Source: an uncultured bacterium
GTDB lineage: Bacteria; Margulisbacteria; WOR-1; CAVSGV01
Reading direction: 5' to 3'
Assembly (NCBI GenBank): GCA_963699255.1
Contig: OY969425.1
Span: 690,001-722,000, forward strand
Length of the DNA stretch: 32,000 nt
Positions within the stretch are counted from its first letter, which is position 1; each line of letters opens with the position of its first letter. The notes under the pieces were generated by a model. That model had not been told where the DNA came from. It searched no databases and saw only the letters and a list, made by a program, of their open reading frames with translations. This document shows positions 1 to 32,000 of this stretch, one piece after another. The position numbers and the translations under genes are program-made.

Positions 1-161
1 CCGGCGATGACGGCCAGCACCCTGCCGCCCAGAACATCATGAGCCACCTTCAGGAGGAGGCTTGAGTCAACGCCGCCGGAAAATGCAACAAGGAGACTCC
101 CGTATTTCCCGAGAATCTCCTTGAGCTTATCGTATTTCGATCGAATTACCGAGAAGGACAC
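1..161 (-). CDS. PP-loop ATP pyrophosphatase, LarE/TIGR00268-like; only the first ~53 codons lie in the window
   Basis: Minus-strand translation from GTG (161-159) gives SFSVIRSKYDKLKEILGKYGSLLVAFSGGVDSSLLLKVAHDVLGGRVLAVIAG. SGGVDS is the PP-loop motif. The GTG overlaps the TAG of the upstream gene by 1 nt. Absent from the ORF track because it is truncated. Confidence 0.6.
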   Translation of the reverse strand, partial: MSFSVIRSKYDKLKEILGKYGSLLVAFSGGVDSSLLLKVAHDVLGGRVLAVIA

Positions 162-682
162 TATTTGCCCTTTTTCTTCGCTTTTACTGTCTGAGCAGGA
201 GCTTTTATTACCGCTGCGTTGCGTTGATTTTGCATCTGCTGCATTCGGTTCATCGCCCTTGTCTTACGGTCAGCGTTGATCTGCTGCATCTTCGTTTTCT
301 GATCCGCCGTTAATACGTTACTCGCATCCTTTGCCGCAGAAAGCCTGTTCAGTATTATCTGAGGCCTGACATTTTCAAGGTCGCGGACCTTTGATGCGAC
401 CTGATCATAATCAGGATTATCCGCCCTCACAAGATCCCTTATTGACTTTGTCAGGTCGTCCCTTTGCTTAATAAGATCGGCATTTTGCTTTTTCAGATTG
501 TCCCTGATGCTGTTCAATTTTACGACCTGATCGTTCGTCAGGCCGAGCTGGTCCTTTACCGAGACATATCTGGCAGTGTTATCGGTAGCTATAGCCACCG
601 AATCGTCAACCATGTCCTGAGCGAACGAGGCAAACCCCAATAGCAACAACATGCAAACAGATAAAACCATGTATCTTTTCAT
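161..682 (-). CDS. Periplasmic Spy/CpxP/ZraP-family (LTXXQ) protein
   Basis: Signal peptide MKRYMVLSVCMLLLLGFASFAQD. Two LTXXQ motifs (LTNDQ, LTADQ). K/Q/D-rich helical sequence. SD GAGGAGGTGA lies 6 nt upstream. ATGA overlap with the YHS gene. Confidence 0.7.
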   Translation of the reverse strand: MKRYMVLSVCMLLLLGFASFAQDMVDDSVAIATDNTARYVSVKDQLGLTNDQVVKLNSIRDNLKKQNADLIKQRDDLTKSIRDLVRADNPDYDQVASKVRDLENVRPQIILNRLSAAKDASNVLTADQKTKMQQINADRKTRAMNRMQQMQNQRNAAVIKAPAQTVKAKKKGK

Positions 683-840
683 TTTTTCACCTCCTCGTTC
701 TTTATATATTTTTCGGGATTCCTGTCAAATTCCTTCTTGCATGTGGCCGAGCAGAAAAAATAATTCCTGCCCTTGTAAAAGGTCTTCTGCGTCACTTTTT
801 TCTCGTCCACATCCATTCCGCAAACGGGATCTTTGGCCAT
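679..840 (-). CDS. YHS/TRASH-type small metal-binding protein (53 aa), missing from the ORF track
   Basis: Translation is MAKDPVCGMDVDEKKVTQKTFYKGRNYFFCSATCKKEFDRNPEKYIKNEEVKK. It fits the YHS pattern DPVCGM...(Y/F)FCS..C...F. SD AAGAGG lies 9 nt upstream. Its stop overlaps the next ATG. Confidence 0.8.
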   Translation of the reverse strand: MAKDPVCGMDVDEKKVTQKTFYKGRNYFFCSATCKKEFDRNPEKYIKNEEVKK

Positions 841-852
841 AAATAAAACCTC

Positions 853-1176
853 TTATTTGCTTTTTTTTATCATGCCCTTATGCATCATTCCCTTCTCTTT
901 CATCATATCCTGCATCATTGAAGGGTTCTTTTCCATTTTCTCCATCATCATTTCGCATTTCGCGCATTTCTCTCCCATCATGCCCCTGCCCATCATTCCA
1001 TAATGTCCTCTTCCCGTTGCCCCTAATACAAGGACCATTACGGCAATAAGCGCGACAAGAACGGCTATTATCTGGCCCGCGAGCTTCATGTTCCCGGATT
1101 CTTTATTTGCGAGGGCAAGCACTATGTATGCAAAAGCGAGGATGAATATCACTAATGTGATCATTCCATATATCAT
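853..1176 (-). CDS. Small two-TM membrane protein with a Met-rich, CxxC-containing C-terminal tail (putative Cu(I)-binding)
   Basis: Two hydrophobic helices are followed by HYGMMGRGMMGEKCAKCEMMMEKMEKNPSMMQDMMKEKGMMHKGMIKKSK (15 Met in the last 50 residues). SD GGGGAGGTGA lies 6 nt upstream. The gene is directly downstream of copA. Confidence 0.6.
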   Translation of the reverse strand: MIYGMITLVIFILAFAYIVLALANKESGNMKLAGQIIAVLVALIAVMVLVLGATGRGHYGMMGRGMMGEKCAKCEMMMEKMEKNPSMMQDMMKEKGMMHKGMIKKSK

Positions 1177-1178
1177 TC

Positions 1179-3404
1179 TTATTCACCTCCCCTTACAGAA
1201 AACTTATACCTTCTCATTAAAAGCGCATTGGCAACGACCGAAACAGAGCTGAATGCCATTGCGGTGCCAGCAATTATAGGATTAAGCAGGAATCCTGTAA
1301 AGGGGTAAAGTAATCCGGCCGCGACGGGGATGCCTACGATGTTATAAATGAACGCCCAGAACAATCCCTGCTTTATCTTTCTCATGGTGTAACCGGAGAG
1401 GTCTATGGCCATCGCCACGTCCCTTAGATCCCCTTTTATCAGGACTATATCGGCCGATTCTATCGCCACGTCGGTCCCGGAACCTATTGCTATACCCACA
1501 TCGGACTGCGCGAGCGCGGGAGCGTCATTTATCCCGTCGCCCACCATTGCGACGATGTTCCCTTCGCTCTGAAGTTTTTTTATCCGGTCTGATTTATCGG
1601 CGGGAAGGACATCGGAGATGATCCCGTCCGCGCCGACCAGCCTGCCGATCGCCTGCGCCGTCCTGGAATTATCGCCCGTGATCATCATCACCTTCTTGCC
1701 TGTCCTGTGAAGCATTTCAACTGCCGGTATCGAGCTTTCCTTCAAGGTATCGGCGACCGCGATAAGTCCGGCGGCTTTCCCGTTCACGGAGACGATCATC
1801 GTCGTCTTGCCCTGGTCTTCGAGTTCCTCCAGCTTTAAAGAAATAGAGGAGATATCGATATTCCTCTCCGACATCAGCTTCCTGTTGCCGAGAAGCACCC
1901 GTTCACCCCGTAAACTGATCTCAACGCCCTTCCCGGAGATCGAATTGAACGATTCAGGGTCGGGAACATCTATATTGAGAGATCTTGCCCTGCTCATGAT
2001 CGCTTCCGCAAGCGGATGCTGGCTGCGCTTCTCGGCGGCCGCGGCATACATTATGATATCCCTGCCCCCGGGCGCTGTTATTTCATCAGTTACTTCCGGC
2101 CTGCCGTTGGTAAGCGTACCGGTCTTGTCAAAAACCACGGTATTCAATTTCTGCGCGATCTGAAGCGCCTTCGCGTTCTTTATGAGTATCCCCATCTGGG
2201 CCCCCATGCCCGCTCCCACCATGACCGTGATCGGCGTCGCAAGTCCCAGAGCGCACGGACATGAAATAACAAGAACCGTTATGAGGATGGAAAGCGCAAA
2301 GATAAAACTCTGTCCCAGAAGCATCCACACGACAAGCGAGGCCAGCGCAAGAGCTACGACGGACGGGACAAAATAAGCCGCTATCGTGTCGGCGAGGTCC
2401 TGGATCGGCGCCTTGCTTGTCTGCGCTTCCTCAACTATCTTTATTATCTGGGCGAGAAGCGTTTCTGACCCGACCTTGGTGGCTTTGAAGGCGAACGAAC
2501 CCGTCTTATTCATCGTAGCGCCGATGACCTTGTCGCCGGCCTTTTTCTCGACGGGTATGCTCTCTCCCGTCACCATGGATTCGTCCACGCTTGAATTGCC
2601 GCCGGTCACCGTTCCGTCAACGGGTATTTTCTGCCCGGGCTTCACCACGACCGTGTCCCCCGGCACGACATCTTCAATGGGGATCTCGGCTTCTCCGGAG
2701 CCCCTCATGACAAGGGCCGTCTTTGGCCTGAGCCCGATGAGCTTTCTTATCGCGTCAGACGTCCTTCCCTTCGCGATGGCTTCGAACAATTTGCCGAGCA
2801 GGATAAAGGTGATAAGGAACGCGGAGGTTTCATAATAAAGATCGCGGCCCAGCACCGGATGCCCCGACCATATAAAAACGGAAACGATCACGCTGTAAAC
2901 ATACGCCGCCCCCACGCCGAGAGCGACGAGAGTGTCCATGTTGGAGACGCGCATTTTAATGAGGGTGAACAAGCCTCTCGAGAAGAATATCCCTCCCGCA
3001 AACATGACGGGCGTCGCGAGCAGGAACTGTATCAGCGCCATGTTATCCTCAAGGAACTTCGGCAGGGTGAACATGAAAGAGAACATATATATCAGAAGAG
3101 GTATGCTGAAGATGAGGGAGACGATGAACCTGTTCCTGAGGTTCTTTATGACCGCTTCCCGTGCCTGCCTTCCCGCATCGCCGGAAATTCCTTTTTCCTC
3201 GACGGGAGTATAGCCTTCTTCCCGGATGTCCGCCTTGATCCTGTCAATGGTCACCCTGTCAGGATCATAGGTGATCTTCGCTTTTTCATTGACCTGAAGG
3301 TCGCGGGATATTATGCCGGGCAGTCTGTCCAGGACTCCGCCTACAATGCCGACGCAGTGGGCATTATCCATGCCGATGACCTTAAGTTCTACCGAGACGC
3401 TCAT
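1179..3404 (-). CDS. copA: Cu(I)-translocating P1B-type ATPase
   Basis: Motifs [22 protein letters not shown] in a TM helix, YN (FIYNIVG) and MxxSS (AMAFSSVS), the Cu(I) P1B-1 signature. The N-terminal HMA-like domain reads GMDNAHC instead of GMTCxxC. Confidence 0.93.
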
Positions 3405-4366
3405 ATGGAAAGTTTTTCAGCTAGCTCCAGTACGGACCTGTCTATGGTCTTTTTCACTCTCACCGCTCTGGCAAAATCGGTCGCCACTATCTTCCCGTTC
3501 TGCATCCCGACAAGCTTGTTCCTGCTGCCTTTGAGGAGCAGCTCGACGGCCGCAGATCCGAGCTTGCAGGCAAGCGCCCTTGATTCTGCGGACGGGGACC
3601 CGCCTCTTTGAATGTGCCCGAGCACCGTTACCCGGACGTCCACTTTAAGTTTCTTTAAAATGTACTCCCCGAGAACATGCCCCCTGCACACGCCCTCCGC
3701 GGTCACGATAATGCTGCTGTGCTTTCCCCTGTCCATGCCTTCCCTCAGCCTTTTGCAGACCCTGTCAAAATCGCATTTTACTTCCGGCACCAGTATTATC
3801 TCCGCTCCCGCTCCAAGCCCCACTTCAAGAGCGATGAAGCCGTTGTCCCGGCCCATCACCTCGATGATGAATATCCTCTCGTGGGACGCCGCGGTGTCGC
3901 GGATCTTGTCTATCGCGTCAAGGGCCGTATTGACCGCCGTATCGAACCCTATCGTCGAATCAGTGCACGGAATGTCATTGTCAATGGACGCGGGAACCGC
4001 CATCGAAACGATGCCAAATTCTTTTTGAAGGTCGTACGCGCCGCCCAGAGAGCCGTTGCCGCCTATGATTATCAAAGCGTCTACATTGTGGTCCTTAAGC
4101 TGCCTTGCCGCGATCCTCCTGAAGGATTTCTTCTTGAATTCCGGGCATCGGACGGTATGAAGTATGGTTCCTCCCCTGTTCAATATACCTGAAACGGATT
4201 TAAGGTCCATAGAGTGGATATCGCCGCCGATAAGCCCCGCATATCCGCGATCTATGCCCATAACACGGAGCCCGTGAAAGATCGCCGTTCTTACGACAGC
4301 CCTTATAGCAGTGTTCATTCCGGGGGCATCTCCTCCCGGGGTAACGACGCCGATTGTTTTTATCAT
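3401..4366 (-). CDS. pfkA: 6-phosphofructokinase
   Basis: N-terminus [25 protein letters not shown] family layout ([25 protein letters not shown]). 4-nt overlaps with both neighbours. Confidence 0.9.
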
Positions 4367-5802
4367 ACAGACACCTTCCCTTCGGTAACTATCTTGATCG
4401 AATGATAGATTATATCAAGCATTCCGCTTAAATCCACGTTCGAAATGCAGAACGGAGGCATAATAACGATAATGTCCGAGAGAGGCCGTATTATCAGACC
4501 GCGCTTCCTCGCTTCCATTATCACATTGATGCCGATCTTTTCGGACACTCGGTATTCTTTCTTAGTTCTCTTATCCTTTACAAGCTCTATTCCCGCAAGG
4601 AAGCCGCACTGGCGCACGTCTCCTACATGATTAAGCTTGCGGAATCCCCTGAGCTTTTCGGCCAGCAATCTTATCTTTGGCTGCAACTTTTGCAGCGTTC
4701 TCTCTTTACTGAAAACATCTATCGACGCTATTGCCGCGGCGCACCCGAGGGGATTCCCGGTGTAGGTGTGTCCGTGATAAAAAGTCCTGTGGCTCTCCTG
4801 CGTGCCAAGGAAAGCCTTGAATATTTTTTCCGTTGTCAGGGTCGCGGCAACAGGAAGATACCCACCGGTCAGGCCCTTAGCGACGATCATTAGATCGGGC
4901 TTCACGCCTTCGTGCTCACAGGCGAACATTTTGCCGGTCCTTCCAAATCCCATCGCAACTTCATCGACTATCATCAGAATATTGTATTTCGTGCAAAGTT
5001 TTCTTATCCCCTTAAGATACCCTTTCGGATACACAAGAATTCCCGCCGCCGCCTGGACAAGCGGCTCCACTATCATCGCGGCGATCTCCTTGTGATGAGC
5101 TTTCATTATCGTTTCAACCGCTTTCAAACACTTCATCTCGCACTTCGCATCCCTGCCCGCCGAAGCCTTGGCGTAGGCGGGTCGCATCTCACATCTGTAG
5201 CAATACGGTGTCGGCGCCTTGAACGATCTGAAAAGCAGCGGTTTATACATCTTATGGAACAGGTCGATCCCCCCGACCGAAACGGACCCGATGGTGTCCC
5301 CATGATATGCGTTAACCAGAGTTAAGAACTTTGTCTTGAATTTGGGATTTTGAAATTGTTTAGGATTTCGGATTTCGGATTTCGGATTTTTTCTCTGCTG
5401 CCAATATTGGAACGCCATCTTTAACGCTATCTCGACGCCTTCCGATCCCGAATCAGAATAAAAAACCCTGGTCAACCCTTTCGGCGCAAGTTCGATGATC
5501 TTTTCGGCAAGCAAGGTTGCCGGAACATTCGATAATCCGAGCATCGTCGAATGCGCGATCTTGTCGATCTGTTTTTTTACCGCCCTGTCGATGGCCGGAT
5601 GCCTGTGGCCGTGAACATTCACCCAGAGGGAAGAAACGCCGTCGATGTACCATTTGCCGTCAATGTCCTTGATCCACGCGCCCCGGCCTTCCTCAATGAT
5701 AAGCGGCTCTTCTTTCATCCAATCCCGCATCTGAGTGAAAGGATGCCAGATATACTTATGATCAATATCTTTCAATATATTTTGTTTCATGGTTGTCTCC
5801 AA
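4363..5802 (-). CDS. bioA: Adenosylmethionine-8-amino-7-oxononanoate aminotransferase
   Basis: Class-III aminotransferase motifs (YHGDT, DEVAMGFGRTGK, HGHTYTGNP) and biotin operon context. Carries a heptamer-encoded loop insertion (NPKSEIRNPKQFQNPK). Confidence 0.9.
   Translation of the reverse strand: METTMKQNILKDIDHKYIWHPFTQMRDWMKEEPLIIEEGRGAWIKDIDGKWYIDGVSSLWVNVHGHRHPAIDRAVKKQIDKIAHSTMLGLSNVPATLLAEKIIELAPKGLTRVFYSDSGSEGVEIALKMAFQYWQQRKNPKSEIRNPKQFQNPKFKTKFLTLVNAYHGDTIGSVSVGGIDLFHKMYKPLLFRSFKAPTPYCYRCEMRPAYAKASAGRDAKCEMKCLKAVETIMKAHHKEIAAMIVEPLVQAAAGILVYPKGYLKGIRKLCTKYNILMIVDEVAMGFGRTGKMFACEHEGVKPDLMIVAKGLTGGYLPVAATLTTEKIFKAFLGTQESHRTFYHGHTYTGNPLGCAAAIASIDVFSKERTLQKLQPKIRLLAEKLRGFRKLNHVGDVRQCGFLAGIELVKDKRTKKEYRVSEKIGINVIMEARKRGLIIRPLSDIIVIMPPFCISNVDLSGMLDIIYHSIKIVTEGKVSV
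5363..5390. repeat. Tandem heptamer block GGATTTC x3 + GGATTTT (decayed units extend back to ~5336), in-frame inside bioA
   Basis: Direct reading: ggatttc ggatttc ggatttc ggatttt. On the coding strand it encodes NPKSEIRNPK. Confidence 0.9.
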
Positions 5803-5865
5803 AACGGAAAGCGTTATGCGGTAGCGTCCTCATTCCCCACACGCCACCCCTGAACACAAGACGCT

Positions 5866-6525
5866 TTACATCAATTTCTCCAATATCTTCTGCGCCCTGA
5901 TCTGCTTCAAAAGCTCCTTGAAAGAGCTTTTCGCGCGGATCATGCCTATCACCGGTACGCCGGAAAGCTCCTCGATGACCTGTTTATTGGTCTTCTGGGA
6001 AGGCTCCCTGCCGTTAAAGCCGTTCATGATGATGCCGGCGATCCTGATCTTCCTTTTCCTCAGCGCATCAATCGTCATCAAAGTATGATTAATGGTGCCA
6101 AGCCCTGCCCTGGTTATTATGATCGCCGGAATACCCAGGTCTTTTATCATATCCGCGATATAATAGTCCCTTTTAACAGGCGCAAGCGCCCCGCCGAGGC
6201 CTTCCACAAAGACCAGTCCCCGGCCGTTCTTGAGTTTTTGGACGTTCTTTTTGATCCTGTTCATATCGATGCTGATCTTTTCGGCCTTCATCGCCGCGTA
6301 AGGGGATAAAGGCTGCCTGAATTTCACCGGATTGATCGAATCGATGGTGTCCTTGAGGTCCAATTTTGCTCTGTAAAATCGCGCGTCCTCGATCCCTCCG
6401 CAGGATATCGGCTTGCTTATGCCGATCATAAAGCCGTTTGACTGCGCGACATATCCCAGCCCCGCTGTTATGAACGTTTTGCCGACCTCGGTGTCTGTAC
6501 CCGTAATGAAATACGCTTTAGACAA
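5866..6525 (-). CDS. bioD: Dethiobiotin synthetase (TTG start)
   Basis: P-loop ITGTDTEVGKT, operon context. The start codon reads TTG, with GAGGGA 6 nt upstream. Confidence 0.88.
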   Translation of the reverse strand: MSKAYFITGTDTEVGKTFITAGLGYVAQSNGFMIGISKPISCGGIEDARFYRAKLDLKDTIDSINPVKFRQPLSPYAAMKAEKISIDMNRIKKNVQKLKNGRGLVFVEGLGGALAPVKRDYYIADMIKDLGIPAIIITRAGLGTINHTLMTIDALRKRKIRIAGIIMNGFNGREPSQKTNKQVIEELSGVPVIGMIRAKSSFKELLKQIRAQKILEKLM

Positions 6526-6541
6526 AATATTCCCTCGTCTC

Positions 6542-6569
6542 GGAGCCTGAGGCTGAACGCCTCGGCTCC
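6542..6569. other. GC-rich hairpin in the bioF-bioD spacer
   Basis: ggagcc-t-gaggc / tgaac / gcctc-ggctcc: an 11-bp stem with one bulge and no following T-run. Confidence 0.6.
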
Positions 6570-6588
6570 ATGTTATTATGATAGGTCC

Positions 6589-6602
6589 AACTAGATCTAG
6601 TT
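6589..6602. other. Perfect 14-bp palindrome AACTAGATCTAGTT
   Basis: Self-complementary on direct reading. Confidence 0.7.
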
Positions 6603-6626
6603 ACGCCCATATGACAAATTGGAACC

Positions 6627-6659
6627 GCGACTTTCCTTACCGCCTCTGGCGGTAGTCGC
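6627..6659. other. GC-rich hairpin immediately after the bioF stop
   Basis: gcgact-(ttcctt)-accgcc / tct / ggcggt-agtcgc: 12 paired bases with a 6-nt internal bulge. Confidence 0.55.
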
Positions 6660-6665
6660 AGATTC

Positions 6666-7592
6666 CTAGCCAAGAAATTCACCTTTCATTTCATCAAGCA
6701 GGTCCGCAAGCTTATTGATATCTTCTTTTGTGTGTTTGGCCGTTACGCTCAATCTGAGGCGCGAAGTCCCCTCAGGCACGGTCGGCGGCCTGATAGCGGA
6801 AAGGAGTATCCCTTTATCATACAGGAACTCCGATGCTTTCATGGCTTTCTTGGCATCCCCGACGAATATCGGTATTATCTGGGTGGTGGATCCCATGGTA
6901 TTCAGTGCCATCCGGGCCAGCCTTTTCTTAAGGTACGCGATGTTGTTCCATATGGCCCTGCGGAAAGAGTCGTCCTTCCTTATTATTTCCAGCGCGGCTA
7001 TGGATGCCGCGGTAACGGCAGGCGGCAGCGCGGTGGTATATATGAAAGACCTGGCCTTGTTCTTAAGATATTCGATAAGTTTGCTCGTCCCGGATACGAA
7101 TCCGCCCAGCGACCCGACCGCCTTGCTCAGCGTCCCCATTATGATCATGTCCCTTTTTGCCGCGGGATACTTCATCTCAAGAGGCAGGATGCCCGTCGAA
7201 TGAGCGGTATCAATCATCAGCATGGCGTTATACTTTTTCGAAAGGGCGGCAAGCTCATACAGCGGCGCCACGTCGCCGTCCATGCTGAACACATGGTCGG
7301 TCACGATAAGTATCCTCCGGAAGTTATTCGCCTTAGCCAGTATCTTCTCAAGCCGGTACATGTCCCTGTGGGGATATACCAGCAGTTTCGCCCCCGAAAG
7401 CCTGGCGCCGTCTATGATGCTCGCGTGGTCGAGGCGGTCTATGATGACGGCATCGTCTTTCCCGACAAGCGCCTGTATGGTCCCCATGTTAGCCATGTAA
7501 CCGCTGGGAAATACTATGGATGCTTCCGTGTTCTCGTACGCCGAGTATCTCGTATTCCAGTTCTTCATGTATGGCGTAGTTGCCGGAGACAA
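6666..7592 (-). CDS. bioF: 8-amino-7-oxononanoate synthase, C-terminal ~290 residues (frameshifted gene, part 2)
   Basis: Homology-like sequence starts at SAYENTEASIVFPSGYMANMG. Also DHASIIDG and the PLP-Lys region GTLSKAVGSLGG. Continues the 7489..7824 ORF after a 1-nt frame change near 7541-7551. Confidence 0.85.
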   Translation of the reverse strand: MSPATTPYMKNWNTRYSAYENTEASIVFPSGYMANMGTIQALVGKDDAVIIDRLDHASIIDGARLSGAKLLVYPHRDMYRLEKILAKANNFRRILIVTDHVFSMDGDVAPLYELAALSKKYNAMLMIDTAHSTGILPLEMKYPAAKRDMIIMGTLSKAVGSLGGFVSGTSKLIEYLKNKARSFIYTTALPPAVTAASIAALEIIRKDDSFRRAIWNNIAYLKKRLARMALNTMGSTTQIIPIFVGDAKKAMKASEFLYDKGILLSAIRPPTVPEGTSRLRLSVTAKHTKEDINKLADLLDEMKGEFLG

Positions 7593-7824
7593 GCCGCGAT
7601 GCTCCCGCGCCGACGCCGTGCGTCTTAAGGACTTCTATCGCCTTTTCGATCACTTTCGGATGGCTGGAAAGGCCAAGGTAGTCGTTCGAGCAGAAATTTA
7701 TCAGCTGCTTCCCCTTAATGACGACCTTTGAATCAAGCCCTTCTTCTATGGCTTTCAGCGTCCTGTATAGATCGTTCTTTTTTATTTCATTAAGCTCCTC
7801 GTTGATGAAATCCATCCTTGCCAT
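7489..7824 (-). CDS. bioF: 8-amino-7-oxononanoate synthase, N-terminal ~93 residues (frameshifted gene, part 1)
   Basis: LINFCSNDYLGLSSHPKVI...GVGAGASRLVSGNYAIHEELEYEI is typical BioF. The remaining tail (LGVREHGSIHSISQRLHG) is out-of-frame junk. Confidence 0.85.
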   Translation of the reverse strand: MARMDFINEELNEIKKNDLYRTLKAIEEGLDSKVVIKGKQLINFCSNDYLGLSSHPKVIEKAIEVLKTHGVGAGASRLVSGNYAIHEELEYEILGVREHGSIHSISQRLHG

Positions 7825-7825
7825 G

Positions 7826-8803
7826 TCAGTTCGCCACCTCCAATCCCATATCTTTGATCATCTGCAGGTCAACCTCCGGGGAATTCCCGGACGTCGTTAG
7901 ATAATTCCCAAGTAAAGTCATATTGGCTCCAGCTAAATACATCAAGGGCTGGAGTCCGCCGAGCGAAAGCTCACGTCCCCCAAAAATACCGATGTCCTTG
8001 CCGGGCATCACGAACCTGAATGTGGCGACCAGTCTCAAAACTTCGAGGGGCGGCATCACCTTTAACTTTTCAGCTCTTGTGCCCCTGACAGGGTTTAAGA
8101 TATTGATAGGTACGGATTCCGGGTCCAGATCTTTCAGCTGGAAGGCCAGCTCGACCCTCTGCTCTAGCGACTCGCCGAGGCCGAAAATGCCGCCACAGCA
8201 GATGCGCAACCCCGTGCTTTTCGCCGCTCTGACGGTGGCGACGCGTTCCTCGAATTTGTGCGTGGTGCAGACCTTGCCGAAGAAGCTCTTCGCGGCTTCA
8301 AGGTTGTGATGGAACTTCCTGAGTCCCGCGGCCTTCAACCTTTTGAGCTGCTCTCCTGTAAGTATCCCGATGGATGCACAGTGGTCCATATTAAGCTTCT
8401 TGTCGATCTTTGAGACCGCCCGGCATATCTCATCTATCTCCTTTTCGGACTTGATGCCCCTACCCGCCGTGACTATGCCGAAACACGTTGCACCGTTCTT
8501 TTTGCTTGCCTGCGCGCTCTTGTACATCTCGCCGGATGATATCAGCGGATAAACATCGATGGCGGTTTTGTGATGTGCTGATTGCGAGCAGAACATGCAG
8601 TTCTCGGAACATTTGCCTGATTTGGCGTTTACGATCGAGCACAGTTTGACCTTGTTCCCCTTGAAGTGCCGACGGATCTCATTCGCGGCAAAAATAAGCT
8701 GAAAAGTCTCGCTTTCCGGACGCTTGATAAGATAGAGGGCTTCCTCGAAGGATATCGGGGAGCCTTTTATCGCTTTTTCCTGCAGACGGGCAATTTTTGA
8801 CAT
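7826..8803 (-). CDS. bioB: Biotin synthase (radical SAM)
   Basis: CSENCMFCSQS CxxxCxxC motif, family length, operon context. Confidence 0.92.
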   Translation of the reverse strand: MSKIARLQEKAIKGSPISFEEALYLIKRPESETFQLIFAANEIRRHFKGNKVKLCSIVNAKSGKCSENCMFCSQSAHHKTAIDVYPLISSGEMYKSAQASKKNGATCFGIVTAGRGIKSEKEIDEICRAVSKIDKKLNMDHCASIGILTGEQLKRLKAAGLRKFHHNLEAAKSFFGKVCTTHKFEERVATVRAAKSTGLRICCGGIFGLGESLEQRVELAFQLKDLDPESVPINILNPVRGTRAEKLKVMPPLEVLRLVATFRFVMPGKDIGIFGGRELSLGGLQPLMYLAGANMTLLGNYLTTSGNSPEVDLQMIKDMGLEVAN

Positions 8804-8825
8804 AACCAGAGGATTATATCATAAT
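8797..8825 (+). promoter_or_regulatory. Sigma70-like promoter of bioH-bioC
   Basis: TTGACA (8797-8802), 17-nt spacer, CATAAT (8820-8825). Only 8 nt separate it from ATG 8834, and there is no SD. Confidence 0.55.
8813..8821 (-). promoter_or_regulatory. Extended -10 element TGATATAAT of bioB
   Basis: Minus strand reads tgatataat, then 9 nt, then ATG 8803. It overlaps the bioH promoter spacer. Confidence 0.45.
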
Positions 8826-8833
8826 AGAAAGAT

Positions 8834-9649
8834 ATGAAAAAACACCTGGTGATGCTCCACGGCTTCGGCTGTGACTCAAGGGTATTCTCATCGATCGGAA
8901 CGAAACTGTCAAAAGACCATGACGTCCTTATGGTGGACCTGCCCGGCCACGGCCAGACCAAGGAAAAGTTCGGCGATTTTTCTTTCTCCGCTTACACGAT
9001 ACTTCACGCGCTCGACCAATATCTGGGCGAGCCTTACTCTCTTCTCGGCTGGTCGATGGGAGGACAGATCGCGCTAGAAATGTACAAGCAAACAAAGAAG
9101 AGATGGGAGATGAGAGATGCGAGATGCGAAAAGCAAGAGTCTAAATGCAAATGCGGGCACGATCACGAACATGAACATGCGCACAGCGATATCACATCGC
9201 TCATCCTCGTTTCATCCACGCCAAAGTTCGTGGCTTCAGACGATTTCCCATTCGGAATGAACAAGGCCGTTTTCAGCAAGTTCAGAAAGGGTCTAAAAGA
9301 TCACCCTGAAAAGACAATGAACGATTTTTACAACCTTGTATTCTCTGACAACGAGGATGCGTCCTTGTTTCTATCCAGCATCCAAACCCAAACCCCATCC
9401 CAACAGACCCTTCTAGAATGCTTGAAAAGTTTCGAGCGCTTCGACGGAAGGAACATTCTTCCCGCGGTGAACGTCCCCACCCTGATAATGGCCGGCGACG
9501 GCGATGAGGTGATCGACCCGAAGGCGTCGCTTTATCTGTCGCAGGAAATAAAGAGCAGCTCATTGAAGATGTTCAGGGGCGCCGGACACGCGCCGCATCT
9601 TACAAGAGAAAAGGAAATGATCGATGAGATCTCAAAGTTCCTTGGATAA
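8834..9649 (+). CDS. Alpha/beta hydrolase, BioH-like pimeloyl-ACP methyl ester esterase, with a ~30-aa low-complexity insertion
   Basis: LHGFG oxyanion region and GWSMGG nucleophile elbow. C-terminal GAGHAPH. Sits between bioB and bioC. Insertion is KKRWEMRDARCEKQESKCKCGHDHEHEHAHSD. Confidence 0.65.
   Translation: MKKHLVMLHGFGCDSRVFSSIGTKLSKDHDVLMVDLPGHGQTKEKFGDFSFSAYTILHALDQYLGEPYSLLGWSMGGQIALEMYKQTKKRWEMRDARCEKQESKCKCGHDHEHEHAHSDITSLILVSSTPKFVASDDFPFGMNKAVFSKFRKGLKDHPEKTMNDFYNLVFSDNEDASLFLSSIQTQTPSQQTLLECLKSFERFDGRNILPAVNVPTLIMAGDGDEVIDPKASLYLSQEIKSSSLKMFRGAGHAPHLTREKEMIDEISKFLG
9100..9127. repeat. GAGATGN heptamer block x4, in-frame inside the bioH-like gene
   Basis: gagatgg gagatga gagatgc gagatgc, followed by decayed units gaaaagc aagagtc taaatgc aaatgcg. 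Confidence 0.9.
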
Positions 9650-10428
9650 GAACAAGATAGCCCGGTCCTTTTCAAGATCGGCCGAGACTTACGACCTGTT
9701 TTCCCGGCTGCAAAAAGACCTTGCGAACGATCTGGTAAAGTCCGTAGCATCCATCAATATCTCCCCGAAGAACATACTTGATATCGGCACGGGAACAGGT
9801 AATGTTGCATTCCTGCTGCATGAAAGATACAGGGACGCCATTATCACCGGCTGCGACATAGCTCCTGGAATGATAAAGAAAGCCGCCAACAACAACCCTT
9901 ATGAGAACGTGGCTTTCGAGGTGGCTGACGCCGAGAACCTGCCTTTTACGGATAAGAAGTTCGATCTTGTAGTATCCAGCACGACATTTCAATGGGTCGA
10001 GGACCTTTCCAGGGCGTTCTCGGAGGCGAAAAGAGTTCTCATCCCCGGCGGGTACTTCGCATTCGTTACTTTCGGGCCAAAAACCCTGTCGGAACTTAAA
10101 CGGAATTACAAGATCGCCTTCGGTGAAGATGCGGATCATCTGCACAAGTTCAATAACATGCGCGAGATACAGGCGATGCTGAAAACGGCCGGTTTTGAGG
10201 CTTTAAAATTGAACTCCGACACGCTGAGGGAATTCTACCCTGATTTCAGGACGTTCTTCAGGTCGCTGAAGGGGCTCGGAGCGCTGAACGCCTCGCCGGA
10301 CCTGCCGAAAGGTCTAAGGTCACCGGACAAAGATGAACGCGCTGATCAAGTATTACGAGACCAACAGCAGGATAGGGAACCGGGTTTATGCGACGTTCGA
10401 GGTCATCAGAGTGCTCTGCAGGGCGTGA
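9624..10428 (+). CDS. bioC: Malonyl-ACP O-methyltransferase; C-terminus requires a 1-nt frame change at ~10318-10332
   Basis: SAM motif LDIGTGTGNVAF. The raw ORF (to 10439) ends in an implausible tail, RSPDKDERADQVLRDQQQ... The +1 frame reads HRTKMNALIKYYETNSRIGNRVYATFEVIRVLCRA*, a typical BioC end, stopping at 10426-10428. Confidence 0.8.
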
Positions 10429-10841
10429 TCAGAACTTGACCTCTATCGCCCTGGGCGGGCACGGAAGAACGCACAGTTCGCACGCGATGCATTTTTCCGG
10501 ATCGAACTCCACCTCATCGTTTTCCTGTCGTTTATATAAAGCGCTCCCACAGGGCACTGAGCGACGCACGCCCCGCACTGAGTGCATTTGTCCCAGTTGA
10601 CCACGATGTCTTTTTCCAGCGGCTGGACATTCACCCCTTGTTTCTTCAGGTAATCGAGGCCTTTTTTGATCTCGGCTTCCTCTCCCGTCAGCTCCAGCAC
10701 CATCAGCCCCTCGTCATCCGGCATTATGTTCGCCCGCAGTATATTGAAAGAGAGCCCGTAATCCTTGATGAGCCTGTAAACTATCGGCTGGTCTATCTTT
10801 TCTTTTGGGAACTTGAGCACTATCCTTTTTGATGTTGTCAT
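10429..10841 (-). CDS. NIL-domain / 2x[4Fe-4S] ferredoxin protein (MA1822-like); C-terminus requires a frame change at the T4/A4 run 10520-10523
   Basis: N-terminal NIL-like region, then CTQCGACVAQCP. The raw ORF tail (MRWSSIRKNASRANCAFF...) lacks the second cluster. The -1 frame gives EVEFDPEKCIACELCVLPCPPRAIEVKF* (stop 10429-10431). Start taken at ATG 10841, 9 nt after AAGGAG. Confidence 0.75.
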
Positions 10842-10854
10842 AATTATCATCTCC

Positions 10855-10898
10855 TTAATTGGTCATTGAGTCATTGTTAATTGTGTCATTGTTTAACA
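10855..10898. repeat. TTAATTG/GTCATTG 7-8-nt tandem block in the COG1900 / NIL-ferredoxin intercistronic region
   Basis: ttaattg gtcattg agtcattg ttaattg tgtcattg tttaaca. The minus strand reads CAATGAC/CAATTAA units containing TGA and TAA. Confidence 0.8.
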
Positions 10899-12094
10899 GG
10901 CCGCTCGTTCAGCGGTTTGAACTTTACTCCATCCTCGACGCCTGGGAGTTTTGCGACAGGCTCCGTTAAAGTAAAATCGCCCTTCTTGATCCAGCTTTTC
11001 AATGTCTCGGCTATCTTAAGTGCCTTCGAATAGCTTGAAATCCCGGAAGTAGGCACTTTCTTTCCTTTTATTTCGATCTCCCCCGACTTAAGCTGCTCGT
11101 AATTAACTTCGCCCACGACTTCCGGCTTGCCGTTCGGATACGCGTCGCTGTAATCAACTATCGCCGCATAAATATCTTTGTCCTTTATCGCCGCATATTT
11201 CAATGTCTCCTCGCTCAATATCGGGATGGGTATGCCGATTCCAACGTTCAGCGTTGTCCCGTATCCGACGAATGAAACTCCCTTAAGCCATTCGGGAGTC
11301 ATCTGCTTCAGATCGCCGATAACGGCGAGAGTTCCGGCGGGCCTTTTCGGCACTCCGTTCTCAAGCCTCGGGGCGCCCGGATTGTGCTGCGTACCCTGCC
11401 ACGCGACATATCCGACCCCTCCGCCGAGGAATATCTTTGTGCCGATCCCGACCGTTTTGTAAAAAGGATCGTTCAGCAGAGGCGAAAGCTGTCCCGCGCT
11501 GCAGTAGTTCGCGTTACCGATGTTCGGTTTAAGGATGCCGAGATAAGTGTATATCGTTTTATCCGAAAGATTTACCGCGACATTATAGTTCTGGTAAGCG
11601 TTGCGGAAGTTGAACAGGACCGCTTCATTGACATCCTTCAGGTTCAGCAGTGTCTTAAGCTCTCTCTTCGGATAGCAGTCGGTGCCGTAAGCCGAAGCTT
11701 CAAGCACCACATCCTTGCCCGCGACAAGCTCTTCGATGACGTGTCCTCCTCCGTACTTGAACTCGCCGGGATGGACGCTGTTCCTGGGGTCGTCATCCGG
11801 CATTGCCGTAGCGCCGAGATAGAAATCGACCGCCGCAAAACCGGTATAGACCGGCACTCCATTCAGCGTCGCCCTGCCTCCGCCCAGCTTTATTTTCGGG
11901 CGGGTGTGTCCGACGTTCATATAAGCACCGGACGAACACATCGGGCCGAACGTCGCCGTCGTTACGACGTCCACTTCCTTCGCGGCCTTCTCGATCCCTT
12001 TTTTCTCGATAAGATCAAGCAGTTCCTCCTTTGTAACGATCACCGCCTGGCCTTTTTTTATCTTCTCATTTATTTCCTGCAACGTTTTTGCCAT
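10886..12094 (-). CDS. COG1900/DUF39 homocysteine biosynthesis protein (MA1821-like)
   Basis: My recollection of the family, ~400 aa length, and pairing with a NIL-ferredoxin gene downstream and cysK upstream. Start chosen at ATG 12094, 9 nt after AAGGAG. Confidence 0.7.
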   Translation of the reverse strand: MAKTLQEINEKIKKGQAVIVTKEELLDLIEKKGIEKAAKEVDVVTTATFGPMCSSGAYMNVGHTRPKIKLGGGRATLNGVPVYTGFAAVDFYLGATAMPDDDPRNSVHPGEFKYGGGHVIEELVAGKDVVLEASAYGTDCYPKRELKTLLNLKDVNEAVLFNFRNAYQNYNVAVNLSDKTIYTYLGILKPNIGNANYCSAGQLSPLLNDPFYKTVGIGTKIFLGGGVGYVAWQGTQHNPGAPRLENGVPKRPAGTLAVIGDLKQMTPEWLKGVSFVGYGTTLNVGIGIPIPILSEETLKYAAIKDKDIYAAIVDYSDAYPNGKPEVVGEVNYEQLKSGEIEIKGKKVPTSGISSYSKALKIAETLKSWIKKGDFTLTEPVAKLPGVEDGVKFKPLNERPVKQ

Positions 12095-12114
12095 TTTTAC
12101 CAACTCCTTTTCTA

Positions 12115-13038
12115 TTAACTGAACAACTCGGTTGAGAGATATCGCTCCCCGGTATCCGGAAGCACAACAACTATCATCTTGCCCTTGTTCTCATTTCTTT
12201 TCGCGACCTGGAGCGCGGCCCAGACCGCCGCTCCACTGGAGATACCCGCCAGAATCCCTTCCTTCTTTGCAAGCTCCCTGGCCGTTGCAAAGGCGTCATC
12301 CGCGGAAACAGTGACTATTTCATCGATTATCTTTCGGTTCAAAACCTCCGGAACAAAGCCGGCGCCTATTCCCTGTATCCTGTTCGGTCCGGGCTTGCCC
12401 CCGGAAAGCACCGGCGATTCCTTGGGCTCGACTGCGATGATCTTTATGTTCTTTTTCTTCTTTTTAAGCACTTCCCCTACCCCTGTGATCGTTCCGCCCG
12501 TCCCGACCCCGGCGATGAAGATATCCACTTTTCCTCCCGTATCCTTCCATATCTCAAGCGCCGTTGTTTTCCTGTGTATTTCGGGATTTGCCGGATTCTT
12601 GAACTGCTGCAGCAGCAGATATTTTCTGTCAGACTCAACGACTTCTTCTGCCTTTTCGATCGCTCCCCTCATGCCCTTTGACCCCTCGGTCAGGATCAAT
12701 TCAGCCCCGAACGCTTTGAACAGATTTCTTCTTTCGATGCTCATCGTCTCAGGCATCGTGAGTACCAAGCTGTATCCCCTCGCCGCCGCGACGAACGCGA
12801 GAGCAATCCCCGTGTTTCCGGAGGTCGGCTCGATCAATATAGTGTCCTTTTTGATCTTGCCGGCCTTTTCCGCCGCGTCTATCATAGCCACGCCGATCCT
12901 GTCCTTCACCGAACTTGCGGGATTAAATGATTCGAGCTTCGCGATAACGGCAGCGGGAAGCCCCTCTGCCATCCTGTTCAACCTTACAAGCGGAGTGTTC
13001 CCCACCAACTGCGTAATGTCTTTTGCTATTTTTCCCAT
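12115..13038 (-). CDS. cysK: Cysteine synthase A (O-acetylserine sulfhydrylase)
   Basis: [13 protein letters not shown]-lysine motif [15 protein letters not shown]. Start taken at MGKIAKD rather than the longest ORF. Confidence 0.9.
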
Positions 13039-13065
13039 ATATCCATCCCTCCTCCAGGCCGCCAC

Positions 13066-13503
13066 CTAAATATAATACTCCGAGAACTTGTTTTCATTTT
13101 TCTTTTGCCTGTCCCTTAAGTCGGCAAAAGTCAGAGAATCAATTTTTGCGGCTATGTATTTCCCTATATCGCAGAAAACATCCCTTAAGACGCATCTGGA
13201 CGAATAGCTGCATGTCTCCTTGTGGTTGACGCACGCTATCGGCTCGACCGGACCCTCAATATATCTTATCACCTGTCCCATCGTGATATCTTTCGGGCCC
13301 CTTGATAAGACATAGCCGCCTTTTTGGCCCCGAAAGCTCTTAACGAACCCGCCTTTTTTCAGTTGGAGCAGGATCTGCTCCAGGAACTTCACCGGGATAT
13401 CCTGCCTCCTGGCAATCTCATCCGAAGATTGAAGCTTGCCCTGGTTGATGCTCAGGTCGAGTATTACTTTCAGCGCGTAATCACCTTTAAATGTTATCTT
13501 CAT
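13066..13503 (-). CDS. Rrf2-family transcriptional regulator (IscR/CymR-like)
   Basis: N-terminal wHTH typical of Rrf2 (YALKVILDL...). Cys triad C-x6-C-x5-C (CVNHKETCSYSSRC). First gene of the sulfur amino-acid operon. Confidence 0.85.
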   Translation of the reverse strand: MKITFKGDYALKVILDLSINQGKLQSSDEIARRQDIPVKFLEQILLQLKKGGFVKSFRGQKGGYVLSRGPKDITMGQVIRYIEGPVEPIACVNHKETCSYSSRCVLRDVFCDIGKYIAAKIDSLTFADLRDRQKKNENKFSEYYI

Positions 13504-13529
13504 AATTAATCCCTACTAACTTGATGGGA

Positions 13530-13557
13530 ATTATATACTATTATCGGAGGTTGTCAA
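13530..13557 (-). promoter_or_regulatory. Consensus sigma70-like promoter of the rrf2-cysK-COG1900-NIL operon
   Basis: Minus strand reads TTGACA (13557-13552), 16-nt spacer, TATAAT (13535-13530). A 26-nt leader with an AGGGA SD precedes ATG 13503. Confidence 0.6.
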
Positions 13558-13573
13558 GCGAAATTTCAGTTCT

Positions 13574-14449
13574 TTACTGGATCGCCATCCCGAGGAATTG
13601 TCTCACGAGCAGCCCGATCACAAAGCTTAATGCAGCGACGCCCATACTGATGGACGCCATCTCAAGGAACCTGGTCATGAATGATATCTCTTTTACGACC
13701 GAATAATAGAAGGCGAACAAAAATATCATTATTATCGCGCCAAGCAATGTCAGCCCCAGGCAAGTCAGATAATTCGACACCAGGAGATACGGAAGAATAA
13801 GCACAATAACCACGCAAACATATGTCAGCGTGGTATAGAAAGATGCCTTGAACGGGTCCCTCGCCTCTCCCTCTGTCTTTGTCGACAGATATTCGGAGGC
13901 CCCCATGGATAGAGAGGCCGCGATCCCCGTGATCAAACCCGCGACGCCTACTAACTTCGCGTTCTGTAAAGCAAATGTAAGCCCCGCCAGAGTACCGGTC
14001 AGCTCTACAAGCGCGTCGTTAAGGCCGAGTACGATGGAGCCGATGTATTTCAACTTTTCTTCATCGATCATTGCGACAAGCTCATGTTCGTGTCTGGTCT
14101 CATCGTCGCGGATATTAAGGGCTTCGGGTATCACATTTGAAATCTTTTCATACGCCTTCTGGGCGCCCTTTTCTCCGTTTTCCATAAGCTTTATCCCGAA
14201 CGTGATCCCGAAGATGCATGAAACGATCAAGTAGAACCAGTATTTGATCCGGTCCATCTTAACATCGATCCCGGAGTGTCCTTTCCATATATTATAATGA
14301 CGAAGCTCATCATCGGAGATCCTGCGCAGGACATCATCGTTCCGTTTATCCTTGCTTAGCTGTGCAAGCTTTCTGTAAAAAAGATGCTCTGTGATCTCGT
14401 TTTTCTGGAAACCAAGAACGATCCCTCTGGTCCTTGCATCAAGCGCCAT
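13574..14449 (-). CDS. VIT1/CCC1-family Fe/Mn transporter with N-terminal ferritin-like domain
   Basis: Ferritin-like ExxH pairs (DELRHY, DETRHEHEL) followed by five hydrophobic helices typical of VIT1. Confidence 0.75.
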   Translation of the reverse strand: MALDARTRGIVLGFQKNEITEHLFYRKLAQLSKDKRNDDVLRRISDDELRHYNIWKGHSGIDVKMDRIKYWFYLIVSCIFGITFGIKLMENGEKGAQKAYEKISNVIPEALNIRDDETRHEHELVAMIDEEKLKYIGSIVLGLNDALVELTGTLAGLTFALQNAKLVGVAGLITGIAASLSMGASEYLSTKTEGEARDPFKASFYTTLTYVCVVIVLILPYLLVSNYLTCLGLTLLGAIIMIFLFAFYYSVVKEISFMTRFLEMASISMGVAALSFVIGLLVRQFLGMAIQ

Positions 14450-15082
14450 CTACAGCTCCCCTTTTTTGATGGCGAACTCGATCGTGTCGACAAGCCTGTG
14501 GGTCTTCATGTCAACAGTGTTTATAAGGACTTCGGACAGATATTGCCTTGATGGGCCGCTGCCCGACAGCTTTATAAGCGGCCTGTCTTTTGCCCCGACG
14601 TGTATGCCTTTTGAGCTTACAAAGATGGGTATTTTCATCTCAAACGCGTACTTCCTGCCGTAGCTGGAAATGGACCAGTACCTGTCCGTCTTGCTCCCGT
14701 ATATTTTTGACAGAGCTAGCGGATAAGAGATCTTTATCTGACCGGGCTTTGAGGGGTCCGTAGCTATCCTTACCCTGTTCAGCAGGCTCTGCGCGGACCT
14801 GAAGGACACCCTGACGCTTGTCTTCTTCGCTCCCCAGCCTCTGTCAGCCTTTAAACCCGTGACGCTCCGTCCGTCTATATATATGTAAAGGTATTTCCTG
14901 CCCAGGCATAACTTGACGCTCTGCATGTCAAATCCCGACCTGTCTTTTTCAAGGAAGCGCGGAGGGCACCTGTAGAAGGTTTTGATCTTCGCCCAATCCC
15001 AGAATTTGCCGTCGATTTTTATGCACCACGCGGAAACGGCAAGCAAAACAAAGGTTATGATAAAGATCAGCGGCTTTTTCAT
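14450..15082 (-). CDS. Secreted hypothetical protein
   Basis: Signal peptide MKKPLIFIITFVLLAVSAW. IDGKFWDW resembles the start of CBM9/DOMON-like beta-sandwiches. No confident family. Its stop abuts the VIT1 start. Confidence 0.5.
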   Translation of the reverse strand: MKKPLIFIITFVLLAVSAWCIKIDGKFWDWAKIKTFYRCPPRFLEKDRSGFDMQSVKLCLGRKYLYIYIDGRSVTGLKADRGWGAKKTSVRVSFRSAQSLLNRVRIATDPSKPGQIKISYPLALSKIYGSKTDRYWSISSYGRKYAFEMKIPIFVSSKGIHVGAKDRPLIKLSGSGPSRQYLSEVLINTVDMKTHRLVDTIEFAIKKGEL

Positions 15083-15092
15083 TTGTGTTCAT

Positions 15093-15101
15093 TTTATACC
15101 A
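15093..15101 (-). promoter_or_regulatory. Extended -10 element TGGTATAAA upstream of the secreted-protein/VIT1 operon
   Basis: Minus strand reads tggtataaa, then 10 nt, then ATG 15082. Confidence 0.4.
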
Positions 15102-15108
15102 TTCAAAG

Positions 15109-15137
15109 TTGAGCGTCCACGCCAATTGCAGTATAAT
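15109..15137 (+). promoter_or_regulatory. Sigma70-like promoter of lysophospholipase-glpK
   Basis: TTGAGC (15109-15114), 17-nt spacer, TATAAT (15132-15137), then 8 nt to ATG 15146. No SD. Confidence 0.55.
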
Positions 15138-15145
15138 CACCCCGG

Positions 15146-15973
15146 ATGCTTAAATCCCAAGATGGCGTTATTTTTTACCGGGAATGGAACTGCCCTTCTC
15201 CCAAGACGGTCGTCATACTTGTCCACGGGCTTGGCGGGTACTCGGGAAGATTCTTCGAGTTCGGCCCTTACCTGGCAAAGCACGGCATGCAGGTCTATGC
15301 AATAGAGCTTAAAGGCTTCGGCGAATCCCCTTCCGTAAAAGGCCACATCGATAACTTCCAGACCTATACGAACGAACTGAAGTCCCTCGTTGTAACGGCG
15401 AAAAAACTGCATGCGGAAAAAAAGATATTCATGTTCGGCGAATCGATGGGCGGGCTCATCACGCTTGATTTCTTGATCCATCACCAGAACATGATCGACG
15501 GGGCGATCCTGATGTCCCCCGCCGTAAAAGACAAGCTGCCGATGCCCTTTGCGAAAAAACTGGAGATCTTCAGATCCGCGATGTTCGATCCGATGGCGTT
15601 CTTCCCTGCCGGCTTCTCGGCGGAGTTGTTCACGCGCGACAAAGTGATGGCAAAAAGGATAAACAACGACCCTCTCGAGGTGAGGCAGTTCACGGCAAAG
15701 TTCTTTTTCTCGATATTGAAAGCGATGATATTCGTGAGCATGAAGCCCCGCGCGATCAATCTTCCCGTCCTCATGCTGCTTGCGGGGCATGACTCGATGA
15801 TCTCTGCTGAAACCGCGGAGAGGTATTTCAAGAAAATGCCATCGAAGGACAAAGAACTGAAATGGTATCCGGAAATGTTCCACGCGCTTTATGTTGATAA
15901 GGATAGAGAGCCTGTTTTCAAGGATATTGTTGATTGGATAAATAAAAGAGCAGAGATGGGAGATGTGAGATGA
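15146..15973 (+). CDS. Alpha/beta hydrolase, lysophospholipase/monoacylglycerol lipase-like
   Basis: [16 protein letters not shown] nucleophile elbow, C-terminal FHAL. Overlaps the glpK start (ATGA). Confidence 0.8.
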
Positions 15974-15980
15974 GAGGTGT
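15953..15980. repeat. GAGATGN heptamer block x4 spanning the lipase stop and the glpK start
   Basis: gagatgg gagatgt gagatga gaggtgt. Contains the lipase TGA (15971-15973) and the glpK ATG (15970-15972). Confidence 0.9.
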
Positions 15981-17469
15981 GAAGAAATACATATTAGCTA
16001 TAGATCAAGGCACCACCGGCTCAACGATCATCATCTTCGACAAAAAAGGCGGAATAGCATCGAGAGCTTACCGAGAATTCCCTCAGATATTCCCAAAGCC
16101 AGGCTGGGTGGAGCATGACCCTGTCAAGATATGGCAGTCGGTAAAGCTGACGATAACCGACGCGCTAAAGGCCGGAAAGATCAAGGGAAGCGAGATCGCC
16201 GCGATCGGTATCACAAATCAGAGAGAAACCACGATCATATGGGACAGGAAGACAGGCAGGTCGATCTACAACGCTATCGTATGGCAATGCAGAAGGACAG
16301 CGCAGATATGCGACGCCCTGAAAAAGAAGGGTCTTGAGCCCTACGTCCAGAAAGCGACCGGGCTGAAGATAGATGCGTATTTCTCGGGAACAAAGATAAA
16401 GTGGATACTAGATAACGTCAGAGGAGCTAGAAGAGCTAGAGGAGGAAGATGTGGGGGATTGGCTTTTGGGACTGTTGATACATGGATAATATGGAATCTG
16501 ACTGATGGCAAAAGTCACGTTACCGACTATTCAAATGCTTCAAGGACGATGATTTACAACATTCGAAAGCTTGATTGGGATGAAAAGCTCCTCAAAATAC
16601 TTCGCATTCCGCGTTCTCTTCTTCCCAAGGTCGTCCCCTCTTCCGGAATTGCCGGGCGCACAAAAGGCCTAGGGGTCCTGCCGGACGGTATACCGATCGC
16701 AGGAATAGCCGGCGATCAGCAGGCTGCTTTATTCGGGCAGGGCTGCCACGAGCCCGGGGACATCAAGAACACTTACGGAACCGGCTGTTTCATGCTTGTT
16801 AACACCGGAACAAAGGCCGTTAATTCAAAGACCGGCCTTTTGACAACGATCGCATGGGGAATTGATAAGAAAGTCTTTTACGCTCTTGAAGGCTCCGTTT
16901 TCATTGCTGGCGCCGCGATCCAATGGATCCGCGACGGACTGGGTCTGATCAAGAAAGCTGCAGAGACCGAAGCTATCGCAGAGTCGGTCCCTGACACAGG
17001 CGGCGTGTATTTTGTCCCTGCTTTCGTCGGCCTTGGCGCGCCTTACTGGAACATGTACGCGCGCGGCACTATCACCGGAATAACCAGGGGCACGACCAGG
17101 GCTCATCTGGTCCGCGCGACGCTTGAGTCCCTTGCCTATCAGACAAAGGATGTACTCCTCTGCATGCAGACGGATTCGCATCTCAAGATAAGATCGATGA
17201 AAGTGGACGGTAAAGCCGCGGAGAACGGTTTCCTGATGCAGTTCCAGGCGGATATCCTGCCGGCAAAAGTGATCCGGCCAAAGATCATCGACACCACCGC
17301 GCTCGGGGCGGCGTATCTCGCAGGTCTGGGAGTTGGTTTCTGGAAAAATCGGAACGAACTAAAGAAACTCTGGAAGATCGATAAAATATTCAGTCCTAAA
17401 ATGGAGAGGACTCAAAGGAATAAGTTATATCAGGGTTGGGAAAAAGCCATATCTCAAGCTCAACGTTGA
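15970..17469 (+). CDS. glpK: Glycerol kinase
   Basis: [33 protein letters not shown], full FGGY-kinase length. Confidence 0.95.
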
Positions 17470-17487
17470 GAGCTTAGATGTTTAATT

Positions 17488-17522
17488 TCTAATCTCCAAT
17501 CTCTATTCTCTAATCTCTACAA
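17488..17522. repeat. TCTAATC heptamer block x5 between convergent glpK and DUF167
   Basis: tctaatc tccaatc tctattc tctaatc tctacaa. The minus strand encodes EIRE plus the TAG stop of DUF167. Confidence 0.85.
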
Positions 17523-17724
17523 CCTTCTCCCTTGAAGTAAGGCCTCTTATGATCGATATTCCGCTTTTTTTAACGCCGAAATGCTCAGCAAGAAGATCGA
17601 TAAGCGCGGCATTTGCCTTTCCTTCCACGGCCCTTGCCGTCAGATAGACCTTAAGGCGGCCGGGCTCCTCCACCAATCTGTCCCGTTTTGCGTTAGGAAT
17701 GACCTTTATATTCAATTTTGCCAT
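17503..17724 (-). CDS. DUF167 (YggU-like) protein
   Basis: VIPNAKRD...LKVYLTARAVEGKANAALIDLLAEHFGVKKSGISIIRGLTSREKVVEI. Start placed at ATG 17724, 10 nt after the TGATAAAAT element; the longest ORF starts at 17736. Confidence 0.75.
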   Translation of the reverse strand: MAKLNIKVIPNAKRDRLVEEPGRLKVYLTARAVEGKANAALIDLLAEHFGVKKSGISIIRGLTSREKVVEIRE

Positions 17725-17734
17725 TGCAGAAAGC

Positions 17735-17743
17735 ATTTTATCA
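17735..17743 (-). promoter_or_regulatory. Extended -10 element TGATAAAAT upstream of DUF167
   Basis: Minus strand reads tgataaaat, then 10 nt, then ATG 17724. Confidence 0.35.
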
Positions 17744-17861
17744 CAGAAAAGCCTCCCGCTGCTCCTCCAAATAATACCTTTTCAGAAGTGAAATTTACCA
17801 ATGGATGTTTCGATAATAAAGCGGCAGTGACCCGGCTGATGGGCATTTGGAGGCATGTAAA

Positions 17862-18953
17862 ATGGGATCCGTTATTATTGGAAAAACACCAGGCTACTTA
17901 AGGGTTCGGACCGTATTTAAAGTACCGAACGGCAATGACAGCGGGGCAAATACAGCAGAGATAACCAGTGACCTATCCACAATACACTTCACAAACGATC
18001 AACCGGACAGGGTGTCTTTTTGGGAATATCTTGAAAAGTGCAGGCCGTCCCTCCAGCTGAAAGGACTTTTTTCCAGAAAGGATCCCACCGAAAGGAAAAT
18101 AAAAAGGCTGCTTCATTTGCTGGGGAATAAAAATGAGGATGTTCAAAACAAGGCGGCGTGTGACTTAGGGGACCTTATTGAATCCGATATTCCCGCGGGG
18201 TTCAAGTCAAAGATTGTCAATTCCCTTATTAAAGCATTGAAAGATAATAATTGGCACAACCGGGATGGCGCGGCACTTGGACTGGAATATCTGACAACCT
18301 GTGATATCTCTTCGGAGTTAAAGGAAAAGATGGTAAACCCTCTTATTGAAGCGCTGGGGGATGAAAACGAAAGTGTCCGAAGTCACATAGCAACCGCCCT
18401 GAAAAATCTTGTTACCCACAACATCCCTCCTGAGACATCCGATATTTCCTCGGCGACAACTGATATATCCCTCGGGTCAAAAAAAACGATAATTGATCGC
18501 TTTATTAAAGCGCTGAAAAATGATAATTGGCTTATCCGGGATCTCGCGACAGATGCTTTTGGATATCTTGCCCGATACGATATTAATGTGGGATTAAAGG
18601 AAAAGATGGTCGCCCCTCTTATTGAAGCCCTGAATGATTCGGATTGGCATATCAAAAATGGCGCGGCATACGCCTTAGAAAATCTCTCCAGGTCCAATAT
18701 ATCCAAAGATTATAAGGAAAGCATGATCGATCCTCTAATTAAAACACTGAGGGATAAAAGCAACGCCGATATCGTTCGAACCCACGCGGTATATGCCTTT
18801 GAAAATCTTGTCAGATCCGATATTTCACGAGAATCAAAGATGAAGATGGTCTATCCTCTCTTTGAAGCATCCACGGACAGGAACAAAGATATTCAAGACA
18901 GCGCGAAACGCGCCTTAAATTATCTTGCTGAGTCCAGTATTTATGTGATTTAA
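17862..18953 (+). CDS. HEAT-repeat (PBS-lyase-like) protein
   Basis: About 7-8 repeats of the form K.KMV.PLIEAL.D..W.IR..AA.AL.NL. Start taken at the second ATG, 7 nt after GGAGG; the ORF track starts at 17847. Confidence 0.7.
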   Translation: MGSVIIGKTPGYLRVRTVFKVPNGNDSGANTAEITSDLSTIHFTNDQPDRVSFWEYLEKCRPSLQLKGLFSRKDPTERKIKRLLHLLGNKNEDVQNKAACDLGDLIESDIPAGFKSKIVNSLIKALKDNNWHNRDGAALGLEYLTTCDISSELKEKMVNPLIEALGDENESVRSHIATALKNLVTHNIPPETSDISSATTDISLGSKKTIIDRFIKALKNDNWLIRDLATDAFGYLARYDINVGLKEKMVAPLIEALNDSDWHIKNGAAYALENLSRSNISKDYKESMIDPLIKTLRDKSNADIVRTHAVYAFENLVRSDISRESKMKMVYPLFEASTDRNKDIQDSAKRALNYLAESSIYVI

Positions 18954-18983
18954 AAGCCAATATCAGAAACAGCGACCGTCCGC

Positions 18984-19011
18984 TTGAGACCGACAGCAGT
19001 AGTGTTATAAT
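18984..19011 (+). promoter_or_regulatory. Sigma70-like promoter (with TGn extension) of the glpA-like operon
   Basis: TTGAGA (18984-18989), 16-nt spacer ending in TGT, TATAAT (19006-19011), then 8 nt to ATG 19020. No SD. Confidence 0.55.
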
Positions 19012-19019
19012 TCCTGAAA

Positions 19020-20444
19020 ATGACCCAATATAATATAGCCATAATCGGCGGCGGAATAGTCGGCAACGCAATAGCAAGAGAACTTTCCCGATATGAATTA
19101 AAGACCATCCTCATTGAAAAAGAGATCGAAGTTTCCTTCGGCACTTCAAAAGCCAATTCAGGGATAATCCACTCTGCGCTGCACGATGACATGAGGACGC
19201 TTAAGGGCAGATTGTGCCTTCAGGGGAATGCTCTCTGGGGAAAACTTTCGAAAGAACTGAGGATACCTTTCGAGAGAGTGGGAGAGATCCTTGTCGCGCG
19301 GTCAAGGGACGACATCCCTGTGCTGATAAAAATGCTGGAGAACGCGAAAGCAAACGGGATCCCGGCCGAAATGGTGGAAGGAAAGCGGCTCCATGAGCTT
19401 GAGCCGAACCTTTCCGTTGACATTAACACGGGGCTGCTCGCGCCGTCGGCGGGGGTGATACCGCCGTACGAAATGACATATGCCCTGTATGAGAACGCGA
19501 TGCAGAACGGCGTGGAATATCTTCTCGGATCAAAAGTCACGAACATAGCAAAGGAAGGGGCGGGTTATGTCATCTCCGTCGGCGGCCAGGAAATAAAATC
19601 GGATCACGTAATAAACGCGGCGGGAGTCTACGCCGACGAAGTGGCGAGATTTGTCGGCGCGAACAATTTCAGGATAAGGCCAAGAAAAGGCGAAGAGTAC
19701 ATCCTTGATAAGAGGCTCGACAACATCAATAACCACATAATATTCCCGACCCCCACGCCCACGTCAAAAGGGATACTGATAATAAAGACTATAGAAGGCT
19801 CCACCATGATCGGCCCCACCGCGGAAGACACAGATGACAGGGAAGACACATCCACGACTCCGGCGGGCTTGATGAAGATCCTTGATTTTGTCCGGACAAT
19901 GATCAACGACATCCCGAAAAAGGACATAATCGCGTCATTCGCGGGGATACGCCCCGTTTCCGACACGAACGACTTCGTAATAGAGGAATCCTCTAAATCC
20001 CCGCGCTTCATAAACGCGGCGGGGATACAATCCCCGGGATTGACGGCGGCGCCGGCGATAGCGCTGATGGTCGTGAACATATTGAGAACAACGGGTTTAC
20101 CCCTTGAAGAGAAAAAAGAATTCAAGAAATACGACAAGCCCCACAGGAGATTTTCTCTCGCTCCGGACAGGGACAAGGAGCTGCTGATCTCTTTGAACAA
20201 AGCTTACGGGAACGTGATCTGCAGGTGCGAAACAGTAACGGAAGCCGAAGTCGTCGCCGCGATAAAGAACGGCGCAAGGACCCTCGACGGTATAAAGTTC
20301 AGGACGCGCGCGGGAATGGGGAGATGCCAGGCCGGCTTCTGCACTCACCATGTGATGAAGATACTCGCAAGAGAGACCGGAACCCCTGAGGAAAAGATCA
20401 CCAAGCGGGGCGGGAACTCGTCGATAGTGAGTGAAAAAAGATGA
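19020..20444 (+). CDS. FAD-dependent glycerol-3-phosphate dehydrogenase-like oxidoreductase with BFD-like [2Fe-2S] domain
   Basis: IAIIGGGIVGNAIA FAD fold. C-terminal CRCETVTEAEV...GRCQAGFC. Followed by the FAD/NAD oxidoreductase + DUF1667 pair and located near glpK. Confidence 0.8.
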   Translation: MTQYNIAIIGGGIVGNAIARELSRYELKTILIEKEIEVSFGTSKANSGIIHSALHDDMRTLKGRLCLQGNALWGKLSKELRIPFERVGEILVARSRDDIPVLIKMLENAKANGIPAEMVEGKRLHELEPNLSVDINTGLLAPSAGVIPPYEMTYALYENAMQNGVEYLLGSKVTNIAKEGAGYVISVGGQEIKSDHVINAAGVYADEVARFVGANNFRIRPRKGEEYILDKRLDNINNHIIFPTPTPTSKGILIIKTIEGSTMIGPTAEDTDDREDTSTTPAGLMKILDFVRTMINDIPKKDIIASFAGIRPVSDTNDFVIEESSKSPRFINAAGIQSPGLTAAPAIALMVVNILRTTGLPLEEKKEFKKYDKPHRRFSLAPDRDKELLISLNKAYGNVICRCETVTEAEVVAAIKNGARTLDGIKFRTRAGMGRCQAGFCTHHVMKILARETGTPEEKITKRGGNSSIVSEKR

Positions 20445-21688
20445 AAAAAATATCGACCGACGTGATCGTCATAGGCGCCGGACCGGGCGGAATGGCCGCT
20501 GCCCTGAAGGCCCGCGAAATGGAAGTGAAGAACGTTCTGCTGGTCGATCGATTGCCGGAGCCAGGCGGAATACTTCAGCAGTGCATCCACAACGGCTTCG
20601 GCCTCCACAAATTCCAGAAAGATCTTACGGGGCCTGAATACGCCGATATCTACATCAAAAAAATTACGAGCGCGAACATCGAGGCTTTGCTTCATACCAT
20701 GGCCATAGAGATAACTCCGGACAATAAAGTAATCCTTTCGAACCAGACCGACGGTTTGATTGAGGTTGACGCAAAAGCCATCATTCTTGCGATGGGCTGC
20801 AGGGAGAGGACAAGGCAGCAGGCGAGCATCCCGGGCACAAGGCCGTCGGGGATCTTCACCGCGGGAGTCGCGCAGAGGTTCATGAACATAGAGGGCTTTA
20901 TTCCCGGAAGAGAGATCGTGGTCGTCGGAAGCGGGGACATCGGGATGATAATGGCGCGAAGGATGACGCTTGAAGGCGCAAATGTCCACGCCGTTACAGA
21001 GATACTCCCCTATCCCGGAGGCTTGACGAGGAACGTTGTCCAGTGCCTCAATGATTACGATATCCCGCTGTTCCTGAACCACACCGTAAGCCAGATCTAC
21101 GGAAAGGACAGGGTCAGAGGAGTTAAGATCGCCAGGATCGACAGTAAAGGCGATCCCACTGATGAAACGTTCGAAATATCATGCGATACCCTCCTTTTCT
21201 CGGTCGGATTGATACCGGAGAATGAGCTCTCCCGGATGGTCATTCTTGAGATCAATCCCCTGACAGGCGGTCCATTTATTGACGATACATACCAAACAAA
21301 AAGGCCCGGTGTTTTCATCTGCGGGAATGCGGCATTCGTTAACGACCTGGCCGATTATGTGAGCCGCGAGGGTGAGCTGGCGGGAGAATCCGCGGCGAAG
21401 TATGTGAATGGTTCACTGAAGAAGCAAATGAACGTGAGGGTCCTGGCCGGAGATAATATCCGATTTGTCGTGCCTAACTCCATCACAAGGACGGATCGGG
21501 TGACTTTGTATGCGCGCGTCACCCGTCCCATGCTAAATGTAAGGGTAACGTCATCCGAAGATATCGTGAACATGAAAAAACAGATAGTGAAGCCGAGCGA
21601 GATGCTGGAGATAGAGCTGGACGGCGAAAAGCTGAAAAAGATAAAAGAGCTGAGGGAGATAATGATCGATGTCAGACCGGATAAATGA
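20441..21688 (+). CDS. Pyridine nucleotide-disulfide (FAD/NAD) oxidoreductase, partner of the GlpA-like enzyme
   Basis: Two Rossmann motifs (VIVIGAGPGG, IVVVGSGDIG). ATGA overlap with the upstream gene. Confidence 0.75.
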   Translation: MKKISTDVIVIGAGPGGMAAALKAREMEVKNVLLVDRLPEPGGILQQCIHNGFGLHKFQKDLTGPEYADIYIKKITSANIEALLHTMAIEITPDNKVILSNQTDGLIEVDAKAIILAMGCRERTRQQASIPGTRPSGIFTAGVAQRFMNIEGFIPGREIVVVGSGDIGMIMARRMTLEGANVHAVTEILPYPGGLTRNVVQCLNDYDIPLFLNHTVSQIYGKDRVRGVKIARIDSKGDPTDETFEISCDTLLFSVGLIPENELSRMVILEINPLTGGPFIDDTYQTKRPGVFICGNAAFVNDLADYVSREGELAGESAAKYVNGSLKKQMNVRVLAGDNIRFVVPNSITRTDRVTLYARVTRPMLNVRVTSSEDIVNMKKQIVKPSEMLEIELDGEKLKKIKELREIMIDVRPDK

Positions 21689-22040
21689 GAACAAATTCAT
21701 CTGCATAATGTGCCCACTCGGGTGCGAGGTGGTGGTCAGGTCGGATGAAAGCGGACAGATAACCGAGATACTCGGCAATAAATGCGCCAAGGGCGAAAAA
21801 TACGCGAGGGACGAATCCGCTCATCCGCTGAGGATATTGACTTCAACTGTTGCGGTTGAAGGGGCCCAATTCGCAAGGCTCCCGGTAAGGACATCGGATC
21901 TCATACCGAAAGACAGGATGTTCGACTGCATGAAGGAGATACAGAAGGTCAGAGCCAAAGCGCCGGTGAAGCTGGGCGACAGGATCATCGAAAACATACT
22001 GGGCCTCGGCGTGGACGTGATAGCTACGAGGGATCTCTAA
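21669..22040 (+). CDS. DUF1667 domain protein
   Basis: FICIMCPLGCEV motif. Third member of the conserved glycerol-3-phosphate oxidoreductase trio. Confidence 0.7.
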   Translation: MSDRINENKFICIMCPLGCEVVVRSDESGQITEILGNKCAKGEKYARDESAHPLRILTSTVAVEGAQFARLPVRTSDLIPKDRMFDCMKEIQKVRAKAPVKLGDRIIENILGLGVDVIATRDL

Positions 22041-22050
22041 TCTCCAATAT
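22034..22050. repeat. Partial TCTAATC-family block between convergent DUF1667 and the LigD-PE gene
   Basis: The 13-mer tctaatctccaat (22036-22048) is identical to 17488-17500. It contains the TAA stop of DUF1667. Confidence 0.7.
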
Positions 22051-22421
22051 CAAGTCTTGCTTTTAAAGAACAGCCAGTTCTTCGGCCCCGCCTTTTTGAA
22101 CCTGATGAGATGAAAATGGCCGTTCAGCTTCTTCCCGTGTATCGCCATCTCGATCTTTTCGTCATTGAATACTATGGCATCGAAAGTGCCTTTGTCCCAT
22201 ATCTTCACTTCTCCCGCCCCGTACTGCCCCTGGGGAATGGTCCCTTCAAAGTCCCCGTAATCCAGCGGATGGTCTTCAACTTCAACGGCCAATCGTTTGA
22301 CGGACGGATCGTTAGAAGGTTCCTTTGGTACCGCCCAGGATTTCAGGACGCCTTTGTTCTCAAGACGCAGGTCCCAGTGAAGGCGCGACGCATGGTGTTC
22401 GTGTATGATGTATTTAGGCAT
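22050..22421 (-). CDS. Stand-alone LigD-type 3'-phosphoesterase (PE) domain protein
   Basis: HEHHASRLHWDLRLE...WAVPK...VEDHPLDYGDFEG.IP.GQYGAG is the LigD PE signature. At 123 aa it has no ligase or polymerase domain. Confidence 0.85.
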   Translation of the reverse strand: MPKYIIHEHHASRLHWDLRLENKGVLKSWAVPKEPSNDPSVKRLAVEVEDHPLDYGDFEGTIPQGQYGAGEVKIWDKGTFDAIVFNDEKIEMAIHGKKLNGHFHLIRFKKAGPKNWLFFKSKT

Positions 22422-22430
22422 TTCGGGAGG

Positions 22431-22439
22431 ATTATATCA
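22431..22439 (-). promoter_or_regulatory. Extended -10 element TGATATAAT of the LigD-PE gene
   Basis: Minus strand reads tgatataat, then 9 nt, then ATG 22421. The 13-mer TGATATAATCCTC is identical to the bioB copy. Confidence 0.45.
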
Positions 22440-22445
22440 CGCGCA

Positions 22446-23333
22446 TCAGATGCTAGAAATAAAATTATGGGCTGCCTCTCTTATTGGCGAATAAACCCCT
22501 ATATAGTCTTTTGCGAACGATTCCTGGATTTTTGGGCCTAACCCGAATATTTTCGGCTCTGAAACATCATCGATATTGATCGTATACATGAACATGCCCA
22601 TGGGCAGCTCTATCGGTTTTTTATTCACGACGGACACAACGAAATTATATGGATCGAATCCCAGCCCTATATCAACACCGTGGAATATTCTTGGAGCCTT
22701 AAAAGCCACCTTGCCAATATCGGGCGAGATCACCCCGAGAAATAAGGCCGCGGAAAACAGATTCCCCTCTATCTTCACTTCTACTTTATTCGGGTTATTA
22801 TTTGATTCATCTATAGAAATATGCGCATCGGGATCAAGGCGGACCATTTCGAATATTCTCGTGAAAGCGGCGTGAAGTCCGCATCTCTTAACGATCCCGG
22901 AAACAAAAAAATGAATGCTGAGATTGCTTAAATTCATTCTTTTTAATTCCTGGATGCTCGGCGCTAATATATTTTGGTAAAATTCCAGGTATCTGCCGCT
23001 GAACATCACGCCTGATCGAGCGACATCCGGGCCAAAAACATCCGCAAGGACGCTCGCTTTCCCTGAGTCATCATTTATATAAACATTTTCCGAAAGCTTC
23101 AGAACTTTCGTCCTATAATTACTTTCTGATCCATTCTCGAACATCATACAGCGCGGCACGTGCGCATAAGAAGGGCCAGCCTCCGTATTAGACATAAGTT
23201 TTTTAAATCTGGATCCGACCCAGCTATCCTCTTTAACTGTTTTCGCAAGTGTTTTATAAGGATGGGACAGGCCAAAATACGGCTTATAACCCGCCTTATG
23301 AAGATCGCATGTTTTCACCGTTCTAACTGCCAT
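22446..23333 (-). CDS. Hypothetical protein, 295 aa, no recognisable family
   Basis: Long ORF with SD GGGGGA 6 nt upstream. More AT-rich by eye than its neighbours. I recognise no motifs. Confidence 0.55.
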   Translation of the reverse strand: MAVRTVKTCDLHKAGYKPYFGLSHPYKTLAKTVKEDSWVGSRFKKLMSNTEAGPSYAHVPRCMMFENGSESNYRTKVLKLSENVYINDDSGKASVLADVFGPDVARSGVMFSGRYLEFYQNILAPSIQELKRMNLSNLSIHFFVSGIVKRCGLHAAFTRIFEMVRLDPDAHISIDESNNNPNKVEVKIEGNLFSAALFLGVISPDIGKVAFKAPRIFHGVDIGLGFDPYNFVVSVVNKKPIELPMGMFMYTINIDDVSEPKIFGLGPKIQESFAKDYIGVYSPIREAAHNFISSI

Positions 23334-23468
23334 TAATATCCCCCTGATTCGCCCTCAGAATCCTCAGATAGCGCTTATATTTCTATCCATTTATCGACCA
23401 TATGTTCCAGAAATTTCAGGTTTTTACGCGAATTCTAGGGGAATTTCAGGAAATGCTCTCGAAAGGGC

Positions 23469-24128
23469 CTATCTGGAATAATACTTCTTCATGAAAGACG
23501 CTTTTGAGGGACAGAACTGCCCTATCACGCATTCAGGGCATAAAGGACGGGGCGCCTTGCAAACGGCCCTTCCGTGGTCGACCAGATTATAATTAACCTT
23601 GCCCCAGTATTTTCTCGGGAGCAAACTCATCAGGTCCTGTTCGATCCTTCCCGGATCGTCGAACTTTGAAAATCCCAGCCTTTGTGACAGCCTGATAACA
23701 TGAGTATCCACCGCTATGCCCTCAACTTTATGGAAAGCACTATTCAGAACAACGTTCGCGGTTTTCCTTGCCACGCCGGGAAACTTGATAAGCTGTTCCA
23801 TCGAGTCGGGCACTTTTCCGTTAAAATCGGAAACCAGCATCTTCGCCATATTGATGATATTCTTCGCCTTGTTGTGATAAAAACCTGTGGACCGGATCTC
23901 CTGTTCGAACTTCCTTATATTAGCCTTCGCGTAGTCTTTCGCTGACCGGTACTTTTTGAAAAGGGTCAATGTGACGGTATTCACCCGTTTGTCAGTGCAC
24001 TGCGCGGAAAGGATCGTAGCCACTAACATTTCGAGCGGAGAATGGAATGCGAGGGCTGTTCTCGCATCTGGATATTCTTTGGACAATATTTTCAGTACTT
24101 CAAGTATTCTTGTCTTCGTCGCATCCAT
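23469..24128 (-). CDS. nth: Endonuclease III
   Basis: HhH-GPD core (LVATILSAQCTD, GVARKTANVVL, VDTHV) and a C-x6-C-x2-C-x5-C [4Fe-4S] motif at the C-terminus. Confidence 0.92.
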   Translation of the reverse strand: MDATKTRILEVLKILSKEYPDARTALAFHSPLEMLVATILSAQCTDKRVNTVTLTLFKKYRSAKDYAKANIRKFEQEIRSTGFYHNKAKNIINMAKMLVSDFNGKVPDSMEQLIKFPGVARKTANVVLNSAFHKVEGIAVDTHVIRLSQRLGFSKFDDPGRIEQDLMSLLPRKYWGKVNYNLVDHGRAVCKAPRPLCPECVIGQFCPSKASFMKKYYSR

Positions 24129-24139
24129 AAGTTGGATAA

Positions 24140-24148
24140 ATTATATCA
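24140..24148 (-). promoter_or_regulatory. Extended -10 element TGATATAAT of nth
   Basis: Minus strand reads tgatataat, then 11 nt, then ATG 24128. Confidence 0.45.
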
Positions 24149-24190
24149 CATCTTCCCCTTCTGGCTCGCCTAGCTCTTCCGTGTTAAAAT

Positions 24191-25063
24191 ATGACCATGT
24201 ACCAAATGCTTAACATCCCGCTTAACGCGGAGGATCCCCATACCTGGCATAACCTCCTCAAGTTCCCTATTTACGCGCGCAAAGACTGGATCCGCAATCA
24301 CCTGAATGCGGTTATCGCAACGCTCAAGGAACTTCTTTCAGATAAGAACGCCTTACTGAACGTGGGCCTCGACAGCCACCAGATGCCCTGGGACGCTATC
24401 GGTTTCATCTGCCTCAATGATAATCTATACAAGGAAGCGGAAACGATCTATGACAATATCTTCAGGAAATTCCAGGACATAAAGGCGGATGCAACGATCC
24501 CTCTCTATAACCGCGGCATAGCAAGGTTCCTACAGGGGCGATATCGCGACGCATACGAGGACTTTAAGCTCGCCAGGAAAGATGATCCCCATTTCTACGA
24601 CAAGGACAGTCTCACTTTCGGCGCGATAAAATATATGGACGAGGTGCTCTTCCCCACCCGCGAGACCATCAAGAAAAATCAGGAAAAGCTGATCAAGGAC
24701 CTGAACACGCCGAAGATGGTGGATGATGTTTCTGGCCCCAACAAGCTGAAAATAATCCGGAAATGGAATTCATCGACCCCGCTCTACTCACAAACGCCGA
24801 GCCTCGGCGGAGGTTATTATCTGACCCTGAAGAACTCCCGCGGCGAGACCAAAGGCATCGTCATCGACCCCGGATACAATTTCCTTGAAATATTCAGGGA
24901 GCAGTGCCTGGGCATCCTTGACATCGACGCGATAATAGTAACGCACGATCACGACGACCACTCGGAATCGGTCGAAGGCATATTGAGCCTGGTGGCAAAA
25001 TACAATGATTACAAACTGCGCGGCCCGTCAAAGGTGCTGGATATTTTCGGATCCCCGGCGTGA
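24191..25063 (+). CDS. TPR-like N-terminal domain + first half of an MBL-fold hydrolase (split gene, part 1)
   Basis: TPR-like helices (LYKEAETIYDNIF, LYNRGIARFLQGRYRDAYEDFKLA). MBL motifs 1-2 (GIVIDPGYNF, THDHDDH). Ends VLDIFGSPA* at a C4 run. Which start ATG is used (24191, 24197 or 24206) is uncertain. Confidence 0.7.
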   Translation: MTMYQMLNIPLNAEDPHTWHNLLKFPIYARKDWIRNHLNAVIATLKELLSDKNALLNVGLDSHQMPWDAIGFICLNDNLYKEAETIYDNIFRKFQDIKADATIPLYNRGIARFLQGRYRDAYEDFKLARKDDPHFYDKDSLTFGAIKYMDEVLFPTRETIKKNQEKLIKDLNTPKMVDDVSGPNKLKIIRKWNSSTPLYSQTPSLGGGYYLTLKNSRGETKGIVIDPGYNFLEIFREQCLGILDIDAIIVTHDHDDHSESVEGILSLVAKYNDYKLRGPSKVLDIFGSPA

Positions 25064-25749
25064 TGCTGAAATACCAGGGTGTTTTCAATAAGACGGACAA
25101 GGCCGGGAATAAGGAGATAAATTTCCAGCTGATGATCCCCGGCAACAGGATAACGGAGATTGACGGCGCATCGACGATGGAAAAATACGGGTTCGAGCTG
25201 GTCGTCAACCAGGCGTATCATCCCGAGCTCTGGACCAATCAGGAATCTGCGGTCGGAGTGACCATTGAAACGAACATCATTTACAAGCATCACCCACTCA
25301 AAATAGGGATGACGGGGGACACCCGGTACGAAACTTTCATCGGGAACCAGTACCAGGACATCCAGATGCTCCTGATAAACATCGGCTCGATAGAAAAAGA
25401 GGAAGGGAAACTTCTCCACTCCCACCTCGGGCTCTGCGGAAGCATAAACCTGCTCAAGGAAGCGCGGCTCGGCAAACCTCTTCTCGCCGTCCTTACCGAG
25501 TTCGGGGAGGAATTCAGGGGCAGGAGAAAGACCATAAGCAAGATCATCGAGCTGTGGGCCCAGCCGATGGAGCCGTCCCTCATAAACCACGACTTTCGCG
25601 TTATCCCGGCCGACCTTAACCTTGAGATAGATCTGACGGACCTGAGCATAAAAGAGACAAAGACAGGCAAGTTCCATCCCTACCCAGAGATCGATTTTGA
25701 CGAACTTGATCTCGAACTCATAAGCTACAAGCATAAGCACAGCGCATGA
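25060..25749 (+). CDS. Second half of the MBL-fold hydrolase (split gene, part 2)
   Basis: Contains the remaining MBL motifs (AYHP, MTGDTRY, HSHLG). The reading frame is open upstream, so a -1 change at ~25050-25060 fuses it to part 1 (DIFGSPGVMLKYQGVF). Confidence 0.7.
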   Translation: MMLKYQGVFNKTDKAGNKEINFQLMIPGNRITEIDGASTMEKYGFELVVNQAYHPELWTNQESAVGVTIETNIIYKHHPLKIGMTGDTRYETFIGNQYQDIQMLLINIGSIEKEEGKLLHSHLGLCGSINLLKEARLGKPLLAVLTEFGEEFRGRRKTISKIIELWAQPMEPSLINHDFRVIPADLNLEIDLTDLSIKETKTGKFHPYPEIDFDELDLELISYKHKHSA

Positions 25750-26183
25750 AATTCATAGTTGATTCCATGCTCGGAAAACTCGCAAAAAGGCTGCGCCTCA
25801 TGGGATATGACACTTATTATGATGCTAAGAAAGACGACCGCGAGATACTAAAGCTTTCAAAGGAAGAGGATCGTTTAATAGTGACCAGGGACACGGGGAT
25901 GTCAAAGATACGCGGCGCAAAAGTCCTCCTGATAAGATCAACGGACATCCATGAACAGCTGAAGGAAATATCAAAGCTAAGTCTGGACAGCAACCGATCA
26001 TTTTCAAGATGCCCGGAATGCAATACTCCCGTAAAGGACGTCAGCAAAGAAGAGGTCAAGAATATCGTTCCGAAATTGGTATATGAAACGCTGAACAAGT
26101 TCTCTTATTGCCCGAAATGCAAAAAAGCCTACTGGCAGGGAACTCACTACCAAAAGCTTCTCAAAGAATTAAAAAGCATATAA
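25746..26183 (+). CDS. Mut7-C (PIN-like) RNase domain protein with C-terminal zinc ribbon
   Basis: MKFIVDSMLGKLAKRLRLMGYDT is the typical Mut7-C N-terminus. CPECN...CPKCKK zinc ribbon. ATGA overlap with the MBL gene. Confidence 0.8.
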   Translation: MKFIVDSMLGKLAKRLRLMGYDTYYDAKKDDREILKLSKEEDRLIVTRDTGMSKIRGAKVLLIRSTDIHEQLKEISKLSLDSNRSFSRCPECNTPVKDVSKEEVKNIVPKLVYETLNKFSYCPKCKKAYWQGTHYQKLLKELKSI

Positions 26184-26296
26184 GTTAGCCAGAATATTCC
26201 CCCTTGCTGTCGAAAGCGACTATAAGTGACAATTCCCCCTACAGTTTTATGCTACTTTCATGCTCAACGCATCTGGCAACAAAATTGCTAACTCAA

Positions 26297-26372
26297 GAGA
26301 TGCGAGGTGTGAGATGCGAGATGCGATAAAAACAAAAGAGATGGGATGTGCGAGATGAGAGATGCGATAAGA
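26297..26372 (+). repeat. Two adjacent GAGATGN x4 blocks upstream of, and overlapping the start of, the four-helix-bundle gene
   Basis: 26297-26324 reads gagatgc gaggtgt gagatgc gagatgc (then gataaaa). 26338-26365 reads gagatgg gatgtgc gagatga gagatgc (then gataaga). Confidence 0.9.
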
Positions 26373-26744
26373 CATTTTACCGATTTGATCGTGTGGCAAA
26401 AAGGTAATGAATTAGCCATTTTGGTATATTCCTTAACCAGCAAATTCCCCAAAAATGAACTTTTTGGACTTACAAATCAGCTCAGGAGAGCTGCCACTTC
26501 AATCCCGGCAAACATCGCCGAAGGAATGGGAAGAGGAAGTTATCCTGATAGAGCAAGATTTTATTACAATGCCAGAGGCTCGATATATGAAGTTGAAAGC
26601 TACCTCATTGTCTCTAAAGAACTGAAGCATCTTGATGTTGATAAGTTTACAAAAGCAATGGATTTATTGAACTCAACAAGAATGCTATTGAATGCTTTTA
26701 TAGCAAAGACCTTGAAAATAGGAAATGAGAGAGTATTAACCTGA
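26355..26744 (+). CDS. Four-helix-bundle protein (23S rRNA intervening-sequence protein family, TIGR02436/PF05635-like)
   Basis: DLIVWQKGNELAILVYSLTSKFPKNELFGLTNQLRRAATSIPANIAEGMGRGS...ARGSIYEVESYL matches the family pattern. Start is ATG 26355 or 26346; both lie inside a heptamer array. Confidence 0.85.
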   Translation: MRDAIRHFTDLIVWQKGNELAILVYSLTSKFPKNELFGLTNQLRRAATSIPANIAEGMGRGSYPDRARFYYNARGSIYEVESYLIVSKELKHLDVDKFTKAMDLLNSTRMLLNAFIAKTLKIGNERVLT

Positions 26745-26762
26745 GATGTATTTTCTCATCTC
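26743..26762 (+). other. Hairpin formed by a forward GAGATG unit and the first inverted CATCTC unit
   Basis: gagatg (26743-26748), 8-nt loop, catctc (26757-26762). It begins inside the TGA stop of the four-helix-bundle gene. Confidence 0.5.
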
Positions 26763-26783
26763 TGATCTCACATCTCTCATCTC
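26756..26783 (-). repeat. Inverted GAGATGN x4 block just downstream of the four-helix-bundle gene
   Basis: Plus strand reads tcatctc tgatctc acatctc tcatctc. The reverse complement is gagatga gagatgt gagatca gagatga, with the same A-rich and GAAAATA flanks. Confidence 0.9.
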
Positions 26784-26809
26784 ATTTTATTAAAAGGAGG
26801 TGATAACCA

Positions 26810-27211
26810 ATGATGTCTTTGAACAGGACCATCCTCGTCGGCCGCCTGGCCGCCGATCCTGAAGTCCGCTACACCACGAACGAGATACCTGTCGCAAGGT
26901 TCGCCCTCGCGGTCGGAAGGCCGTCAAAAAACGGCAAAAATGAAGTTGATTTTATCAATATAGTCGCCTGGAGGGGGCTCGCGAAGATCTGCGGCGAATA
27001 CCTGAAAAAAGGTAAACCAATAGCTATTGAAGGGAAACTTCAGATAAGGAAATACGAAAAAGACGGGCAGAAACGGTCTTTTACCGAAGTCGTGGCAAGC
27101 AATATGCAGATGCTCGATACGAAGTTTTTTAAGGAATCGGACAGCGGCGAAACCAAAGAAGAAGAGGAAGAGCTGGAGATCGAAGAAAAACCCGCGAAAA
27201 GCAAGAAATAA
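26810..27211 (+). CDS. ssb: Single-stranded DNA-binding protein (short, atypical C-terminus)
   Basis: OB-fold N-terminus NRTILVGRLAADPEVRYT..IPVARFALAV. Strong SD AAGGAGGTGA. The tail is acidic but ends KPAKSKK rather than D-D-(I/L)-P-F. Confidence 0.88.
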   Translation: MMSLNRTILVGRLAADPEVRYTTNEIPVARFALAVGRPSKNGKNEVDFINIVAWRGLAKICGEYLKKGKPIAIEGKLQIRKYEKDGQKRSFTEVVASNMQMLDTKFFKESDSGETKEEEEELEIEEKPAKSKK

Positions 27212-27225
27212 ATAATGAACGGGCC

Positions 27226-27867
27226 TCAGGCTTTACCGCTTGGGGCCCCTCCCCTAAAAAATATGTATATCCCGCCCAGAATGAGCATAAGTCCGCAGAG
27301 ATAAGTGAATATCTTGAAAACTCTCTGGTCGATCCTGCTGCCGACAAGCGGAATGACCGCTCCAAGCAGAAGCAACGGGGATATTATGGTGCCGATCCCG
27401 AAAGAGAAGCTGTAGACCAGGCCAGCCAGAAAACTATTGGAAATAAAAGCTATCTCCAGAAGCACGCCGATAAGCGGAATGCACGGCGACAAACCGACCA
27501 GTACGCCAAGAACAGCCGCATTCCCCTCTCCCACGCCGCAAAACCTGAAACGGATCTCTTTGCCCAGCATCACCGCGACACCGATGGAGATAAGAAAAAC
27601 CGATAAGATCGTCTGGATATAGTAATAAAAACCTGAAGCGTAATAATACTTCAAAAGGAACGCGCCGAAATATCCGAACAGCCCGCCGAGGATCGTGTAA
27701 ACCACGAGTCTCCCGAGAGAAAAGCTTAGCGCGGCAAAAAATCCCTCCTGCCACGTTTTCTTTGTACCTGCGATGGGAAGCATTATAGGGGCGCAGGTGA
27801 CGAGGCAGGGCCCGAAACCCAGGAAAAACCCCTGAAGACCAAGATATAGGATTTTGCCTATGTCCAT
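27226..27867 (-). CDS. Polytopic membrane protein, DsbD_2/CcdA-like (often annotated as TauE/SafE-like)
   Basis: Six or more hydrophobic helices. GFGPCLVTCAPIMLP motif in the first helix. Start taken at MDIGKILYL; the longest ORF starts at 27918. Confidence 0.5.
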   Translation of the reverse strand: MDIGKILYLGLQGFFLGFGPCLVTCAPIMLPIAGTKKTWQEGFFAALSFSLGRLVVYTILGGLFGYFGAFLLKYYYASGFYYYIQTILSVFLISIGVAVMLGKEIRFRFCGVGEGNAAVLGVLVGLSPCIPLIGVLLEIAFISNSFLAGLVYSFSFGIGTIISPLLLLGAVIPLVGSRIDQRVFKIFTYLCGLMLILGGIYIFFRGGAPSGKA

Positions 27868-27881
27868 ACAATATGTATAAT
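27854..27881 (+). promoter_or_regulatory. Sigma70-like promoter of the fused spermidine-synthase-like gene
   Basis: TTGCCT (27854-27859), 16-nt spacer, TATAAT (27876-27881). A 24-nt leader with a GGGAG SD precedes ATG 27906. Confidence 0.5.
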
Positions 27882-27887
27882 ATACCA
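27879..27887 (-). promoter_or_regulatory. Extended -10 element TGGTATATT of the DsbD_2-like gene
   Basis: Minus strand reads tggtatatt, then 11 nt, then ATG 27867. It overlaps the divergent promoter. Confidence 0.35.
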
Positions 27888-27905
27888 TTACGGCAGGGAG
27901 ATAAA

Positions 27906-30056
27906 ATGTTTTTCCCATTGATCGCTATAGGGTTCGCATCGATCATAGTCCAGATACTTCTCCTGAGAGAACTGGTCACGGTATTCAACGGCAACGAACT
28001 GACCTACGGCATATCTCTTATGATCTGGCTTGCCGCAACGGGGCTTGGCGGGTACGCCGCCGGCAGGTTGATAAAAAGGTTCAAAGACGCGCCAAAGACC
28101 CTGATATATACACAGCTTGCCGTTTCTTTGCTTGTGCCGGCAGAGATCTATTTCGCGAGAATATCGAAGATATTGTTCAATATCCCCTCGGGCTCCATAC
28201 CGGACATGAAGTCCATTTTCATCATATCTCTCCTCTCGATGGCGCCGGCATGCCTGCTTTTCGGGTCGCTTTTCACTCTGGGAAGCAAGGCTCTTCTCGA
28301 TATCAGCGATATGTATATCGCCGAAAGCCTCGGCGCCGTCATCGGCGGCGTGGTCTTCAGCTTTATCCTGATATATTTCTTCGATCCTTTCCAGATAGCC
28401 GGCATTATCGGCGCTGTATTGTCCATTTCCTCGATTTATACTTATAAGAATTTCATACAGCCCAATACAAAGCCAAAAACAGCAAGGCTCGTGATCTTTG
28501 CCCTCGTCCTTGCTATAAATTTTATGTTTATCCATCCTTATGGCGTAAAGCTCGATCATTACTCCGCAAAAGCCCAGTTCGGCGGACTGAACCTGGTCAG
28601 GTCCGTCGATTCGATCTACGGCAGGATCTCCGTCATAGAAGACAAAGGGTCCTACAGTTATTTTGAGGGCGGCGATCTGGTTTTCTCAACGGCTTCCGTT
28701 CCCGAGAACGAGGAGATCGCGCACCTCTCCTTTCTTGAAAGCGGCGGTGCCCGGAATGTCCTGCTGATCGGAGGCGGTCCGGCCCTGATACCGGAGATAT
28801 TGAAACACAGGATAAGAAAACTTGATTATGTGGAATTCGACCCGAAACTTGCTCAGCTCTCCGGAGGCAAATACCCGGCCATCGTGACGGACGGCAGGTT
28901 TTTCATCAAAACAACAAAAGAGCTGTATGATCTGATCATTGTGAACCTCGGGGATCCTATCAACGCATCCACCGGAAGATTTTACACTGTGGAATTCATG
29001 AAAGAATGCGGGAAAAAGCTGGGACACGGCGGCGTGCTGGCGCTAAGGATCTCCGGCTCCGCGGATTTCATGGGCAAAGAAACGAGAGCTCTCAATTCAT
29101 CGATATATAAGACCCTGAACCTTGTTTTTCCGGAAGTGACCATTATCCCCGGCGCATACATTTATTATTTCTCGTCGAACTCAAACGGGATCCTGACCGA
29201 TGACGCTGAAGAGCTGGTAAAAAGATGGGAGTCTCAAAATGTGCGCGCGAAATATTTCAATTCACTGTCCATCCCCCACCTGGTCACGCCTGATAGGCTG
29301 AATTATGTCAAAAAGGCGGTCAAATATGATGCCGCCACGAAAATAAGCTCTGATCTTCATCCGATATCCTATCTTTACAGCATCCTGGTATGGTTAAGCT
29401 ATTTCCCCGGCTTGATGAACATCCCGATGCAAAAAGCGCTGGCCGTAAAACCCGGAAGCCTGATGCTCTGGCTTTTTGTTCTGGCAGTGATATTCAAGTT
29501 CGCCGGATACAGGATCAAAGCGATCAAAGATTCGTCTGTTCCGGCGGTCGTAGCCTTAATAGGATTCACCGCCATGTCCCTCCAGCTTTTGACGATATAC
29601 TCCTTTGAGTCGATATACGGCTACATTTATTTCAAGATCGGACTTTTGACGGCGGTTTTCATGGGGGGACTTGCCGCGGGGAGTTTCCTCGTCAACTCGA
29701 AATTCAAGCGGGCAAAGATCGGGCCCATCATTGCGCTTCTTCTGACGGCGACAGCCGCCTTCGCGCTCTATCTTAACGCAGCACCGGCACTTGATTACAG
29801 GCTCTCGGAATACATGATCCCTGTCTTTTCATTTATATTCGCGGCGCTTGCGGGCGCTGTTTTCCCCGCGGCGGTAAGGGACTATGGATCAAACAGCATT
29901 GAGAACAAGGCCGGAGTGCTTTACGGCAGCGATCTTCTGGGCGGAGCCGCTTCAGCGATATTGACAAGCGTATTGTTCATGCCTGTTTTCGGAATAATGG
30001 GAACGATAGCAGTGCCGGTGAGTTTATGCTTGGCCAGCCTGATCCTTCTACTGTGA
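27906..30056 (+). CDS. Fused polytopic membrane / spermidine-synthase-like (SpeE fold) protein
   Basis: N-terminal ~7 TM helices. Central methyltransferase-fold region (NVLLIGGGPALI, VEFDP, DLIIVNLGDP). C-terminal TM bundle. Start taken at ATG 27906, 7 nt after GGGAG. Confidence 0.75.
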   Translation: MFFPLIAIGFASIIVQILLLRELVTVFNGNELTYGISLMIWLAATGLGGYAAGRLIKRFKDAPKTLIYTQLAVSLLVPAEIYFARISKILFNIPSGSIPDMKSIFIISLLSMAPACLLFGSLFTLGSKALLDISDMYIAESLGAVIGGVVFSFILIYFFDPFQIAGIIGAVLSISSIYTYKNFIQPNTKPKTARLVIFALVLAINFMFIHPYGVKLDHYSAKAQFGGLNLVRSVDSIYGRISVIEDKGSYSYFEGGDLVFSTASVPENEEIAHLSFLESGGARNVLLIGGGPALIPEILKHRIRKLDYVEFDPKLAQLSGGKYPAIVTDGRFFIKTTKELYDLIIVNLGDPINASTGRFYTVEFMKECGKKLGHGGVLALRISGSADFMGKETRALNSSIYKTLNLVFPEVTIIPGAYIYYFSSNSNGILTDDAEELVKRWESQNVRAKYFNSLSIPHLVTPDRLNYVKKAVKYDAATKISSDLHPISYLYSILVWLSYFPGLMNIPMQKALAVKPGSLMLWLFVLAVIFKFAGYRIKAIKDSSVPAVVALIGFTAMSLQLLTIYSFESIYGYIYFKIGLLTAVFMGGLAAGSFLVNSKFKRAKIGPIIALLLTATAAFALYLNAAPALDYRLSEYMIPVFSFIFAALAGAVFPAAVRDYGSNSIENKAGVLYGSDLLGGAASAILTSVLFMPVFGIMGTIAVPVSLCLASLILLL

Positions 30057-30102
30057 TCCTATGGTAAGCACCTTGGTTCCACGCCCACGACCCAAAAAAT
30101 AA

Positions 30103-30708
30103 TTATTTATCCTCGACAAGGCGGACCGCGATAAAATAATGTCGGACCTCGGGGTTGTCGCCGTACCGGAGCAAATTCCTTATTGAACTAATAACGAACA
30201 TATTCTCTTTTTCGTGTTCAGTTTCGGTCCATTCCCACTTTTTCCCCGACAATTGATCTTTTACCATACGTTTAGCCGTCAGCAATTCTTCTTCGGTCGG
30301 GATCCTGAATTTTCTGCCGGTTTTCTCGCTGAGCCATTTTGCAAACGCCCTGCCATCAACCAGACTTAAGTGGGCAATTTTATCGGTCTCCCACCATTTT
30401 CCAATGGCAGAAACAAGTTCATCAGCATTGAACCCTTTGATCTCATATCCCGTGTTTTTCACGAATTTCCTGAAAAGTCCGACAGTTATTTCATCTCTCA
30501 TGATCCTATATGGTCTCCCCGGAACATCTATCATTTCGGGTGCAAGCGATAAGGGCCTTGAATATGCCATGCCCTTGAACACCGATCGCGTCCCAAGAAC
30601 AACTTTTCTCGTCAGGATCGAAATTTTATTGATGTCCGCTTTATATCCGACCATATCTTTCCCCTTAGATGCTCCGATATTAATATCGTTGTATATCATT
30701 ATCGGCAA
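30103..30708 (-). CDS. Short FGE-sulfatase (SUMF1)-like domain protein
   Basis: YRIMRDEITVGLFRKFV..TGY and AFAKWLSEKTGRKFRIPTEEEL...WEWTE resemble the FGE-sulfatase fold. Start is TTG 30708 or ATG 30699. Confidence 0.5.
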   Translation of the reverse strand: MPIMIYNDINIGASKGKDMVGYKADINKISILTRKVVLGTRSVFKGMAYSRPLSLAPEMIDVPGRPYRIMRDEITVGLFRKFVKNTGYEIKGFNADELVSAIGKWWETDKIAHLSLVDGRAFAKWLSEKTGRKFRIPTEEELLTAKRMVKDQLSGKKWEWTETEHEKENMFVISSIRNLLRYGDNPEVRHYFIAVRLVEDK

Positions 30709-30769
30709 AATGACCTGAATATTTCAGTGGTTTGCAAGAATATTTATGCGGTCGGTTATTTTTGGTTTT

Positions 30770-32000
30770 CTATTCTTCCTCTTTGAACACATCTGCGGTA
30801 AAAATGTAGAGGCGGGTGTTGGGATCTTTCAGCGCTGAAACAGGAAGGCCCGCCTTGTAGCAAACATTCTCCAGGAATTGTTCTCTTGTCCACTTGTTCT
30901 CCGTAGCTACCTGGGGAAGGAAAACACCGCTCTGCCCGCCGTTCTCGATCAAGACCCCGTTCTTCCCGACAACAACTTCATTTGTGCTGGTTATCGCCTG
31001 CATCGGGGAAAGTATGGATATCTCTATCTTAATGTTCGGCAGCTCTTCGGTAGTGACCGCAGTGAATCTGGTATCCTCCGTTGCCGCCGCGATTGCCATG
31101 TCGGAAACCGCCGAATAAAGTTGTTTGACGGGTTTAAGGTAGCCGATGCATCCCCTCAGCTGGCCGTTATTTGTAAGAGTGACAAAAACGCCGTACTTCT
31201 GCTGAAGTTCCTTTTCATATATCATGAAGTCCGGAATTTGCTTTGTGCTCAGGTAGCTCTCCAGCGTCTTCCTCGCGATCTCAAGAAGCCTGGTTTTCTC
31301 GGATTCATCCAGGACAAGCGGCCGCCTGTAAATGGCGGCGGACAGGTATCCGACGACCGACGACTTGTCCCCCGTCACATCCCCCGTGTCCGCATATTTC
31401 AATATCTCATAACTGTTGGCATAAAGCCGGTCGGCTGCCATCATCGCCGTAATAACAGGCCCGTAGCCGCACATTTCGCATTCGCCCGTAGCAAGCTTTT
31501 GCACCAGAGCGTTCAGGTCGCCTTTTGATATTGCGTCGATCGCGGCCGCGTCCATCGTGCTTGACACTTCATAGGTGTGATAATGAGAAAGATCGGTACT
31601 GGCGACAAGAAGGACCTTTTTTTTGCCGATCGACTTCAATATCGCCTGCGCGAGTATATTGCTGTTCTCGATCGACTGGTAACCGAACACTATCGGGACG
31701 ATCTTGAAGTTCTTAAGCGTTTTCTGAAGGAAAGGGATCTGGACCTCCACCGAGTGCTCTTTGTCCCATGCTTCCTTAACGTATTTTATTTTAGGATCAC
31801 AGGACATCAGGCTTGCAGCCATTTCCTTGTCGATCTTCACTCTTCCGAGTGGCGTTTCATATTCGCCCTCAGGAATGACGGACAATCCGTCAAACATAGT
31901 GTAATGGCTGGGCCCCATTATTATGACCGTATCAAAGCTCTTGTTCGTCAGCTGCTTGTAAGCATAAGCCGCGACCTTGCCTGAATACTGATAGCCCGCG
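30770..32000 (-). CDS. Memo-like (AmmeMemoRadiSam protein B) fused to AMMECR1 (protein A); N-terminus lies beyond the window
   Basis: AGYQYSGKVAAYAY...IIMGPSHY...STDLSHYH is Memo-like. C-terminal YGVFVTLTNNGQLRGCIGY...EDTRF...ISILS is AMMECR1. The reading frame stays open to position 32000. Confidence 0.8.
   Translation of the reverse strand, partial: AGYQYSGKVAAYAYKQLTNKSFDTVIIMGPSHYTMFDGLSVIPEGEYETPLGRVKIDKEMAASLMSCDPKIKYVKEAWDKEHSVEVQIPFLQKTLKNFKIVPIVFGYQSIENSNILAQAILKSIGKKKVLLVASTDLSHYHTYEVSSTMDAAAIDAISKGDLNALVQKLATGECEMCGYGPVITAMMAADRLYANSYEILKYADTGDVTGDKSSVVGYLSAAIYRRPLVLDESEKTRLLEIARKTLESYLSTKQIPDFMIYEKELQQKYGVFVTLTNNGQLRGCIGYLKPVKQLYSAVSDMAIAAATEDTRFTAVTTEELPNIKIEISILSPMQAITSTNEVVVGKNGVLIENGGQSGVFLPQVATENKWTREQFLENVCYKAGLPVSALKDPNTRLYIFTADVFKEEE

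Follow-up and report, generated by a model that had tools for sequence, protein, structure and literature searches.

The window analysed here is a stretch of 32,000 nucleotides from an uncultured bacterium of the Margulisbacteria (WOR-1; contig OY969425.1, positions 690,001 to 722,000). Among and within its genes, which encode, among others, BioA, a BioH-like esterase, a NIL-ferredoxin, a lysophospholipase-like hydrolase, GlpK, a DUF1667 protein, a Mut7-C protein and SSB (Pfam E = 2e-31), short heptamer arrays are dispersed (Table 1); rRNA was not found in the window by Rfam. TRF reports period-7 arrays at 5359, 9100, 15952, 17483, 26297 and 26757, and a sliding test of four-unit self-similarity detects six such arrays, versus 0.00 on average for 30 dinucleotide shuffles; in the same test, none of the other periods from 5 to 12 is enriched in the window. 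Re-reading of the window confirmed the coordinates and sequences that the initial annotation had given for all its listed arrays. The strict 7-nt period claimed there holds for most of them, whereas the array at 10855-10898 is irregular (TRF prefers period 15 or 8 with indels) and the copy at 26338-26365 is the most degenerate one.

Table 1. Heptamer arrays and associated features of the window.
Feature	Position	Strand	Remarks
BioA loop site 2, GAGATG units (CEMR...CEMK)	5128..5193	-	
BioA loop site 1, (GAAATCC)n array (KNPKSEIRNPKQFQNPK)	5335..5394	-	in frame
Solitary four-unit module, surface loop of BioH-like esterase (...KKRWEMRDARCEK...)	9100..9127	+	in frame
Irregular array CAATGAC / CAATTAA, period 7/8	10855..10898	-	short leader of NIL-ferredoxin gene
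Solitary four-unit module, lysophospholipase-like hydrolase/GlpK junction	15953..15980	+	27 nt longer than in L124 and L126
GlpK loop	16420..16461	+	
GAGATTN-type array GAGATTA GAGAATA GAGATTG GAGATTA GAAATTAAACAT (TCTAATC-type)	17488..17522	-	19 nt past GlpK stop
13-mer TCTAATCTCCAAT	22036..22048	.	identical to 17488-17500; spans DUF1667 stop codon
Conserved motif CAACAAAATTGCT	26277..26289	+	putative -10 region of ssb promoter, just upstream of cassette
Outer 5' arm GAGATGC GAGGTGT GAGATGC GAGATGC	26297..26324	+	
Inner 5' arm GAGATGG GATGTGC GAGATGA GAGATGC	26338..26365	+	inverted repeat I4; holds cargo-gene start codon
Four-helix-bundle gene, PF05635 (23S rRNA intervening-sequence protein, S23p)	26355..26744	+	
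3' arm, reverse complement GAGATGA GAGATGT GAGATCA GAGATGA	26756..26783	-	pairs with 5' arms
ssb ribosome-binding site and start AAAAGGAGGTGATAACCAATGATG	26792..26815	+	immediately 3' of cassette; host sequence, conserved at empty sites

The blocks at 26297 and 26338 and the inverted block at 26756 are the arms of a cassette of 446-487 nt, which is located between the Mut7-C gene and ssb, in the leader of the latter. The key to its anatomy is the PF05635 gene that the inverted copies enclose (Pfam E = 8e-35, 119.7 bits, cut-off 33.8). This gene had been overlooked in the initial annotation. Its start is placed at 26346 by the ORF tool, and the ATG at 26355 is favoured by homology to relatives; orthologues are present in L130 and L131, where the homologous arm reads GAG ATG CGA GAC GCG ATT AAA (MRDAIK). 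The outer 5' arm, extended by 26325-26337, duplicates the inner arm in tandem (~41 bp); the outer arm is also one half of the longest inverted repeat of the window (I1: 33 nt, 82% complementary, 421 nt apart). The arm stem closes the whole element in the RNA fold of minimum energy (-137.6 kcal/mol, z = -3.35), the outer 5' arm pairing with 26756-26783; the duplex of these two arms amounts to -40.1 kcal/mol, versus -15.3 ± 3.2 kcal/mol for shuffled partners, and that of the inner 5' arm with the 3' arm to -37.0 kcal/mol. The motif upstream of the cassette, which reads GGCATGAAAATTGCT or TATAATTGCT in relatives, is kept in empty and occupied sites alike; AAAATTGCT may serve as -10 region of the ssb promoter, and a consensus promoter scan did not call a -10 there.

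Comparison with close relatives yields a series of states at this one site: it is empty in eight (L129, L133, L134, L135, L137, L139, L140, L141) and full in L130 and L131, L138 has the arms and the first 11 codons only (ORF-deleted), and L132 and L144 carry PF05635 cassettes of another kind, whose heptamer-type arms differ too, L132 having kept two leftover units, GAGATGC GAGGTGC. Neither a target-site duplication nor a movement enzyme is evident for the cassette.

The GAGATGN blocks represent a single discrete module of ~40 nt: in an alignment of the copies, an A-rich leader is followed by four GAGAYGN units and GAWAA (GA[AT]AA). Exactly four units are found in 18 of the 22 GAGAYGN runs in 347 kb of the lineage (window plus relatives), and GAGATGN arrays in other phyla have 3-30 units, with a median of 5; the aligned flanks and the constant unit number bear out, for this lineage, the proposed ~40-nt dispersed element rather than a length-variable microsatellite. 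Outside the cassette, the module is solitary. The BioH-like loop that contains it is hypervariable (26 homologues), the module reading GAGATGC GAGATGG GAGACGC GAAATGT in L124. At the hydrolase/GlpK junction, it provides the TGA of the hydrolase, a GGGAG seven bases 5' of the ATG, and the GlpK ATG at 15970; in L124 and L126 this junction is a plain ATGA overlap without block. These two relatives have an in-frame (GAGAYGN)4 module (RDARRETRDAK) in the GlpK loop listed for the window, and among relatives further solitary modules occur in both BioA loops and in an HhH-GPD leader.

The GAAATCC, CAATGAC and GAGATTN arrays belong to the general bacterial heptanucleotide-repeat phenomenon. At BioA loop site 1, GGATTTC is repeated four times at 5363-5390, with GGATTTT as last unit; relatives have (GAGAYGN)4 (L124, L126) or CCGAAAAAAAAGAAATTC (L123) at this site and loops of 14, 21 or 28 codons, the step of 7 codons equalling three heptamers. 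The GAAATCC array seems to have arisen on the spot from local CCGAAA/GAAATTC sequence, and this home-grown look speaks for a general bias towards 7-nt slippage rather than for copying. Nested in site 2 is a 29-nt GC-rich hairpin insert (5153-5181; -15.6 kcal/mol), and the spacer upstream of NIL-ferredoxin holds unrelated hairpin elements in relatives. The GAGATTN array may be what remains of the 5' arm of a cassette since lost; its tail GAAATTAAACAT seems akin to GATTAAACAC, the sequence after the arm in L130 and L131. Its pairing with 15950-15984 is weak (-30.3 vs -19.8 ± 3.8 kcal/mol). For 13-mer matches such as the one between this array and the DUF1667 stop codon, an arithmetic estimate gives a chance expectation of ~0.001 in 32 kb.

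Flanking of PF05635 genes by heptamer arrays, usually inverted, is general and extends to Nostocales plasmids, Bacteroidota and the Azospirillum 23S intervening sequence. Of the 13 PF05635 genes whose retrieval did not depend on an array pattern, nine have a four-unit period-7 array on one or both sides (0.6 expected) and six on both (0.0 expected); complementarity of the flanks reaches z <= -2.5 in 13/19. Inverted period-7 arms also delimit a genuine Azospirillum 23S rRNA intervening sequence, identified as such by its Rfam LSU match. Exceptions are direct arrays (L161), one-sided arrays (L162, L165), a period of 8 (L167) and no array at all (L025, L157). When, conversely, GAGATGN arrays of other phyla are taken as the starting point, a reverse-complement partner is located downstream in 11 of 120 and upstream in 0 of 120; a PF05635 gene is found at three of the 120 array-bearing loci, in two of them adjacent to the array, so that most bacterial heptamer arrays do not lie beside such a gene. 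ORF-less inverted pairs on Nostocales plasmids are without any PF05635 gene remnant.

Several known systems share part of this architecture. The 23S rRNA intervening sequences of Leptospira, Coxiella burnetii and Azospirillum lipoferum (L168) resemble the cassette in their PF05635/S23p cargo, in the ~28-nt terminal complementary arms that close the element (period-7 and inverted in Azospirillum) and in their sporadic distribution among close relatives. The Coxiella element (444 nt, 28-bp terminal stem, S23p ORF, cut by RNase III; PMC4990558, which does not mention a heptamer periodicity of the arms) is of the same size class, 428-444 nt. Unlike these, the window cassette is situated outside rRNA, and its excision by RNase III is a prediction. 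As with MITEs or REPINs and their parent elements, L138 has both inverted arms without the gene; in contrast to them, there is no transposase and no target-site duplication, and the arms consist of tandem repeats instead of a unique terminal inverted repeat. In-frame insertion into protein genes is known from Rickettsia palindromic elements and further small repeats; they likewise place short repeat DNA, variable among relatives, in surface loops of conserved enzymes, but are palindromes of ~100-150 bp, as opposed to a single 28-nt tandem-heptamer arm with 21-nt loop steps. The STRR of heterocystous cyanobacteria, reportedly described by Mazel (1990) and noted earlier as a parallel, are also short tandem heptamers, mainly intergenic and of unknown function; their unit sequences differ from those of the window, where unit number is fixed at four and the host is not a cyanobacterium. 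The closest named hits of one gene belong to Margulisbacteria/WOR-1/Saganbacteria, a weak indication of its affiliation. The parallel is apt nonetheless, as STRR-type arrays on Nostocales plasmids flank PF05635 genes. Other described heptamers, namely TAACTGA (Beggiatoaceae, cyanobacteria, Bacteroidetes), GGGAATC (Xanthomonas) and the (ATCTTTC)n of the H. influenzae hmw leader, share 7-nt units and an intergenic bias: TAACTGA is often just 5' of start codons, convergent inverted pairs were noted for GGGAATC, and the hmw repeat folds into a long leader hairpin cleaved by RNase III (PMC12721329). The publications consulted link none of them to PF05635 genes, and the hmw arrays are long, perfect and phase-variable, whereas those of the window are short, imperfect and fixed at four.

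The explanation that we consider probable, with considerable room for doubt, is a selfish cassette that is built like an ORF-bearing 23S rRNA intervening sequence, resides in a protein-coding unit, and has the solitary blocks as its scattered arms. It could operate in the following manner: The cassette would be transcribed together with ssb, and its arms would form a ~28-bp stem of 6-bp helices interrupted at each seventh base. By analogy with rRNA intervening sequences and the hmw heptamer hairpin, this stem may be cut by RNase III; the ssb mRNA would retain its own ribosome-binding site, and the insertion would therefore be tolerated. The purine-rich 5' arm presumably doubles as source of an SD-like motif and ATG for the cargo gene. 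Solitary modules would be single arms, copied or left behind, and kept only where harmless: within genes, they would contribute hydrophilic loop residues in the sense frame and shift loop length by 7 codons, whereas at a junction a module would survive if stop, SD and start are re-created.

An assembly or sequencing artefact would find some support in three apparent frameshifts of the window versus relatives (BioF, BioC, NIL-Fer), which imply indel errors in the assembly or pseudogenes; it has practically no chance of being correct, since independently made assemblies of JGI and ENA (L124/L125, L126/L127) as well as of NCBI have the same blocks at orthologous sites and already refute it. Neutral heptanucleotide microsatellites, generated by a 7-nt slippage bias in replication or repair (an idea of Mrazek 2007, here taken from the summary in PMC4679880) and surviving where harmless, the cassette arms being two such arrays, are unlikely, although heptamers are the commonest long-repeat class of 5-11 nt in many bacteria, many phyla carry GAGATGN arrays of varying length, units drift inside arrays, BioA loops change in steps of three units and GAAATCC seemingly grew from local sequence. 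Slippage yields neither reverse-complement partners nor their 11:0 polarity, and the four-unit runs with conserved flanks, the two-sided flanking of one gene family far above expectation and the presence/absence/deletion series at one site likewise speak against it. Less likely still is a trans-acting antisense network, in which RNA of the pyrimidine-rich 3' arm, (CAUCUCN)4, pairs with (GAGAUGN)4 in bioH, bioA and glpK mRNAs, creating RNase III sites and coupling these genes to cassette expression. Trans duplexes are indeed as stable as the cis duplex (15950-15984 with 26751-26783: -48.4 kcal/mol; BioH with 3' arm: -39.6 kcal/mol), in-gene blocks are all sense-oriented, and the four-unit length is retained even within coding loops. 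However, the sense bias is explicable by which peptides the loops tolerate, a functional theme is not inferable because the sampled genes were chosen by synteny, and some orthologues are without blocks.

The initial annotation had read the blocks as frame-independent translational punctuation, a reading that finds support in part only. As functional signals that control translation of the downstream gene, either by stop, SD and start or as site of an RNA-binding protein (cold-shock, S1-domain), they are as improbable as the antisense network. Translation signals are present at two window sites (15953-15980, 26338-26365), the former providing TGA, GGGAG and ATG, and the SD and ATG of cargo genes come from 5' arms; GGAG, GAGG or AGGA occurs within the 5' arrays of most other cassettes, and in relatives a block directly precedes HhH-GPD. 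A role of this kind was also proposed by MacGregor for TAACTGA, which sits just upstream of start codons. As a general function, punctuation is not supported: eight relatives have a working Mut7-C/ssb junction without insert, the hydrolase/GlpK junction does without its block in others, and close relatives are polymorphic for the blocks. Roughly half of the independent sites are intragenic, where punctuation is impossible; the BioH, BioA and GlpK blocks are merely read through as loop residues. The copy at 26756 is antisense, and pairing with the 5' arm accounts for it best. It is true that all arrays reach a start or stop codon or are translated in frame, but this carries little information because gene calls cover 94% of the window, so that a surviving insert must be in frame or within the 1851 intergenic bases; the gene-boundary position is what selection leaves for inserts with a length not divisible by three.

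Heptamer repeats and rRNA intervening sequences are already known separately, and no published link between the two was found in the literature. The location of PF05635 genes between heptamer repeats in many bacteria offers a testable lead on the nature of these long-puzzling repeats.

The gene between that of a Mut7-C RNase-domain protein and ssb encodes a 132-aa four-helix-bundle protein of PF05635 (S23p, '23S rRNA intervening-sequence protein'), with a Pfam match of 119.7 bits (E = 8e-35) for a cut-off of 33.8. It is exactly bracketed by 28-nt arms made of GAGATGN heptamers, two on the 5' side and an inverted one on the 3' side, which comprise the longest inverted repeat of the whole window (I1). 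In the predicted RNA fold of 26286-26800 (-137.6 kcal/mol, z = -3.35), the outer 5' arm pairs with the 3' arm to form the closing stem, and the arm duplex amounts to -40.1 kcal/mol vs -15.3 +/- 3.2 kcal/mol with shuffled partners. Translation of this cargo gene starts at an ATG supplied by one of the GAGATG units (GAG ATG AGA GAT GCG ATA AGA, translated MRDAIR); the adjoining GATAARA, in which the initial annotation had seen a decayed fifth unit, is present but is read as A-I-K/R codons. The 5' arm is tandemly duplicated together with the first cargo codons, the 5' arm and gene start being single-copy in the relatives L130 and L131. A motif, GGCATGAAAATTGCT or TATAATTGCT, lies 5' of the insertion point and is conserved in both occupied and empty sites. 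It may represent the -10 region of ssb, in which case the cassette would lie in the ssb leader; a terminator and consensus promoter scan of 26100-26900 did not call the motif and returned nothing useful.

Scanning metagenomes with Mut7-C as the query yielded 29 related loci from freshwater-sediment samples, in which the site between Mut7-C and ssb occurs in four states: empty, full, ORF-deleted and occupied by a different PF05635 cassette (see table). One locus of the last kind, L132, retains two leftover units, GAGATGC GAGGTGC, on its left side. By eye, empty sites show a small inverted repeat in the ssb leader that encloses a AAAGGAGG ribosome-binding site. In the relatives L124 and L126, other small genes (PF02594, DUF559/PF04480 and a second PF05635 gene) occupy intergenic sites at which the window has no insert, and a four-unit GAGAYGN block abuts one PF02594 gene. 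The spacer between the HcyBio and NIL-ferredoxin genes contains another small repeat or hairpin in each genome, in the window a CAATGAC/CAATTAA array. Turnover of intergenic spacers is fast in this lineage.

Coordinates and composition of heptamer arrays, PF05635 elements and other small inserts in the window and in other loci
Feature	Locus	Position	Sequence or content
Outer 5' arm	window	26297-26324	GAGATGN
Inner 5' arm	window	26338-26365	GAGATGN
3' arm, inverted	window	26756-26783	GAGATGN
I1	window	26297-26329 / 26751-26783	33 nt, 82% complementary, 421 nt apart
Cassette from inner arm	window	26338-26783
Cassette from outer arm	window	26297-26783
Tandem duplication, ~41 bp	window	26297-26337 / 26338-26378	GAGATGCGATAA...
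BioH loop, 3' of block	window	9128-9184	KCKCGHDHEHEHAH
Irregular array	window	10855-10898	period 7/8
HcyBio/NIL-ferredoxin spacer	window	10851-10885
HcyBio/NIL-ferredoxin spacer	L123	8526-8606
HcyBio/NIL-ferredoxin spacer	L124	13700-13783
HcyBio/NIL-ferredoxin spacer	L126	12252-12339
Apparent frameshift, bioF	window	~7545
Apparent frameshift, bioC	window	~10325-10331
Apparent frameshift, NIL-ferredoxin gene	window	~10512-10554
Mut7-C/ssb site, empty	L129, L133, L134, L135, L137, L139, L140, L141		spacer ~120 bp
Mut7-C/ssb site, window's cassette	L130, L131
Mut7-C/ssb site, ORF-deleted	L138		both arms and first 11 codons only (MRDAIKHFTDL)
Mut7-C/ssb site, different PF05635 genes	L132, L144		other heptamer-type arms
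Inverted repeat in ssb leader	L129	1233-1262	GGTATC...GATACC
Extra small genes	L124	11549-11770, 19596-19994, 20115-20336
Extra small genes	L126	11557-11778, 15885-16352, 19408-19629
Block abutting PF02594 gene	L126	19389-19416	four GAGAYGN units
BioA loop site 1	L123		no array; 14 codons
BioA loop site 1	L124, L126		(GAGAYGN)4; 21 codons
BioA loop site 1	window, L121		(GAAATCC)n; 28 codons
GC-rich hairpin insert, bioA	window	5153-5181, minus strand
GC-rich hairpin insert, bioA	L126
GC-rich hairpin insert, bioH	L121
GC-rich hairpin insert, BioH homologues	P0019, P0021, P0026, P0046, P0050, P0051
PF05635 gene, inverted arms, Nostoc punctiforme, Aulosira	L158, L163		5' AGGAGTC / 3' GACTCCT
PF05635 gene, inverted arms, Geminocystis	L160		5' GGGAAAA / 3' TCCCTTT
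PF05635 gene, inverted arms, N. edaphicum	L164		5' GGGAACA / 3' TGTTCCC
PF05635 gene, inverted arms, Anabaena 90	L166		5' GGTGACA (~40 units) / 3' TGTCACC
PF05635 gene, inverted arms, Stanieria	L169		5' GGCAGAA / 3' CTTCTGCC
Nested hairpin without ORF (GTDB)	L114	4805-5230	outer GAGATGA x3 / CATCTCT x3, 307 nt apart; inner GTGGGAGTTGTGGGAG / CTCCCACAGCTCTCAC

These properties resemble those of the ORF-bearing intervening sequences (IVS) of 23S rRNA: the cargo is PF05635/S23p, complementary termini close a long stem, the size, 446 nt counted from the inner arm and 487 nt when the outer one is included, lies within ~400-750 nt, and the element occurs sporadically among close relatives. The IVS of Coxiella burnetii, which RNase III cuts from the 23S rRNA, measures 444 nt (range 428-444 nt), contains an S23p (PF05635) ORF and is closed by a stem of 28 bp (PMC4990558). 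The cassette of the window is thus very probably IVS-like; since it is flanked by the Mut7-C gene and ssb instead of residing in a 23S rRNA helix, and an Rfam scan of the window matched no family, rRNA included, it is not called an IVS in the strict sense. The arms without a gene in L138 are reminiscent of a MITE. Comparison of empty with full sites reveals no target-site duplication.

The tandem 7-nt units of the window exceed chance length, as do the long simple sequence repeats of the Mrazek type, and the BioA loop varies in steps of three units, as free slippage of copy number would allow; yet 18 of the 22 GAGAYGN runs in 347 kb of this lineage have four units (two have three, two have five) vs 3-30 units in other phyla (median 5, 27% with four among the matches listed). 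The discrete module that the initial annotation had set against widely variable unit numbers is thereby upheld. Phase-variable contingency loci switch on and off by long perfect tracts, whereas the tracts of the window consist of four imperfect units, and copies inside genes leave the reading frame intact in every relative. The STRR of heterocystous cyanobacteria (CCCCAGT, TTGGTCA, CAACAGT) differ from the unit types of the window (GAGATGN, GAAATCC, GAGATTN and CAATGAC), and the relatives are freshwater-sediment MAGs with Margulisbacteria/WOR-1 as nearest named matches. For HcyBio, identity is 76-78% to Margulisbacteria, WOR-1 and Saganbacteria, the nearest named matches, but 76% to Chloroflexi, an ambiguous placement from one conserved gene; exact-sequence look-ups of the four-helix-bundle protein, SSB and BioH (P0001) returned no record.

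All arrays reported in the initial annotation were recovered with their coordinates and sequences. TRF detects period 7 at 5359, 9100, 15952, 17483, 26297 and 26757, and a sliding test of four-unit self-similarity found six period-7 arrays in the window vs 0.00 in 30 dinucleotide-preserving shuffles, with no enrichment of any other period from 5 to 12. The copy at 26338 is more degenerate than the others. Two further pairings were rejected: a stem around glpK from the arrays at 15953 and 17488 is weak (-30.3 vs -19.8 +/- 3.8 kcal/mol; 5 of 7 positions complementary), and I5, an inverted repeat of 75% complementarity that the BioH block forms with BioB coding sequence (8423-8446), is taken as chance.

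By our gene calls, 94% of the window is coding. Pfam annotation places a copper-type ATPase, PFK and bioA-bioD-bioF-bioB on the minus strand; the other genes encode a BioH-like esterase, BioC, the NIL-ferredoxin, HcyBio, CysK, Rrf2, a putative VIT-like membrane protein, a lysophospholipase-like hydrolase, GlpK, a HEAT protein, GlpA/B, DUF1667, a LigD phosphoesterase domain, HhH-GPD, a TPR/metallo-beta-lactamase protein and, around the cassette, the Mut7-C protein, SSB and others. In tblastn, the frame switches inside bioF, bioC and the NIL-ferredoxin gene, the orthologues of which are intact in L123, L124 and L126; the apparent frameshifts are either assembly indel errors or pseudogenes.

Modules without an inverted partner are found within genes and at a gene junction. 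Alignment of the copies in the window and in relatives yields a common module of an A-rich leader, four units and GA[AT]AA; every copy within a gene has the sense orientation. In BioH, the loop after ALEMYKQ is hypervariable among 26 homologues: it contains the module in frame both in the window (KKRWEMRDARCEK) and at the L124 locus (KKRCEMGDAKC). A Cys/His-rich low-complexity stretch lies 3' of the block; relatives show CxDxxCxH(DH) at that place, and the loop is entirely absent in more distant homologues. The stretch may be a metal-binding loop grown from repeat DNA. Site 1 of the BioA loop changes length in steps of 7 codons, i.e. 3 heptamers, and its GAAATCC array looks home-grown because CCGAAAAAAAAGAAATTC occurs at this site in L123. 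Relatives also have in-frame modules at site 2 of the BioA loop and in a GlpK loop. The hydrolase/GlpK junction is a plain ATGA overlap in relatives and 27 nt longer in the window, where the TGA, a GGGAG and the ATG at 15970 all come from the block at 15953, in the order of stop, SD-like motif and start that the initial annotation had proposed for such blocks. A second family of inserts consists of small GC-rich hairpins read in frame, giving peptides such as PAYAKASAGR, LRLRSGQG, RLRPEDYGGQAKE and LPASQGEALQAG; the one in bioA is nested in a heptamer block (gagatgcga, cccgcctacgccaaggcttcggcgggcag, ggatgcga) and has a fold of -15.6 kcal/mol.

The association of PF05635 genes with heptamer arrays is general. 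A tblastn search of plasmids with the four-helix-bundle protein returned 28 records, mostly Nostocales, of which 14 were examined. Besides the elements in the table, inverted arms with a purine-rich 5' arm surround the genes of Picosynechococcus and Leptolyngbya; exceptions are Pseudanabaena (direct arrays), two copies in Nostoc 7120 (arrays on the 3' side only), Gemmatirosa (period 8) and Calothrix (scraps only). Inverted heptamer arms also enclose the PF05635 genes of L020 (Daejeonella) and L092. In Azospirillum lipoferum the PF05635 match, with inverted arms of period 7 (CAGAGGA CGGATGA...), falls within a full-length LSU rRNA match of Rfam, and this element is therefore a genuine 23S IVS. 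At a different locus of a relative, L126, inspection shows inverted arms of GGAAGCG type, though their pairing found no support in the duplex test (z = +0.8). Among the 13 PF05635 genes not retrieved through the array pattern, period-7 arrays at the strict four-unit threshold flank both sides in six (0.0 expected) and at least one side in nine (0.6 expected); flank complementarity exceeds that of shuffles (z <= -2.5) in 13 of 19, and all family assignments lie above the Pfam threshold. On the plasmids of Picosynechococcus (L159), Pseudanabaena (L161) and Anabaena 90 (L166), PF05635 genes with flanking heptamer arrays are embedded in cas operons and share their strand, with cas10 and cmr3 or cas6 and cas4 on either side; PF05635 genes within cas operons have been noted earlier (PMC3936711).

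The link does not run the other way. In GTDB genomes, three GAGATGN units were matched exactly at no fewer than 120 loci, i.e. at least 120, with ~17 chance matches estimated; those listed are from Bacteroidota, Gemmatimonadota, Verrucomicrobiota, Acidobacteriota, Chamaesiphon and others. A PF05635 gene is present in 3 of the 120 listed loci, adjacent to the array in two and ~2.5 kb away in the third, and the proposition that every GAGATGN array adjoins such a gene was rejected. A reverse-complement partner follows downstream in 11 of the 120 listed arrays (spacers 24-450 nt) and upstream in none, vs 0-1 for reversed and complemented controls. This purine-arm-first polarity is identical on both strands, which is not what one would expect of a DNA cruciform or of slippage alone. 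Decay of PF05635 cassettes explains the pair without an intact ORF in L138 but fails for ORF-less pairs elsewhere examined: no PF05635 remnant was detected in those of Nostocales plasmids, which carry other small hairpins, in L131 or in the inspected GTDB hairpins. One GTDB locus, L114, has a nested hairpin with two inverted pairs.

The cassette could work in the following manner: it would be transcribed together with ssb, its purine-rich 5' arm would provide the Shine-Dalgarno sequence and ATG of the cargo, and its arms would serve as a substrate of RNase III, as in rRNA IVS and in the hmw leader of Haemophilus influenzae. In that leader, RNase III cuts an (ATCTTTC)n hairpin, and changes in repeat number depend on both RNase III and the hairpin (PMC12721329). 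RNase III processing of the cassette arms is about an even call. Solitary modules may have originated as single arms, either by copying or as remnants, and have been kept only where harmless; the chances that they derive from arms stand about level.

Bacterial heptamer repeats have been described since 1990 (STRR), and to our knowledge they have no agreed function or origin; nor do we know of an accepted explanation for the 23S rRNA IVS and its S23p gene. According to the summary of Mrazek 2007 in PMC4679880, heptamers are the commonest class of longer simple repeats in bacteria. TAACTGA is a known example (PMC4679880), as is GGGAATC, for which convergent inverted pairs were noted too (PMC4692102). 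Heptamer repeats as a class are thus known, and the cross-phylum link to PF05635 is the part worth following; in the literature searched, whose coverage mostly excludes subscription journals, no paper connecting the two was found.

The mRNA-leader heptamer cassette, the genuine rRNA IVS and the 'four helix bundle protein' genes of Nostocales, Bacteroidota and Gemmatimonadota are apparently one kind of object. A broader and rather unlikely reading is that the bacterial heptamer excess, STRR and kin, is largely the footprint of widespread, unrecognised IVS-like hairpin cassettes with inverted heptamer arrays as stems and PF05635 as typical cargo. If so, the arrays would be generated, copied or maintained with the participation of the PF05635 protein or of stem processing by RNase III, and the 28-nt arm of this lineage would have been copied into mRNAs too, as a trans pairing site for complementary arm RNA. 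The link between PF05635 and heptamers makes RNase III cleavage of the stem, protein binding to 7-nt repeats and the relation of gene copy number to heptamer density testable. In this lineage, a fixed 28-nt module is tolerated in frame in the conserved enzymes BioA, BioH and GlpK, loop length varying by 7 codons at a time; this is relevant to the annotation of these MAG lineages and to the evolution of protein loops.

Follow-up and report, generated by a model that had tools for sequence, protein, structure and literature searches.

A dispersed GAGATGN heptamer repeat at the lipase–glpK junction of a WOR-1 bacterium

A 28-base tandem repeat spans the boundary between a lipase gene and the downstream glycerol kinase gene glpK in the genome of an uncultured WOR-1 bacterium, and it holds the stop codon of the one gene and the candidate start codons of the other. 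Is the repeat a purpose-built, mobile ribosome-binding module, or a copy of a dispersed repeat that the junction tolerates or has put to use? We address this question in a window of 32,000 nucleotides (the whole stretch of DNA analysed), in the genome it comes from, and in related genomes.

Layout of the lipase–glpK junction

The lipase gene (15146–15973, forward strand) is identified by its ORF and translation as a lysophospholipase-type α/β hydrolase gene (Pfam Hydrolase_4 at 1.9e-57). The following gene, glpK (15970–17469, forward strand), matches FGGY_N at 5.6e-79 and FGGY_C at 4.6e-42. The adjacency of the two genes is conserved across the class, and glpK is ancestral at this position. 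The repeat block (15953–15980, forward strand) is composed of four direct units, GAGATGG-GAGATGT-GAGATGA-GAGGTGT, strictly repeated every 7 nt. Its 5′ side is A-rich and GAAGAAA follows on its 3′ side, as elsewhere in the GAGATGN family. The array is in forward orientation and ends at the downstream start; both the stop codon of the lipase gene and the start of glpK (15970 or 15979) lie inside it.

The 3′ end of the lipase ORF reads AGA GCA GAG ATG GGA GAT GTG AGA TGA (RAEMGDVR*). The block codes for the final six residues, EMGDVR, and for the TGA, which lies within unit 3 (15971–15973, forward strand). An earlier note on this DNA had placed the lipase C-terminus and stop inside the block, and the ORF and its translation bear out every coordinate. 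That note had also placed the start of glpK at ATG 15970. The Shine–Dalgarno (SD)-like sequence GGGAGATG (15958–15965, forward strand) presents GGAGAUG, which matches the extended SD GGAGGUG at six of seven positions, and GGGAG (15958–15962) is followed by 7 nt and then by the ATG (15970–15972, forward strand). This candidate start is array-derived, would give MRGVKKYIL, and overlaps the lipase TGA as ATGA (15970–15973). The ATG and the spacing hold, but a correction is needed: a GTG in unit 4 (15979–15981, forward strand) aligns with the ATG or GTG start in all relatives, whereas the ATG, in frame and 9 nt upstream of the GTG, is new and has no counterpart in them. No in-frame ATG, GTG or TTG is found after 15979 up to the conserved DQGTT motif of GlpK. 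With either candidate, start and SD both fall within the block.

The 3′ tail of the 16S rRNA is GGATCACCTCCTTTCT / CACCTCCTT. AGGAG occurs upstream of 15% of the genes versus 1.3% in the background, indicating that the genome uses SD sequences. The region of ATG 15970 is predicted to form a duplex of −12.8 kcal/mol with the 16S tail, at the 6th percentile of 1011 genes; the predicted value for GTG 15979 is −9.1 kcal/mol (30th percentile). By sequence, an ATGA overlap preceded by an SD within the end of the lipase ORF is the layout of translational coupling. In this the junction resembles ATGA-coupled operons in general, and its relatives have ATGA or TGATG. Unlike in usual ATGA overlaps, however, it is a repeat, not the genes' own sequence, that provides the terminal codons, the SD and the overlap itself.

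A promoter-like site, TTGAGC-17-TATAAT (15109–15137, forward strand; from a consensus scan only), is located 8 nt before the lipase ATG. The scan finds no promoter-like site between lipase and glpK. The two genes are therefore probably transcribed together. Rfam gives no family in the window, so the block is not a known leader or riboswitch. Programmed frameshift heptamers follow the pattern X XXY YYZ; GAGATGN does not fit it, and we rejected this reading.

The junction in relatives

The block is missing from the junction in the approximately 11 relatives examined there, in which the lipase ends near ...KRS* or ...KRA* and GlpK starts M/V-KKYIL. Since these relatives are without it, the block is, on the sequence comparison, a lineage-specific addition. 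Their lipase and glpK genes are usually tightly coupled by ATGA, TGATG or a 2-nt gap, and the relative-type junction is AAGAGGAGCTAGACATG. In particular, the junction reads AAGAGGAGC TAG AC ATG AAA AAA TAC in L070, TTATGA in L072, CATACATGA in G006 and TGATG in L012, and the GlpK start of G001 is a GTG immediately 3′ of TAA. The alignment that places GTG 15979 on the relatives' start leaves about 19–27 nt extra in the junction studied here. In addition, where the lipase ends of relatives keep the old SD as AAGAGGAGC, this genome now has the decayed form AAAAGAGCA.

The tails of the closest lipase homologues (at most 89% identical; ten read) agree with this picture. The proteins are mostly 269 aa long, end in ...K(R/H)(S/L) and lack EMGDVR; the P0008 homologue has yet another C-terminal tail. 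The comparison with block-less orthologues that the earlier note had called for thus identifies the terminal residues as repeat-derived. A related-locus search with the lipase returned only distant homologues, without a useful junction.

Heptamers of other kinds occur at the same place. The nearest relative, L067 (lipase 89% identical), has no GAGATGN block at the junction and carries there a 150-nt hairpin of different heptamers (z = −5.9). L071 has a 21-nt AAGAGNN array and the L069 junction reads AAGAGATGCGA; the arrays of L071 and L067 look seeded from the local AAGAGGAGCTAG. These three genomes are suggestive of purely local amplification of a native junction heptamer. Such an origin would not, however, account for the 37 loci that have the same GAGATGN unit and flanks.

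Directly 3′ of the glpK stop is a second array, GAGATTN x5 (17483–17519, reverse strand), which reads TAATCTC... on the forward strand and matches the 5′ array weakly as an inverted partner. The two arrays could form a long-range inverted pair bracketing glpK, much as arms bracket the four-helix-bundle gene; such an IVS-like stem would act in the processing or stability of the RNA, or would hide the ribosome-binding site. Both are specific to this genome, L067 having neither, and bracketed cassettes exist elsewhere in the genome. The predicted arm–arm RNA duplex, −30.1 kcal/mol, ranks 69 of 3175 windows (top 2.2%), but 68 other windows are equal or better, the best being the 3′ arm of the four-helix-bundle cassette described below (−50.9 kcal/mol). 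Pairing of GAGATG with GAGATT units yields 5-bp helices broken by mismatches, and no complementary array follows lysS, fumA, lpd or tgt, which also have arrays at their starts. We consider such a stem very improbable. Within 120 nt of the glpK array, no inverted partner is found; the best candidate has 12/28 matches, below the chance mean of 13.9.

The GAGATGN family and its precedents

Allowing at most one mismatch, GAGATGNGAGATG occurs 14 times in the window versus 0.2 expected (100 shuffles). The 1.77-Mb genome has 37 GAGATGN arrays of at least three units versus none in the shuffled genome, and under looser criteria 41 arrays versus 2 in the reversed sequence; these counts rule out a chance origin. 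The arrays lie within a much larger population of heptamer arrays. Exactly four units are present in 27 of the 37 arrays. Unit positions 1–6 are 86–100% conserved across the 37, while position 7 is free, neighbouring units agreeing there at 0.27 versus 0.28 expected (uncorrelated). The flanks are shared as well, with A at −6 in 29/37 and GA at +1/+2 in 34/37.

These regularities bear on the idea of a contingency locus, in which slipped-strand gain or loss of 7-nt units would switch lipase/glpK expression or fuse the two proteins. In silico, duplicating unit 1 or 2 gives an in-frame lipase–GlpK fusion, and loss of unit 4 leaves glpK with no start at all. However, a usable glpK start remains in six of eight simulated unit changes, and the units are non-identical. 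We rejected a slippage microsatellite or contingency locus as the main reading on the uncorrelated seventh base and the fixed array length, and give it next to no weight.

GAGATGN arrays are present in all five family-level relatives, in one order-level relative and in one other genome, and were not found in the remaining 23 searched genomes of the class. An array at the purH/ppiD-like junction is present in three genera, which could reflect long-term retention.

Not all copies are single sense arrays. Some form arm-loop-arm hairpins, some are inverted arms round a PF05635 gene, and some lie antisense between genes. Others are in frame inside ThiE, a BioH-like hydrolase, DinB, ProS and TsaD. 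For example, the BioH-like α/β hydrolase ORF (8834–9649) contains a GAGATGN x4 array (9100–9127, forward strand), in frame and sense, which encodes RWEMRDARCE; Pfam Abhydrolase_1 matches lie on both sides of this insert.

The PF05635 (23S rRNA intervening-sequence protein family) gene in the window, a four-helix-bundle gene (26346–26744, forward strand; Pfam 8e-35), is preceded by two GAGATGN x4 blocks (26297–26324 and 26338–26365, together 26297–26365, forward strand), which also contain its start (ATG 26355 or 26346). The earlier note had described this start, and it is confirmed: ATG 26355 lies within GAGATGG GATGTGC GAGATGA GAGATGC, and the protein reads MRDAIRHF. An inverted GAGATGN x4 arm (26756–26783, reverse strand) closes the cassette, with a predicted arm–arm RNA duplex of −43.4 kcal/mol. 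The orthologue in G001 is arranged in the same way, MRDAIKHFTDLEVWQK. Heptamer arms accompany all ten PF05635 genes in the genome, each gene with its own unit family.

The copy at 26297–26783 thus has the build of a 23S rRNA IVS or IVS-like cassette, GAGATGN arms enclosing a PF05635 gene with one arm inverted. The glpK copy differs from it. It is a single arm in mRNA, not rRNA, the distant AATCTC array pairs with it weakly, and the gene behind it is glpK, with FGGY_N and FGGY_C domains, rather than a PF05635 gene.

The closest precedent for start-abutting GAGATGN arrays is the TAACTGA direct repeats of marine Beggiatoaceae, heptamers which also occur in some Cyanobacteria and Bacteroidetes (MacGregor 2015, PMC4679880). 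TAACTGA arrays have 2–6 copies, are mostly forward and lie just upstream of starts; in the largest class the array finishes 1 nt short of the start codon, and 13 sets run over the preceding ORF's stop, stop codons being present in several frames (PMC4679880). Some copies lie within ORFs at tolerant positions, the downstream genes have no functional theme, and the repeats have little SD character, their genes being mostly without SD (PMC4679880). The two families are alike in their tandem 7-nt units, forward orientation, position at starts, overlap with upstream stops and occasional location in ORFs. GAGATGN is unlike TAACTGA in having a free seventh base, strong SD character and an ATG, so that it can supply both a ribosome-binding site and a start. 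It also forms hairpins and inverted arms round the PF05635 gene. Because the unit differs and is SD-like, GAGATGN is an analogue of the TAACTGA type and not a member of it by sequence.

Two further groups of repeats invite comparison. Cyanobacterial STRR (short tandemly repeated repetitive) heptamers are dispersed and mostly intergenic, come in several unit families per genome, and have units largely identical within an array. Going by the names of homologues, the host appears to be of a Margulisiibacteriota-like lineage, which is related to Cyanobacteria, and its repeats are likewise dispersed tandem heptamers of several unit families per genome. GAGATGN, however, has another unit sequence, a fixed length of about four units and one degenerate position, and STRR is not known to provide start codons or SD sequences. 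REP/BIME, MITE-like (Correia, ERIC, RUP) and Rickettsia palindromic elements are small non-autonomous repeats found at junctions or in frame, which can add residues and donate expression signals. The glpK copy is like them in being lodged at a gene junction, adding residues and being able to donate expression signals. It is unlike them in that phased heptamers, not one unique sequence, make up its interior, and it lacks terminal inverted repeats. Hairpin copies occur elsewhere in the family, and no clear target-site duplication is seen except possibly at lpd, where AAATGA is duplicated on either side of the copy.

Arrays at gene starts

Sense arrays end at the starts of glpK, lysS, fumA, lpd, tgt and the four-helix-bundle gene, given that gene calls are heuristic and that start-codon choice favours ATG-containing arrays. 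Another sense array lies 3 nt before a GTG-start gene, and the TsaB-like gene of a relative shows the same arrangement. The repeat-derived initiation region that the earlier note had seen in two unrelated genes therefore exists and recurs. At lysS, fumA, lpd and tgt the arrays are directly 5′ of the native ATG. Relatives have an ATGA overlap at coaX/lysS in 3/4 and at mdh/fumA in 3/4, and at radical-SAM/lpd ATGA in two and GTGA in one, indicating that arrays replaced ancestral ATGA overlaps at lysS, fumA and lpd. The tgt gene is leaderless-like in relatives and gained a leader with an array in this genome. Genes upstream of start-abutting arrays have gained array-coded tails (EM*, EMRDARYEMRSVR*).

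Such a distribution could mean that sense arrays are kept or spread by selection for a strong, frame-independent stop–SD–start signal that sets or boosts downstream translation. Single-arm copies near starts are about 13 sense versus 1–3 antisense, and at least five housekeeping genes have an array that ends at their native ATG. The decay of the old SD in the lipase end, the presence of an array at the purH junction in three genera and the tgt leader also point this way. The predicted SD duplex is in the top 6% at glpK and the top 8% at lysS, but the energies at lpd, tgt and fumA are only average (36th–46th percentile). Many heptamer families without SD or ATG hug gene boundaries just as tightly, relatives manage without arrays at the same junctions, and a survivorship filter by itself predicts the sense bias. 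In addition, the family includes hairpin, antisense and in-frame copies. Selection for this role is thus possible but rather doubtful. Of the portable stop/restart or ribosome-binding module proposed in the earlier note, the recurrent arrangement and the strong predicted SD pairing at glpK stand, but a dedicated function is not supported, given the copies in other configurations, the SD- and ATG-free heptamers at boundaries and the different hairpin at the nearest relative's junction.

The six conserved and one free positions and the fixed four-unit length are more recognition-like than slippage-like. The arrays might accordingly be binding sites for a trans-acting RNA- or DNA-binding regulator, with GAG every 7 nt as in HutP-type sites. 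The genes glpK, lysS, fumA, lpd, tgt and others would then form one post-transcriptional regulon, and the PF05635 protein, whose cassette is built with the same arms, would be a candidate binder; in line with this, the arms at each of the ten PF05635 genes belong to a unit family of that gene's own. A regulator has been proposed for the TAACTGA repeats (MacGregor 2015, PMC4679880). However, HutP, TRAP and CsrA homologues were looked for and none was found, the genes behind arrays have no common functional theme, and many copies lie in ORFs or antisense. We regard a regulon of this kind as quite unlikely.

In a bolder proposal, GAGATGN x4 would be a self-contained, frame-independent stop–SD–start cassette, targeted to ATGA-type overlaps or starts (perhaps via microhomology to its own unit) and kept by selection, which sets the initiation of at least seven genes including glpK, lysS, fumA, lpd and tgt, perhaps with a trans-acting reader of the 7-nt phased GAG motifs. 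We consider this proposal unlikely.

We favour, with a probability of roughly 0.6, a dispersed, lineage-restricted repeat that is tolerated or exapted at the lipase–glpK junction and is not a purpose-built mobile ribosome-binding module. One copy of the family (A-rich flank, (GAGATGN)x4, GAAAA flank) was added on the sense strand at an ancestrally tight junction. The unit is similar to the extended SD (GGAGAUG versus GGAGGUG) with AUG after it, and units with N = A or T contain UGA as well. Owing to the 7-nt period, neighbouring units offer these signals in all three frames. A sense array would therefore rebuild what it displaced. For the lipase, it would have rebuilt the stop, with the new tail EMGDVR. 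For glpK, it would have rebuilt a strong SD and a start, either the new ATG 15970 in the ATGA overlap or the GTG 15979 at the ancestral position. The operon would remain translationally coupled, and the repeat would be tolerated or exapted. Survival of a repeat at tight junctions by regenerating stop, SD and start explains the data at least as well as a dedicated module. Against this reading, the excess of sense copies near starts, together with arrays placed exactly next to start codons, may point to positive selection or to targeting instead of tolerance alone, and the array at the purH/ppiD-like junction in three genera to long-term retention.

The GAGATGN array at lipase–glpK is a neat example of a gene boundary that tolerates or co-opts a dispersed repeat, but it has precedent, start-abutting heptamer arrays having already been described for TAACTGA. 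The case is unusually easy to read: an SD-like unit that also contains ATG and TGA, a host that makes use of SD sequences, and junctions that are empty in relatives. Therefore, replacement is visible, of ATGA overlaps in three operons and of a near-abutting junction at glpK. The repeat has added residues to both neighbouring proteins and taken over the signals at which translation of housekeeping genes begins; in metagenome-assembled genomes rich in repeats, start codons and C-termini should accordingly be annotated with caution. It also provides a testable system, in which neutral passengers that survive only where expression signals are rebuilt can be set against tuners of translation.

The block at the lipase–glpK boundary

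The block is composed of four phased heptamers (GAGATGG GAGATGT GAGATGA GAGGTGT; window positions 15953–15980) at the boundary between the lipase ORF (15146–15973, plus strand; Pfam Hydrolase_4) and the glpK ORF (15970–17469, plus strand; Pfam FGGY_N and FGGY_C), which overlap by ATGA in the ORF list. At the junction, the lipase frame reads ...AAA AGA GCA GAG ATG GGA GAT GTG AGA TGA and the glpK frame reads ATG AGA GGT GTG AAG AAA TAC. A Shine-Dalgarno (SD)-like GGGAG (15958–15962) lies 7 nt 5' of the ATG at 15970. The observation of the block at this boundary is confirmed: the sequence and the ORF list place the block, GGGAG, ATG and terminal codons where the earlier note had read them. Two-unit matches occur 14 times in the window (0.2 expected), and the block and related arrays in the window and the genome are far more than chance would give.

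Beyond the block, no other in-frame start codon was found before the DQGTT motif of glpK. Whichever codon serves, both the start of glpK and its SD fall inside the block. No promoter-like or terminator-like site was found between lipase and glpK, and no Rfam family matches across the whole window. A promoter-like TTGAGC-17-TATAAT (15109–15137) ends 8 nt 5' of the lipase ATG; the lipase mRNA may therefore lack a leader or carry only a very short one.

The same junction in relatives

The lipase–glpK adjacency is kept across the class, with varied junctions: AAGAGGAGC TAG AC ATG AAA AAA TAC at locus L070, a TTATGA overlap at L072, TGATG at L012, TAA, 2 nt and ATG at L007, a CATACATGA overlap with GGGGAGG as the SD in genome G006, and, in genome G001, an intervening gene whose TAA is immediately followed by the glpK GTG start. 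In an alignment of the junctions (A1), the source genome has ~19–27 additional nt at this site, and its GTG at 15979 aligns with their glpK start codon. The ancestral start position thus persists as GTG within unit 4 of the block, and ATG 15970 is a new codon. The former SD, located within the end of the lipase gene, is AAGAGGAGC in relatives and has degenerated to AAAAGAGCA in the source genome. The earlier note's own refuting condition, orthologues with identical ends but no periodicity, was checked on ten C-terminal tails of lipase homologues (identity up to 89%) and did not refute it. The nearest homologues are mostly 269 aa and end ...W(I/V)(N/D)K(R/H)(S/L), without EMGDVR, and one homologue, P0008, has a tail of another kind. 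Since the relatives lack the tail and the source genome carries extra nucleotides, EMGDVR* of the lipase and MRG of GlpK are lineage-specific products of the array, in line with the earlier claim that these termini are repeat-derived.

In the nearest relative (L067; lipase 89% identical), a 150-nt hairpin of other heptamers occupies the junction (2627–2765; RNA fold −62 kcal/mol, z = −5.9). Its arms are AAGAGGN-type heptamers, apparently seeded from local AAGAGGAGCTAG, and TATAAT follows the hairpin, 7 nt 5' of the glpK ATG. The L071 junction carries a 21-nt AAGAGNN array, a version of the L067 left arm alone. The lipase–glpK junction is itself a hot spot for heptamer arrays.

Directly 3' of the glpK stop in the source genome is a minus-strand GAGATTN x5 array (17483–17519). 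L067 has unrelated sequence there; both arrays are genome-specific, so glpK is flanked by two source-genome-specific arrays. The 3' array (AATCTC on the plus strand) is a weak inverted partner of the 5' arm: the predicted duplex has −30.1 kcal/mol and ranks 69th among 3175 windows. Unit changes in silico would in some cases fuse lipase to GlpK or abolish the glpK start, as phase variation by unit gain or loss might; it is nevertheless unlikely, because the units are non-identical and the array length is fixed.

GAGATGN arrays in the genome

The source genome is one 1.77-Mb contig (47.5% G+C) in which period-7 arrays from several unit families are abundant. The GAGATGN family accounts for 37 arrays of at least three units (0 in a shuffle), or 41 under looser criteria (2 in reversed sequence), and 27 of the 37 have exactly four units. 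Unit positions 1–6 are 86–100% conserved, and position 7 varies freely, with no correlation between adjacent units (0.27 observed, 0.28 expected). The copies have common flanks, A-rich on the 5' side and GA followed by A-rich sequence on the 3' side. For about twelve arms, an inverted partner lies close by and the two make an arm-loop-arm hairpin (loop 6–19 nt); the remainder are single arms. Every one of the five family-level relatives has this repeat family, as do one order-level relative and one further genome; the 23 remaining genomes of the class that were searched did not yield it. The names of homologues point to a Margulisiibacteriota-like lineage for the source genome.

At lysS, fumA, lpd and tgt (genome positions 1754325, 1179500, 1173223 and 1515614, respectively), a sense single-arm array runs exactly up to the ATG, and another ends 3 nt short of a GTG start (458711). 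In relatives, ATGA overlaps are found at coaX/lysS (3/4) and mdh/fumA (3/4), and ATGA (2) or GTGA (1) at radical-SAM/lpd; these overlaps are the ancestral state. The source genome has 26–56 nt of heptamers immediately 5' of that same ATG, and the genes 5' of the arrays have gained array-coded tails (EM*, EMRDARYEMRSVR*) or retain their own stop. At radical-SAM/lpd (G000:C1:1173190-1173230, contig coordinates of the source genome), AAATGA on both sides of the array duplicates the ancestral overlap sequence, the sole hint of target-site duplication seen. The tgt gene of relatives has TATAAT 7–9 nt 5' of its ATG and looks leaderless; in the source genome (G000:C1:1515500-1516800), ~90 nt comprising a GC hairpin and a GAGATGN array lie between the two. 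The tgt ORF there also contains in-frame AAATCCC-type arrays encoding SQIQNPKSQINPKFQKPKTKNQ. In a second lineage (G002), a stop and a start fall within an array at a TsaB-like gene. The purH/ppiD-like junction has a GAGATGN array in three genera (G000, G001, G002), absent in G003 and G004; downstream starts use differing array frames at these orthologous sites (G000:C1:780405-780425).

The four-helix-bundle gene (Pfam PF05635) was likewise said to start at 26355 inside a like array, and the sequence agrees: its ATG (26355 or 26346) lies in GAGATGG GATGTGC GAGATGA GAGATGC. Inverted GAGATGN arms bracket this gene (26297–26365 and 26756–26783; duplex −43.4 kcal/mol). All ten PF05635 genes of the source genome have inverted heptamer arms, of a different unit family for each (for example, G000:C1 182529, 465438, 495300, 676967, 1000835 and 1541672, and window 26297–26783). 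A AAAATTGCT motif lies 5' of several of these cassettes and of the G001 orthologue.

Sense arrays as proposed stop and start signals

The closest published analogue is the TAACTGA repeats, with 169 sets of 2–6 copies, mostly forward and just 5' of start codons, the commonest class ending 1 nt before the start; 13 sets overlap an upstream stop and some lie inside ORFs (MacGregor 2015, PMC4679880). Heptamer arrays at gene junctions are not new as a general phenomenon. Unlike TAACTGA, the GAGATGN unit is SD-like and contains ATG, and its host uses SD sequences.

The earlier note suggested that the block is a portable stop/restart or ribosome-binding module common to two genes. This is partly supported: a shared repeat-derived initiation region stands and recurs at other starts, but a dedicated module is not accepted. 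GAGATGN copies also occur as inverted arms around the PF05635 gene, as intergenic hairpins, antisense between genes and inside ORFs, and two relatives have other heptamers at the lipase–glpK junction. In-frame sense arrays are found in ThiE, ProS, TsaD (both hairpin arms) and DinB (G000:C1:5041, 786384, 1153013 and 1764723) and, in relatives, in ValS and BioA (G002:C8:259864; G004:C53:2452), encoding RDARCEM-like hydrophilic peptides. In a BioH-like alpha/beta hydrolase ORF (window 8834–9649), an in-frame GAGATGN x4 array (9100–9127) lies between the GWSMGG nucleophile elbow and a Cys/His-rich stretch (KCKCGHDHEHEHAH). The reading frame is not interrupted, and matches to the hydrolase domain pick up again beyond the insert. 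Heptamer families without SD character sit equally near gene boundaries; 57 of 165 arrays lie within 10 nt of a boundary (~30 under random intergenic placement). Predicted SD energies at the lpd, tgt and fumA arrays are no better than average. A (GGATTTC)x4 array of another heptamer family (5359–5389) is placed either inside a minus-strand ORF (4363–5802) or at its margin. A trans-acting factor might conceivably bind 7-nt phased GAG motifs, but no homologue of HutP, TRAP or CsrA was found.

The 16S tail reads ...GGATCACCTCCTTTCT. Genes show strong enrichment of SD motifs on their 5' side, and GGAGAUG matches GGAGGUG at 6/7 positions. Predicted 16S-tail pairing of the 20 nt 5' of the start is −12.8 kcal/mol for ATG 15970 (6th percentile of 1011 genes) and −9.1 kcal/mol for GTG 15979 (30th percentile). 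The 7-nt period places the ATG of successive units in all three frames, and a unit with A or T at N supplies TGA in frame. A sense array falling in a tight overlap would then stop the upstream ORF and provide SD and ATG for the downstream ORF, rebuilding the signals in any phase. Stops and starts are both absent from an antisense array (CATCTCN), which would part the downstream gene from its SD. Single-arm copies near starts number about 13 sense and 1–3 antisense by heuristic gene calls. Since sense arrays would rebuild the signals and antisense arrays would not, a survivorship filter predicts a sense bias without any dedicated function.

Follow-up and report, generated by a model that had tools for sequence, protein, structure and literature searches.

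In the window, the 32,000-nucleotide stretch of bacterial DNA analysed here, a cassette of about 500 nt (26290..26790, forward strand) lies between a Mut7-C RNase-domain gene and ssb. The Mut7-C gene (25746..26183, forward strand; PF01927, E 9.5e-46) is the upstream neighbour and stands outside the cassette, while ssb (26810-27211; PF00436, E 2e-31) follows downstream, forming with its ribosome-binding site a forward-strand unit at 26794..27211. The left edge of the insertion falls directly after a sigma-54-type -24/-12-like motif, TGGCAACAAAATTGCT (26274..26289, forward strand), which is probably the host promoter of ssb; rpoN is encoded in the genome. To the right lies the ssb ribosome-binding site AAGGAGGTGA (26794-26803), and the cassette fills the exact gap between these two elements, standing in place of the 14-20 nt spacer seen in the empty sites of relatives. 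The cassette runs in the same direction as ssb and no terminator-like site was found between the two, so it is probably part of the ssb transcript and co-transcribed with the gene. Its interior has a G+C content of 36%, compared with 45-52% in the flanks and 47.5% across the genome, in keeping with the original prediction of a cassette more AT-rich than its surroundings.

The cassette is bounded by tandem heptamers of the type GAGATGN. The outer forward arm (F1; 26297..26326, forward strand) consists of four units and a terminal GA, and is predicted to form the 5' half of a closing stem; its units (26297-26324) read GAGATGC, GAGGTGT, GAGATGC and GAGATGC, the GAGGTG of the second being Shine-Dalgarno-like. 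The inner forward arm (F2; 26338..26367, forward strand) also has four units (GAGATGG, GATGTGC, GAGATGA and GAGATGC; 26338-26365), and contains the likely start codon of a four-helix-bundle gene. At the other end, the inverted arm (26757..26784, minus strand) is built of four CATCTCN units, equivalent to GAGATGN on the minus strand (CATCTCT, GATCTCA, CATCTCT and CATCTCA), and is predicted to provide the 3' half of the stem. A lone forward GAGATG (26743..26748, forward strand) overlaps the TGA stop codon and faces the CATCTC at 26757-26762; a unit at the stop codon is also present in the orthologous cassettes of L009 (GGGATG) and G001 (GAGATG). With at most one mismatch allowed, the window contains 14 copies of GAGATGNGAGATG where 0.2 would be expected, a count reached by 0 of 100 shuffles, and Tandem Repeats Finder recovers the same heptamer arrays. 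Every feature of the arrays that had been claimed around the gene was found in its predicted place. F1 with its tail is a 41-nt duplicate of F2 with its tail (30 of 41 nt identical), and orthologous cassettes carry a single forward array rather than two. The duplication also created a predicted short upstream ORF, MRDAIKTKEMGCAR (26314..26358, forward strand), whose TGA overlaps the ATG of the main gene (ATGA).

The gene between the arms (26355..26744, forward strand) encodes a four-helix-bundle protein of 129 aa belonging to the S23p / 23S_rRNA_IVP family, with strong matches to PF05635 (E 8e-35; 119.7 bits against a cut-off of 33.8) and TIGR02436 (113.3 bits against a cut-off of 24). Its likely start is the ATG at 26355, with an alternative at 26346, and orthologous genes begin at the ATG of the F2-type third unit (MRDAIK...). 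The protein is homologous to chain A of PDB entry 2GSC (XCC0516; E 1.2e-18 over residues 6-92), a homologue that forms a toroidal homopentamer (PMC4990558). Comparison with an 81%-identical orthologue yields a dN/dS of 0.07, with synonymous sites near or at saturation, indicating that the protein is under strong purifying selection. Profile searches of the cassette protein detected no family beyond PF05635 and TIGR02436, and no domain that could be recognised as a nuclease, recombinase or polymerase. Avd, the accessory protein of diversity-generating retroelements, is a distant member of the same four-helix-bundle superfamily; however, an assignment to this system was rejected, given that the NF033474 match reaches 19.4 bits against a cut-off of 80 and that no template/variable repeats are present. 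A search for reverse transcriptases (PF00078) across the genome, which is 95% complete, also found none. A role in defence was also dropped, as PADLOC defence-system models returned 0 matches for the cassette protein and its three upstream neighbours.

Related genomes differ in the presence or absence of the cassette exactly at the junction. The ssb site is empty in four relatives (G005, G004, G002 and G039), and in three of them (G005, G004 and G039) Mut7-C adjoins ssb directly. In G005, the sequence TTGCT is followed by TGTATCCCTTCAGT and then TAAAGGAGG, whereas in the present genome (G000) TTGCT is followed by positions 26290 to 26790 and then TAAAAGGAGG. The same cassette occupies the ssb site in two other lineages, namely L009-L011, which are three independent assemblies with an 81% identical protein, and G001/L012, with a protein of 70-74% identity depending on the aligner; in both, the GAGATGN arms and the stem are kept. 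A 67%-identical copy with the same arms is found at another locus in G006 (GCA_042577445.1). Given the saturation of synonymous sites, this conservation of the arms is not residual similarity. In G003, by comparison, the sigma-54-like motif and the ssb ribosome-binding site enclose another PF05635 cassette, whose arms are different. The motif itself is conserved in either state of the site, standing close in front of ssb in three empty sites (G005, G004 and G002) and in front of the cassette in L009, G001 and G003. These comparisons uphold the original prediction of an insertion between Mut7-C and ssb, and the flanking arrays were found to accompany the gene in its orthologues at this locus.

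In a three-gene tree, the cassette-bearing G001 falls outside a crown that includes filled as well as empty sites and is poorly resolved (support 18-49%). The most parsimonious history of the site, though not an established one, is a single gain with later loss and replacement. Comparison of empty and filled sites reveals no visible target-site duplication at the ssb junction, and no transposase is present in or next to the cassette. With no duplicated flank and no transposase in or beside the unit, a transposon or MITE with terminal inverted repeats was rejected. At the DNA level, gene and arms behave like a single inherited unit, which can appear at a gene junction, disappear from it or be exchanged for another.

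The arms are predicted to enclose the gene in a long-range RNA stem. Folding of positions 26285-26795 gives a minimum free energy of -137.6 kcal/mol, against -112.9 +/- 5.4 kcal/mol for shuffled sequences (z -4.56), and 0 of 100 shuffles are as stable; the enclosing stem that had been foreseen for this ORF thus withstood the folding check. In the predicted fold, F1 pairs with the inverted arm, the isolated duplex having about 26 pairs over 28 nt. The calculated duplex energies are -41.6 kcal/mol for F1 and -39.1 kcal/mol for F2 with the inverted arm, and in the whole-cassette ensemble the inverted arm forms about 19 pairs with F1 and about 0 with F2. A local pairing of 26743-26748 with 26757-26762 had also been proposed; the facing complementary units are indeed there, but the ensemble predicts almost no pairing between them. 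The stem of the L009 cassette is likewise more stable than shuffled controls (z -3.85), whereas the whole fold of the second-type cassette of G003 is not significantly above shuffles (z -1.34; 20 shuffles).

Cassettes of this kind are not confined to the ssb leader. The genome encodes 10 PF05635 paralogues, none of them in rRNA, and its sole 23S gene (genome positions 1759891-1762832) is uninterrupted, at 2942 nt compared with a 2925-position model. By eye, eight of the 10 paralogues are bracketed by arms, each with its own heptamer unit, while no arms were detectable around the remaining two, at genome positions 1269865 and 1426345. Complementarity scores of at least 25 between upstream and downstream flanks were obtained for 7 of 9 scored paralogues, compared with 16 of 1508 control genes (~1%). 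The expectation that the paralogues would be flanked by inverted GAGATGN arrays therefore holds for the inverted heptamer arms, which surround most of them, but not for the unit, which differs from paralogue to paralogue. The pattern extends to 76 loci from many phyla, where arm scores have a median of 32.5, compared with 17 for shifted controls (Mann-Whitney p 1e-26); 87% of loci lie above the 95th percentile of controls, and 58% score at least 30, compared with 0 of 140 controls. In 50 of 60 cross-phylum loci, the repeat period that best fits the 5' arm is 7 or 14. Neighbouring genes are mostly co-directional with the cassette (56/66 downstream, 62/69 upstream), and the median distance from its stop codon to the next start is 39 nt.

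These data bear on whether the arrays, generated by slippage like the STRR repeats of cyanobacteria, merely happen to flank the gene. The genome does contain 117-144 period-7 arrays of many unit types, some beside unrelated genes, which lends such a coincidence some plausibility. However, the bracketing of the paralogues relative to control genes and the cross-phylum scores both speak against it, as does the retention of the same arms by the orthologues and by the copy at another locus. Moreover, the arrays keep closely to a length of four units, where slippage would produce a spread of lengths, and coincidence is accordingly very improbable.

More than 30 years have passed since intervening sequences (IVS) were recognised in 23S rRNA, yet their origin and the role of their ORFs are without explanation. 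Annotations of PF05635 proteins exist for thousands of genomes, with no function known to us. In the Leptospira element, cleavage by RNase III has reportedly been demonstrated by experiment. ORF-bearing 23S IVS occur in Coxiella burnetii, at helix 45, and in Leptospira, and are also reported for Brucella and Xanthomonas (PMC4990558). The Coxiella element has a 28-bp terminal stem and three to four tandem heptamers before the S23p start, and is cut by RNase III at the first repeat; its ORF is reported to be decaying and is probably untranslated (PMC4990558). The cassette at ssb resembles 23S IVS in carrying an S23p/PF05635 protein in its loop, in its overall size (elements of ~430-500 nt), in its complementary terminal arms of ~28 nt and in having the Shine-Dalgarno and start region inside the stem, and resembles the Coxiella element in the tandem heptamers that lie directly upstream of and extend into the ORF start. 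It differs in lying in the 5' leader of ssb and not in a 23S rRNA helix (helix 25 or 45), in a genome whose 23S gene has no insertion, and in having an ORF under strong purifying selection (0.07) as opposed to the decaying ORF of Coxiella. In addition, the same heptamer unit here forms ~40 gene-less copies, and the RNase III cleavage shown for 23S IVS would apply to the cassette by analogy. In print, the Coxiella 23S IVS with its heptamers was the only heptamer-armed S23p cassette found. The cassette's protein family, its ~28-nt complementary heptamer arms like those of Coxiella and a stem that surpasses shuffled controls all bear out the original prediction that 26290-26790 is one IVS-type cassette outside rRNA.

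The best explanation of the locus is an IVS-type hairpin cassette seated in an mRNA leader rather than in 23S rRNA, in which we place a little more than even confidence. It draws on the observed anatomy and its statistical significance, the conservation of arms with gene, the polymorphism of the site and the purifying selection on the protein. A functional four-helix-bundle gene would be carried between complementary arms of four GAGATGN heptamers each, which would pair in the ssb leader RNA into a duplex of ~26-28 bp with single mismatches mostly at the variable seventh position. This duplex would bring both host flanks together and, by analogy with the 23S IVS of Coxiella and Leptospira, may serve as a substrate for RNase III, a homologue of which (rnc) is encoded in the genome. 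Once cut, the cassette would come away from the transcript with ssb expression unharmed, which would explain why insertions inside operons and before essential genes are tolerated. Both the Shine-Dalgarno-like GAGGTG and the cassette gene's ATG would also come from the forward arm; with the start region within this arm, stem formation should gate translation of the four-helix-bundle protein. Following the 41-nt duplication, the outer arm may close the stem while the inner arm keeps the start region free. The locus shows the rRNA IVS to be just one of the landing places of a general module of gene and heptamer arms, the normal seat of which is in mRNA leaders and in the spaces between co-directional genes. 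Sister genera provide a natural experiment on this module, given that the same 15-nt spacer before an essential gene is either empty, occupied by cassette A or occupied by the unrelated cassette B.

Some observations run counter to a leader hairpin. Across 60 cross-phylum cassettes, the arms show no wobble bias towards sense RNA, with 56 arm mismatches that would be G:U in the sense transcript and 73 that would be so only in the antisense strand (p 0.16); with these counts, no RNA-level selection is claimed from sequence. A constraint at the DNA level, or one neutral to strand, would lead to just such counts. The fold of the G003 cassette and the two paralogues with no detectable arms also count against a leader hairpin, and the processing of one transcript does not explain the dispersal of gene-less arrays through the genome.

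With 39-41 arrays, only one of which carries a gene, GAGATGN outnumbers every other heptamer family of the genome. Exactly four units are present in 27 of 39 arrays, which share a common build of A-rich leader, four units, GA and A-rich tail; core positions are 87-99% conserved and position 7 is nearly random. Dozens of copies are gene-less arrays or fixed-length short-loop hairpins spread genome-wide, some of them in-frame inside genes. Two solo blocks in the window, at 9100 and 15953, are additions specific to G000, one being an in-frame insertion of 13 residues in a BioH-like gene (a conserved esterase) and the other lying in front of the ancestral glpK start. They had been proposed as footprints or target sites of the cassette, an idea that was abandoned, since the empty ssb sites of relatives contain no heptamers and the blocks are lineage-specific insertions.

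A DNA-level repeat family with a resident gene would account for this dispersal. According to this possible but rather improbable explanation, heptamer hairpins replicate or insert as DNA or as single-stranded DNA hairpins, and the four-helix-bundle protein serves to produce, move or preserve the hairpins of its own family; the cassette with its gene would be the 'master', arrays and hairpins lacking a gene would be non-autonomous copies of it, and the RNA stem would be incidental. The size and uniformity of the GAGATGN family, its single gene-bearing copy and the lineage-specific solo blocks favour such an origin, as does the lack of sense-RNA wobble bias in arm mismatches. Pattern matches are also most numerous in genomes where the A-type protein was found (98, 42 and 8 in G000, G001 and G006), compared with 21, 14, 6 and 1 elsewhere in the family and 0 in most of the class. 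However, arrays are also present in G003, G002 and the 100%-complete G011, where the A-type protein was not found. Strict co-occurrence of arrays and protein among 41 relatives was thus rejected, the association being only partial. A one-to-one mapping of paralogues to array families is similarly unsupported, as only GAGATGN and ACAAATN have many dispersed copies, the units of other cassettes mostly have 0-5, and several array families, though abundant, lack a four-helix-bundle gene of their own. The absence from the protein of a recognisable nuclease, recombinase or polymerase domain, the failure to find a reverse transcriptase in the genome and the lack of a visible target-site duplication at ssb further weigh against a DNA-level family.

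Dispersed repeats with a resident gene have precedents. In the REP/REPIN and RAYT systems of, for example, Pseudomonas and E. coli, one gene is flanked by inverted copies of a short repeat, which is also dispersed through that genome as many gene-less hairpins located at gene junctions. The GAGATGN family resembles these in the dispersal of its flanking repeat as 39-41 arrays, several of them short-loop hairpins. However, its resident gene is not a Y1 transposase of the IS200/IS605 type and has no known catalytic motif, heptamer arrays take the place of one 20-35 nt palindrome, and gene and repeat are not linked one-to-one. Rickettsia palindromic elements (RPE) are short palindromic repeats of 100-150 bp that are also inserted in-frame in protein-coding genes, much like the solo block in the BioH-like gene, though they are not heptamer-built and are not known to have a resident four-helix-bundle gene. 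Heptamer arrays themselves, including STRR, TAACTGA and others, are likewise unexplained to our knowledge. Such repeats are described as STRR in heterocystous cyanobacteria and as TAACTGA in marine Beggiatoaceae (PMC4679880). They share with GAGATGN a tandem heptameric structure of typically 2-6 units, a mostly intergenic and lineage-specific occurrence and a tendency to end before start codons. In contrast to the inverted pairs seen here around a specific family, they are mostly direct repeats with no gene family named, and the terms 'intervening', 'four helix' and 'S23' are absent from that report (PMC4679880).

A further alternative is that the protein is a TRAP-like autoregulator, a ring oligomer that binds to phased hexamers in the leader of its own gene. 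Dispersed GAGAUG arrays on gene starts may be bound as well, which would place the translation or RNA decay of several genes under its control. Such binding would suit the toroidal homopentamer formed by the 2GSC homologue, the arrays of 4-5 phased units with a free seventh base and the conservation of the hexamer across lineages with saturated synonymous sites. It would also suit the 16 of 39 arrays that lie in sense orientation within -35 to +60 nt of a gene start, one of which supplies the ATG region of glpK. However, a binding protein is not needed for the arms to be conserved: the forward arm would be constrained by its coding, Shine-Dalgarno and start-codon roles, and its partner by the need to pair with it. 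Many of the arrays run antisense or fall within genes, and some are present in genomes that yielded no cognate protein; a regulator of this type is on balance quite unlikely.

A broader proposal would make four-helix-bundle proteins the partners of dispersed heptamer repeats, each ring oligomer recognising the phased hexamers of its own arms and then either propagating them as a selfish family in the manner of REPIN/RAYT or using them as genome-wide post-transcriptional operators on gene starts. This is unlikely, but if true it would link rRNA IVS elements, the PF05635 family and heptamer arrays of the STRR type.

The sigma-54-like motif was also considered as a defining feature of the cassettes. 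This was rejected, since the motif was found upstream of 0 of the 76 cross-phylum loci; it is treated as specific to the lineage, where it lies directly upstream of 4 of the 10 cassettes of the present genome and also precedes cassette A of G006.

In front of ssb (26810–27211), a four-helix-bundle gene lies between complementary heptamer arrays, and the sequence of the region agrees with the original prediction on the arrays, the ORF and a lone unit. Downstream of the Mut7-C gene (25746–26183) come the conserved motif TGGCAACAAAATTGCT (26274–26289) and two forward GAGATGN x4 arrays, the outer at 26297–26326 and the inner at 26338–26367. The 129-codon ORF starts at an ATG at 26355 and stops at 26742–26744, with a lone GAGATG on its stop codon (26743–26748); an inverted four-unit array follows (26757–26784), ten bases past which is the ribosome-binding site of ssb. 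TRF recovers the same arrays, and 14 matches to the GAGATGN double-unit pattern were counted in the window, where 0.2 would be expected. Profile matches assign the protein clearly to PF05635/TIGR02436, and the solved Xanthomonas protein 2GSC is a relative. Defence-system models gave no match to the protein, and the Avd protein of diversity-generating retroelements was rejected as a candidate (no reverse transcriptase is present and the score is below the Avd cut-off). The cassette interior is AT-rich, as had been judged by eye (36% G+C compared with about 47.5% for the genome). In the source genome (G000), the outer array and its tail constitute a 41-nt duplication of the inner one (30/41 identical), which generates an upstream ORF of 14 codons ending in a TGA that overlaps the main ATG.

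The long-range stem that had been proposed is recovered on folding 26285–26795: the outer forward array pairs with the inverted array (z −4.56), and none of 100 shuffles is as stable. In pairing energy with the inverted array, the outer (−41.6 kcal/mol) and inner (−39.1 kcal/mol) forward arrays are near-equivalent partners; in the ensemble the outer is strongly preferred. Among described systems, the ORF-bearing 23S IVS comes closest. Heptamers have already been described in that of Coxiella, in which an S23p ORF lies inside a 28-bp terminal stem, preceded by three to four tandem heptamers, and RNase III cuts the stem at the first repeat, removing the Shine-Dalgarno region (PMC4990558). The ssb cassette shares all structural features of this IVS except its rRNA location. 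This likeness, together with an RNase III encoded in the genome, the lack of a terminator between cassette and ssb and the co-orientation of the two, favours, as the more probable reading, a cassette embedded in a transcript and processed by RNase III, its stem also gating translation of its own gene.

GAGATGN forms the largest family (39–41 arrays) among the 117–144 period-7 arrays of the genome, which comprise many unit types. Exactly four units are present in 27/39 GAGATGN arrays, commonly built as an A-rich leader, four units, GA and an A-rich tail; several form short-loop hairpins. Core positions are 87–99% conserved and position 7 is nearly random. A sense-oriented array sits on a gene start in 16/39 cases. 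Two gene-less blocks in the window had been suggested to be footprints of excised cassettes or pre-existing target sites, an idea that is rejected here because both are lineage-specific additions. The block at 9100–9129 is a G000-specific in-frame 13-residue insertion in a BioH-like alpha/beta hydrolase (esterase; TKKRWEMRDARCE region), absent from all five family relatives. That at 15953–15980 spans the stop of an upstream hydrolase gene and provides an ATG 5' of the ancestral glpK start (GTG/ATG), where G001, G002 and G004 have no array. The solo blocks are thus insertions of the repeat module itself. Such gene-less, fixed-length copies are many, and in a wobble test, the chief reservation about the processed-transcript reading, arm mismatches of 60 cross-phylum cassettes show no sense-strand G:U excess over A:C (56 versus 73); together these observations keep alive a DNA-level, REPIN/RAYT-like repeat family as a possible, less probable reading. 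A TRAP-like regulator that binds the repeats is a possible but unlikely alternative. Among 41 relatives, the GAGATGN pattern is confined to the family and order of the source genome, apart from two stray genomes (G011, seven matches; G037, one), and is most abundant where the protein of the ssb cassette is present, yet is also found elsewhere. Two other heptamer arrays in the window, TTTCGGA x4.4 (5359–5389) and TAATCTC x5.3 (17483–17519), are members of further repeat families scattered through the genome.

Comparison of the Mut7-C/ssb interval among relatives revealed the empty site that had been sought. In G005, G004, G002 and G039, 14–20 nt separate the motif TGGC-N7-TTGCT from the ribosome-binding site of ssb, and heptamers are absent. 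In G003, a different PF05635 gene (E 1.6e-19) occupies the same motif-to-ribosome-binding-site interval; its arms differ, with AACNTCC-type units opposite GGATGTT-type units, and its whole-fold z is only −1.34. Filled sites occur in three independent assemblies (ENA, JGI and Logan; L009–L011), which encode an 81%-identical protein between Mut7-C and ssb, and in G001/L012, with a 70–74%-identical protein ahead of ssb. As predicted, the arms are kept with the gene: in all of them a single forward GAGATGN x4 array contains the start codon, one inverted array precedes the ribosome-binding site of ssb, and the L009 stem is also significant (z −3.85). A three-linked-gene tree places G001 (filled) outside a poorly resolved crown in which sites of all three kinds are mixed: filled (G000, L009), empty (G005, G002) and replaced (G003). 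The most parsimonious history is a single gain with later loss and replacement, with weak tree support. Whichever history holds, the cassette is gained, lost or swapped as a whole, inside a 15-nt spacer before an essential gene. The junction is variable beyond the cassette, since in G003 (L015) and G002 (L019) no Mut7-C gene separates the upstream 229-aa gene from the promoter motif of ssb.

The same cassette, with a 67%-identical protein and the same arms, is found at a different locus in G006, where it adjoins (5' of) a UPF0102/NERD gene; this sequence matches GCA_042577445.1 over 3360 nt at 100% identity. Between G000 and L009, dN/dS is 0.07 with dS about 1.8, other pairs being saturated at synonymous sites. 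This low ratio at near-saturated synonymous sites indicates, by sequence comparison, that the protein is functional and that the common arm sequence is not leftover similarity. Four-helix-bundle genes from two other families of the class lie directly 3' of an ssb paralogue (L140 of G054, 952–1485; L151 of G047, 1857–2366), and PF05635 genes on both sides of ssb may reflect a recurrent association or chance. The source genome carries a second ssb copy (genome 936919–937260), 84% identical to that behind the cassette, and a third, more distant paralogue (genome 1442722).

The 1.77-Mb, single-contig source genome encodes ten PF05635 paralogues, none in rRNA, and its 23S gene is uninterrupted. By eye, eight of the ten have an upstream heptamer array and its downstream reverse complement; flanking by inverted arrays therefore held, and the anticipated sharing of GAGATGN did not, as each has its own unit (GCTNACN, ACAATNN, ACAGTNN, GGCNANN, GAGATGN, GGAANNN, ACAAATN or AAGTTAG). 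When upstream-versus-downstream complementarity was scored for 1517 gene-like ORFs, scores of at least 25 were reached by 7/9 scored paralogues versus 16/1508 controls. Chance flanking of the ssb-leader gene by two arrays is effectively excluded. The high-scoring controls are partly further small cargo genes bracketed in a like manner, such as a PDDEXK_3 (GxxExxY-type) gene flanked by ACGGAT-unit arms (genome 496627–497187) and an ORF6N gene flanked by composite heptamer arrays (genome 952117–952641), both outside the window. Also outside it, an apparent tRNA-gene stretch (genome about 1730104–1730439) has ACAAATG-type heptamer arrays on both sides; the high-scoring 'gene' there is a false ORF call on its antisense strand.

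Published papers on dispersed heptamer repeats name no gene family, and the searchable literature (subscription journals being outside this scope) gave no account in which free-standing PF05635 genes are described as cassettes with heptamer arms. The ssb locus newly contributes an empty, filled and replaced series at a single site, one cassette at two loci, a purifying-selection estimate for its protein, a negative wobble test and the rejection of footprints or target sites for the solo blocks. A single scan of genome contigs yielded 80 cross-phylum PF05635 loci (76 usable), drawn from Bacteroidota, Acidobacteriota, Patescibacteria, Planctomycetota, Chloroflexota, Cyanobacteria, Proteobacteria, Verrucomicrobiota and further phyla, with one archaeon in addition. 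The median arm score was 32.5, versus 17 in same-geometry windows shifted by 650 nt (n = 140); 87% of the 76 loci exceeded the control 95th percentile, and 58% scored at least 30, versus 0/140 controls. In 50/60 loci, periodicity in the 5' arm was strongest at 7 or 14. Neighbours are co-oriented with the cassette downstream (56/66) and upstream (62/69), and a median of 39 nt, roughly the length of one arm, separates the cassette stop from the next start; the cassettes thus sit tightly packed inside transcription units.

Any preference for a sigma-54-type motif is lineage-specific, since the motif is absent upstream of the 76 cross-phylum cassettes. In the source genome, which has rpoN and only about 20 convincing intergenic copies of the motif, TGGCA-N6-ATTGCT lies 7–9 nt ahead of the first heptamer in 4/10 cassettes (window 26274–26289; genome 182411, 677368 and 1426287), and it also precedes the G006 copy of the ssb cassette at its other locus (L014, about 2445–2461).
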